This document shows positions 1 to 64,000 of a stretch of DNA of 64,000 nucleotides, in pieces. Position numbers and translations under genes: made by a program. The first letter of the stretch is position 1; every line of letters begins with the position of its first letter. Source of the DNA: Mizuhopecten yessoensis (Eukaryota); NCBI RefSeq assembly GCF_002113885.1, contig NW_018406874.1:334576-398575 (forward strand), in the 5' to 3' direction. A model generated the notes under the pieces. It did no database searches and had not been told where the DNA came from. It saw only the letters and a list, made by a program, of their open reading frames with translations.

Positions 1-761
1 GGGGGGGGGGGGGGGGGAGGCGTACGCCCTGGATATCGAGGATGCGTTGCGCCATGCCTGTCATATATAATAAATGGTTAATGATGTTATTGCCGCTGGT
101 GAAACACGATTGATAAGGACAGAAATAAGACGTAAAAACCCACTAAAGAGTTGTAAGAAACCATTAATGCTGCTGTAACATCGGTACACTTACACATAAA
201 CACACATGGAATAGATGAAAATATATACACATAGATCTATGCAATATAACATAAAGTAATTGCTTGAAATTAGGGTAAAGGCATCGTCCAAGGGTTCCAT
301 TCTCTATATACATATGTTCTCTTCATCCTTGGAATATATCACGACGAAAGTGTACTGTACCACTTGTAAGTCTGGAAACCATTACGGATTCTCGCATACA
401 TTTGAATTTTCAATACAGGATAAATGGGATCATATTCTTGTTTTTCAAGGATAGTCCAATACGAAATGTTTCTTTCTAATTATCAAAATAGTTGCGATAT
501 TTGTTTTGCTTTGTTCAAAAGTACTAGACTTTTCTGTTAATACACCTATTATGATGGCTAGCACAGTATACGTACCTGTACTTTGTCTAGAATTTTTCGT
601 TTTTCTGTTCCTTCTGTATTTCTATCTTAGTTACCTCCCTTGTGCCGCAGACCCGGAAATGATAGTGTGCCACACGTGTCAGGGTTTGTAAACAACGGTG
701 TAGTAGGCTTATATTACCAGATAGGTTTAGGAGACAGTGAGCTGTGGAGGTCATAGTAGAC

Positions 762-3700
762 ATGGATACAGACCTAGCGGGGCGTGTGCAGGAGCGGGAC
801 GTTGTGATACTGGACGGAGGGGTCGGGACCTCTGTAGTTGTTCACTTACACGGTAAGGAAAGATATGGTCTATACAGTATACGCTGAAACACACTGTACC
901 ATTAGTGTTCTGCACTCTAAGTTGTAACATATTTACTTATCAGAGTACTATAGTATAATGTATGGTTTAATATAAACTGTACTAGCTATAATATATGGTT
1001 TAATATAAACTGTACTAGCTTATACAGTCTACATATCTTCTTAAAATTAACGTACCGAGCACCTGCACGTATGGATTCATACCGGGATGTATTCGACCTC
1101 CGTGTATTAACCAGTTGACGGGACAATGTAAACTAGACTGATGGAATACACGTTAACACATTTAAGGTTTCCTTTCATTTACGTGACATTCTCTATCTGG
1201 GTATATGCATTGCTATACAGCGAACCTAAGCTGTGCTTTATAAAAGGGACATACATGGTATCTACTCTTATGATGCACTGTATATGTATTTGTGTATTAC
1301 ATGATAGTGCACCAACTGTTCATGTACACATGCGTACGTACACCTATACCTTCGAAGTAGATTGGATTTACATGTATCGTGTTAGAGGAGATATTTTGAT
1401 AAAAAAAAAAAAAACATGTGTCGAAATGAAGAGAAATTGATATCAATATGTTTTCAATAAAATGCTAAATCTGATATTTCTATTGTGTATATCGGTATAG
1501 GTCATATATATACGTACACTTTTACAAGTAGTTTTTGTATGTACACACGTACGTTCAATTAGATTTGTGCACTGAGGCGTACCTTAGGTTTCAACTTACT
1601 TTGCACATTAGGAAAAAACGTACCGGATTTCGTTAAATGTTTTTTTTTAATTATTATATCGTGCTTGAATGCATTAAAATCGTTAAGAGATGATACAAAT
1701 ATTTCCCTAATGTATTGGGTAGCGTGTGAGGATTCATCAGATGTATATCCAGTTACTATACTATAAACCTTATATATGTAGGGTATACACGTATTCAATG
1801 TTTGTTCTCAGCTCTAATCTGTTTAATATGTCACTTCTTCCCCTTGTCTAAGCGAAACACTTAGTGTAGTAGATATATATTAAAGTTTGTCATTTAGCAC
1901 GCGTGATTGATCAGAAAGGAGTAATAGTAGCAAGTTGTGTATCTAAACCAGCGGCGGATTCAGAGAGGAGCGGGTTGGTGGCTTTAGGACCCCACACCAC
2001 TCATATTCCCGTTTGGACCCAGATTTAGTGACTTTAAGTAATGGCCTACCTGACTTACCACGGCATAATAACTTTGTACAGTTACTTGTTGCTTCCCATG
2101 ATTGGTCACTAGTACGGTGACTAGGCAATATGCTGAATTGATCAAATGTTGCCCTCGGCCCACAGCTACAAAAGTATTTATCGGGACGATCCGAACATCA
2201 CCTAGAAATTAATTAATGTTTTTTGACTGGTAGGGCATGAAACAACACACAAATAAAATGTCGATGAAGTGATACAGTGTTTATATATGTGAAAAGTGAA
2301 ATTGGTAATCGAACTCACCTGGCATACAACTTTCATCATCAACTAAGTTTTGTATTCCTAATAATATATCATTCCTACTGACACGTAGTTGGTACCAAAA
2401 TGATTTCATATAGGTTGAACATTAATGAAATGTAAAACAAGTTAGTAAATGAGTCGAATAAGCAACTAGATAAGTGTTGGTCACTGAGAATTGGTTACCA
2501 AAATTGAATCCCATTATAATATGTAAGGAGGTCCACTTTGCACTAGTGTTTGATAGTTGTAAACTCAATTTAGCTAGAACTGCATACACAGACACATTTA
2601 CAGGGTTTGCAAATAATCCGGTAAACTCCCTCCCTTTTTGTGAAGTTTCGAATTGATGAATACATATTATGCAGAATTGATCTATCGCTGTATTTATATT
2701 GTATCACAGGTGCCACAGCGTTGTCATGGAAATGTGATGGGAAAGAAATATTATTCCTCAGGTAAGTTATTGATACCTTTCTACCTTTATATTTGTTTGG
2801 GAGAAGCTGTAATTGTGTATGATACCAATACATATAGGTTGTAAATTTAATGTACTCTCCAAGGCCATTATTAAATAGGAAAAATACCTCTGTTGAATCG
2901 GTATCAAACAATCGTTATAGAGAGACAATCCTGACTAATTCACAAATTTAAGATGAAAGTGTGCTCCCTAATGTTGCTTTCAAATAGTACGATCTATGGA
3001 CATTTATAAATTTGCCATCTCCCATTGTAGGAATATATAACTATAACTATATTTACAGTGATTTATTTGTATCATGTCTATCAATTAGAGCCGACTGTAC
3101 TGGTATTCCAATCTCCTAAACATATGATGTAAAGACACGTAAATGTTTAAGTTACTCCAATAGTTTGGTCACTAGACTTGTATCAGGGCTATTGAAAATG
3201 GATAAACGATACTTTGCCTTCCCTTCTTTTGTGATGTTTTGTTTTGTAATGAAAAGAATTTTATTTTTTGTATCCCCTATATCCTCTGGGTTATCAATAT
3301 TCTTTTCATCTCTAGTCTCTTCTGCTATTGGATTGTTCCTTAATATGGTCCCGTTTACGAGCGCCATAGTGACCTGATTTTATGCTCCTCACCGTGTCCT
3401 GGGCCGTTTTTCAGCTACACACGTTCCTGGATGTGACTAGCCACATCTTGATTGATACATGTACCATGTGTGAAGCAAGACACGTTTACTCTGGCGGAAA
3501 TCCTGGTTTCGCCTTCGGGTTTTTTCCGCGTTCATAATTTGTTTGCTGTCTCCCAAAGTCCAGATGCTGTCTTTTTGTATGGTCTTAATCAAGCACATTT
3601 TTACCTAACCGTCATACAAACATATTTATGGATACCTATATACAATCCTTCATTTACTTATTTCTCTTATGTTTATGTATGCCTCTTTTACAGTAAAAAA

Positions 3701-6700
3701 GCCGTACTGGATAATTCAAAGGCCATACGTGGAGGGATACCATTAGTTTTCCGTAAGTGGTGGTACGCATCTATCTGTGGTTGGTTCTAAAGTATGGACA
3801 GTCCTGGGAATGACGTCATTACAAAGTACTCAAAATAAGATAGAATGACATTCCATCTCAGAATCAATTCGTAAAGGTTAAACAAGTTACTAGCATGTAC
3901 GTTTTCTGTCTACAAATAACACCGACAAAAATCATTGTTTTTGTTTTTTATAAGTTAGCGTTTTGTGTCTGTTTAACGTTCATAGATCGCTCTTCTATTG
4001 TACAGCTCAGTTCGGACCCTGGACATGCGGTCCCCAGCATGGATTTGCCAGGAACAAGCGATGGAGTGTGGAATCGCAGCCACAAAAGGTGAGCAGACGT
4101 TGTACTGTTAGCGATATTGTCATGTGCGTGTTGTCACTAAAATGAAAACTGTAGGGGAAATAAGCGATTGTAAGCTCTCATCAAGCAAGTTCATTAAAGG
4201 GTTTCCGTGAATGCCTAGCCAGTATATCTTCTTCTGTCGTATGCACATGAAAATTAAAACCTCACAGAATTTACTAAGAAACACTCCTCATCTTAAAGAT
4301 TAATATTTCGACCACGCTTTCAGTCATCATTCTACAGATCTAAACGTTACATTGTGTACAATGTATTAGTGACTACTCCCATGTATGTTGTAATAGGCGG
4401 ACGGGACAGTGACTTGTTCCCTAGCTCTGTCGGATGACGAGGACACTAGGAAGATCTGGAACTATCGGTAAGGAGGGGGTGTCTGTTGATACAATTGTGT
4501 TTGTGTTAGGTGTAGGTAACCATATGTGGAAGATACATAAAACGGCTGTAATGTTAATGGATAAAGTTTCTTCATTTCTTTACAGGTTTAAGTTAGTGTA
4601 CACTTTGGAATTGACCAAATCTTCGCTATCTACAAGACTTACCGTCGACAATACAGGTAATTGTCTCCGAAAAACGTTCGAGATACCACGTCCTCATAAC
4701 TGCTGTCGACAACACAAAGATATCCATCTTAACTTTGTAAATGGGTACTGATACAGTAACCTTTCTTGTCCGAACACATCTTTGATAGGTATGTCGTATA
4801 CCAAATCAATTTGTACCTGGTCTTACGTAGCCAGAATCAACTATAATGTCATAACGACCATAGAACTGTTGTTGCAAGGTCAGTTATCCAGGCGCGTAGC
4901 TACCATGTAAGCCAATAAGCCCGGGCTTGCACATAATTTTGACAAGTATAGGTTTTCATGATGTTTTTATCCTTGCTGATACTATAATGGGAGTTTAAGT
5001 TTTGAATATATAGTATACAGATGTAATTCCTCAGATATGATACATTGTTAATAGTTAGTGGGGCAACCTCGCTTCTCGAAATGCCCAACAAATAACAGGA
5101 GCAAGTATAAGGAACCAGTCACAAAGCACAAACAGAAGACGAAACTGTGTGGGAGACTGAGTAAAGGTGACAGTGGGGGTAACATCGCTTCCCAATTAAC
5201 TCGGATCAGATTATGAGTAAGACAAACCCAATTGCATGTTCACTAATGCATAAGTATCAAATGCATTTATCAAGATTAGATAAAAACCAGACAATGTATG
5301 TATGGAGGGTGTACAAAGCAATACCGACGGTTAATCTTCAGAATTACACTGGATCCACGTAAATAGGTATATATATATACAAAAAATAGGACTTTTTTCT
5401 TGCGGATTAAAACGAGAAAACGGACATCAGGACGTGGGAAATGGCTCCTTCGGCAACCCATGTCGGGCTTACACATGGTAAAGGGGCTAGCTACGCGCAT
5501 GTTATCTAAATAAAATGTTTGTTTTTTCCATTTCTATAGTTACTGTCGCTACGTTACATCAGGTGATTGACGAACTTTGACAATGTTTGTGTTGCTATAC
5601 GACACTCATTGTTGCTATGGTTACTTTACAGGAAGCGAGGGTTTTACATTTACCACATTGATGCATTCCTACTTCCTCACGCCGGATATCGCCACGACCA
5701 CTGTCCGTGGGTTGAAGGGACTGAATTACGTAGACAAGGTCGGTACAAGGGTTAATGCTGTGCTAGAGGACATACGGACGGAACTGCTATATGTAAATGC
5801 CCTGTAAATCCGACAATGTGTATCACAACACTTAACGAAGAAGTATGATGACGTGACATGACAAAATGTAGCATGTGACGTCAATACAGTTAACTTTATC
5901 AAAAGCTACTTTTATTGCAATTGCATTACACAGTTCAAAATTATATTTATAAACGTGTAGCGTCGTAATATTTCAAGGGGAACGTCACGCACTCACACGT
6001 GTGATAGTACCTGTACTATTTGGTAATAGACACATTAAGCCAAACCTGAATTAAACTGCACCATACAAATGTTCCGTCCTTCTTGGACGGACTCTATGTT
6101 CTATTTAAATTTGATTATGCTGAACCATATTACCTTCGAACAATATGGACAGCCCAATTGGGATTGGTGTTCACTATACACAGATTAAGTGAGAAAAATG
6201 TTCCCTTTAAATGCGATGTGTTACAAGATTTGATTCTATGCCGACATAATTAATTCTCCTAGCTAAAGATTTTACACTCTTTGCTTTAAAAGCGCCTGTC
6301 ATGAAGAGGTACACATTCTGTACTTCATGTCTACTGTAGGTGAAAAACGGTCAGGAGCTCCAGGAAGATCGAGACAAAGTCACCATTCCCCAGAATTATG
6401 ACAGGTGTGTTAATTCAAATATAGAAGTTTTCACCTGTGCTATATTGCTGTGTAACATGAGACATTTGATATTTTTGTATTTTTGATATATATTATATTA
6501 TATATTAGAAAAATCATTAATTTGACATCGATAGTTCAATCTTTCTTGACTGTGTTGACAGCAGAACTTTATGTGTATATTTTAGCGCACAGTTTAGCTT
6601 TCAAGACGAAGAAGTTGAATTTTCAAGTTAAGGTGGCTTAATCTTAATTTAGTGGCTTCATCTAGTATCGAATTGATTATCTCTTTGGAAGCGACATTTT

Positions 6701-9164
6701 CATTTAGGTTTTATCAAGTGAACACAAATCAAAAATGTGCGAGTAATTACTTTCATACTGTTTTTCATACAAATAGCTTTGTTACTCATACAAATAGCTT
6801 TGTTACTCATACAACTGACTTTGTCACTCATACAGCTGACTTTGTCACTCATACAACTGACTTTGTCATTTCAGTGTGTATTGTTTTAAAACTTTTCAAT
6901 TGCTGAACTCTTACAATAACTCCACCTGAGCCATCTTCATCCCCATACAGCTAGGGTGCCTATAACTAGCAATTTAAGTATCATTTATAAAGTCTCAACT
7001 CAAAGCCTTAATAACTAAGAGGCCTAGGGTTATGCTATTTGGCCAGTAGAATGTTAGGATGAAGGGCTACCAAGTTTGTTCAAATGAATGACCTTCATCG
7101 ATTTTCAAGGTCACATGGGTCAATTGTCTTAAAAAATATTTTAACAACTTCTCAATAACTAAGATGCCTAGGATAATGATATTTGGACAGTAACATGCCA
7201 GGATGAAGGGCTACCAAGTTTGTTCAAATGAATGATCTTTACTAATATACAAGTTCACATTGGTCAACTATGTTAAAAATGTTTAAACAACTTCTCAATA
7301 ACTGAAAACCCTAGGATGATGCTATTTTGCCAGTAGCATGCTGCGATGAAGGGCTACAAAGTTTGTTCAAATGAATGACCTTGACTCATATTAAAGGTAA
7401 CAGGGGTCAAATATGTTTAAAACCTTTAAATCACTTTTTCTGAATAACTTATAGGCCTGGGGTAATGATATTTGGCCAGTAGCATGCTGGCATGAAGGAC
7501 TACCAAGTTTATTCAAGTGAATGAACATGATTTTATTCAAGGTCACATGGGTCAAATTTGTTAAAAATCTTTAAATGACTTCTGCATAACCATGAGGCCC
7601 AGAATTGTGATATTTAGCCAGTAGCATGCTTCGATAAAGGGCTAAGAAGCTTTTTCATTTGAATGACCTTGACCCACTTTCGAGGTAACATTTAATCAAA
7701 TATGTTTAAACATTTAAATGACCTAATTTCAATAAACAAAAGAATAGGTAAGTGATGTTTTGCAAGTTGCATCCTGAGATAAAGGGCTATACAATTTGTT
7801 CAACATAATGACCTTGTTCGACTTTCAAGGTCACAGGAGTGAAATGTTTTTAAATCTTTCAACAGGTTCTTTTGAATTACTTTTAATCATAAATACTGAT
7901 ATTTTGCCTTTAGCTTTATTTAAGATAACTTTTAAGGCTATAAATGTGAGATGTATACCAGGTGAGCGATGCAGGCCAATTGGGCCTCTTGTTAAATGAA
8001 AAATCATGCCAGATACCTCATGTAATGCGTGTAAAGTGTCACTGGGCTCCAAAATGTGTTTTGTTTTGCTTATTTGATGCCTCAGCTGCTGTTGTTGTCC
8101 ATGTGTGTGGACGTTGTGGTATATTCCTTTATTGGTTGCGGTTATATCTTTTGGTGTAAATTGTTAATATACAGTCCTTCTGTGCGTTATTACAAATATA
8201 CATTTCTTTGTTAATATCAATATATAACATTCCCATGTTTGATGTAACTGATTTAACGTGTCTTACTGGTGGTATACTATATCGTGACATGGTACATGTA
8301 CATTTCCCGTATCATTGACAGAGTGTACCAGAAGTGTCCAAGTACTGTATCCATGGAGTGTAGTTCCCACACCGTATCGGTGAACCTCTCCAACTTCACA
8401 GACGTTGGTAAGTAATGCATAGACGTCAGATCGACCATAAATGCTCCCTTCTGCTTTTAAGTGCGAGTTTTGTTTTCAGTTCGAAATATCTTACTCTTTA
8501 CTTCGTATAATACTTTAGTGTCTTAGTAGGAGGGTATCTCCAGAACAAATGTACGATGGAACTGTGCAAACACTGGGTACGAGTCCGACAACGCGGATAC
8601 TAATCTGCCTAACTCGCGCTATAAGTATTTATATTAAACGTTTAAGCTCTGTTAAAGTTGCAGTACCGACTTTTAGATATACCTGTAGTTAGATTTAGGT
8701 ACAATTTTTTTGTGAAATTCAAGATTTAAAATAACTTCACAAGTATAACATTAACATATATAAAGAAAGGTAAACCTGAATAAAAAAAATCATTACAAAA
8801 AGTAGTTTAAACGGCATTTATCTCGAGACGTCGAATTTTTGTGCGGATTTCATTACACTTTGCCAGCTTCACTTCCGCATGTGATCAGTCATATAAGGTT
8901 ATAAATTATTTGTCATTTTGTTAGTCTACCACGAGTGTTGCTGTATGTGCTGTTGATCTATCGGGCCTGTTGCTGTATGTACCATTACTTTCAGTTGTGT
9001 GGAATCCCTGGAGCGAGAAGGCTAGGGCCATGTCAGACTTCGGGGACGAGGAGTACAGCACTATGGTGTGTGTTGAGGCGGGACGCGTGAGCTGTCCCGT
9101 ACAGATAGCCGCCGGTCAGCAACTAGCCTTCCAGCAGACGCTCCAAGTCCAGGCTAAACTCTAG
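762..9164 (+). CDS. Glucose-6-phosphate 1-epimerase (aldose 1-epimerase superfamily, YeaD/Ymr099c-like), 10 coding exons, 284 aa
   Basis: Exons joined by hand with GT-AG ends and consistent phases: 762-852, 2710-2761, 3694-3752, 4006-4088, 4397-4467, 4586-4656, 5632-5738, 6340-6404, 8322-8407, 8995-9164 (855 nt). The translation has the family motifs HGATALSW, KAIRGGIPLVFPQFG, QHGFAR, MHSYF, VVWNPW and MVCVEAG, and ends QAKL*. Confidence 0.93.
6765..6870. repeat. 21-bp tandem repeat (about 5 copies, consensus near ctcatacaactgactttgtca)
   Basis: Direct repeats read from the sequence in intron 8 of the epimerase gene. Confidence 0.75.
6915..7994 (+). mobile_element. Non-autonomous Helentron/HINE-like element with an internal array of about 144-bp repeats
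   Basis: Subterminal inverted motif cacctg (about 6923) / caggtg (about 7959), a 3' hairpin aggccaattgggcct followed by cttgtt, and the gatgaagggctaccaag motif recurring at about 7058, 7202, 7346, 7492, 7633 and 7778. Confidence 0.7.
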
Positions 9165-9872
9165 ATGGAGAGTGTACAGTTGACACCTAAAATGCCTACC
9201 GTATCTGGACGTAAATCATCTAATGTTGACTAAATTACCTAGATCATTGAATTCCAACTCTTGTTATTTTTATAGTACTATAATCTTCGTTATAAAATTG
9301 TTAATGGTTGATTTTTTGTTCCCTCAAGGAAATTATTTAACTTGTAGTATATCGTTCTGTTCTGTGTTGGTAGAGTAGCTGTTTAGAGTGAAACATTCCA
9401 AAAGACACTGAAGACCTCAAGAGGTCCTAAAGAACTGCCACCTATACTTTATTCACATGTTCCATTGTCACCATCACATTTGCCACAATATCTGACACAA
9501 TTAAACTTTATATAATTACTTCTGATTTTCACTATCCTAAAAGACACACTTTCTGACCTCAAAACACTCCTAACTTCACTAACATTACTACACCATTGAA
9601 ACGTTAGACCAAACTAGAAATACCAGACAAATGTTACGATATTATATTATAAAAACAAACTCTTATGATCTGAAACAATCAAAAACCAAAACGTACCAAT
9701 ACAAAAGGAATCATTCAATTAACAAATCCTATCAGATACTTCTATACACAGTGGCATTGTTACTAATGTATTATACGTCTCTGCTAATATACAATACACA
9801 GTTGTTTACATTTATGCATGCTACTGTTCTACTTTTTGTTTAGTATATTTATGCGGAATTTTAACCTTTTTC

Positions 9873-10030
9873 TTTGGTAGCGATATATGTACTACCTAGG
9901 GTGTATATGTTGTATTTAGTACACTTTGGTAGCGATATATGTACTACCTAGGGTGTATATGTTGTATTTAGTACACTTTGGTAGCGATATATGTACCACC
10001 TGGGGTGTATATGTTGTATTTAGAAGACTT
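9873..10030. repeat. About 52-bp tandem repeat, 3 copies
   Basis: ctttggtagcgatatatgtactacctagggtgtatatgttgtatttagtaca repeated three times. Confidence 0.85.
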
Positions 10031-10308
10031 TATTTTTTCTAATAAAAGTAGTAGAACTTCTCATTGATATTTTTTGGTTTTGTGTTTACCTTATATAGCC
10101 CGTGTACACAGTTGTGTACAGATCATCACATATTTACCATTACACATGTGTGACGGCCTACCGTATAGATGTCATACAAGCCTGTGATTGTTACCTTGTT
10201 TCACATGTAATAACAGTCGTATACATATGTGGGACGGTTTACCGTATAGATGTCATAAAAGCCTGTGATTGTTACCTTGTGACACATGTGTAATGGTTAC
10301 TGTGTAGA

Positions 10309-10476
10309 TATTCCGTCTTTGCGTATTGCAGCTTTATCTTCTCTTGTGAGCAGGTATTGATTGTTACGTCATTGGTTTGTGTGAGAAAACTACGTCGTTT
10401 TCTCACAAACAAGTGACGTAACAATCAATATCTGCTCCAAGGAGAAGATAACTCTGCAATACGCAAAGACGGAATA
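10309..10476. mobile_element. Foldback MITE flanked by TA (Tc1/mariner-type target)
   Basis: Near-complete palindrome TA-ttccgtctttgcgtattgcag...ctgcaatacgcaaagacggaa-TA, with internal arms tcaat/attga and gagaaaac/gttttctc. Confidence 0.8.
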
Positions 10477-11139
10477 CTGTACGTAGGGAATGCTTACCTT
10501 GTATATGTGCAACCAGCAAAACATTACCTACACAAAAAAGGCTTGTTTGGCAACATAGAAAAACACATGTAAAATTTTCAATTTTTTGAAAGACGAAGTA
10601 TTAACGAATCTAATCACGTTCTGTAATACAAAAACCTTTTCTAAAGATGAAGGATGACGAAGACAATTGACAGGTATGACATCAGGGAAATATAAATGTC
10701 GATCTTCGTTATCAGGCTCATTAATATACCTTCTTGTTTTGTTGTCACTGCCCAGTGTTCAATGTAAGGACGTGACATTAATTAATTCAGTTTGTCCTAT
10801 AGTTATATGGCGGGTGTCGTTGATGAAGTAAAAGACGCTTACCCTTCCGGACAACTAGGTTACATAATTATGTAAATTTTGTACACAATACAATGACGGA
10901 AACTTGTTGATATTAATCAATAACAAGCCCCCGTGAACAAAGTGAATTAATCGTGGTTTTCCATTACGGAAGTCGGAATTTAATTTTGAAATGCACTGAT
11001 GTATGTTTTTCTCTTAAGGTTATTAGGACTCTTACGGTATCAGGAAGATTGTTTCCATGGTTTTATCCAACTCCGACTAACGTTTTTCGGGCTATTTAAT
11101 TACCGTTAACTGAAACATCAAGAATCGTCGTAAGAGAGC

Positions 11140-12280
11140 GCAGCATGCACGAGAAGAGACATAACGGTTTATACGATTCTGTCTGCCATCAAATAGCAGG
11201 ACAGCCTTTCTGTTATTTTATGTCTCGCTATACCCCATATATTGTATTGATATGTGTATATCTGGTTAAGCTTTTAGACTTGACAGTTTTCTGTTACCGA
11301 TGGTGGCGAAAACCGAGTTATCGGGGGCAATATGTCATAGCATCTTGTTATACGTACATTACAATGTTTTACACTCGCGTTAGATATAATCTAGGGCCAG
11401 AAGGCGGCCATTCCATTAGCGTTCTAGCTACATTATGTATTTCTTTGTGTAACAAACGTGTCTAGCGAGATTGTGTGGGTCAGAGAATGATTTTCAAGAA
11501 TATTGAAATTTCGAATGACAGTCCTACTTTTCTTATTATTTGTTAATGTTCCACAGAATGCTCAATTTGGATTATTTCGATATTGGTTTCTTTTAACCGA
11601 CTCGCTAAACAGAGGAGCTGGTTTGTGTCTGCAGTCCAATGACAGATGTCACAATCACAGCAAAATATTCGTCATACCTTCTTACGTCTATGGGCAATTC
11701 TATGAGTTGAAGAGATGATATCTGTGAGCAACAATAAGAATAGATGGATATTTGACATTTACTGCAATGTAACATATATACCACTCTGTGATGTTGCAAA
11801 TTTTTATCGGCCATGAAAATCAATGTCAACGCCTTGACGTCATCACATTATGGCGTAATTATTGGTACACTGGACACCAAAGGCCCTTCATTGAAAGTAA
11901 ATAGTTTTAAATGGTTTATAGAGTATTGAACTACCTACATTTGGCACAAAGGAAGGCAGATGGAAATACTTCAACATCAAGTACTACCTGTTTTCATTGG
12001 GAATTCTTTTCGTTTGGAATTCATATGTCTATATAAGCCAACTGAAAGCAATTCAATGATTACATTATATGTTGATTAGTATGATAATATGTAGTATTTG
12101 AAAGTTTGGCGATAGGTCGTTCCTAATAATAATTGAGGAAGCTATCCCTGCCAGTATCGAAATGTTGACTGTACATTCATTGGCTTGTGCAAACAGTCAA
12201 TTTACCACTACAGCAGAAACTGCACTCGAATGCTTAATTAATACGATTGCGACATTGTCATATGTCCATTGTCCAACTAT
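11140..12280 (-). pseudogene. Heavily decayed LicD-family pseudogene, closest to the 25643-26803 gene
   Basis: Minus-strand fragments occur in collinear order across several frames. DDVKALTLIFMADKNLQHHRVVYMLH (about 11844-11767) matches NELDAMFMTFHHFSNALKKANVTFMLY. LIVAHRYH..*..IDV (11738 onward) matches LIGAHRHH..W.DDIDV. CNVRITRCYD matches CNSPHVLSRTYD, and KTVKSKSL (11290-11267) matches KTVKCQSL. Stops and frameshifts occur throughout, and the boundaries are approximate. Confidence 0.55.
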
Positions 12281-12729
12281 GTTTTTGTTATATCCGTGAT
12301 CTGTTTCAAACTAACATGCAAACACGACCAATAATTCAAATATCTACGGCCCTGGATGGTTTTTGAACAGATATTTAATATTAAAAATATATAATCATAA
12401 AAAAATATGTTAAAAAACACCCACTGCATTCGTAGATTGACTTATTAAGGCTTACTGATGTAAACAGTTCTACACTGGTAATGTATTCCTCTTACGTTCT
12501 CATAATCATATGAACCGCCAAATTAACAAATAGTGAGATAAGTAGGAACGAGTTGTGTTGATAATTGTGCTAAGCTAGTTTGATAAATTTGTTAAATAGT
12601 CACTAATTTGTCACACACACAGTGGTTTCAATACACAGGAAATTTAACTAGATACGAAACACAACAAGACTGAATATGTACAAATAATTTTCCCCACCAA
12701 ACGTGATGAGAATATCAGTAACGCACTTG

Positions 12730-13438
12730 TCAGCAATGCTGAAAAGTAATGATATAATAGATGACGCTTCCTCGGTAAACCATGTTCTCGTTCCATCGTC
12801 CGTCTGTCAGCTGAACATGTTCCGCAAACCCGAACTTGTGTTCAAGCTTCGAACACAACTCTTCAGTATAACGATTTGATGGTGTTTCAGCTGTGTGAGA
12901 AAACCCTCGAGATTTACACCTTTCCAGATCAACTTGATATAATGCACGGTCTAGTTACATGGTACAGGAAGTGACAGGTGCGCGAACTTCCTTCGAACAG
13001 GTAATCGCCCGTTTTCGTTATGAATAAACATATGCGTTCTGTTATGACTTCAAAAAAATGTGGTTATAAACGGCCGTCGTAGAACCTGTTTGACCGTCTA
13101 ATTGACTATTACATCGATGTCGTCATCCAATGAAATAGGGCCGTGGTGTCGATAAGGCCAAAATGTACGTACGTAATATTTTTATCTGTTATCAATTTGT
13201 AGAAATTTTCCACCGTATTTGTCATTCGTTCGGTGTCACTTTTGCTAAGAGAAAATCGAAACACTCTTCTGACTATATGGCGTTTGCCATGGAACAATTG
13301 ATGTATGTATAGAACAACCAAGATGACAAAATATAAGAAGGCATCTGTAACGTTGCAGCGGATATCATATGTTGCCACAGTTGTAAGGGCTAAATGTATC
13401 TTACTCATTCCTAGCATAACTGGCATTTTTGAAGCCAA
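12730..13438 (-). pseudogene. LicD-family pseudogene, tandem duplicate of the 16758-17576 gene
   Basis: Minus strand gives a TM segment FLYFVILVVLYI, then ENFYKLITDKNITY, a frameshift that removes the GGTLLG motif, YRHHGPISLDDDIDVIVN*, PVRRKFAHLSLPVPCN* (identical to the intact copy) and CSKLEHKFGFAEHVQLTDGRWNENMVYRGSVIYYIITFQHC*. It has internal deletions and premature stops. Confidence 0.88.
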
Positions 13439-14035
13439 TGAGGTACCAATTGTACCAGCAACTGTAAATCACACAAACCTAAGTAGTATGAATGTGTAAC
13501 GTCCACAATAAATCTACGTTATAATTTGTTCACTTGTCCTCAAGAGCAAGCACGTTTTGCATCCGTTCTCACCAACTCTCCTTTGTGTGAATATAACGAA
13601 GGTGTTAAAAATATATCACTCTGATCTATTCTGACGAACACATGCATGTGTATCACACGTGTCTCTCTATTTCCTATTCTACGTAGAACAGTTTTGCGTT
13701 GACTCGTCTTACAAATGCGATTTCTGTGTGACTTGCCTTACAAACGCAGCTTTTGCAATCTTACAAACATAGCAACCTTTGCGTTGATTTGTCTCACAAA
13801 TACACACAGGCCTCGTGTTGACTTGTCTCACAAATACAGTTTTTGTGTTGACTCGTCAACACCAATGTTTATTTCTGTCTAATCATACTTGTTGTGGTGA
13901 CTTTTCCTTACGAGCTTTCCTTGTGGTTGTGACACTTTCTAAACGCCAAGAATACAATTTTCTGCTCGAATTTTTCCTATAAAACACGACTTCACGTCGA
14001 TAATAGACAAACGGTCTTCATTAATTTGAGTTGAT

Positions 14036-14228
14036 GAAAATAGCTTACAGTAATGGGCTTAATCTAGCACACCTAAGATTTTGTGAAATAGCTTACAGTA
14101 ATGAGCTTAATCTGGCACAGCTGCGATTTTGTGAAATAGCTTACAGTAATGGGTTTTAATCTAGCACAACTTAGACTTTGTGAAATAGCTTACAGTAATG
14201 GGCTTAATCTAGCACAGCTAAGATTTTA
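14036..14228. repeat. About 49-bp tandem repeat, 4 copies
   Basis: gtgaaatagcttacagtaatgggcttaatctagcaca..agatttt repeated four times. Confidence 0.85.
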
Positions 14229-16757
14229 TGTTTACACACTCAGCAGAAATCATTGAACACACTGTCATACCCCGGTATGTATATCGGCCTTTACTGACAA
14301 TCCAACTGGCAGGAATAATGAGTGTTATACATCCACAGTTTATTAATATGTCTTGTCATGCATGACTTCGTGAAAATTAATCACCATTGCATGCTTTATT
14401 ACTAGTAGACCTCTTTACCGTTGGTGACGTGTAAATTATGACAGATTGATATGACACTTTCTACAGTTACTATAGGTAGAACCATTACCCATCGCAAAAC
14501 ACATGCATCCCAATGTTTTTAAAACAATGCAAGTATCCCCTAAATTCGGAAAGCGGTGAGTAGTACCGCAAAAATGACCTTATCTCCACAAGTATGGTAG
14601 ATGAATATACAGTATGCAGTGAAAGCATAAAACATCAATAAATAATAGCCTGCTTCAACTGCTATTATGTTCGTGTGCCTATGTGGTCATTGGTCTGCAT
14701 TACAAATTACAGTCGGTATTCGAGTGGTGTTATCTGTGTACTTACTGTACACTAATTCACGTCCAGGAACTCTAACCTACCTTGTGGAATAGTATACTTA
14801 TCTACTGTGGACTTGTATGATATTTCATGGTACAATTCCTTAATATTTAGGAAGTGATACAATATTTAATCATGATAATGTACAATGTTCAACGATTTTT
14901 TTTTTTTAAATATTTGACAATAATAATTGATGGCTTGTCTAACAATTTATAGATATCAAAATCAAATACACATGTAGTGTTGACCAGACTTGAATTTATT
15001 TTTAAATAAGTACATCGTATTCACTTAAACCGCAAAGAGGTCAAATATGCAACGAAACACCAACAACAAAAAATGAAAGGAAATTAACACAAACATCACA
15101 AGGTGAAATACGTATTACCATATACAAAGTAGAGAAGTCGGTTAAGTATTCCATTATAAAGTTAATTAAAGATGTAACACCAACACAGTGTATTAGAGAT
15201 TACTTGAAATGATATATTCGAAAAGTATTTAATTAACGAAAAAACACATCTTTAAATGTAATAAAGAATCTTTAATTCAATAGATATATATCTAAGAATT
15301 ATAAATAATTATTATATCTTTCATTTGAAAGTAGTATCTTAAAATGAATTAAGGATATATCATGTAACTTGGTAATAGAGGAATTATATAATTAAATATA
15401 GTGTGGATATCTTCAAATAAATATAAAACGTTGTATAGCGATATTTCTATTCAACTAGCGGCATATCTAGTACATTTACAGATATCGTTATTACATTTAA
15501 ATATATATCTGTTTAGTAACGATGCGAAAAGGTCAATTCAGCCCATACACAGCAATGATTCAATTTAAGTAAGTAAAACGGCTAATCGGGACATATTTAC
15601 ACATACACAGCAAAGATACTGACAAATATAGCGGCAATTACGTCACCTCAGACACCACAAATGTAAATCTTACTGAACTATAGTCGATAACAGTAGGTGA
15701 AATGATATCTCTGAACCGTCAACAAATATTATTAATAGTCTCTGAAACATTGATTGTGTATGACTGTATTGAGTAACAGCCAAACAGATATATGTGTAAT
15801 CTGCATTATCTCACTCTCGGCAGCTAGGATTTTGGCAGAGACTTTACTCCCAAACGTTTCGTTTCTTCCAAGGGCTCCCGAGAAGCAGTCATTCCCCAAC
15901 ACATCAATGAATACCATGACAAGCATCAATTTAAATACAAGATTGTGTAATGTCGTTAATCACAATTTAAACTTTACTGACGCATTATATATAATTAATT
16001 GTTTTGTTATTCGTTGACGTTTTGGTGAAAAATCTTTTACGTTGTGTTGCGTGTAACACGTCTTCCTTTGCAAATTGTACACGTGTTTCTGTGTACATTT
16101 CACTATGTAACATAACATATCTTCCAATGTACATTGTATCATGAGCAACACGTGTTTCTCTGTACACTGTTTAACGAAGAAAATGTGTTCTTACCTGATG
16201 TATGTTCACTGTATCATGAAAAACACTTGTGTCTCTGTAAACTGTATAACGAAGAAGACATGTTCTCACAAATGTCTTTGCACTATAACAAATAAAACAC
16301 GTATTCTTATGTGCATTGCATCGTCGCACTCATGTTCAACAGTCCTAGCATGTGTCACCTAAAAATGAATATGTATTAATTGCGAGACACACTATCGTAT
16401 AATTATTACGGTAATGCTGACTTTAAAGTATTGATATGACGAAATAAATATTCCATTTTATTTTCTTTCTTATTTTTCAATTCTGTCTGCTGTAAAAGAA
16501 CGTCCCAATTGTCAGATGGGAACGATTATAATTAAATAAACATGCATGTCATTCGATCTTATCTGATTGTTTATAAAAGCAACGATAATTTTCAATTTGA
16601 AAAAGAATGAAAAAATACCGCATCGTCGACACACACACAGACAAACTTGAAATCAAAATCAATACGACTGTGTACCGTTCAAAATCACCGGGACGGCTGT
16701 TACCCTGTTGTATCAATATAATAATTAATTACAGCAATGATCGGCCTGTGACCGATG

Positions 16758-17576
16758 TCAGCAATAACGTGGAGTGATGACCGAGTACAGTACAACCCCC
16801 TGGTAGACCATGCTCTCGTTCCATCGTCCGTCCGTCGTCCGAACATGCTTCACAAACCCAAACCTTTGTTCAAGCTCCGAGCACGGAACACTAGCAAACT
16901 TTTGTAACGGTATATACTTTTCCGTCTTGTGGGAATATCTCGGCGATTCACAGATCGCCAAATCAACGGAACGTAATCCAATATCTAAGTTACAGGGCAC
17001 AGGTAGAGACAGGTGTGCAAATTTCCGTCGAACAGGTGGTAAAATTTTGTACGTTGGTGCCGTAAATTGGGGACGTCGCACGTGAATTTCGTGATACATG
17101 TGAGTTTCGTTGTTACTCCAGAAAAAGATGTCAACGTATGGCCAGCGAAACGGTTTATAAGGAAGATGTTTAGATTTTGCGTCATAAAATTTCCAGGCAT
17201 AGTTAACTGGTGTAAAAAATTCAAAGTCAGGTTTCATCTTGGGTAAAAGTTCAGCCAAGCGTCCTCTATCAGAGGCATTCACCATGACGTCGACATCGTC
17301 ATCCCAGGGAATAGGACCGTGGTGTCGATAAGACCCCAGCAGCGTACCGCCTTCCAATATGTACGTGATGTTATTCTCCGTCATTAATTTGTCGAACTTT
17401 TCAAGAGTTCTTAGTAATTTATCAAGGTCACTATCCGTGAGTTGAGGTTTGAACACATTGTTAGGGAAATGTCTGCCTCGAACCTTTAATCCAGACATAA
17501 ACAAATAGACGAGGCCACAAGTGAAGACCACCTCAAGGATGATTTTCCACAACCATGATTTAACCAGAAAAGACAT
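16758..17576 (-). CDS. LicD/fukutin-family nucleotidyltransferase-fold phosphotransferase, type II membrane protein, 272 aa, single coding exon
   Basis: The ORF track starts at TTG 17603, but the first in-frame ATG is at 17576. N-terminal hydrophobic anchor (WLWKIILEVVFTCGLVYLFM); LicD motifs YILEGGTLLGSYRHHGPIPWDDDVDV, WKF and WPYVDIF. Candidate 5'-UTR splice acceptor (tttcag) near 17855. Confidence 0.9.
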   Translation of the reverse strand: MSFLVKSWLWKIILEVVFTCGLVYLFMSGLKVRGRHFPNNVFKPQLTDSDLDKLLRTLEKFDKLMTENNITYILEGGTLLGSYRHHGPIPWDDDVDVMVNASDRGRLAELLPKMKPDFEFFTPVNYAWKFYDAKSKHLPYKPFRWPYVDIFFWSNNETHMYHEIHVRRPQFTAPTYKILPPVRRKFAHLSLPVPCNLDIGLRSVDLAICESPRYSHKTEKYIPLQKFASVPCSELEQRFGFVKHVRTTDGRWNESMVYQGVVLYSVITPRYC

Positions 17577-19426
17577 ATCAGTAGAGCGCCCAACACTCAA
17601 CAAGTGTTTGTCTTAGACCTAGTTCGAATGTTTGTAACCGCCTCTCCGACAAGGAGAAAAATATACTCGAGATGAAGACCCTGGTTCGTGGCGTAATTCG
17701 GCTGTATAAAATCCACAAAACTGAATCTATTTTTAATCCAATTACAACTAAGAGAGTAAAACACTAGTATACACAGCATTTTCCTTGTAATGTCTTAATG
17801 CAAATATTCCTTATTAGTCCGGAACTCCGCAGACAACAAGTTAGTTTCACTTCCCTGAAAGTCATTTGTAAACTGTGTAATGGAATAACGTGAGAATGGA
17901 TCCAGCTAGACGACTGGCGGCTACTGCAGAGAGGCTTGGGGTAGCGTAATTGATAGGCTCCGTGTGATGGTTCTGACTACAGCCTGTTATGTCCATCCCT
18001 CTTGTCTGTGTGATAAAATTCGCTGTGACAACACTTAATATGATATCTCCGCTGCACGGACAATGATGATATTTACTGTCAAATATACATACATACTCGG
18101 TTTTACGACCACCACAAAGCGACAAAAACTTCCCAATCAGCTGTGTATCAGTATTGATATTTCTTATTGCTTGTTTTTGTAAAAAAAAATACCGATAGAC
18201 ACTCATTCAATCACGATAATTATAACCATCCCCAATACCTTTGCATATTTGTCATCAACACAAAAACAAATAATCAAAATATATATTCAACTGCGAAATT
18301 GAACAAATCTTAGCTTCCGACTATTGCGTGCGTCGTTAGAGCCCTAGGGAGAAAATGTTCGTATCCACAAATATTATATGCTTAGGTTGGAAAATTGAAA
18401 CAATTTTTATGGGGTTCGAATAAATTATTGAGTGTCTCCGTTGATTGAGGTTGAAAGGTGTCTGTCAAGTATCTCACACCTCCTGTTTCAAGAATCCGGC
18501 GCGTAGGCTCCATTGATTTGTCGGCAGCTAGTCTTAAAACGAACCGGAAACAGAAAATGTTATACAACAATTAAAAACAAACCTACCGGGATCGGATCAG
18601 ACTAGTTCATCAACCTACTACGAACGATATTGATATCTTCAACAGGGCCCGTCATAAAGGAGGGAAGTATCTAACCAACAAATGACAGACATATTACGGA
18701 ATGTCACGAACGATTCAGACAGATTCATAAACACTACAGTATTCACATTATACAATCAATATAAATACACATTGTGATAATATCAACTAATTCCCAAGTT
18801 GGGAAAGCGATCAATCATTAAGAAACTCGGGCTTTTCCGTCGTACCTGTTGCCCGATGATATGACAGAAAGACTTGACTGCTTCAATATTAATCCGTTTT
18901 AGGAAACACATTAAAGATGAGGAATGAAGCGAGATCTTCTCTAGGAACAAAACCGTGGTCAGTTTGCTATGCTAAGTTAATATGCAAAGCATGGCGTAAT
19001 GTGGGACATTTTGTCTGACCAGAAAATTGATTGATTACCTTAAACAAGCAACTCATTACTGTTGACTTTCATTGAATTGTATTTATTATTTATGTATCTT
19101 TTGTCTTTTTTTTATTAAATTTGTTTAAATTAGCTTGGCGTTTATTATGTACAGCCTTTCCTTACGATACACAGTACGTGGGCTTCCGACACCCTTACAT
19201 CATATGATTACCCCCTTCCTTTGAATGTAGGTGTTAAGTCGTGACGATAAAGCCTTCACAACGTCTTACCACAACGTAACACAGCAAAATCAATACAGCA
19301 ATTGTGTTACAATAGTAACAGTACGGTCTAATGCCATTTCCATGGTAATAGTATCTCGACGAAAACGCAAGAATAAAAGGAATACTACACAGTTTCACGA
19401 ACCGTCCCATACACCTCCCAAACCTG

Positions 19427-22400
19427 GTGGTTAATACACAGTTGGTGTGGTGTACTGGTACATTGGTAGTCTTACAGTTATGTGGTTTACACACGGTTGG
19501 TGTGGTGTACTGGTGGTACATTGGTGACCTTACAGCTATGTGGTTTACACACGATTGATGTGGTGTACTGGTACATTGGTAGCTTACAGCTATGTTGTTT
19601 ACACACGATTGGTGTGGTGTACTGGTACATTCGTGGACTTACAGCTATGTGGGTTACACACGATTGGTGTGGTGTACTGGTACATTTGTCGGCTTACAGC
19701 TATGTGGTTTACACACGATTGGTGTGGTGGACTGGTACATTGGTGGACTTACAGCTATGTGGTTTACACACGATTTGTGTGGTGTACTGGTACATTGGTA
19801 GACTTACAGCTATGTGGTTTACACACGATTGATGTGGTGTACTGGTACATTGGTGTTCTTACAGCTATGTGGTTTACACACGATTGGTTTGGTGTACTGG
19901 TACATTGGTGACCTTACAGTTACGTGGTTTACACACGATTGGTGTGGTGAACTGGTCCATTGGTGACCTTACAGCTATGTGGTTAACACACGATTGGTGA
20001 ACTGGTACATTGGTGACCTTACAGCTATGTGATTTACACACGGTTGGTGTGGTGTACTGGTACATTGGTAGTCTTACAGCTAAGTGGTTTACACACGGTT
20101 GGTGTGGTGTACTGGTGGTACATTGGTGACCTTACAGCTATGTGGTTAACACACGATTGGTGAACTGGTACATTGGTGACCTTACAGCTATGTGATTTAC
20201 ACACGGTTGGTGTGGTGTACTGGTACATTGGTAGTCTTACAGTTATGTGGTTAACACACGATTGGTGTGGTAGCTATGTGGTTTACACACGATTGATGTG
20301 GTGTACTGGTACATTGGTAGCTTACAGCTATGTTGTTTACACACGATTGGTGTGGTGTACTGGTATATTGGTAGCCTTACAGCTATGTGGTTAACACACG
20401 ATTGGTGAACTGGTACATTGGTGACCTTACAGCTATGTGGGTTACACACGATTGGTGTGGTGTACTGGTACATTCGTGGACTTACAGCTATGTGGTTTAC
20501 ACACGATTGATGTGGTGTACTGGTACATTGGTAGACTTACAGCTATGTGGTTTACACACGATTGATGTGGTGTACTGGTACATTGGTGTTCTTACAGCTA
20601 TGTGGTTTACACACGATTGGTTTGGTGTACTGGTACATTGGTCGGCTTACAGCTATGTGGTTAACACACGATTGGTGAACTGGTACATTGGTGACCTTAC
20701 AGCTATGTGGGTTACACACGATTGGTGTGGTGTACTGGTACATTGCTATGTGGTTTACACACGATTGGTGTAGTGTACTGGTACATTGGTGGACTTACAG
20801 CTATGTGGTTTACACACGATTTGTGTGGTGTACTGGTACATTGGTAGACTTACAGCTATGTGGTTTACACACGATTGATGTGGTGTACTGGTACATTGGT
20901 AGACTTACAGCTATGTGGTTTACACACGATTGATGTGGTGTACTGGTACATTGGTGGCCTTACAGCTATGTGGTTTACACACGATTGGCGTGGTGTACTG
21001 GTACATTGGTCGGCTTACAGCTATGTGGTTAACACACGATTGGTGAACTGGTACATTGGTGACCTTACAGCTATGTGATTTACACACGGTTGGTGTGGTG
21101 TACTGGTACATTGGTAGTCTTACAGCTAAGTGGTTTACACACGGTTGGTGTATGTGGTTTACACACGATTGGTGTGGTGTACTGGTACATTGGTGACCTT
21201 ACAGTTATGTGGTTTACACACGATTGGTGTGGTGAACTGGTACATTGGTGACCTTACAGCTATGTGGTTTACACACGATTGGTGTGGTGTACTGGTACAT
21301 TGGTCGGCTTACAGCTATGTGGTTTACACACGATTGGTGTGGTGTATTAGTACATTGGTCGCCTTATAGCTATGTGATTTACACACGATTAATGTGGTGT
21401 ACTGGTACATTGGGGACCTTACAGCTATGTGGTTTACACACGATTGGTGTGGTGTATTGGTACATTGGTGCCCTTACAGCTATGTGGTTAACACACGATT
21501 GGTGTGGTGTACTGGTATATTGATAGTCTTACAGTTATGTGGTTAACACACGATTGGTGTGGTGTACTGGTACATTGGTGACCTTACAGTTATGTGGTTT
21601 ACACACGATTGGTGTGGTGAACTGGTACATTGGTGACCTTACAGCTATGTGGTTTACACACGATTGGTGTGGTGTACTGGTACATTGGTAGTCTTACAGT
21701 TATGTGGTTAACACACGATTGGTGTGGTGTACTGGTATATTGATAGTCTTACAGTTATGTGGTTAACACACGATTGGTGTGGTGTATTGGTACATTGGTA
21801 GACTTACAGCTATGTGGTTTACACACGTTTGGTGTGGTGTATTGGGACATTGGTGACCTTCCAGCTATGTGGTTAACACACGATTGGTGTGGGGTACTGG
21901 TACATTGGTAGTCTTACAGTTATGTGATTTACACACGGTTGGTGTGGTGTACTGGTACATTGGTGCCCTTACAGCTATGTGGTTAACACACGATTGGCGT
22001 GGTGTACTGGTACATTGGTGACCTTACAGCTATGTGATTTACACACGGTTGGTGTGGTGTACTGGTACATTGGTAGTCTTACAGCTATGTGATTAACACA
22101 CGATTGGTGTGGTGTATTGGTACATTGGTGCCCTTACAGCTATGTGGTTAACACACGATTGGAGTGGTGTACTGGTACATTGGTGACCTTACAGCTATGT
22201 GATTTACACACGGTTGGTGTGGTGTACTGGTACATTGGTGGCCTTACAGCTATGTGGTTTACACACGATTGGTGGGGTGTACTGGTACATTGGTAGTCTT
22301 ACAGTTATGTGGTTTACACACGGTTGGTGGGGTGTACTGGTACATTGGTGACCTTACAGCTATGTGATTTGCACACTGTTGGTGTGGTGTACTGGTACAT

Positions 22401-23240
22401 TGGTGACCTTATAGCTATGTGGTTAACACACGATTGGTGTGGTATACTGGTACATTGGTGACCTTACAGCTATGTGATTTGCACACTGTTGGTGTGGTGT
22501 ACTGGTACATTGGTGACCTTACAGCTATGTGGTTTACACCCGATTGGTGTGGTGTACTGGTACATTGGTGACCTTACAGCTATGTGGTTTAAACACGATT
22601 GGTGTGGTGTATTGGTACATTGGTGACCTTACAGCTATGTGGTTAACACACGATTGGTGTGGTGTGCTGGTACATTGGTAGTCTTACAGTTATGTGGTTA
22701 ACATACGATTGGTGTGGTGTACTGGTACATTGGTGGCCTTACAGTTATGTGGTTTACACACGGTTGGTGTGGTGTACTGGTATATTGGTGGCCTTACAGC
22801 TATGTGATTTACACACGATTGATGTGGTGTACTGGTACATTGGTAGTCTTACAGTTATGTGGTTTACAGACGGTTGGTGTGGTGTACTGGTATATTGGTG
22901 GCCTTACAGCTATGTGATTTACACACGATTGGTGTGGTGTACTGGTACATTGGTGACCTTACAGCTATGTGATTTACACACGGTTGGTGTGGTGTACTGG
23001 TACATTGGTAGACTTACCGCTAAGTGGTTTACACACGGTTGGTGGGGTGTACTGGTACATTGGTGGACTTACAGCTATGTGGTTTACACACGATTGGTGT
23101 GGTGTACTGGTACATTGGTAGACTTACAGCTATTTGGTTTACACACGATTGGTGTGGTGTACTGGTATATTGGTAGTCTCACAGCTATGTGGTTTACACA
23201 CGATTGGTGTGGTGTACTGGTACATTGGTGGCTTTACAGT
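19427..23240. repeat. About 55-bp GT-rich minisatellite, roughly 69 copies (3.8 kb)
   Basis: Unit ggtttacacacgattggtgtggtgtactggtacattggt(gacc/agtc/agac/ggac/cggc/ggcc)ttacagctatgt. Period of 55 measured at 22531 and 22586; shortened variant units occur. Confidence 0.97.
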
Positions 23241-24404
23241 CGTTCTATGTAGAACAAATATTTTTAAAACAATTCTATCATCGTCGGCTTATCCATATTC
23301 ACATTTACGCTTGAAATGGGGTTATTATCCTCACAATATTATTCGTAACTTTATTTTGGTTTTTTTTGACGGATTATATTCTTACGCGGATCACTTTTGT
23401 GTTGATACCACTTCCAGTTTAAGACGTCATCTGGCACGAGCAAACGTTCTTTTTGAGAAAATACGTTCCCAAATGCCGGGAAACGAGAAAATTCGTTCAC
23501 AAGTTGTTCCAAAGTCGTTCTCAACTTCTTCTGGGGTATTATCTTACTGACTCTCCATGATAATGAATTTATCATCCTACCGGTAGGTCGTATAAAGTAG
23601 TATATAGATGATAATTAATGTTCCTGTTGAACCTGTTTTGATTACTTATGACATATAAGCCTTTCTGACTGGCGATGATGTGAAGGTTATCTAACTGGAA
23701 TAGTTGTTAAGAGTTTTAGTAAGGGTCACTGGTGTATTTAGTTTGTGTAAGTGCCTCTTTAGTCCTTTAAATCAACTTTAAATATGAAATCTTATCTGTG
23801 TAATGATATCTAACTTAATCATTATGGGTAATCGAAAAGGTGTCCATTATCCTTTAACTTAATTTGATTTCAGGCCTAACATTTAATGTCATCCTCTTTT
23901 TCAATGTGATGCTTACTGAAAATAATTAATTTTATACTACATTTGATTGGTATGGTTTCCTTCAGTTGGTTATAGAGCAAGCCTTTTTTCCAAAAAAGTT
24001 AGATGTTTTGTCTGCAGACACAACTACATACCAATCATGTACAGTGTGGTTTGCACATCGGGGTCAATTAATTTATTTTTAAATTTCAAAAAGCCTAGAC
24101 CTTTTTTGATGGTGTAGTGTTGCATTGTGAATAAGAATGAGATCGCCAGTTACTACAAGTCTAGCCAGACAGACCATACTTGTGCGGAGCAAGAGCGTGC
24201 TGAAGGAGGAACTATGCTAAGGTCGTATAAGTTCAGCTGTGGTACTATTAGTTTCAGGTATACCGATTGAGAATAACCATTTTTCCCCTAAAGAATAATA
24301 GTGTTTTCAGACTTATATCAAACACATTCAAAAATGTGTTTGAAGTACATTTTCGACATTGATTATTATTTCAGTACGTTTATTCATAATATGAAGCGTT
24401 GCAA

Positions 24405-25170
24405 CACCAATGGTTTTGATAGTGTTAATTAACAACACTGAACAAATAACAAATGATTTTGATAGTGTTAATTAACAACACTGAACAAATAACAAACGGC
24501 TTTGATAGTGTTATTAACAACACTGAACAAATAACAAATGGCTTTGATAGTGTTAATTAACACCACTGAATAAATAATAAATGGTTTTGTTAGTGTTATT
24601 AACACTGAACAAATAATAAATGGTTTTGATAGTATTCAGCCCTGAACCAGCTAATGGTTTTGAGAATAGTTGTCTCTGAACAAATAACAAATGGCTTTGA
24701 TAGTGTTAATTAACACCACTGAACAAATAACACATGGCTTTGATAGTGTTAATTTACAACACTGAACAAATAACAAATGGCTTCGATAGTGTTAATTAAC
24801 AACACTGAACAAATAACAAATGGTTTTGATAGTGTTATTAACAACACTGAACAAATAATAAATGGTTTTGATAGTATTCAGCCCTGAACCAGCTAACGGT
24901 TTTGAGAATATTTGGCTCTGAACAAATAACAAATGGTTTTAAAAGTGTTTAGTCCTGAACCGGTTACAAAAGGTTTTAATAGTGTAGAGCATTGGACATG
25001 ATTTAGATGGTTTTGATAATATTTAGCTCTGAACAAATTACAAATCGGTTTGATAATGCTCAGCACCGAACAAGTTACAAATGACTTTGAAAGTGCTACT
25101 CACCTAACAGGTAACCAATGGTTCTGATACTGTAGTGTTCAGCACTAAACAGATTACACGTGATTGTGAT
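24405..25170. repeat. About 43-bp (degenerating to about 37-bp) tandem repeat with an internal palindrome
   Basis: aatggttttgatagtgttaattaacaacactgaacaaataac units, with an agtgtt...aacact stem in each unit. Homogeneous on the left and decaying to the right. Confidence 0.9.
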
Positions 25171-25642
25171 CGTGTGCAACACTGACTCCCAATGCAGGAT
25201 CTGTTTTCACTACGCGTAAATATGTAATGAATTCCCAGAACATAAATCAGAAATGACAGTTAATTTGAAAAATAAGTATCCTCAAAGCAAGTCTGGAATG
25301 ATTTTATTTACGTGTGTACATGTATCATACAAAGATAGACAGAATGGTATGAAGTCGTGCTTATCTGAGCATGGTCAGAAGTTGTGTTTATTAAGTTGAT
25401 ATATCGCTTTCACAATAGCATATCTGACATATACTTATAACAACAAATACTGTTTGTAGTGAGGGTACCGGTACGTCTTTAGATATATGTACGTAGATGT
25501 ATCATCCTTAGAAGCCCGGTCAATGCAAAACCAGCAGGTTATATATAATACAGTGTATTACAACACGCATTGTCACATCATATAACAAGGAGTCATTCTT
25601 TAAAAATATATATTTCTTTTCAGCCACATTACTTTCAGATTG

Positions 25643-26803
25643 TCATGGAGACTTCGTCCAACATGGCAGAGCTGTTTTTGTTTGGTACAATATGCAATCC
25701 CCGACCTTGACCGTCTCCATGACATAGTTGCCACGTGTCTCTCGGAACACAAAGGGGAACTTCCGGTACAGAGATTGGCACTTTACGGTTTTTCTTGTCT
25801 CTGGATCCTTTGGCCGTTCCGCCTTGTGTGTGTAGGAGGAGGTGGTGCAGAGTGTGGGGTCGTATGTCCTTGACAACACGTGCGGTGAGTTACACGGCAC
25901 AGGCTGTAACGACCCTTGATATGGTTTGAATTGGAGAGGAAACACGTCAACTTTTCGAAACACATAAAGTTGTGTGTATCTGTGGGCTTTATCCCATATG
26001 TGAGTTTCGTTTTCTCCAAAAAAGAATATGTCGATATATGGCCAGGCAAATGGTCTTTTAGTTCGAGTTATATTTTTCGAAAAGAATTTCCATTGGACAA
26101 GGGGAGGGCGATATAGTGTGTATTTCGGAAGTGATTCCAGTGCACGTGACATAGCATCTTTCTGAGATCCATTGACCAGGACGTCAATGTCGTCATCCCA
26201 CGGAATCATTGTGTGGTGGCGATGGGCGCCAATTAAAGTCCCTCCGTACAACATAAATGTCACATTTGCCTTTTTAAGTGCGTTGGAGAAATGGTGAAAT
26301 GTCATAAACATGGCATCAAGTTCATTTACAGTTAAACCTGACCTAAACCGTTTCTCATACAGCCTTTCCCCATCAGGATTTATCTCATATTTTCGAGACT
26401 TTTGATCAATCTTGAATAAATAACGAAAATTGTTGAATTCAACTTCAAGTGGATGTTTTAAGTTTTTTTCGAACGAAATATTTGACATCAATAAATAGTC
26501 TGCATATTGGCTGTTTTGTCCCCTGTAGTTGTATAAATGTTCATAATACGGTGATACATGACAACGCTGTTTACTCAAATCATTATCAGATTTAGAGGTC
26601 GTTTTCCATATACTGAACAAAGCGAATGACACCGACGCTATGCTAATTGTAGCCAGTATGATCATCCGCTTGCAGTTGACCTTTCTGGCGTAGCTATCCC
26701 GTCTGACCTTCATGTTGTTACAACCGAATATGGTCGAAATGACTTTGTTCCGCCGACTCCCTGATGTATAGTACATGTCCGACTCGTCCAAATGGGTAAA
26801 CAT
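25643..26803 (-). CDS. LicD/fukutin-family phosphotransferase, type II membrane protein, 386 aa, single coding exon
   Basis: Cytoplasmic tail, TM segment (MIILATISIASVSFALFSIW), stem, then FMLYGGTLIGAHRHHTMIPWDDDIDV, WKF and WPYIDIFF. The C-terminal Cys pattern is shared with the 16758 gene. Splice acceptor (ctttccctttcag) at about 26928 in the 5' UTR. Confidence 0.92.
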   Translation of the reverse strand: MFTHLDESDMYYTSGSRRNKVISTIFGCNNMKVRRDSYARKVNCKRMIILATISIASVSFALFSIWKTTSKSDNDLSKQRCHVSPYYEHLYNYRGQNSQYADYLLMSNISFEKNLKHPLEVEFNNFRYLFKIDQKSRKYEINPDGERLYEKRFRSGLTVNELDAMFMTFHHFSNALKKANVTFMLYGGTLIGAHRHHTMIPWDDDIDVLVNGSQKDAMSRALESLPKYTLYRPPLVQWKFFSKNITRTKRPFAWPYIDIFFFGENETHIWDKAHRYTQLYVFRKVDVFPLQFKPYQGSLQPVPCNSPHVLSRTYDPTLCTTSSYTHKAERPKDPETRKTVKCQSLYRKFPFVFRETRGNYVMETVKVGDCILYQTKTALPCWTKSP

Positions 26804-28699
26804 CCTTATCTAGTCAACGGTGTACTTCACCACACACAGTGCAACATGCGATCTGACGCCTTGTGTCGTCCTCGTCATGCAGAATTACGCTTTAAATCAT
26901 TCATTGTTCATCTTGGTCAGGGACATTCTGAAAGGGAAAGTAAATAGATTGTATAAAACCATCGGGTTTACTTTCTGAGGATGTAAATAGTCTCTCCTCA
27001 TATAGGGTCATTGTAGTTACAACTTTACTATGTTTTCAATTATCCGGCATTGGGGTAATACATACAATAACACTTAAGGTCACACACAACTTTATATATG
27101 TATATTTGAAAACTGTAGAAAATGGATAAAAAGGGAGAAAATACGAGGAAGATTTATCATATACTTAAGATATGAATGAAAGGGATAATGACTGAATCCC
27201 CTCCAACGAGTGGGCATGGACTATGGAAAAGAGCTAGGCCCAGGGAGAACCACACTCGTTCAAACCTTCGTACCAATTTGAGTGGATAGTATAAGAAAAT
27301 GTCTAAATTATTCTTTGACATTATACCCCCAACAGCATCACTGTAATGTTTACCTCACAGAGAAAAACACATATATCATAACAATAAAGCGTTCATTGTT
27401 TAACATAATGATAAAATATACTTACGAAGATATAGTTAGTTCCAACGAGGCCATATGCTGCAGCATCCTCTATCCGTTCACTTAGGCTGATGGCCACACG
27501 TCTGTGCAGTGTGAACTACACGTGATAATGTCATCGTGATGATTGGCCTTTCTGTGTCCATTTTATAACGCGCACTCCCAGTATTGATCGCATGTGCCCA
27601 AATCCGCACACTGCACGGCACCAGACATCGCCAAGATTTATTGATTTTAGACCCCGTGCGCACGGAGGATGCGACCGTGGTACGACGTCTCAGCCTCACA
27701 AAGTCTACCGGTTTAAGGTTATTTATGGAGTGAAACAATGATTTGGTAACTTGATTGCTAGATTTCGATTACAGTTTTATATTTGCCGTTGTTAAGCCTT
27801 CACAAACGACTCGGTTGCTGAAATTAGTTTACAAGAAACCCCCCCTAATGATTTGTACTGTACTTTGCATGTCTACACGTACAAGTTTAGTAAAAATCAC
27901 TATTCACTGTGATTTTTGAGTGATTTTTTCGTTTTTCTAGGAGAAGCTTCAAATATTAATCATTCTATCGTACTTTTTGTTTTTAATTACTTTCCTTGCA
28001 ATTAGCGACCGTTATGTACATCCTAATTGATTTTAGGATATATATAACCCTATTCCTGTGTTGAACAGCTTTAAAATGGGTTAAGACCTGATCAAAATTG
28101 ATTCCAATGCAGATGGTATAGTTATGGGTTAATAGAAAGAGAAAAACGACAAGCGATAGTACCAACACAAAATTACAAAGGCCACGGTGAGTCCCACAGT
28201 TCAAACTGGAGACTAAACGGAAGTCCCTTGCACCGTCGACAAGAGGACCATTAATCACAGAGGTGGGCCTTTACCCATCCTCGGTCCCAGGGGGAAATCG
28301 CACTCTTGTTTACCCTCGGTCCAAGAGAAAAAGAAGCTAAGTGCGGTTGTTACCATGGAACCGAGGATGACCTTAAACATATAGGTGGAATTTATTCTGG
28401 CATGGTTCACGTGCAATTTAAGTTGACGAATAAACCAACAGTTGTAAACGTATTACGTTATAATGGGTTAAGAAGGGACTGTCTTACCTACTGTAGCACC
28501 TCTCCATGTTGATTTACATACTTCTACATTGTTTTTGAACACTTTAAACATCGACTTTTACGCTTTTGGCAGATTAGTCGTTAATTGACTAAATGACCTT
28601 ACGGTGCAGTAAAATGCTAATCTTGTTTGGTTTTCTGCAATCAACATACTAAACGTGGGTACATCCTAACTTTAAATTTCTAATAATTAGGTTCACAAG

Positions 28700-29450
28700 A
28701 GCATCAAATGATCATATTTGTAATTGTCTTAATTGTAAACAGACCAAAACATAATGATACGCATCTTAATTTCCATCACAATTGCAGGTAGGTGATAAAT
28801 TACATACACGCACGGAATACATCACTTCTACAAGCAAGACCATCACAGCTGTTGGTTTCTTTTTCAATACAGAGTGGTGAAGATTACTTCCTTTTGAAGG
28901 AAACAAACCATGATCTGGAATTAGTCTATTATGAATCTTATAACGGTGCAACTGAAAGCTTTTCTGTCCGTGATTATAAAGGTGTACATCAAGTAACTCA
29001 TAAGTGACTACAGAGGAAACATCAGACATGAATTTGGCAGCTTCTAACTGAACCCTTTTTAAGGGGCTCGGTAGTTCATCAGAAAAAGTATCCAAGACAC
29101 AGGAGACTCGTCGAATAAAGGACGTTTTTCTTGTCTCTTTACTGCTTTTATATCTTAATTGTTTTAAGGCAGCTACTTTAGAACAGGTTGTTTAATAATG
29201 TGATAAACATGATCAAAGCCATTTCCAGTTGCTACTGGAAACACCCCAAAGTGACTACGAGTCCGTAGAAGGAATTCATTGTTAAAGCCAAGATTTAGTT
29301 TGATATGGAGTGGTATTGAAGAGAACTACTTCGCCTTTGCAAAATTGAACTTGGAAGTACATAGGGCAGTGATCAGATCAATCCTACAAGTGTTGAAAAT
29401 CATGGTTTAAGACCTTGTCTACTACGATTTATCATATCACCTTAATTTGG
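28700..29450 (-). mobile_element. Degenerate non-LTR retrotransposon (CR1/L2-like) fragment from the C-terminal RT region
   Basis: Minus-strand fragments such as KVAALKQLRYKSSKETRKTSFIR and LKRVQLEAAKFMS resemble the LERVQRRAARF region that follows RT in CR1/L2 LINEs. Many stops. Confidence 0.5.
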
Positions 29451-31191
29451 AAGCTGGTCCGGATATTACCGTCTCCGGATTTATCACAAATTTAATCGTC
29501 CATTAGCACAAATATCGGTTTGTGTCTCATCATTTTACATTCCTTTTTAGGTGCATCATGCACGTTTGGGTTGGTTCCACATAAGCGTGTCCCGTCAATA
29601 TTCCTGGCATGGCAACAGATAATCAACTTCAGAACAACACATGTATATGGATCTTCAGATTATATATACGATACCCATGGTATGGGAGCCTGCTGCGAAA
29701 ATATCGTTATGTTGTACACTTTCTTATTTGTCTTTCGGGTAGAATTTGAATCTTACCAAACACATCATCCAGTCTCCGTTTTAGAAATGCAGGCATATCC
29801 TCATAGTCAATCCAGTCTTCGTTAGTTTAACTCGAGTTGATTTTGAGAAGTTGGTATTCAGAGAAAGCATGCCTATGATTTGTTTGTATTCACGTACATC
29901 AAGCTTTGTCTCCAAGAATCTTAGTCCACTTAAATCAGAGTTTGAGCTCAAATATCTATGTAAAATATGGGATTAGTTGAGAGTCCAGTCTGAATTCAGT
30001 TTGTGAGATCTGGTGTTGTTCAATTAAACTCTACTTAAATGGTGATAGGGAATTTTACTCGTTTTTATTCTGCTCCATTTTATAGACATTAAACTTTCAG
30101 AATGTGACCCTTTTGAATTACAACAATTCTGACATAATGAACTCGAATATTAAGTTTAAAACGCAACCAAAAAATACGACTTCATGTACCATGTTGTCTG
30201 TAAAATGAATCGAACATGGAAGATGTTATCGGGTCCAGTACTAATTTTTTGTCGATGCATCGACCTCTCTGCTTTACGTCTTTTGAGCGACTATTCACCC
30301 AAATTGCTTTTGAAATAAAAAGACACATAGGTATATATATATATAGTCGCATTTAAAAGATTTTATCACTGTTGCGATTACAAGAAACCAAATAAAGTGG
30401 TGTTTTTTTAAAATCAAATGTAAAGAAAAAAACAATGCATTTATGATTTTTTTTTTAGAAACACCTCTATTTTTCGTAATCTACATTATTCTTAAACTGA
30501 AGGTTTTAAGCGACTTTGAGGTAATTTTATAAAATGGAAATCTCAGATATTGTTTGATACAGCTATAGAGTATAGGTTGAAATAACTATATAGGTCTTTA
30601 TAGCTGTATAGCTCAATCAGCATAGTGTACTGGACCTGGTTAGTGCAACTCTATTTACACTAGACCACAAGGATATTAAGATCATCAACAACAAATATCA
30701 GATGTAATTTGCTCATTATATTTTAATTATTATTACGTTATTACAATGTATCAAGGCTTGTGCATATGAATGTATAAGGAAGTGATGATTAAGCATTGCA
30801 CAATTGGACACGACCTATATGAGGGCTGTCACAATATATCGGGAAACAGGTATATCGCAATACATGGGTATATCGTATCGTACCACCATACAGAGATGAA
30901 CTATTGCTGTATCGCAATATTTCTAATAAGCCTATTCTTATGTATCTGCTTGGTGTTGTAACTTTGCAAATTATTACAAATTCTAACAAGTATGCCAATA
31001 AGCATAAAGCATGCTTTTAATGGTTTGACAAAAATCTTAAATCTATGTACACCATATTACTTAAATCTATGTACACCATATTACTTAAATCTATTTCTAC
31101 CACAATACGCTGTGTTATTCCACTCTCAGATCATTGTATAAACACGCAGACTGTTAGATAAATATGCAATCTGAATAAATACAGCTGTTCA

Positions 31192-31492
31192 TTATCACGT
31201 ACCGCATGAAAAGCCGTAGGTATTTTCAATAACATCAGATTTTAATGAGATTGATAAATATGTGTTATATACCACACGTGGTATATGACCTTCAAGAGTT
31301 TTGATTGGTCGAGAAGATGAACTTTGACCGGGAAGACTTTTTCCACATGCCTTTTGCCACCTGCTGTTTTGTTTACGTCGTGGTAGTTTCGGCTAGTAGG
31401 TAAATACAACACATGTGCAATACGGAATGTTGTAATTCATGGTCCGAAAATTGCTTGTATTACTATAACAAGATTCAACAGGTATGTGATAA
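31192..31492. mobile_element. Old MITE with imperfect TIRs
   Basis: ttatcacgtaccgcatgaa at the left end against ttcaacaggtatgtgataa at the right end. Confidence 0.45.
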
Positions 31493-32423
31493 ATCGTGAT
31501 ACACTCTCGGCGTATTGCGACACCCCTAACCTATACACACTTCCAAATATACATGTACTGATAATCAATGTGTACAATGTTTGGCAACGTCCAACTCTAA
31601 ATTGCATGCAAGGTAATACAACAGTTGTTCATCGAAAATAACTGGGGTGCTAAAACAATAGCTTTCTTATTCCACATGGAAAAAAAAAGTAAATATCATG
31701 CTAGAAAATGTCGATTCTTTCATTTAGAAGAATCTGTTCGACCAATTGCCATTTTCTAAAAGAAAATGAAAGATGAAAAAAAATATGAGATTATAACATG
31801 TGTTGTAGTATTCCATTTACATTCTTACATTGTCATCGTACTCTTTGAAAATTATATTTTCAGTGTGTATTGTTTTCATCTGACAATCATTGAGAAGTCA
31901 TTTCCCAGTCATAATATTTCTTGATAACTGTACAATAAAAAACATCCAAACCTTTCCCTTCAAATATAACAATTAGTTAAAAATCAAACGTAACATCACA
32001 TGCGTATAAAAGGACATGTTCATTAGAAAGATATAAAAGTTTATTTATATCTTATTATAAATAAGTAGAAATACCTTTAACTATTTGTTATGTAAGCACA
32101 TTAGTCTACCCGCTTACGACAGCAAGATAAGAAAGCCAGTGACAGCTATTAACTTGATGAAAACCTTATCAAAGTTGCCTTCAGTGTTCACTATATTGCA
32201 TGCATCAGAAAATCATCAAATCCTGTAAGCTGATGGCCACATATGCATTACACATGATTACTGTCAGACACATACAAATGTCTTCTCAGTGAATGGGCAG
32301 AGAACCAGAAACACCCTTGCTTTATTACTGAGAACGACTTTTTAATGGTTCTCCACCAACTTACACGTAGCTCGTCAGGTTCACAGCACCAAATTCTAAG
32401 AGATATCCAAGGTCAGGTGGAGG

Positions 32424-35400
32424 TCACACAATCGTGCCATATTTTTTAACAAATTGTTCGAGATCATTAGCAGGAATTGTTGTTGCTGCTTCATTTATCT
32501 GCAATAAAAGTCAACACATTTGTTTGAAATGATAAAAACATTTGTTTATATTTTTTACACCATACTTTTACATTGAACTTTAAATTTTCTGAATGTGCAT
32601 AATTAGTATATTTCAAAACAAAACTAATCCTTCAAAGATATTTTTGTTACAATGCACAGTTTATTGAGATTTTCAAAAATGTTCTATTCCTTATAATCAG
32701 TAGTTTAAGATTTAAGATTCATGATTATTCTCTTCTGAGGCATACAGCCCATCTATATTTTCTTTCTCTGAGAAATACAAATACTAAGCTGAGGTAATGG
32801 TATAACTTATGTCAATGAGACGAGCTTAAATATTTAATTTCACCATGAATACTTAAGGGACTGACCTGTCTCCACTTGTCAATACCGTTGTCCACTGTGC
32901 GTTTGGTGCCAAGGAGCTTTTTCTGTCGCAGAGCCACGTGGTCCCTGAGCAGGGTGTTCTGGTGCTCCAGCTGGGTGATGACATGCTGAAGCTGTGCCTT
33001 CTGTTTCTCTTTGATTGGGATATTGTGTACCTGACTGTCTTGCTGGGGGTCACCTGAAGGTCGCCTAACACAAACAGAAATATTTATATTTTGGAGGTCC
33101 GATTCTTATGCTTGCTTTAATATGATGTGTCCAATTTATTCACAGTATCAAATATCTTGACTTGTTTTTTTACAATTACAGGTATGTAAAAATATAGCTG
33201 ATGAGTTTTTCGTCAATCATAAATATTTATGTTAATGTTTCTATATACAATACCTTACACATGTACATACCAAATGCAACATGTCCATACATTTCAAAAA
33301 TATCCTCACCATGCCAGCTCTTTATTGTCTTTCTGACTGGCGATAATTCCATCCAGGTCATCTAGTATTTTCTCCATCTGTTCTTCAGCAAACATCAACA
33401 TTACTTCCTCCTTCAAACAAACAAAAACGTGTCCACTATAAAATAATACCTTACAATAACCAATCAGTGTTGTTCCAATTAGTCAATCTGATCGATGATT
33501 GGTCATTTTACCTTTTCTTTGATCGAACATGGCTTGACAATAACAAAAAAAAAATTAAGAGTTAAAAGATTTGGAGCAGACCTGAAAAACGATAAAAACA
33601 AACACCTTTACTCTTAAGTTTCACCATAAACTGCTTTCAAACACCATTTCTGCCTTTATTTAGGCACTTAAAATATGTCCACGTCATTTTACCCATTTTG
33701 GTGAATGCTTCTCTGTTTCTTTTTCTTTCATTCCTTTACTATGTTATAATGAGGGGCAAGATGATAGACATGCATTGTAATCCATTAAGTATCACATCAT
33801 TCTTAAAGTATTTAAAGTACCTTGTAGCAAGTGTCATGTCTATGTGATAAAAATGCTTGCACTGATGCTTTTGTTACGAAGAGTGATAGTACTCACTGTA
33901 ATGTTCACATTTATGTAATTGGTTCTTTGCTAATGTACTGCCTAATGCCTCTTAATCAGGGCATGCAGTAGACCCTTGAGAGTATGTTTTTGACTCCCCT
34001 TAATTTGATTTGACTTGTGGGTTTATAGCTATAGGGACATGTCTACCATAATTGGCTTGACAATAACAAAAAAAAACTTGCACCAAAACTTTAACCGAGA
34101 AATTATATTAAGTCCAAAACACGTAAAAATTGCGCGAAAAAATTTCAATCCCAAACATGACAAAAACTTTAACCCAGAAATTGCACGAGAAAAGTTAAGT
34201 CCCAAACATGTCAAAAATTTATAAAAATAGGAATTATTTTCCCAAATTAAATCCATATTGTCCTTCTTAGACCCCACATGAACATCCATGCCAAAAATTA
34301 GGACAATAACACATGATCTGACTGAACTGTAGACCACTGAAGAAGTTTGCTCTGAAACTTTAACCAGAGGGACGGACGCAGACGCTTTACCATAATACAC
34401 CCGTCGAAATTCCTTGTTCAGTTACCATTTGATTGATTAAATTTGTGATTTGAATATAATTGTTTTTAAATAATGTTGATGAACAACCTTTAAATGGATT
34501 ACAGTAATTTTGACTTAGTGTAAATTTAGATTTTAAAAATCATATCACATCTGAAAATCTGAACAAAAAATAATAAATCAAATTAAGTTCACTGGAAATG
34601 CACAAAAACATTAACTTTACTGTCAACATACAAAGGTATTTTAGCTGTACAATGTAATATTTTTTTTGCATTTTTCACACTAATCCGAATATTCATAATC
34701 ATGATTAGCAATAAAGGAATGAAGGGAATTTTGTATCTTCTGCTATCAGGATGTTTTAGCTGTTGAAGCTTGGTGTAGACATGTTCAACTTGCCAATAAG
34801 TCGTGCATACTTAAAGTATGGACCTGCATACTAAATATATTTGAAATTTATCCAATTTTGAATGGAAAGTTAAGTGTGACAGATGGACACATCAAAATAT
34901 ATATAGCATCTCCCACTTTTCTGAGATACAGTAAAACTGTATTCTGTAGGGTGCATGTTTCCTTCTGATATCAACAAACCACTAGTAACTAAATAAGTAT
35001 CACCTATGTGTGTCAATACAAGTCATGTACAGGTAGACAGAATTCTGATATCAACAAACCTGAATCATCACAACTGTTGTGTTTGTGGATTAGACAACTT
35101 ACACTAATGTGACAGTCTAGCTGCTTCGTAAGCTGTAAATGCATCTTTTTGAGGACTTCAGGATTCTTCTTGTGAATGGGACGAAGATGCTTTTGAAATA
35201 ACTGTAACCTGTAATAAAGTGAAAAAAAGTCATTATATTTTGTATCCGTAACAGCTAATGTGTTTATCCCAACACAACACATACAACATGTTCATATCCA
35301 AGTGTTTTTAAATCTTTGAAATCAAGTACTAAGGTATATACTAGTACATACAATAACATTATGTAGTGTTTTATGGCAATCTGCGATCACTTTAAAAAAT

Positions 35401-37413
35401 ATCCAAACAAGAAATTATGTTAAAATATTCTAGATCCATAGATGGTGCCACTTCACATTAAATCCAATATTTACTTTTTATTAAAAAGACTGTCAAATAT
35501 ATGTTTGATTTTTTGTGTTATTTCCTTTAATTAGCCCCTACCTGTACCACTCTAAAAAAAAGGAAATAAAACAAACATGAATCCCGACCAGGTCTGACCT
35601 TCCCCAATTTTTCAGTCATGTTACCTGAAACATAAATATTTTTTTTGGTCTGACCAATTTATGAATTAGTTGATTTGATTTTTGAATTGTATCAAAATAT
35701 TACATTTGCAGAGAAAATTTTGCAGTTTTCACAAGGCATGATCTTATTTTTATGGAGAATAACTGCGATAACAATGCAGGTTTGATTGCCAGTGGACCAG
35801 TGCAACTTTTCTGATGAATATCAGTTATAATAAGGGCTTTCATAGAGAATTTGAGCCTCGGCAATAGTACGGTTATCTGGGATTAAAAACACAACCTGTA
35901 CCTAGATGTAGGCCAGGAAACTCTTAAAATTTGACAATGAATGCAAAACATCGCTGATGAAACTGAGTCTTTATTGATAATGGTAACAGGAAAGAGAATA
36001 GTGTGCTTCAGTTCCACCGGTGACATAGAACCCTCAATCTCCAGATTCCTAGTCGAACGCTCTACCACTGAGCTAAAGGGAATTTCCCTCCAGCTCGAAG
36101 CTGGAAAGCGACCTTAATCATGTGTACAATTAAAACCTGCCACACTACGTATACTCCCCCCTTTTTAAATGTGTTCGCCCTCAAAACACCACAACCCAGG
36201 TTCCAACTCCCTGTCACCATAGGAAGGCCCACGGACACCGTTTGTAACAGGAAAGAGAATCCACCGGGGATCAAGCACTCAATCTCCAGGTTCCTAGTCG
36301 GACACTCTACCACTGAGCTAAAGGGAAATTCCCTCCAGCTCGAAGCTGGAAAGCGACCTTAATCCTATGTACAATTAAAATCTGCCACAATGTTATCAAT
36401 TTTATTTTATACACTAGTACTAGTACTGCAACTATGTATATCTTCTGTCTTATAAAATCGTGGAATTAGATCTAATTCTGTGATAAAATATGATATGTCC
36501 CTGCCTCTGTCGTGCTTTTGGACATGTATATTTCTTTATGGTGCTAAAATTCAGTGGCGGATCCAGGGGTTTTTTTTGGGCTTCAGGACTTTTATTTTCA
36601 AAATCATGTATTTTAACCATTTTCCTCACATGGAACACAGGGTCACGTTACAAATGTCTGAAATACACATATGCTATACTGATATGGGTCACAACACACA
36701 TAAACATACACGTATGTTTATGTGTGTTGTGACCCGTATCAGTATAGCATATTATGTGTATTTCAGACATTTGTAACGTGACCCTGTGCATGGAAACTCC
36801 CCTGGAAATTAAGAAACACACCAGATAGGTCTCTGGATCCGCCACACATAACTCTTGTGTCGTGTGTTCGTATACATTTTTTTTATTTATTTGTTACAAT
36901 TGCAAGCCCTTGTGGATGGAAGCGTATAGGTAACAACAGAACGGCGTATGGACAGGGGTTCGAATTCGTTACACATGTCTGAAACACAGGGGCATGGATC
37001 GCTTTACTTTTAATATTAAAAAAAAGGGCTCCTATACTAATAAATATTTATTAGTATAGGAGACCCTTTTTTTAATAATTACAAGTAAATCGATCCATAC
37101 CCTTGTGGTCTGAAATACACATACATTGTATGCTATACTAATATCGGTCACATCATACATAAACATACTTATCTACGTGTGCTGTGACCCATATCAGTAT
37201 AGCACATGTGTATTTCGGACATTTGTCTGTTTGTAACGAACCCTGAGGTGTATGGGAGCAGATTTGAATGAAAACTTTCGAATACTTTGCAGATGAAATA
37301 ATCTTTTTCCTGGCCTGTGTCAACGCATTATTAAGAATCTGCATTCGTCCTAGTGACTCTGGCTTCTGTGATTCGTCTTTCGTTGTATCCATAGACTCGC
37401 TTTCATCTGCCAT
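32424..37413 (-). CDS. PMF1: Polyamine-modulated factor 1 / Nnf1 (MIS12 kinetochore complex subunit), 5 exons, 202 aa
   Basis: Exons 37413-37286, 35208-35103, 33410-33310, 33064-32866 and 32498-32424 (609 nt, phases consistent). The protein MADESE...RMQILNNAL...LTKQLDCHISEEV...LDDLDGII...ELAWRPSGDP followed by a coiled coil matches the PMF1/Nnf1 AWRPSG.P signature and its usual length. Confidence 0.85.
34010..34410 (-). mobile_element. Degenerate Helentron/HINE-like non-autonomous element
   Basis: Short internal repeats (cccaaacatg..aaaaa), a ggac microsatellite near 34370 and a cataata...cccgtc end, all typical of this class. A partial second copy (ggcttgacaataacaaaaaa) lies at about 33531. 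Confidence 0.45.
35983..36389 (-). mobile_element. Miniature LTR retroelement (TRIM) with a tRNA-like sequence inside each LTR
   Basis: Direct repeats at 35983-36144 and 36243-36389 ((t)gtaac...ccaca). Minus-strand PPT aaaaaggggggag at about 36154-36166 next to one LTR, and PBS-like cggtgtccgtggg next to the other. Each LTR carries TAGCTCAGTGGTAGAG (A box / D arm) and a degenerate T arm. aatg flanks both ends. Confidence 0.8.
36552..36845. mobile_element. Non-autonomous DNA transposon with CAGTGGCGGATCCAG termini, containing a nested MITE
   Basis: gtggcggatccag at 36554 and its reverse complement ctggatccgccac ending at 36845. Confidence 0.65.
36636..36788. mobile_element. 153-bp foldback MITE (CACAGGG termini) with 7-bp TSD catggaa
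   Basis: Almost perfect palindrome; catggaa at 36629-36635 and 36789-36795. Confidence 0.85.
36952..37245. mobile_element. Older second copy of the 36636 foldback MITE family, split by another insertion
   Basis: Shares gttaca.atgtctgaaa, tacacat, atgctatact, ggtcaca, tgtgaccc.tatcagtatagca and gtaacg.accctg with the 36636 element. Confidence 0.7.
36985..37107. mobile_element. 123-bp foldback MITE with 8-bp TSD gtctgaaa (P/hAT-type)
   Basis: cacagggg...cccttgtg palindrome centred on ataaatatttat; gtctgaaa at 36977-36984 and 37108-37115. Confidence 0.85.
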
Positions 37414-37472
37414 TATGTTGTCGTTAGTGTTTTGATTTCCCGCGGAGATGTTCGAAATTTCCCACTTATCTT

Positions 37473-40203
37473 GGCGGTAGGTAAATCTTGTACGCCGCTC
37501 CCGCTCCCGTCCCAAAACCCCGTACCAGGCATATAGAGATATTTTAATATCTCATTAACGCGATCGTTTATATTTTTTATAAAATTATACAATAATTTCA
37601 AACATTATTTTCTAAATGTGACTATTAATAAAATGTAAATTTATCATCTAATAATTTAGAAATTGACGATAATGTTTATTTCAAGGGGGTAAAACTTGTA
37701 CGCCGCAGTCAACCGTGAAAATCACGGTTTTTCATATATAATTAGATATTCAGTGAAAATTAACATGTTGTTTTCAGATATATAGAACAAAATACCTTAC
37801 TGTTTATAATTATGTAAGTTTCGTTGAAATAAACGACATATTTCACATGAAATTCTGACTTTGTTGTGATCGCGGGGTGTTTTGTTTACTCCCGTACCCG
37901 TCCTAAGGGGACATCACTATGTCAATCTATGTCGTTATCAAGTAGAACTCTTCGCCATTCTATTAGAATGTTTCCAGGCTCTGCGACGAGGACGCAGTTC
38001 TACATAAGAGCCCATTTTTTGTTAAACTATATAAATATATATATATAAGATTAATAATAGTTCACAAAATAAGAATTCATGATTGGTTATCATTAGAAAA
38101 GAATGGTTATTTTTATAAAAAATGAAACGTTTTATAAAAAATGATTTTATGATTGAAATAATTGTGTTCTTTTTCAAAAGGAATTTTAAGTTTACTCACT
38201 ACACATTTTAACTTTTAATAGGATACATCTACAAATACATTAAAAAATACCAAAAATACTNNNNNNNNNNNNNNNNNNNNNNNNNNNNNNNNNNNNNNNN
38301 NNNNNNNNNNNNNNNNNNNNNNNNNNNNNNNNNNNNNNNNNNNNNNNNNNNNNNNNNNNNNNNNNNNNNNNNNNNNNNNNNNNNNNNNNNNNNNNNNNNN
38401 NNNNNNNNNNNNNNNNNNNNNNNNNNNNNNNNNNNNNNNNNNNNNNNNNNNNNNNNNNNNNNNNNNNNNNNNNNNNNNNNNNNNNNNNNNNNNNNNNNNN
38501 NNNNNNNNNNNNNNNNNNNNNNNNNNNNNNNNNNNNNNNNNNNNNNNNNNNNNNNNNNNNNNNNNNNNNNNNNNNNNNNNNNNNNNNNNNNNNNNNNNNN
38601 NNNNNNNNNNNNNNNNNNNNNNNNNNNNNNNNNNNNNNNNNNNNNNNNNNNNNNNNNNNNNNNNNNNNNNNNNNNNNNNNNNNNNNNNNNNNNNNNNNNN
38701 NNNNNNNNNNNNNNNNNNNNNNNNNNNNNNNNNNNNNNNNNNNNNNNNNNNNNNNNNNNNNNNNNNNNNNNNNNNNNNNNNNNNNNNNNNNNNNNNNNNN
38801 NNNNNNNNNNNNNNNNNNNNNNNNNNNNNNNNNNNNNNNNNNNNNNNNNNNNNNNNNNNNNNNNNNNNNNNNNNNNNNNNNNNNNNNNNNNNNNNNNNNN
38901 NNNNNNNTGTACTGACACTACCCAATGGTCCTCACCTGTATGATGAATTTGTGCTGATGCAGCGCTAGTTGGTTTCATTCTGAGTGCATAGTCCCACTTA
39001 TTGTTTTTCAAAATTGGAGCATAACCTGTATCTTGCATTCCGCCTATATTAGGAAACTGTTTCTTTAAATTATTTTGTACGTAACACATGATATTACCAC
39101 ATAGTTTGTTATCAATTAATAAATCATTTTTATCCTTAAAACTTAGCGTACTTTTACCGTTATCCATCCAGATACGTCTTGTTTCTGCGGGCTTAATAAG
39201 CGACGGTCTGTCATCCGAAAGATCCAATAAAATATCACTTACATTAGGTTTGTTCTTTTTTGGTAATGAAAGTCTTCTTCTTTGTTTTGCCTTAGGACTG
39301 GTACTTACAACTGGTTCAGATAAACTTACACCATCACTACATTGTATGTCTGCTACTGACTCAGCTATAATACTTACATCTTTTGTATCTTCTTTTCCTT
39401 CTATTATGTTTGACAATCTCTTACGGGTTAATGAAAGTCTAGACCTAGGTTTTGGTTTTCTTGGAGTACCAATATCAGAAATATCGTGGAGAGGAACTGA
39501 CTCTAATTTCACTGGAGAAGCCAATGTAGCCCTTGGAGTTGAACAAGTTATATTTGAACTTGAAATATAACATTGTTATATGGCCAAATTATAATTAATC
39601 ATGCTTAACACTCATAGACTTGCAGCTGTATCAACAATGGATTAAAGAATTATAATGGTGTATCATTTTCTACATCTTATAAGCTTGTGGCGTTTGATGT
39701 GTTGTGATAAGGGATTAATCTCTTATTCATTACATGTAAAAAAAAAATGCAGATTATTAAATGAAAAAGAAATAATGAAATAGTTGTATTAAAAGGTTTT
39801 TTTTNATCACAACAAAGTCAGAATTTCATGTGAAATATGTCGTTTATTTCAACGAAACTTACATAATTATAAACAGTAAGGTATTTTGTTCTATATATCT
39901 GAAAACAACATGTTAATTTTCACTGAATATCTAATTATATATGAAAAACCGTGATTTTCACGGTTGACTGCGGCGTACAAGTTTTACCCCCTTGAAATAA
40001 ACATTATCGTCAATTTCTAAATTATTAGATGATAAATTTACACTTTATTAATAGTCACATTTAGAAAATAATGTTTGAAATTATTGTATAATTTTATAAA
40101 AAATATAAACAATCGCGTTAATGAGATATTAAAATATCTCTATATGCCTGGTACGGGGTTTTGGGACGGGAGCGGGAGCGGCGTACAAGATTTACCTACC
40201 ACC
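37473..40203. mobile_element. Mutator/MULE-superfamily DNA transposon (Rehavkus/Ulp1-carrying type), TIRs of about 398 bp, 9-bp TSD
   Basis: Left TIR 37473-37870 and right TIR 39806-40203 (GG[C/T]GGTAGGTAAATCTTG...), with three mismatches seen. TSD acttatctt at 37464-37472 and 40204-40212. The interior has an N gap and a Ulp1-like ORF. Confidence 0.9.
38907..39560 (-). CDS. Transposon-borne Ulp1/SENP-like (C48) cysteine protease fragment, truncated by the assembly gap
   Basis: A basic low-complexity linker, then DKNDLLIDNKLCGNIM...QNNLKKQFPNIGGMQDT...QIHHTGEDHWVVSV, the His-Trp motif of Ulp1-like domains found in transposons. The rest lies in the Ns. Confidence 0.65.
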
Positions 40204-40476
40204 ACTTATCTTAGCCTTTGTAGAGTTTGTCGTCTATGTTTCCCATTAAGCAATTATGTGACCATGACGTATCATTTCTAATTTTAAACGAAAGTATTGC
40301 TTTATAAATTATATTTGGATTGGATTAAAATTATCTTATTAACGTTAATATTTGAATTTTTGCAAATAAATATATAAAAGAGAGCAAAACGATTATCCTT
40401 TGAGTAAAATATTTTATTTATTTAGAGAGGGTCATGTCGTTTTAGTTATGCCATTCTGAATTTTTTATTAACCAAG

Positions 40477-42099
40477 ATGTCAGCTTCCAGCTACTTTGAT
40501 TCTCAACAGAGCGAAAACAAAAGAAGTGGTTTCAACTCTTATAGGGAATTCAGTTTCTTCACACGCAAACGATTATTGAAAATTGGTAGCTTGCAATATA
40601 TGAAATGTCTCATGGCTATACTTGTGATCAATTTATTGGTGTTTTTATACCTGATGCATGCGTACAACCTCTTCTCCATCGACCAATACCTGTTATCAGC
40701 TGATGGTGGTCTTCACTTTCACCGTAAGGATGCCCAACATTTTGCTTTAGCAAAGGAAATAACTGTTGTCATAAGAGAATTTGAAGATTTCGAAAATCGT
40801 GTGAATGAAACTGTCAGAAATTTTAAATGGATATCTCCATACATGAATGTGATTGTAGTTTCCGATGACATTCCCTACCCACCGCTTAAACTAAACTTCA
40901 GTCAGACTGTACACTTTGTAAATCTGCAGTTGCATCCAATGCTAACAAACCCAATGGATGTCCTTAAAGGATTAATCAAAACCCCATATACAATTTTTGT
41001 TCCTGATGGCATCAATATAACGAAATCCAAAGCATTACTTCAAGCTGTAAGAAATATAAAAACTAGACAGTTGATTAAAGCTCTGGCCATCCCAGTTGGA
41101 AATGAAAAACTCAATTGTCCAGGAATGGATGTGCACCTACGGTCATGGTCTGTTGATTTCACTAATTTTGTTGGTGGTGAAGGAATGTGCGACTATGTGC
41201 AAGGTAACCATGCACTGCTGATGTTGACAAGTGACTTATTTGAGTTGACAAGTCCATTTGAACGTCCCCTGTATGTTTCATTGTACTTGCAGTTAACACT
41301 AAGAAGGTGGAAAACAGGAATATACACTGGTGATGTTTTCGTGCCGAAAACCATATTCAAAGACTTTCGAAGTGAATGGAAACATAAACATTTGGAAGAA
41401 TTACGACTGGAAAATACAATGAGAAAATTTGAAATAAAAAAGGTATCATATGATAAACAAAAAGTTTCCTATTATGGGTGTACAAAAGATACTGAGCGAT
41501 GTTTTGGAACTGTCATCAACGACATGCCTGATTTCTTACATAAAGGGAAATGGACTCCACCTTGTTGTTTAAAAGCGATAAGAGAAACAGCAAGACATGT
41601 TTTTACCATGTTGAATAAATGCTCAGCTCGCTACTGGCTTGAAGGGGGCAGCTTATTGGGAGCTGCAAGACACAAGGATATCATCCCATGGGACTATGAT
41701 ATTGACATTGGTGTTTATAAAGAAGATCTCGACAAATGTGAACAGTTCGTAACATTGGCAAAGAGGAATAGTTTTACGGATGAAGCAGGATTTCATTGGG
41801 AAAAGGCAACTGAAGGAGAATTTTTTAGGGTACATTACAGTGTTGTCAATCGTAACCATATAGATATCTTCCCATTTTTCCCAAAGTCTGGAATAATGAC
41901 AAAAAACACATGGTTTAAAACACACAGACAGGATACAGAGTTTCCTGAACATTATCTAAAACCGATGATAAAGGTGGAATTCATAGGAATCAACGTTTCA
42001 GCACCTAATAATGTCAGACAATTTTTAGAATATAAATTTGGAAAAGGAGTGATAGAAAACCCAAGGTTTCCCAACTCTGATTTGGTAGTTGGTGGATAG
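40477..42099 (+). CDS. FKRP: Fukutin-related protein (ribitol-5-phosphate transferase), 540 aa, single coding exon
   Basis: TM anchor, stem (TVVIREFEDFEN, PYPPL), zinc-finger Cys cluster YGCTKDTERCFGTV...GKWTPPCCLKAIRETAR, catalytic YWLEGGSLLGAARHKDIIPWDYDIDIG, and C-terminal FLEYKFGKGVIENP. All of these are FKRP-specific. Confidence 0.96.
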   Translation: MSASSYFDSQQSENKRSGFNSYREFSFFTRKRLLKIGSLQYMKCLMAILVINLLVFLYLMHAYNLFSIDQYLLSADGGLHFHRKDAQHFALAKEITVVIREFEDFENRVNETVRNFKWISPYMNVIVVSDDIPYPPLKLNFSQTVHFVNLQLHPMLTNPMDVLKGLIKTPYTIFVPDGINITKSKALLQAVRNIKTRQLIKALAIPVGNEKLNCPGMDVHLRSWSVDFTNFVGGEGMCDYVQGNHALLMLTSDLFELTSPFERPLYVSLYLQLTLRRWKTGIYTGDVFVPKTIFKDFRSEWKHKHLEELRLENTMRKFEIKKVSYDKQKVSYYGCTKDTERCFGTVINDMPDFLHKGKWTPPCCLKAIRETARHVFTMLNKCSARYWLEGGSLLGAARHKDIIPWDYDIDIGVYKEDLDKCEQFVTLAKRNSFTDEAGFHWEKATEGEFFRVHYSVVNRNHIDIFPFFPKSGIMTKNTWFKTHRQDTEFPEHYLKPMIKVEFIGINVSAPNNVRQFLEYKFGKGVIENPRFPNSDLVVGG

Positions 42100-44994
42100 A
42101 TTTATGTTAAATGTACCTGTAGTGTTGTTCATCTTATAAATGTACCTGTAGTGTTATACATCTTATAAAGATGTACGTGTCTCTTAATTTATAATACCTA
42201 AAATTACATCTCTGGTGCAATAAGCTGCCTCCAGAAATTTGTTCAAAACGATAGAGGTCAGTTTAATCAGGACAATATAAATGGCAGCCATGCAGTGCCC
42301 ATTTGTCAGTCTCTGTTTGTATATAGGATTTTACATCATCTGTATTTTTGCATTCCAATGGTGTGTTGAGTATTGTACATTGTTTAATTTAATGTGCAAT
42401 TAATTTCATCTAAAAATGAACTGTGCAATAATCTACAAATGTAGTGAGGTAGCTGGATATATAGGGTTATCTTGCAGAATTATTGTGTGTCTGGCTTCAT
42501 TTTCTTCAGAATAAGATGAGTAAAAAATGTTTCAGGTATTCAAGTTTCTTTTTTTTTATTTTTTTTTATGAAAATAACTTAAAATTAGTTTGAAATGAAG
42601 AAATAGGCATATTTCAACCAACTTATCTTTCTTTGTTTTCATAACAAAAATATTCAAATCCATTTGAGGGAAAGCAACTTTTCAAAAATAAAATGTATGG
42701 TTTGATAGCCATTTTTCACAACCTTAACAATGACATAGTTGCCATTTATTATATACATTTGTAATATATAGATATAAATTATTTAGAAAAAAACCCACAT
42801 ATCTTTGATCACTGGATATCTGATTCTAACCTAGGGGGAGATAAGCTGATAGTAAACACTAAGGGGCTGGTAGCCAGTCTAGTAGTAAAGACATGTAAAA
42901 ACTATATTGTATCACATTCCTATTACTCATGCAAGTTACAGTAAATAAATTAAAGTACAACAGAAAAATAACTTTGGGACAAAAATATAAGTCATGTCAT
43001 GTACCCTGAAGAAAGTTTAATTAATAGTCATTTTACTCATTTTTTGTTGAAATGTCATTTGAAAAATGTCAGTTTTTCAACTTGGAATGTTAACAAAGAT
43101 GAATTTTTAATGCAAGAATTATCAAAAATGATAAACTTTTGTCTTAGTCAAAATTACAGGTGCACAATGCAGATATACCTATGTTGAAACATTGTTGTTT
43201 GGCCTAAAATGACTCAAATTGTTGGTGGGCCGTAAAACAATACAAAACAAACAAACAACAAACCTATGTTGAATTACCAAATTATTATTACTAAAATATA
43301 TTACGGTTCAATGACCTATGGTTTCTAGTTCTGCTAAAGGATCAATCATCTTGATGCTCTATGAAGCCGACAGAAACTAAAAGTTTGATGCAGCTAATTT
43401 TATAGGAGTTATGCCCCTTTTACAAAAGGCCAAACATGCTCAAAAACGTTCTGCAAACTTTAAGAAACATTGTAATCACTTGACATAACTGTACATCAAA
43501 AAAATACTTATTTCAGCTATATTCGAGGGAGCAGATGGGTTAGCGCTTTCAATTTTCAAAATTCAAGTTTTGGAACAATTTTAATTTTGGTACATGTTCA
43601 TGCCTGCTTAGCTATATACATTTGTGTTCCAACATACTTGTACGTCGTCTATCTTCAGGTATCATTGTGATGCTGGCCCCAATGATAACTTGGCTTGGAG
43701 AATGACACCGCGTCAGCACTTTACCTCCAGAGCTTTGTTATAACAAAGTATTAATGTTGCATTCTATCATGAAATTTTCCTTATACAATGTACATGTTCA
43801 AGTTGTATTTTTGTGATTTACTGATACCTGTTTTTTCATCATGCCTAATACATTTTGTTGCGTTGGCATTGCTATGTGAAAGTGCTGATATTTGCCGTAG
43901 AATTTCAATCGTGATGAGTCAAACATTGATATACATGTAGGCGATTAATATATAAGAATTTAGGATGTAATACTGATAGAATTTGGCATAGAGGTTCATG
44001 AGGCACCAACGTTGATGCAGTGACATTTGCTACTAGAAAGCATCAAGTGTGTTTACTAGGATGTTAATATTTGCCACAGAAGCTCATGAAAAGACAAAAA
44101 TGAATGCTATATAAATAGTCAAAACAGAATAAAGTCTCTCTATAAGATAGTGGTGTTTAGCCTGGAGTTTCCCCATGGATAATCCATTGATGCAGGGCTG
44201 TCGGAACAGAAAATTATTTAGAATAAAGATACTGTTATTTGGCTTGGACGTTCCTGAGGATTCAACGTTGATGCAACGTTGATGCCAGGTAATGGAAAAC
44301 AGGGGATTTTTGGTGTATGATATTGATATTTGGCATGGAGCATGAGGGATTACAGGGATTAGCCCCCAAAGTGTTTAAAATGCATTTAAATTATTTTTCG
44401 ACTAACTTATCTTTCCAAGTTTGAAACTAAAGATAATACATATAAGCTATCAAAATTATAAGCATCTCATTTTTCTCTCAATAAATTAAATATTCTATAG
44501 ACAGGGTCAGTCAATCTTACCTGTTTGTCAAACTGCTTTTCAAATATGCTTAAAACGCAGTGTATATTTATGCTTTGCCGTATGCTTGAACCATTACTAG
44601 TGCCATTCCAATCGAGCTGTGTTGTAGGGTTTAATTATGTTAACTTGTATTCTCCATTGACTTCATTTATATAATATGTATACATTATGAACGATTCTTG
44701 CCACTGAAATGGGTTACGGGGTATTTTTCAAAATTATCGATTATAATTTCCATTTTTGACCAGAATATATAAACTGTGACTGTTTGAATTCAAGAGTTTT
44801 ACGATATAAAGGCTTTTATGTTTGTTTGGGCTTCTTCACCTCAGATGTCATGACCAAGTTCAATAAGACAGAAAGGCCAGCAGGCCGTTTTGTGTGCTTA
44901 TATTTATTATTTTGCCATGCTATTAGAAAATATCAGCACGGAGCTTACATTTTTTGTAACTTGTTAAATCATTGAATATGAACAGGATTTGATG

Positions 44995-45068
44995 TAGCCC
45001 GAGTTTCCTTTGTGATCTATATGTCAAAATGTCCAAGTCTGGTGTCGGGGCCAGAGGAACTCGGGCTA
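44995..45068. mobile_element. 74-bp element with TAGCCCGAGTT TIRs and a 9-bp TSD
   Basis: tagcccgagtt...aactcgggcta, flanked by gatttgatg and gatttggtg (one mismatch). Confidence 0.65.
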
Positions 45069-46263
45069 GATTTGGTGCTTAAGAACGGTCGTTGATATCA
45101 AGGACCTATAACCTATAACATCACCTACGTGAAAAGTACAAGTTTAGTACATGTTTAAAGGTATTGTCACTAGGGATGTTTTAGTCAATAGTAAAATCGT
45201 TACCTTTAATGCTTGTACACTGTTCTTGCCAACTGAACCCATTTCCACAAGATTATAATCTATATTATATCGAATATGAAAAGAGTCACATATAGTTTAT
45301 TTTAAACAGAAATTAAATCATACTTGCTGTTTGTAACGCCTATTGATTTGTGCTTAGATTAGATTGTGACTTGTGGATTGTATATGCATTTTTGTTTTGA
45401 TTTTTATGATGAAACATCTGATATCTCCCTTATTCTTCTATAAAAGTGGGTGTTATTTTATAGTTTATTAATAAAATGTCGTGGTTTCAGAGTATTTGTT
45501 GATGCTACTTGTTTTCCTCTTGTTCTCCCGACACTGGCCCTGTAGCTGGGACAATCGTGCTGGGTGTGTGTTGCGTGGTTTTCTATGCCTTTCAACATTT
45601 TGGATTATATTTTTTTTTTAAAGTAAGTTATCATGTACACATATGTAAACGTTTTGTTCGAAGTTGAGCAAATTCTGCGAATGACCTCTTAGCACATTTC
45701 ACTCTGATTGGTCGACGGTTTCCATACAACAGCTTAATAACCGAAGACTGCATTCTGGTTATATACATATATTAAGACAACCAAACTTAAATCGAAGAGT
45801 TCTTTAATATCAAACTACATGTAATTTCTCTGCACATCCCAACGGTTAATTTCAAACACATTATGTTCACTATTTGTATTCTAAGTTTGCTCACTGTTAA
45901 CTTCTATATACAGGCCTTAATTAGGCTTCCACGCTCGTTGGTTCCTTTGGTTCTAATTAACATTAAAAACATAAAATGTGGCAATTTTGTCCTTCCACTA
46001 AATATACAACCTGCTTCTGAATTGGTAAACTGTGATTGCCTTTACTGGATGCTAAGATGAGTTGTAAAAAAAAATTAGCTCTCCTAGAGAAAACTTCAAA
46101 AGTCAATCTATAATATATACAGTAACATAACTGAAGTTATAAAGTTCAGCGGAAAATCACCCTGTCGCAACAACTACGTAATCAACTGTCTTTGTTTGCA
46201 GCGAGACACCTATTCTGTGTTGTTCTGATCGGCCTGTCTGTGTTAACATAGCCACGAGTTAAA

Positions 46264-49200
46264 CTAAAGCTTGGTCATAGGATTCAGCATAACCTGTAAC
46301 AAAACGGAGCAAACGTGAAAACTGAAATAGGTTTTAAAGACAGGAGCACGTTATAATCGGCCACGAATCAATGTAAGCGCTTTTTTATTTTGATTCCATG
46401 TTTATATAACTCTTTTAGATTTTAAATCTGTTGAAATATTGTGTATACATTGGGCTTGTATCCATTTGTTGAAGTGAAACTTAGATCAAGCAAGTAAAAC
46501 AACGTTTCAGAAAATCCCCTTTCGAGCATCAGAGTTAATGATTCCTTATGCTTACCACACTTTGAACTACCGAGTCCTTAGTCATTGGCATACAAATATA
46601 ATAGTAGTAATATAAGAGTAGTAATATAATAGTAGTTATATAACAGTAGTAATATAACAGTAGTAATATAATAGTAGTAATATAATAGTAGTTATATAAC
46701 AGTAGTAATATAATAGTAGTAATATAACAGTAGTTATATAACAGTAGTAATATAACAGTAGTAATATAACAGTAGTTATATAACAGTAGTAATATTACTA
46801 CTGTTATATAACTACTGTTATATTACTACTGTTATATAATAGTAGTTATATAACAGTAGTAATATAATAGTAGGAATATAACAGTAGTAATACAATAATA
46901 GGAATATAACAGTAGTAATATAATAGTAGTTATATAATAGTAGTAATATAATAGTAGTAATTTAATAGTAGTTATATAACAGTAGTAATATAACAGTATT
47001 AATATAATAGTAGTAATATAATAGTAGTTATATAATAGTAGTAATATAATAGTAGTAATATAACAGTAGTTATATAACAGTAGTAATATAACAGTATTAA
47101 TATAATAGTAGTAATATAATAGTAGTAATATAACGGTAGTAATATAATAGTAGTAATATAACAATAGTAATATAACAGTTGTAATATAATAATAGGAATA
47201 TAATAGTAGTAATATAATAGTAGTAATATAATAGTAGTAATATAACAGTAGTAATATAATAATAGGAATATAATAGTAGTAATATAACAGTAGTAATATA
47301 ACAGTAGTTAAATAACAGTAGTAATATAACAGTAGTAATATAATAGTAGTAATATAGCAGTAGTAATATAACAATAGTAATATAACAGCATTAATATAAC
47401 AGTAGTTAAATAATAGTAGTAATAAAACAGTAGTAATATAATCGTAGTAATACAATAATAGGAATATAATAGTAGTAAAATAACAGTAGTATATAATAGT
47501 AGTAATCTAACAGTAGTAATACAATAATAGGAATATAATAGTCGTAATATAACAGTAGGAATATAATAATAGGAATATAGTAGTAGTAATATAATTGTAG
47601 TTATATAACAGTAGTAATATAACAGTAGTAATATAACAGTAGTAATACAATAATAGTAATATAACAGTAGTAATATAACAGTAGTAATATAACAATAGTA
47701 ATATAACAGTTGTAATATAATAATAGGAATATAATAGTAGTAATATAATAGTAGTAATATAACAGTAGTAATATAACAGTAGTAATATAATAATAGTAAT
47801 ATAANGGAATATAACAGTAGTAATATAACAGTAGTAATATAACAGTAGTAATATAATAATAGGAATATAATAGTAGTAATATAATAGTAGTAAAATAACA
47901 GTAGTAATATAATAGTAGTAATAGAATAGTAGTAATAGAATAGTAGTAATATAATCGAGTAAAAATATTTTTTACGACCTACCGTTTTGACTTCTGTATA
48001 TTGTTGAAGTCCGTACTCTCCCCTAAAGATAAGACAGTACGTATACATCATAATTAACGATACAGAAGAGGACAAGGTTACATAAACATCGTTCACGACA
48101 AGCTTAGGCAACATCGGGCAATTACAACAAGGATTTGAGTGATCAAAGGTTCGATAATGAATGTTTATTTAGATCAATCACAATAGCAGCCGTTGCTTTA
48201 ATCTACAATGAATTTAAAACTTCAAATATGCATGTACGTAGTTAGTCATCGTTAATTGACTCAGTCTTAACCCATAAACAGTAATTGTCTGTTTACTTCC
48301 CTTTTGCCAATTAAAATCTTGTTGAATATCCACGAAATGTACGTTTACATTTATATTCCTACTTCAAATCATCCACATATATTCATAACTTGTTCAAATG
48401 ATAATGTTAGACGAATATATACGTACAATTCTCGTCCTATTCCCGACATTTTGAAACCTCCAAAAGGACTCTGCGGACAGATGACGTTATATGCATTCAC
48501 CCTAAAGAGAAAAAACAAAATTAGTAATGTTAAAAGTGTAACTATCACAGATACAATAATATTATACATAGTGGCAAAATCCATCGACATTCACCATCAA
48601 CCTTATGGTGTAATCAACAAGTCTTAAAATATATCCACAACGGATATTTGAGAACTTTCGGTCATTCACTATTCCATAAATAGATCGTGATAAAAGGAAC
48701 TATTACCAATCACATCAGTAATTAATCATATCAGTAATCAATCATATCAGTGATCATATCAGTAATCATATCAGAAATCAATCATATCAGTAATCAATCA
48801 TATCAGTAATCAATCATATCAGTGATCAATCATATCAGTAATCACATCATTAATCATTCATATCAGTAATCAATCATATCAGTGATCAATCATACAGTGA
48901 TCAATCAAATCAGTAATCCATCCTATCAGTAATCCATCATATCAGTAATCATTCATATCAGTAATCAATCATCAGTGATCGATCATATCAGTGATCAATC
49001 ATATCAGTGATCAATTATATCTGTAATCAATCATATCAGTAACCGATCATATCAGTAATCACATCAGTAATCACTCATATCAGTGATCAATTATATCTGT
49101 AATCAATCATATCAGTGATCATATCAGTGATCAATTATATCTGTAATCAATTATATCAGTAATCGATCATATCAGTAATCACATCAGTAATGAATCATAT

Positions 49201-52200
49201 CAGTAATCAATCATATCAGTAATCGATCATATCAGTTATAATCAATCATATCTTTAATCATTCATATCAGTAATCAATCATATCAGTGATCAATCATACA
49301 GTGATCAATCAAATCAGTAATCCATCATATCAGTAATCCATCATATTAGTAATCATTCATATCAGTAATCAATCATCAGTAATCGATCATATCAGTGATC
49401 AATCATATCAGTGATCCATCATATCAGTAATCCATCATATTAGTAATCATTCATATCAGTAATCAATCATATCAGTAATCGATCATATCAGTAATCACAT
49501 CAGTAATCACTCATATCAGTGATCAATTATATCTGTAATCAATCATATCAGTGATCATATCAGTGATCAATTATATCTGTAATCAATTATATCAGTAATC
49601 GATCATATCAGTAATCACATCAGTAATCACTCATATCATTGATCAATCATTTCAGTGATCAATTATACCTGTAATCGATCATATCAGTGATCAATTATGT
49701 CAGTGATCAATTATGTCAGTAATCAATTATATCAGTAATCGATCATATCAGTAATCACATCAGTAATCAATCATATCAGTAATCAATCATATCAGTAATC
49801 GATCATATCAGTTATAATCAATCATATCAGTGATCAATTAAATCAGTAATCATATCAGTAATCGATCATATCAGTACATTTTTCTATTCTTTTACGTACA
49901 GCAATTGTTTTTGTTAAGGGGGAGTTTTATGATACTAGTAACTCATTTATTTGAAAAACAGCTTTTATTACACTAAGTCGATTTTCGAATTTCGTCGATG
50001 ATAAGCATAAGACGCTTACTTTTCTGGAACACCTGGTTTTATTCTTCGTGAAAATTTGTAAATATTTCCGTTGTTCATATTCGTCCCTAGTTTCATCGAA
50101 TTTGAGATTGAACTAGTTTTTGTTTACACTTTGGTGTTATCTAATTTTTTGATAAATTTAAGCTTACCATACTGATCCAGCCTTTACGCTATTGCAAAAG
50201 GTTATTGCTCTCTCCAAGTCGTTAGTAAAAATTGCAGCAGCCAATCCATATTCTGTATTGTTGGCCTTCTCAATCAAATCTGTCATGTCCTTGAATTTGA
50301 TTATTTGTTGAACTGGTCCGAAAATCTTGATTGAATAAAAGGGGATCATAAGCGATAATTTCAACAGGATGTAATAAGAACAAACAGGTGATACGTTTGT
50401 TCACTTAATTAAGTGTCAATTGAATTATAATTATGCATGCAGCAAAACATGTTTAAACTTGCTATTTTATCAATTCAAAGATCATTTGCAGACGTTAGGA
50501 ACAACAGTCAAACTCGTGTTTCATTAAACGAATGTTATCTCAATTATCTTCTTTAATTACATTTTTTCCCAATGGCTTTGTTGACACAAACAGTAAAAAC
50601 AGAGCAATAGCTACTTTCACCAGCATTTTGTAACCTTTTGTTTCAATTAATATCCATTAATGAACAAACAGTGTCACTTTTTCAGAATTCAATGTCACAT
50701 TTCAGTAGACTAATTTTCAATCTACTACCGTGTTCTTTTTAAAGAATTTTAATTTAATCTAGTTACTATCTACGTTTCACTAAGTTCTCATTGTATTTCA
50801 TCTGTTGGTAAACGAAATGAAGCAAATACGTGCACAGTTGAAAACCAATGTGCTGAGAAGTTATTGACTAACATAAATGACATTCCATTTTTCATTCACA
50901 CAAACCTCCTCCCTGCCGATGGTCATGCTTTCCGTGACCCCCGAGAACACTGTGGGCTCTATGAAGTAACCCTTTCCCTTGATTGCCTTTCCGCCACATT
51001 CTAGCTTGGCACCTTCCTTTATTCCGATGTCGATAAGTGACAATATCTTCTTGAATTGTGTTTCGTCAATCTGCCAATCATTTTTTAAATACTAAAGTAA
51101 TCTGATAAAAACACTGTTTTAAGACTTCAAGTGGTTTTGTCTTTTTAATAAAGCTTCTTTTCACTCTTTTATACATATACCATATGCATGGATCTGAACC
51201 TAATAATATTCCTATTTCATCAAGAACGAGTAAGACAATATGTAACTCATTTCATTCAATATTTCTTAATTTTGTAACATGTGAAATGGCAATATACCTG
51301 CGGCCCGGATTCGAACTTAGGATCAAATGGATCACCAACTGACCGGGCTTTAGCTCTGTTAACAAGCCTCTCCTTGAAATCCTCGTAGATTTCCTCCTGG
51401 ACGTACGTTCTTGACCCTGCCGTGCAGCACTGGCCTTGGTTGTAAAACAGCGCTTGATGGGACATCTCCGCTGCAAAGTCCACTGTGCAAGAAAACTGAA
51501 AGGTCAACTCCAACAAATAGTAACAATTAACTAAGAACATTTTTTTTGAAAGATATATTGTGAGCTATTGACATCCTGTTAAAATGGACGATTTAAGGCG
51601 CATTTTATTTCAAAGGAATATTGTCAGCAACTATCCAATACGTACAGTTAGTAGAACGTGAGGGCGCGTTTATTAGCACTAGGCAAACATATTTTGGAAA
51701 ATAGAGAAATGGAAAAAACCTAAGTGTACAGTGCCCCATAACGGGCAAATTAAATACACTTCTCGTAATATTAAGCACCAAACATTTAAGTATAGCTTAC
51801 AGTTTGCATCTGCGAATATAACATTTGGACTTTTGCCTCCGAGCTCCAGTGTGACTCTCTTCAGATTGGAATCGGCAGCAGCCTTCATGATGATTTTTCC
51901 GACCTACCATGAAAAGAGATGATGGACGTTAAAACCTAAATATTTATATACACATTTGTAATCATAGTAGGCATACGAGCCAGCATCAATCATGTATTGT
52001 CGACCTACCTCCGTTGATCCAGTGAAGGCCACTTTGTTGATGTGAGGGTGACTAGAGATGGCAGCACCGGCTGTTGGACCATATCCGGCTACAATGTTCA
52101 CAACTCCGGCGGGAAAACCAGCCTGTATACGGATATATATAAAGGTAGAATGCATCGATATCAAGTAAGAATTTCCAAGAAACCATCGGAGTGAATGTTA

Positions 52201-55200
52201 TACAAAACCCATGGGATACCAGACTATGTTATTTGTGATTTCAAACCGTCAGCGGGGTTTTAATACCAGACAATCAGCTATAATTTACATATAATCTCAA
52301 AATTGATCCGATGATATTTGATTTTGTCGAAACAATTTTCATCGAGTGACATATTTGTACTGGTTTTGCATACCTCCTTGAAGAGAGACCCCAGGTATAA
52401 CGCCGTCAGTGGGGTTTGTTCAGCGGGCTTCAGTACGATACAGTTACCACAGGCCAGAGCAGGCGCCACCTTCCACGTCATCATCATAACAGGAAAGTTC
52501 CACTGTGTATTAAAGTATCTGACATCATAGTTACATATAAAACATACCATTATCATGTAATACTTCAATTGACTTCGAATTGTGACGTCACTTTCATTTT
52601 TACTTCATAAGTGAAAGATAATAAGTTACAGGAATTTTTTGACTGAAAAAATAAGCACACCACGGCGTCTTTTGTTACAATACGGGCTCATATTTTTAGT
52701 GAAAGCTATTATTTATAATTTACATATTTTCATATTTTTCATATTTTCTTTCGGATTGCTCATCATACCGGCATGAGAATGGAAAAAATACACTTCTTCT
52801 CTTATATGCAATACAAACTGTTTTATTGGTTTTGTTAACACATTGGTATTCTCGTTGTATTTAATTTTAGCCAACTCAAAAAAGCCTATACGTATAACGT
52901 TAAATATGGCAATCGAATTTTAGTATTTTACCGGAATTATCTGTCCGCATATCCCGACTGGTTCGTGTCTCGTGTAGCAAAAGAAGGGTCCATCTAGAAA
53001 AACAGTTGATAGCTAAGCACTACTAAATCTTAGGTAATAACAGTGAGTCCCACGTACATTTATCTATATCAAAAACCTTTATTTTATGTCGCTATCTGTT
53101 TCATAGAAAAATGACGCAGATCTATACGTATGAGGGGTAATAACACTATAAACAACCACGGAATTTGTATTCCATGTACATTTTTAACAACTTAAACACT
53201 GCCTTGTGCTGTAAACGATTAATTCTCGTTTAACTTTGAAAATTCAATTTATTAATCAACTCCAATTAATCATTTACAATGAATAATCTCGAGGTTCTGT
53301 AAGTATAGATTCTCAAAGAAAACAAATACATGTCACACGAAGAGAGCCTACATCCCGAAGTAACCATGACGTACCGACAGGGATGGTCCTTCCCATGATC
53401 TTATCTGTCCAGCCAGCGTAGTACCGGAACGTGTTGATAGCCATCGTCATGTCGTTCATGTACATGTCTCGGAATGGCTTCCCATTGTCCATAGTCTCCA
53501 GACTCTGTCAATATCAAACAATATATCATAATTCTTCTTAATAATCCGAAATAAAATTACATACAATAGGTGCGTACACCCAAATACCTGCCAATTGTAA
53601 CGGTCAATTTATATATTATTATAAACAAAGCACGACAGATCACATGTGAAATATCTGTCTTTCTCAATCTTCTTCTTTTTACAATTCTTCAATATAAACG
53701 TTTGATGCTTTTAATATTCAGTTTTTTCAGTACACTTAAAACATGTGGTAAAAGTGCTTTCAATGTAAATATGTTCTCATATACAAATACCACTGCTTTT
53801 ATGTCATTCTATATTCAGGCTTTTTAGTAAATCTTAGCAATGTTTTACAGATTATTATTGACGTATTGGTTGTGTCACATTCCTGTCTCTCATATTTGTA
53901 TTGCCATATTTTTTTGTGTAAATATTTCGTGGAAATACTGACGGATATGTAGACTCTGTCCCGTTCCAGTAAGTCAGCCATCTTGTTCAGGAGGATGCCC
54001 CTGTGGCTGGCATTCATCATCCGCCATGGTGTGTTCGGCTCAAACGCTGCCTTGGCGGCTTTCACTGCCTTGTCGATGTCGGCCTTAAGGATAATACAAG
54101 ATTTGTCAAGTATAAATAGTGGTCCTGACGAGGTAAGTAATAATACTAACCATTACATGTACTAAGATAAGTTATTTAACTGATTTTTGTATACACTGCA
54201 TGTATAATTGGTAAATGTAGTAAACTAGTAGAATTCTAAATATCCTTTTTGATATTATGTTCAAAAAATTAGAAAATGTGGTGTTTTCCTGAAAATGAAA
54301 AAAAAGGGTTTTTGCTAATTTCCTCGACAATCCCTCAAAAACATGTAGGATAGTTCTTGTAACAAATGCTTATATTTAGCGTACAAGTGTCTCTGATTTA
54401 ATATATATCATATAGATTAACTAAATATTAATTACATTTTGTGTTTTCTAAACTATTTATGGTAAAACTATTTCCTTGTGAAATGATGTTCCGCTTCAAC
54501 ACAGTAGAAATCATCATTATTAGTTATAAAGTATACAAATAAAGATTTTCATGTTTAAGTTCACCATATTTATTTTTTTATGTCTTCGTGGTACCAGTTG
54601 TCGTCTTTCTATATTCATTGGTGTATTTTATATTTATAATTGACTACACTTGAGTTAAGGTATTACCTTATCACCCTCTTGTATACTGGCTATCTTTTCT
54701 CCTGTACTTGGGTTCAGGGTAGGGAATGTTTTCCCGCTGACAGCATTCACATACTCATTGTTGATGAAAAGCTGTAAGGAGACATACACAAATGTAGGTA
54801 AAAGGACCGCAATAAACCCATGTGTGTTATGGCACTTTTCATCCGTTAGGTTTGAGCCATTGAAGCTACACTTTGAACATAATAGTTATTCACCTTTGAA
54901 ATTTACCCGTGCATTTTACCGTAAGAAATTATGGACTTTAGATAACGGAAAATTGAGGAGGTGTAAATTTACACTAATCTTCGTAAATGGTACGTTTAAC
55001 TTTCCGTAGTGATACCCAAATTCCTGCAAGCGACAGTAGTTTTGTTTAATGAAACGAGTATTTATAAATCAATTCCATTAGATCGGGGCACGTTTGAATT
55101 TGAGCTACCAACAGGATGATTTCTATATAACTATATAACGTTTGTCGTCTAAAATACTTCTTGTTATGAACATTATAGTTTTACGAACCAATAAGGTTAG

Positions 55201-56545
55201 TAAAGATTTGAGCGGTCAATGTCTAGATACATAAATATTGTCAGAATCAAAGATTAATCCGCTAGAAACACCAACGTTGTAAAGAGATGTCGAAACAATT
55301 TTCAGGGGAGAATATACACAAGACAGTACGTTAATATGAACAAACAGACCGAAAGACAGATGCTCCGATTCAGAGATAACTATTTGATAAATAACATATT
55401 CAAAACTGTAGATATACGCTTTATTTATATTTGTATATTGACTTTGATAACAGGTTACACATGCTAAATCAGTGGCAACATTTTGAAATGCGTCGAATAT
55501 CAAATATGCTGATGCGTGTTTTAAGGGATGTTCTAATCAGAATTGTTTCGAGATCATGTACAATTCTGAGTATTATCATTATGCCACATTCATGCAATAA
55601 AGTGGGTTGTTTTAAGAAAACCGTAGTCGTGTTATAGACATCAATCAAAGTCGTATTGCGATATAGGTGATGGTATTGTAGATCGGTGTAATAGGCAGCC
55701 GTGTTGCAGGCATGATAGCATAAGAAAGAGAAGTCATGTACATACAGATGAGTAATCGTGTTGTTGAGATCAGGCAGAATTCGAATTTTCTGGACATAAG
55801 TATTGATGTTGTAGACATAACATAAATAAGACGTGTTGTGTTGTTGATGCAGACAAAAGATAAAGGCGTGTTTAAGACATCAGAAAGTAACTAAAGAAGT
55901 GAGAAGTTGTAGACATAAGTGGTGTTATTCAGATATTATAACCAGAATGATGCAACAATGGACCAGGAAGTGTTGTAAAGAGGAAAAGTTATAAAATACA
56001 ATTCGACATTGTCTGTCAGAAGCATTGTTCACATTCAATTCAGAACATAAAGGAACATGGACAAGTCGGCTACTAATGAATGACGTACGTATGTTTACAG
56101 ATCATTTATATGTGCAGTGCCTGAACAAATAAAGTTTCCTATATTACAACGTTCCAAAGTATAGTTTCTATCTTCATTATGATATAGAAAAACAGTAGAC
56201 GGTGTGAAAACCTGCTTACAGGGTCAAAACGATGACCCGTTACTTCAGAGGAAGGAAGCACAGAGCGTGTAGTACACAGGGATTTTCGCTTTGCATTATA
56301 AAGGTAACGTTACGATGTAATTTCAATAATAAAGAGCAGAAAATAAATATAAATGCACAAACATGCCTTCCTGGACAAAAATCAACATTGACCCATGTTC
56401 CACTATATAAACAAATTACTGCATTTTGGTTTGATAACGACGAGTATACTGACCATACATTCAATTAAAAATCAATGCATTGACTTACCTTGGTGTACTT
56501 GACCTTTGGGTTCTTGATAGGGTCGGGTAGGGTCATTCCTGCCAT
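46264..56545 (-). CDS. Aldehyde dehydrogenase, ALDH1A/ALDH2 class (no mitochondrial presequence), 14 exons, 497 aa
   Basis: Exons 56545-56489, 54771-54667, 54083-53943, 53504-53375, 52993-52932, 52502-52374, 52122-52009, 51903-51801, 51482-51298, 51070-50906, 50325-50168, 48501-48427, 48022-47983 and 46293-46264 (1494 nt). Motifs [46 protein letters not shown] and [13 protein letters not shown]. The last exon (VMLNPMTKL*) is the least certain. Confidence 0.95.
46597..47955. repeat. 14-bp minisatellite (aatataacagtagt)n in the last ALDH intron
   Basis: About 1.35 kb of this unit, containing a short inverted block and one n. Confidence 0.95.
48705..49876. repeat. 12/16-bp minisatellite (atcagtaatcaatcat)n in ALDH intron 11
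   Basis: About 1.2 kb tandem array with duplicated higher-order blocks. Confidence 0.95.
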
Positions 56546-56629
56546 GATGAGTACGGGGAAAGTATGAGCCTTTGCTGACTGGACACTAGGAGATGACCGT
56601 GTACTAAGCCTATCAGGCGACAGTCAGGA

Positions 56630-56638
56630 TATATATAA
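56630..56638 (-). promoter_or_regulatory. Candidate TATA box of the ALDH gene
   Basis: ttatatata on the minus strand about 85 nt upstream of the ATG at 56545; supported by position only. Confidence 0.45.
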
Positions 56639-59600
56639 CGAAAAGTCATGTGATCGGATAAGCCACCCTAGCGGAAGGATGCGTCAACACATCCAAGCGT
56701 TTCTGTGGTAAAGATAGCACGATTTATCTAAGCTAGTAGCTGATTATGAGTTAATATCAATACACACACGTAAGTTAGGCACAAGGTTAGCTATTTGATT
56801 TACGACTGTGATAAATGTTGAGCTGATGTTTTATCACACAACATACATTTTCTCCTGGAACAACTTTTGACGGCTATTCTAATCAGAGGTCATGCCTCGA
56901 TTTTGATTGCATTCCAAATACTTCACAAAACTAAAATGTCATTTCCATTATTCGTCATCAGTGAATACGTATCATACACTTGTTTAAGTTGATGGTTTAA
57001 TGTGACCTTATTGGGGTTTTAACATAAAGTATGACTTGTAAAAAAATGTTTAACATAAGTAATCGTCAATTATGTATGTAAATACTGAGAAGGGGGGACA
57101 TTTTCTCGTTGAGTAGATAAGCGCTAAACATCAACACGCTAAAATCAACTTTTTCATTATAAAGATTATAGGTAAATGGAATATGTAGATATCAAAACGA
57201 TTGCCAACGCGAAAATATCCACAACGCAATTAGTTTAATTGGCCACAACGCGAACATTTCCATATGCAAAGCAATTCACTTTTACATGATTAGACCTGAA
57301 GGGTTACATGTATGTAGACCTTATCTCGATCCATGCATAAATATGATTTATCTTTGCAAAGGGTGACAATCACTGTTAATGTTTGGATAAATCTTTGTTC
57401 TTCTAGAAGTAAATCAACAAGCCTTCATTTATGGGACAACGTGGCTATATTTCCTCTGGCTGATTTGTTATCTTAACGAAAGATCAGCAAATTATTTTCA
57501 TCAACTTTTACAGCTAATGCTTACTTTGAATTCTCGACTAGCTTCCTAAGTTTTAAATGTTTTTCCTAACATCGTTTATTCATTATTTTCTTTTGAAATT
57601 GTCGGTATATTTTAAAGAATTTGAGCAACACTATTTTGTTTACAGCAAATGTATTTCTGGTGTTGTTTTACTACAGCTAGATAGCTATATATAGGTCGAT
57701 GTTACCGGTCATAAAAGTCTATTTATTTTATTTTTTAACTTATTTTACTAATGACGATTTCGAAATTTTAAAAGTATAAAATGACACTGATGCATTTCTG
57801 TTTCCTATTCCACTTGTTTGAATATCCATTTGACTTTTTCAAACAATTTTGCAATTTTTTCTTCAGAAAGTTTTCTTGTGAACAATGTGCCATTGTCCAA
57901 TCGTTCCGTATCTTGATAAGTAACATTCCTGCTTCCCAAACATTTCAAGTTTATATGTAGCATTTTATTTATTTTTTAAGAGCTTGCATCGAAAATCATG
58001 ATTTCTCCGATAGCCTGATGTCGATTTCTTTCGGACAACTTACAACACAAGGTTTCGAGAGATGCAGTTTGATGAAGACTAAGCAGGTTTTATGGTGGTT
58101 ATTTCCATGTTCTTGGGCAGTATTTTACTTCCATGTGTGGTATGAAGGTCGATGTTGATTAATCTCATTAGTGTTTCTTATTGTTTCTTCATAACAGCAT
58201 GCAGAACCCTTCATAAACTATCACAGGAGACGTAAATACAAATGGTGATTGGAGGGTACGCAAAGATAGTATTCTTAAAAGAAAATGTTCGAACATTAAG
58301 TCGATTTATTTCAATCTCCATCAAACCTTTTCTCGGTTCAGTAACTTCAAAAGTGTTAAAACGAGGCTGTAGGATTTATCAGAACAAATGCATAAACGAC
58401 ACATCTATCCAACAGATTTTTGTTCTATCAGTTTATTCCGGTCAATTCACAGACGTTTTACTGAAGTTATTTAGCAAATATGTCGGAAGTTCACACTGGA
58501 CCAAATACTACTTATTGTGGGCATGGAGTCGATCCAGAGCCTAACAAGCGCTGTTTTGGCTTTGTTCCCTGCATAGAAAACAGCTGATTTGTTTTTCATG
58601 TTCAATAAAATCCAGGGTCTACGAATACAGTTTTCAGCCGATTTTGACAATGTCAGGGTAAAAGGCATTCTTTTGTTAATAGGTCATGAATAATACAATT
58701 TGAAGTATTTTTTCAAACGCATGAAGTATTTATTTAAAAACCAGATCACCAATATTACAATAAGGGCATGTCATCGCAATACGATTTGAATATATATGTG
58801 GGGATAAACTATTCTCCAGTGATCATTGGTGTTGCATAATGTTTATGACGGTTTATGAGAAAACTGGGCGATACTACAACGGTATTATCAGGTGTTAGTG
58901 TGACCCGTAGGGTCTATTAAAGTTTTGATCTATTGTGTTATACAACAGAATCGCCGCCTTTTATATTATTAAATACATCTTCTTTTATGGCAGGAGTTCA
59001 CGCCCACTTTTGAACGTGTGAACTATCAAGAGTATGTCTCGAAATCGCAGAGTTCCCTGCAGTATAAAACAAATAAAGTGTGGCACTAACAGAAATCATC
59101 TGTGCAAAATATTGGCGTAGAATTTGTTATACTTTACTAACGAAAGACAATGCATATTGCCATTGATGCTGGATCCCCTCTTTCCATGAGGCATCTAAAC
59201 ATCAAAGACGAGGGAGGAATTCAATTTTGATACAGAGAATGACGCTGCAAGCCGCTCTCCGAAGTTAAACTTCTGTGGTTTTTTTATCAGGACTCCGTTA
59301 ATACCATTATTCCGTTTTAATTTCTGCTTCTGATCTGTTGACTTCATCTATCCCCAGTCCCCGTACTCGGAGCTCAAAATGGCACAATCACCTTGACTCC
59401 CTCTACATACTATTCTTTCTTCCGTCCTCCACCCAATTAGAAATTATTTTAACTTACTGATATAGATATATAAAAACGAAAGTTTGCTGCATCCGTCGAG
59501 AACAAAGCATCATATTAATTTACATTACATATTAAAAGACTATCAAAAATATATCACATCACATTTTTCTTTCACTTTTTAAATACGATATAAATTGGGT

Positions 59601-60757
59601 TTTTTCTTACAATAAGTTTTAACAAAATTCTATAATATTTTTGTAATATAAAGCATTCTTTAACTGCGATTGATATATATAATAAACGCCCACCTCCCCG
59701 ACAACATCTCATGCGTGTAACATACATAATTTAAGCCTCCATGATTTTGTCGGCTTTCACAATTACAACATCCGTCTGTTCAAGGTTCAGTCGATGACTG
59801 TGAAACGGCTATCGATGCGGGATGTATATATCCGGTTAAACCTTCCAAATGTCAATAACGGAATATTAGGTGTCATATTTAGTTTTATTATCCTTGCACC
59901 TTTTTTTAGATCTCCATGCGATTTTTCCCATTTTTCATATGTTGCCATAAATTCATCTATATAGCAGAGAATAATATACTAAAAAACACATTTTTCCATG
60001 GAAATCTAGATTTATTCATATATAAATAATGTGTACAATGTAAATTGGTAAATCATAATCATGACATTTGTAATTCAATAAACCAAGTAAAAAGTGAAAT
60101 TCTCAAGAAATATTACATTTCATATTCATGTATAAACAGTCACAAAATTCCTTTCATACAATATCATACACTCCCAGTCAAAAATGAAACACATACAAAT
60201 ATTGTCATAATAACATTTACAGTAAATGCAAGCACAAAAAGTACTTGCAAGTTAGCATTATACATACAGTTAATTTCATCGTCTTGCAGCAGATATGTTT
60301 CATCATATAAAACAACAGGATATGAAATCAGTAATCAGGAAAAGAATAAAATGTCGCATGCAAAACGTAACACAATGTTATTCTGTTACAATTTTGAAAA
60401 ACAACTGTATCTTTATTTGGCTTTGTAAAAACATCTCAGGTTTTCTTGTCTTCAGCAAATCAAATAACTTTTACATTTTTCAACGCAATCTTCCATAAAT
60501 TAAATACAAAGCACTTAACAATGTAAATTGTGTCCGTTGAGTAAGAATATAACTCTCTTGATCCATCCCAACCATCCCTATCACTTTGTCTTATGTGACA
60601 TTTCCGATAGTTGACACTTGTTGTCAAATGTGTTTAATTTTAACACCAACCTATCGTCCAAGGTTGTTACTGTCTATTTTATTATATTCCAAAAGTTATT
60701 TTTTTCCCCATTTTAGGTTTTGTAGTAAACTTCTAATGTTCACGTTTCCTTGTTGAT

Positions 60758-63700
60758 CTATTTCTTCTCAGTGGCTGCTGGTGGCTTAGACCCCTCTGTA
60801 GGTTCGCGCACCATGTTCAGCAGTTTGTCCAGCTTGGCGATCTCCAGTTGTTCCCTCTGGGCAGGGTCCATAGCAGGCTGGCCCTTCTTCTCCTACAAAT
60901 CACGGAAAATTACAGTCAGAAATGTTACGATTCCACACATGTCTTTTCAGTAAACAGTTGTGTTATATAACTCATCATACTACAGCATGAATGACAGTGT
61001 TACTACAGATAACAACTAGTGTGCCTGTTCACCTTTAAAATAAAGTGATTAGTAAAGAGTTAAGAGCGATTATAATAAGTTATAACAGACACAAATCTAC
61101 TTTTACAAATTACTTCATGATGCACATTTTGATACACGAACGAAAAGATATATGTTAGGCATTACATATTCACGAAAATTACAATGTATATATGATAGGT
61201 GTTACATATTCGCAAGACAAAATTAGAGGTTAAAATACATTTAACAAGTTTAAGAATATTGATAAAGAAAACATCCAGGTGTATGTCCTCTCTGCCATAT
61301 GTTAATTCACAAATGATCGTTTGGTTAAATAATGCTTACAAATTAATCATATAATGAAAATAATCAATTCTTTACACTTATAATATATATATTTCATAGG
61401 TCCAAATATGGTATCCATAAAAACTAGTAGCATTACAGCTGACCATCATGTGAATTTATATGGAGACAGTTGTACGTTATTCCCACAAAACATAAAATGT
61501 GTGTGCGGAGATAATGTGGCAATGAATATAATAAAAAAACTCATCAACCAACACACACGATTTATGTATGTAGATCTCACACAAGCACATACATCAGTAT
61601 CAAATAGATACTCAGGTGATGAGATCCATTCCCATTCACCAAAAGCTTTTGTTAAAGTTGGACTTTTGTAGCAATTAAAGTTTCCATCATCATATCAGTA
61701 CTACGTAACCTTATACCTGAACATATCTACTACCACATGATATCTACACTAATACAAGAGAATGGATTTTTCAGAGTATATCAACTTATTTAATATTTGA
61801 TATTTATTTATTCTTTAAAGTATGAAAACAAAAACGGTTCTTAAGTCATTATTCAACGTATATTGATTCATTCTTCAGTAAAGATAGTATTCTTCAATGT
61901 ATGATCAAAAACGTTTTGTTATAAAGTTTCAAAAATAACTTATTTTCAAACTTTGAATTTACAATAATTTGAGTATGGAAATGCATGTGTTTGGCAGCAG
62001 CTGTTCTTTGTGATAGGCAGTTGTTCTTTGTGATAGTAGCCAAGTTAATTTTTCTGTATGATTGTACATAAATGTTGAAAACCATTATCAAATCGGTGTT
62101 TAAATTCAAAATGATCAAAATCAAACCAGACGAAATTAAATTGGTAAATTATTAGTTTTAAATTAAAGTAAACCTTGATGAAATCTTAAAATCAATTTGA
62201 TTATTTTCAATGTTGACATCCAGTCTTACAATGTTATGTCTTACTTGTATCCAAAAATGTGAATGCGGTAATAAGATGAGACACAACGACGAATGTTCGA
62301 TATAGGTGAAATTATTTATAGCCCTAGATCTGTTAAATCTCTCACATCAATGTGCTGTAATAAAGTTTGATAAAGCTGTGCATTATATGTGATAGTGTCA
62401 ATCATACGGATGTGCAGTACATTGTATCAAATCGAAAATGTTTTCAAAATAGGATTGAAATTTCAATAAATTTGAAATGTGTTGTGTAAAAATTTGAATG
62501 CAAGATTGAGACATATACGATAAAGATATGCCAATATTGGAATGGTCCAGTGGCACTGTGCTGGAGAAAAGAAAGCTCTGGTAATCATGAAATACCAGTC
62601 ACAACTCACACACAGAGATACTAGTAATAAAACTCTTAATGCGTTTTCATTTAACTCTGGATCCTCTAAATAGAAATGCTTGAAAAATAACACAACAGAA
62701 AGTCAATGTTTAGAACAATGCACCAGTGTTACATAACACACCAGTGTTTCATAACATAGGTGTTTAGAAAACAATTGTATTTATGATTTCAATTCTAAAT
62801 CTAAAAAATATATATAATAAGGGGAAATAATAGCAGAAATTAGTGTATTGACCTATGGCAGAATCAGTTATTCATTGAATTTTTGTTTACTAGTGCATGA
62901 AACATGTATATTATACAGACCATTCAAGAAATACATACATAAATTAAATTCATACTCTGATTAGGGCTTTTCCTGACACAAACATAGGGGATGGAGCAGG
63001 GAGACCTTGTTGTATCACTGTATATCACTCAATATATACCCCCCCCCCCCCCCCCCCTCACTTCATTCTCTAGCAGTAATTCAGACCCCTAAGCACTTTA
63101 TGTGGTTTAGAGTGTCTCACTCTACATGAGATCTGGAATAGCCCTTAGCATCTTCGATAGCCAAGGGTTACGATCCTGGACGATCAAGGAAGACAGGATC
63201 ATACAGGATCGTAACCTTTGCCTAGCAAAGATGAGCCCTTAGATAATCAGTGATATAATAAACAAACATATATATATATATAATAAAAAGTGATTAAATG
63301 TCCATGTGAAGGAAGTAAATATAGAAAAAATAAAATTAATGTTTTTTAGTCGGTCGTTAATTTTATTTTTTCTATATATATATATGTATACTCTAGCTAA
63401 CACAATGTGTTTACCATCAACAGCAGTGAGACAATGACCCACGGACATGATAACATTGAGGTGTACACATTGACAATGTAGTAAGTACCTACTACCAAAC
63501 TACTTCCTGTGAGATCACTGTCTCATCACACACAACAAATAAACCATGTCACAAGCACGCACTCACAGTGCTGACATACATACATTTACTAATAAACATA
63601 CATTTACTAATAAACGTTTAACAAGTATGAAGGAGAGATGTATGGGCCCCTATTCAGGGACTGAGATTAGTACAACAAGAATAATGGTTATACACATGAT

Positions 63701-63981
63701 ACAGTTTAGTTAATTACGTGTTTATTATTACAACCACTGCAAAGAAAAAAATATCTTTTATAAATCGTTCTGTACATTTTTTTTATTTTATGTATGTGAC
63801 CAAAGTTTAGATTTTTCAGATTATTGATTCATTAATTATCAATGAATGAATTTAAACAGTTAAAATTACATTCAATTTTCAATATTTCAATAAGAAATAC
63901 AGAAATGAGAAAACAACATTGAAACTTACCTTTGGCATCTTCTTGAGATTTGGTGACAATTTCAAACTTGTAACATTACCC
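60758..63981 (-). CDS. DNAI1: Dynein axonemal intermediate chain 1, last two exons (gene continues beyond the window)
   Basis: Exons 63981-63930 (GNVTSLKLSPNLKKMPK) and 60892-60758 (EKKGQ...EIAKLDKLLNMVREP...KK*) match the DNAI1 C-terminus SLKLSPNLRKMPKEKKGQ...EIAKLDKLLNLVRE. Confidence 0.9.
63149..63233. mobile_element. 85-bp hairpin element with a perfect 9-bp TSD agcccttag
   Basis: catctt..tagccaagggttacgatcctg...caggatcgtaacctttgcctagcaaagatg; agcccttag at 63140-63148 and 63234-63242. Confidence 0.75.
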
Positions 63982-64000
63982 CTGAAATTTAAAAAAAAAT

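Follow-up and report, generated by a model that had tools for sequence, protein, structure and literature searches.

By sequence comparison, the LicD-domain genes of Mizuhopecten yessoensis described here belong to an old, stable gene neighbourhood and not to a fast-turnover cluster. Its two short members, genes A and B, are conserved, B is expressed and A probably is too, and they probably act as phospho-alcohol transferases with an acceptor other than that of FKRP. The window, which refers to the whole stretch of 64,000 nucleotides that was analysed, contains four real LicD-domain loci, namely FKRP, gene A, gene B and one A-type pseudogene. The order of the genes is GALM - [dead A-type copy] - A - B - PMF1 <-> FKRP - ALDH, with A and B both on the minus strand and FKRP on the plus strand. 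The features considered are as follows:

12733..13468, minus strand: A-type LicD pseudogene (tblastn and HMM pieces)
16758..17576, minus strand: gene A CDS, short LicD protein, 272 aa, ATG at 17576
19427..23239, no strand: 55-bp minisatellite, ~69 copies (Tandem Repeats Finder)
25359..26927, minus strand: gene B main exon (3' UTR, CDS and part of the 5' UTR), from transcript contigs
25643..26803, minus strand: gene B CDS, short LicD protein, 386 aa
26928..27425, minus strand: gene B 5' UTR intron, 498 nt, GT..AG
27426..27624, minus strand: gene B non-coding 5' exon, from transcript contigs
32436..37413, minus strand: PMF1 (Nnf1-domain kinetochore gene), 5 exons found by tblastn
38261..38907, no strand: assembly gap, an N run between PMF1 exon 1 and the FKRP ATG
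40477..42099, plus strand: FKRP orthologue, one coding exon, 540 aa

Gene content of the window

A preliminary description of this DNA had reported a true FKRP, two intact co-oriented LicD genes of 272 and 386 aa and two pseudogenes, five LicD loci in all. Pfam matches and coordinates agree with the three intact genes and one pseudogene was recovered, but the fifth locus, that is, the second pseudogene, was not found. Searching all six frames with the family HMM and with filters off gave no further match around 11140 or in the rest of the window, neither tblastn (E up to 200) nor blastn detected further LicD-like copies there, and positions 11100-11520, when read directly, contain nothing LicD-like. 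The assembly gap is intergenic between PMF1 and FKRP and is crossed by no LicD frame; a 431-aa ORF listed across it is an artefact of N being read as X. PMF1 lies between gene B and FKRP and is head-to-head with the latter. Its exons (37413-37282, 35210-35088, 33416-33309, 33063-32860 and 32501-32436) were located by a tblastn search that used the PMF1 portion of P. maximus P0124. Much of the spacer between A and B is occupied by the 55-bp minisatellite. At 20-24 kb, the GC skew is +0.23 to +0.31.

The 540-aa gene is, on sequence grounds, a true FKRP orthologue, with the stem, the C4 zinc-finger loop, the Rbo loop and similarity over its full length. Pfam assigns it both FKRP_N (1.2e-60) and LicD (8.8e-18), and it matches human FKRP (6KAJ) with E 1.4e-119 over residues 94-536, which cover stem and catalytic domain. 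The zinc-finger cysteines are retained, and C335/C342/C363/C364, D406/D410 and H483/Q485 are invariant in 39 orthologues. The protein is 87% identical to the FKRP-like protein of P. maximus; M42 is a possible alternative start, yielding 499 aa as annotated in Pecten.

The short LicD proteins

Genes A and B score, like FKRP, above the Pfam LicD (PF04991) gathering score of 22.6 bits, with 64.1 bits for A (2.6e-17), 48.0 for B (2.3e-12) and 65.7 for FKRP, and they match the family HMM at 1.3e-87 and 1.3e-94, respectively. The open frame of gene A spans 16758-17603(-). A hydrophobicity scan found one N-terminal hydrophobic segment in each protein, followed by the LicD domain, in agreement with the earlier assignment of both to LicD-family type II membrane proteins. 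In A, this segment (TM ~8-30) is separated from the catalytic domain by ~20 residues, with no Cys between segment and motif. In B, the segment (TM ~44-67) follows a ~45-aa N-terminal tail and ~100 residues separate it from the catalytic domain, with a single Cys (C81) between segment and motif. From the scan, type II topology is predicted for both proteins, and the tail of B would be cytoplasmic and the LicD domains of both lumenal.

In protein A, the LicD domain is followed by a C-terminal beta subdomain. The AF2 model (pLDDT 94.4, pTM 0.85) predicts a nucleotidyltransferase (Pol-beta-like) fold; its best PDB match in a Foldseek search is the catalytic domain of human FKRP (E 3e-8, ~175 columns), and the next matches are the small nucleotidyltransferases LnuA and ANT(2''). 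When the short LicD family was compared with the FKRP family by hhalign (prob 98.9, E 2.4e-17), A 50-219 was paired with FKRP 364-536. This alignment identifies D149 of A as the Asp equivalent to human D416, such that D92/D94/D96/D149 of A correspond to D406/D408/D410/D463 of scallop FKRP and to D360/D362/D364/D416 of human FKRP, all four of which are essential in the human enzyme (PMC6965139). The aligned region begins past the CC of the FKRP zinc finger and stops at residue 219 of A, leaving ~53 extra C-terminal residues; C209, H216 and C232 of A are invariant in its relatives.

A and B contain the described motif G.L.G..RHH...IPWDDD.D as well as the C/H/C pattern in their C-terminal part, each of which is (nearly) invariant in 226 relatives. 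W-D-D-D-x-D is invariant in 226/226, P..D..F is also conserved, and W91-D92-D93-D94-x-D96 together with D149 is invariant or nearly so in sets of 89 and 226 relatives. The short genes had also been said to lack the FKRP stem and zinc-finger Cys cluster, and this holds: neither protein has a Pfam match to FKRP_N at E<=0.01 or to FKTN_N (PF19737), no Cys cluster lies upstream of the catalytic motif, and hhalign found no counterpart in A or B of the HRQ ribitol-interacting loop of FKRP.

A and B are the scallop members of an already catalogued, uncharacterised LicD family, the 'LicD/FKTN/FKRP nucleotidyltransferase domain-containing proteins' known from molluscs, annelids, nemerteans and flatworms. 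These proteins are of the same length class, have the same invariant residues and one coding exon (six loci read), and are 30-46% identical to A and B. The named matches are all from Spiralia, while Atlas look-alikes include Cnidaria and Nematoda. Automatic labels of the family read RP688/RP689/RT0683-like or 'lipopolysaccharide cholinephosphotransferase licD'.

Expression of genes A and B

Gene B yields a spliced transcript. Transcript contigs from X1 (1767 nt) and X3 (1659 nt), two runs that belong to different studies, match 25359/25468-26927 and resume at 27426, leaving the intron and the flanks uncovered. Both contain the joint 26927->27426, and the intron ends are CT..AC on the plus strand. 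The description of the short genes as single-exon is therefore correct for the coding sequences of A and B, but not for the B mRNA, in which the non-coding 5' exon 27426-27624 is spliced to 26927. A stop at 26810-26812 in the frame of the B CDS rules out an N-terminal extension.

The splice junction of B also shows runs X1 and X3 to be transcriptomes. The sequence words of gene A are present at a fraction of 1.00 in X1 and of 0.96 in X3, and this sharing, in runs with the spliced transcript of B, suggests that A is expressed as well. Absence of expression had been named as evidence against the proposal; B has a spliced transcript, and the same transcriptome assemblies contain A. In the two genuine RNA-seq runs for which raw reads exist, and which may or may not contain the organism, no read fell on B among the ~19% sampled per run, so that B expression may be low or tissue-restricted.

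Conservation, synteny and gene turnover

The short genes had been suggested to be surface-glycan transferases in rapid birth-and-death turnover, under host-microbe or self-recognition selection. We consider this very improbable and largely refuted by the comparisons with other species. In all scallop genomes that were compared, the orthology of genes A and B is 1:1, across Mizuhopecten, Pecten and Argopecten for both genes and in Ylistrum for A only. The orthologues are 77-91% identical: for A, the values are 77-82% in Pecten, Argopecten and Ylistrum, and for B they are 79% over the full length in Argopecten and 91% over the C-terminal half in Pecten. Scallop A and scallop B each form a clade with 100% SH-aLRT support. 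At dS of 0.7-1.6, pairwise dN/dS is 0.07-0.12 for A and 0.06-0.09 for B, as low as for FKRP (0.08), which gives, at the pairwise level, no sign of relaxed or positive selection and lends host-microbe conflict no support. One-to-one orthologues of a characterised enzyme had been named as evidence against the whole proposal. The 1:1 orthology was found, and the turnover part accordingly fails, but the enzyme is uncharacterised, so the functional idea survives.

The gene order has likewise been kept. GALM-A-B-PMF1-FKRP-ALDH is also found in Pecten maximus, and the order and orientation of the genes, with A and B in one copy each, are identical in Pecten and Argopecten. In the annelid Owenia, a B-like LicD gene (27285220-27286068, minus strand) occupies the corresponding place, in the same orientation, next to PMF1 (27297192-27305717, minus strand) and FKRP (27306068-27307627, plus strand); its identity is 41% with B and 33% with A. 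The linkage to FKRP, whose absence from relatives would have spoken against a cluster, is thus seen in Pecten, Argopecten and Owenia. A head-to-head arrangement of FKRP and the Nnf1 gene is present in Pecten, Owenia, Gigantopelta and Haliotis. The short LicD genes tested in Gigantopelta and Haliotis asinina, which belong to another subclade, are not closely linked to FKRP (17 Mb and 48 Mb away, respectively), and the region beyond PMF1 in these genomes lay outside the comparison.

Some observations do fit turnover. Nothing equivalent to the A-type pseudogene occurs in the 10 kb beyond A in Pecten, Argopecten or Ylistrum, a second broken copy, of B type, lies outside the window on contig C1616, and gastropods, nemerteans and annelids each have several paralogues. 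The two broken copies are, however, the only signs of gene death, and no copy of A or B was gained or lost among Mizuhopecten, Pecten and Argopecten, the pseudogene of Mizuhopecten being the sole difference. This pseudogene was recognised by tblastn from segments in frames -1, -3 and -2, with a summed E of 4e-38; it is spread over three reading frames with two in-frame stops and ~47 codons missing, and its IPWDDD has become ISLDDD (W->L). At the DNA level, its identity with gene A is 70-72% for Mizuhopecten and Pecten alike, which indicates that it is old. A tandem duplication that predates the divergence of the scallop genera may have given rise to A and B, with B retaining the ancestral place beside PMF1-FKRP, as in Owenia. 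With regard to a sister relationship, the free tree splits A and B with weak support, and a joint clade is not rejected by the AU test (p 0.65).

Comparison with known transferases and proposed function

FKRP, a ribitol-5-phosphate transferase (human structures 6KAJ-6KAN), has in common with A and B the nucleotidyltransferase-fold core, the motif GG(S/T)LLG..RH..IPWD.D.D, the fourth catalytic Asp on a (V/I)D(I/L)F strand, the type II membrane layout, the single coding exon and the genomic neighbourhood. Unlike FKRP, A and B are devoid of the FKRP_N stem, the C4 zinc-finger loop and the HRQ loop; identity is ~22% over ~175 aligned residues only, and the ~53-residue C-terminal beta subdomain with its invariant C, H and C is additional. 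The zinc-finger loop of FKRP carries an acceptor-binding Arg, and this loop with R295, the Rbo loop and the stem are conserved only in FKRP orthologues (PMC6965139). Fukutin (FKTN), a Golgi transferase, resembles A and B in its LicD domain, its type II layout and its lack of the zinc-finger loop (PMC6965139), but has an FKTN_N stem domain that A and B lack. The bacterial phosphocholine transferases LicD (Haemophilus/Streptococcus) and Mf1 of Mycoplasma fermentans (NF045866, a diacylglycerol cholinephosphotransferase model) share with A and B the Pfam LicD domain, the conserved N-terminal Asp-run region (PMC11982090) and a catalytic unit of ~240-270 aa. A and B differ in their eukaryotic signal-anchor, in the Cys/His-containing C-terminal subdomain and in the hG[GS] motif, which is absent from Mf1 relatives (PMC11982090), and against the Mf1 equivalog model they reach 48 bits, over the N-terminal 50-100 residues with the motif only, with a cut-off of 225.

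As the four catalytic Asp are kept and the stem, zinc-finger loop and ribitol loop of FKRP are absent, the proposed role in phosphodiester transfer to glycans, distinct from that of FKRP, is a reasonable reading of the sequences. The N-terminal helix would anchor A and B in the Golgi or ER membrane, the Golgi being the presumed location, and the lumenal nucleotidyltransferase-fold core would be the catalytic unit. On the model of FKRP and Mf1, D92, D94, D96 and D149 would hold metal ions and thereby help to cleave an alcohol phosphate activated by CDP (or CMP), and the phospho-alcohol would pass to a glycan or glycolipid hydroxyl, with release of CMP. With CDP-choline or CDP-ethanolamine as donor, and with Mg/Mn, which it requires, Mf1 transfers phosphocholine (PC) or phosphoethanolamine (PE) (PMC11982090). 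Candidate groups for A and B are PC, PE, aminoethylphosphonate (AEP) and glycerol phosphate. Since the FKRP-specific parts are missing and A and B have a C-H-C subdomain of their own, their acceptor is most likely unlike that of FKRP, and the donor alcohol perhaps is as well.

We also considered that A and B might serve the FKRP pathway itself, adding ribitol or glycerol phosphate to O-mannosyl glycans of dystroglycan-like proteins, with the linkage reflecting shared regulation or function. The ancient physical linkage in scallops and an annelid and the common catalytic core and fold are in line with this, as is the succession of two LicD enzymes, FKTN and FKRP, in one pathway (PMC4873967, PMC6965139). 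We nonetheless regard it as unlikely. The elements by which FKRP recognises ribitol and RboP-core M3 have no counterpart in A and B, and the fukutin step already has candidates, as Fukutin-type N-domains (PF19737) are encoded elsewhere in the scallop genome, on contig C2674. PMF1 intervenes between B and FKRP, which precludes a shared promoter, and the linkage may be a mere relic of tandem origin.

A nucleotidyltransferase-fold function on other substrates, such as nucleotidylylation of proteins or small molecules, or a non-catalytic binding role, appears less likely still. It draws on the structural matches after FKRP being small-molecule adenylyltransferases and on the subfamily being uncharacterised. 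By sequence, however, the proteins belong to LicD and not to the ANT families, the invariance of the four FKRP-essential Asp in 226 relatives argues against lost catalysis, and FKRP, FKTN and Mf1 all use CDP donors for phospho-alcohol transfer (PMC6965139, PMC11982090).

For the family as a whole, the case for A and B as phospho-alcohol transferases bears on a known gap, as, according to reviews, the eukaryotic enzymes behind the addition of PC, PE or AEP to glycans await identification (PMC6994554, PMC11982090). The scallop genome encodes PEP mutase, the committed enzyme of AEP synthesis, which makes an AEP donor pathway plausible. The conserved neighbourhood suggests that a short LicD gene has stood beside PMF1-FKRP since before the annelid-mollusc split. 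Tentatively, the C-H-C short LicD subfamily could represent the missing animal transferases of zwitterionic phosphodiesters and phosphonates, namely PC, PE and (methyl)aminoethylphosphonate, onto N-/O-glycans or glycolipids, with A and B as two specificities.

LicD loci in the window

Four independent searches of the window were made for LicD loci: tblastn with the three intact proteins, tblastn with E up to 200 and a word size of 2, an HMM built from 226 family members and run with filters off on every stop-to-stop piece in six frames, and blastn with the DNA of genes A and B and of the pseudogene. The same four loci were recovered by all of them:

12733-13468, minus strand: A-type LicD pseudogene
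16758-17603, minus strand: gene A, a short LicD gene, 272 aa from the ATG at 17576
25643-26803, minus strand: gene B, a short LicD gene, 386 aa
40477-42099, plus strand: FKRP, the ribitol-5-phosphate transferase gene

The ATG of gene A at 17576 is the start also found in its Pecten, Argopecten and Ylistrum orthologues, and the proteins encoded in the window give 100% matches to Mizuhopecten yessoensis records and 77-91% matches to other scallops. The preliminary description had counted five LicD loci, two of them pseudogenes. Four loci and one pseudogene stand, and both counts were thus one too high, since nothing LicD-like was found at 11140-11520 by tblastn, HMM or blastn, and the three minus-strand frames, when read directly over 11100-11520, are stop-rich and carry no motif. 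The candidate fifth locus near 11140 amounts to chance-level scraps (E 17-33) at inconsistent protein positions and was rejected. Two other scraps, at 17686-17788(-) (E 0.48) and 55923-56256(+) (E 0.17), have no HMM support and were taken as chance matches. There is an assembly gap at 38261-38907, between exon 1 (37282-37413) of PMF1, the Nnf1-domain kinetochore gene that lies between B and FKRP, and the FKRP start codon. No LicD reading frame extends to this gap, and a long ORF that crosses it is an artefact of N being read as X.

The pseudogene aligns to A across three frames (-1, -3 and -2) and contains two in-frame stops, a W->L change in IPWDDD and a loss of about 47 central codons, while the stretches YRHHGPI and PVRRKFAHLSLPVPCN are still identical to A. 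At the DNA level, it shows 70-72% identity to gene A in Mizuhopecten and in Pecten alike and is, judging from these identities, an old A-type duplicate and not a recent one. In Pecten, Argopecten and Ylistrum, the 10 kb past A contain no counterpart of it.

By domain content and alignment, the gene at 40477-42099 is a true FKRP orthologue, as had been claimed. Besides LicD, it carries the FKRP_N stem domain (1.2e-60), its residues 94-536 align to human FKRP (6KAJ) with E 1.4e-119, and it is 87% identical to Pecten maximus FKRP. The zinc-finger cysteines (C335, C342, C363 and C364), the catalytic Asp and the HRQ of the ribitol loop, whose roles are known from human FKRP work (PMC6965139), are all retained and are invariant in 39 orthologues.

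Family membership and predicted fold of A and B

Both short genes belong to Pfam LicD, with matches that exceed the Pfam threshold. Each has an intron-free coding sequence, one N-terminal hydrophobic segment (residues ~8-30 in A and ~44-67 in B) and several N-glycosylation sequons. Neither carries the stem, the zinc finger or the Rbo loop of FKRP, neither has the FKTN_N domain of fukutin, and the score against the Mf1-type equivalog is 48 bits vs a cut-off of 225. A and B are members of a short LicD subfamily that is already catalogued and automatically annotated, under names such as 'LicD/FKTN/FKRP nucleotidyltransferase domain-containing', 'RP688/RP689-like' and 'licD'. Its named matches are from Spiralia without exception; look-alikes proposed by a language model include cnidarian and nematode LicD clusters, which should be considered a lead only. 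In the tree, 98% support separates the short family both from FKRP and from another, 'long' LicD subfamily that the same genome encodes.

Across 226 aligned relatives, the invariant or nearly invariant columns are G.L.G..RHH...IPWDDD.D, K, P..D..F, FP and P, followed in the C-terminal part by C, H, C, L, FV, E and a final C. The catalytic motif and Cys pattern that had been noticed in A and B are, given this conservation, correct and are hallmarks of the whole short subfamily, the Cys of 'PVPC' being less conserved.

A confident AlphaFold2 model of A was obtained from 89 sequences (pLDDT 94.4, pTM 0.85). Its best match among solved structures is the catalytic domain of human FKRP (E 3e-8, ~175 columns, 21-24% identity), followed by small nucleotidyltransferases. 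Profile-profile alignment of the short family with the FKRP family (prob 98.9, E 2.4e-17) pairs A 50-219 with scallop FKRP 364-536. Residues D92, D94, D96 and D149 of A align with D360, D362, D364 and D416 of human FKRP, each of which is essential for activity (PMC6965139). The two families differ, however, around this core: the alignment begins directly past the zinc-finger CC of FKRP, the ribitol-interacting loop of FKRP has no counterpart in the short family, and FKRP lacks the ~53-residue beta C-terminal part of A (past residue 219), in which C209, H216 and C232 are invariant, together with a terminal C272. Based on these alignments, A and B are predicted to have the FKRP chemistry in common with FKRP, but not its substrate-recognition parts.

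Conservation of the gene neighbourhood

In Pecten maximus, the gene order is FKRP(-), PMF1(+), B(+), A(+) and aldose epimerase, which is the mirror image of the window. Exons that match the flanking Pecten genes are found on both sides:

5610-9166: aldose-epimerase exons
about 47980-48530: aldehyde-dehydrogenase exons, beyond FKRP

In Argopecten, the order and orientation of PMF1-B-A are unchanged. The divergent, head-to-head PMF1(Nnf1)/FKRP pair is found in scallops, in the annelid Owenia and in the gastropods Gigantopelta and Haliotis asinina. Owenia has a short LicD gene 11 kb past PMF1 and on the PMF1 strand, in the position and orientation of B, and this gene is 41% identical to B vs 33% to A. 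The short LicD genes that could be placed in Gigantopelta and Haliotis asinina belong to a different subclade and lie 17 and 48 Mb from FKRP, respectively, on the same chromosome. As linkage is seen in Pecten and Owenia, the association with FKRP on which the description of a cluster depended does hold outside Mizuhopecten and probably represents the ancestral state. That scallop and annelid share the LicD-PMF1-FKRP arrangement is a small new observation, and it points to a very old association between the short family and FKRP.

The far side of FKRP is occupied by a WD40-repeat gene in Owenia, Gigantopelta and Haliotis asinina and by aldehyde dehydrogenase in scallops. The PMF1-FKRP spacer (37414-40476) is ~3 kb long, including the 647-N gap, and measures ~0.3-0.5 kb in Pecten maximus, depending on the FKRP start used; it contains, on the minus strand, a 205-aa ORF fragment (38908-39524) that matches no Pfam family. 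The A-B spacer is largely filled by a 55-bp minisatellite (19427-23239, ~69 copies, 80-89% matches), which has strong GC and AT skew and gives rise to long spurious plus-strand ORFs. A second array, with a 43-bp unit, is found at 24409-24949.

Orthology and selection

Orthologues of A are 82% identical in Pecten maximus, 79% in Argopecten irradians and 77% in Ylistrum balloti. For B, identity is 79% over the full length in Argopecten and 91% over the C-terminal half in Pecten. The N-terminal half of Pecten maximus B (LR736846.1) is concealed by a 100-N gap (L015:15184-15283, in our numbering of loci), and the model LOC117333919 wrongly joins PMF1 exons to what is left of the LicD gene, so that the predicted protein is an Nnf1+LicD chimaera. 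An additional transcript-like contig from another run matches B at 70% identity. Pairwise Nei-Gojobori dN/dS values are 0.07-0.12 for A, 0.06-0.09 for B and 0.08 for FKRP, with dS of 0.7-1.6. The rapid turnover, or arms race, proposed for these paralogues is contradicted by the orthology, the dN/dS values and the synteny taken together, and A and B are conserved, housekeeping-like putative enzymes rather than fast-evolving ones.

In trees, the scallop A clade and the scallop B clade each have 100% support, and their stems are long (0.8-1.5 changes/site vs 0.1-0.25 within scallops). Free trees split A from B with weak support, and an A/B split that predates molluscs was provisionally considered. 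This reading was withdrawn, as a joint A+B clade is not rejected by the AU test (34 rows, LG+G4; p 0.65).

Expression

Transcript contigs of B from two public runs belonging to two studies (1767 nt in X1 and 1659 nt in X3) cover 25359-26927 and then 27426-27624. They jump a 498-nt intron with GT..AG ends on the minus strand, and the intron and its flanks are uncovered by transcript contigs (18/30 bins empty). B is thus expressed as a spliced mRNA whose 5' exon is non-coding, and a stop at 26810-26812 shows that there is no N-terminal extension of the protein. The splice junction also indicates that the X1 and X3 assemblies are RNA-derived. Sequence words of gene A are present in X1 and X3 at 1.00 and 0.96, which points indirectly to expression of A. 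No reads on B were found in the ~19% sampled from each of the raw RNA-seq runs X21 and X24, a result that is uninformative by itself, and an exact-sequence look-up of B among transcript contigs gave no record.

LicD and related genes elsewhere in the genome

Genome-wide searches covered an assembly of 988 Mb in 82,659 contigs, in which the window is C3547:334576-398575. The small contig C80978 (3,081 bp), a candidate paralogue of A, was rejected as such: over 2.2 kb it matches 15732-17941 at 98.0% identity, with 3 gaps, and by this identity is an allelic haplotig of the A region. The public record for gene A, LOC110444437, sits on this contig, and counts of LicD genes in the genome include one redundant allele. 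A dispersed B-type copy on contig C1616 (227891-231034; 61-62% aa identity to B) is probably a pseudogene; it has at least 2 frameshifts and runs through three or more frames, and its N-terminal part is missing. The long LicD subfamily comprises seven loci (contigs C2356, C2776 twice, C4782, C736, C239 and C5553). Each is one long ORF of 542-756 aa in which LicD is the sole Pfam domain, its motif falling near residues 370-550, and three of the copies hardly differ within the domain. Two FKTN_N matches on contig C2674 (114381-117575 and 134634-137825), 20 kb apart, may represent two fukutin-like genes or two exon copies.

A multi-exon PEP-mutase gene is found on contig C5031 (113326-122644), one exon of which is ~92% identical to the Mytilus edulis enzyme (PDB 1M1B/1PYM). 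Given this gene, M. yessoensis is presumably able to synthesize phosphonates, namely aminoethylphosphonate. A six-frame genome search gave no match to IspD, the CDP-ribitol synthase; this blank carries little weight, as the gene is multi-exon and the assembly fragmented.

Functional implications

Glycan epitopes carrying phosphocholine (PC), phosphoethanolamine (PE) or aminoethylphosphonate (AEP) are important for recognition by pentraxins and other proteins of innate immunity. The best-supported reading of our results is that A and B are LicD-family type II membrane transferases, conserved as a tandem pair, and that they have long been neighbours of FKRP. Given the predicted fold and the invariant set of catalytic Asp, we infer that they would catalyze metal-dependent transfer of a phospho-alcohol from a CDP- or CMP-activated donor, with release of CMP. 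[quoted passage not shown] According to reviews from 2019 and 2025, the enzymes that place PC, PE or AEP on invertebrate glycans are unknown (PMC6994554, PMC11982090), and the bacterial LicD-family protein Mf1 is the sole enzyme of this sort characterized in vitro (PMC11982090). The marine snail Volvarina rubella (termed a 'bivalve' in PMC8699351) has PC and methyl-AEP on its N-glycans. The earlier idea that A and B could be invertebrate glycan-phosphodiester transferases is thus still a reasonable hypothesis, if a tentative one.

The advance is modest, as the family was already catalogued and the function of A and B is putative. Part of its value lies in the LicD-PMF1-FKRP arrangement common to annelid and mollusc, and part in a corrected evolutionary picture, of conserved rather than fast-evolving enzymes. 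As A and B evolve slowly, their orthologues in tractable spiralians should have the same function. The two genes are intact, under purifying selection and expressed (in the case of A, probably so), with intron-free coding sequences, a confident model for A and clearly missing FKRP-specific elements, and they thus represent two well-defined candidates for an open biochemical question.
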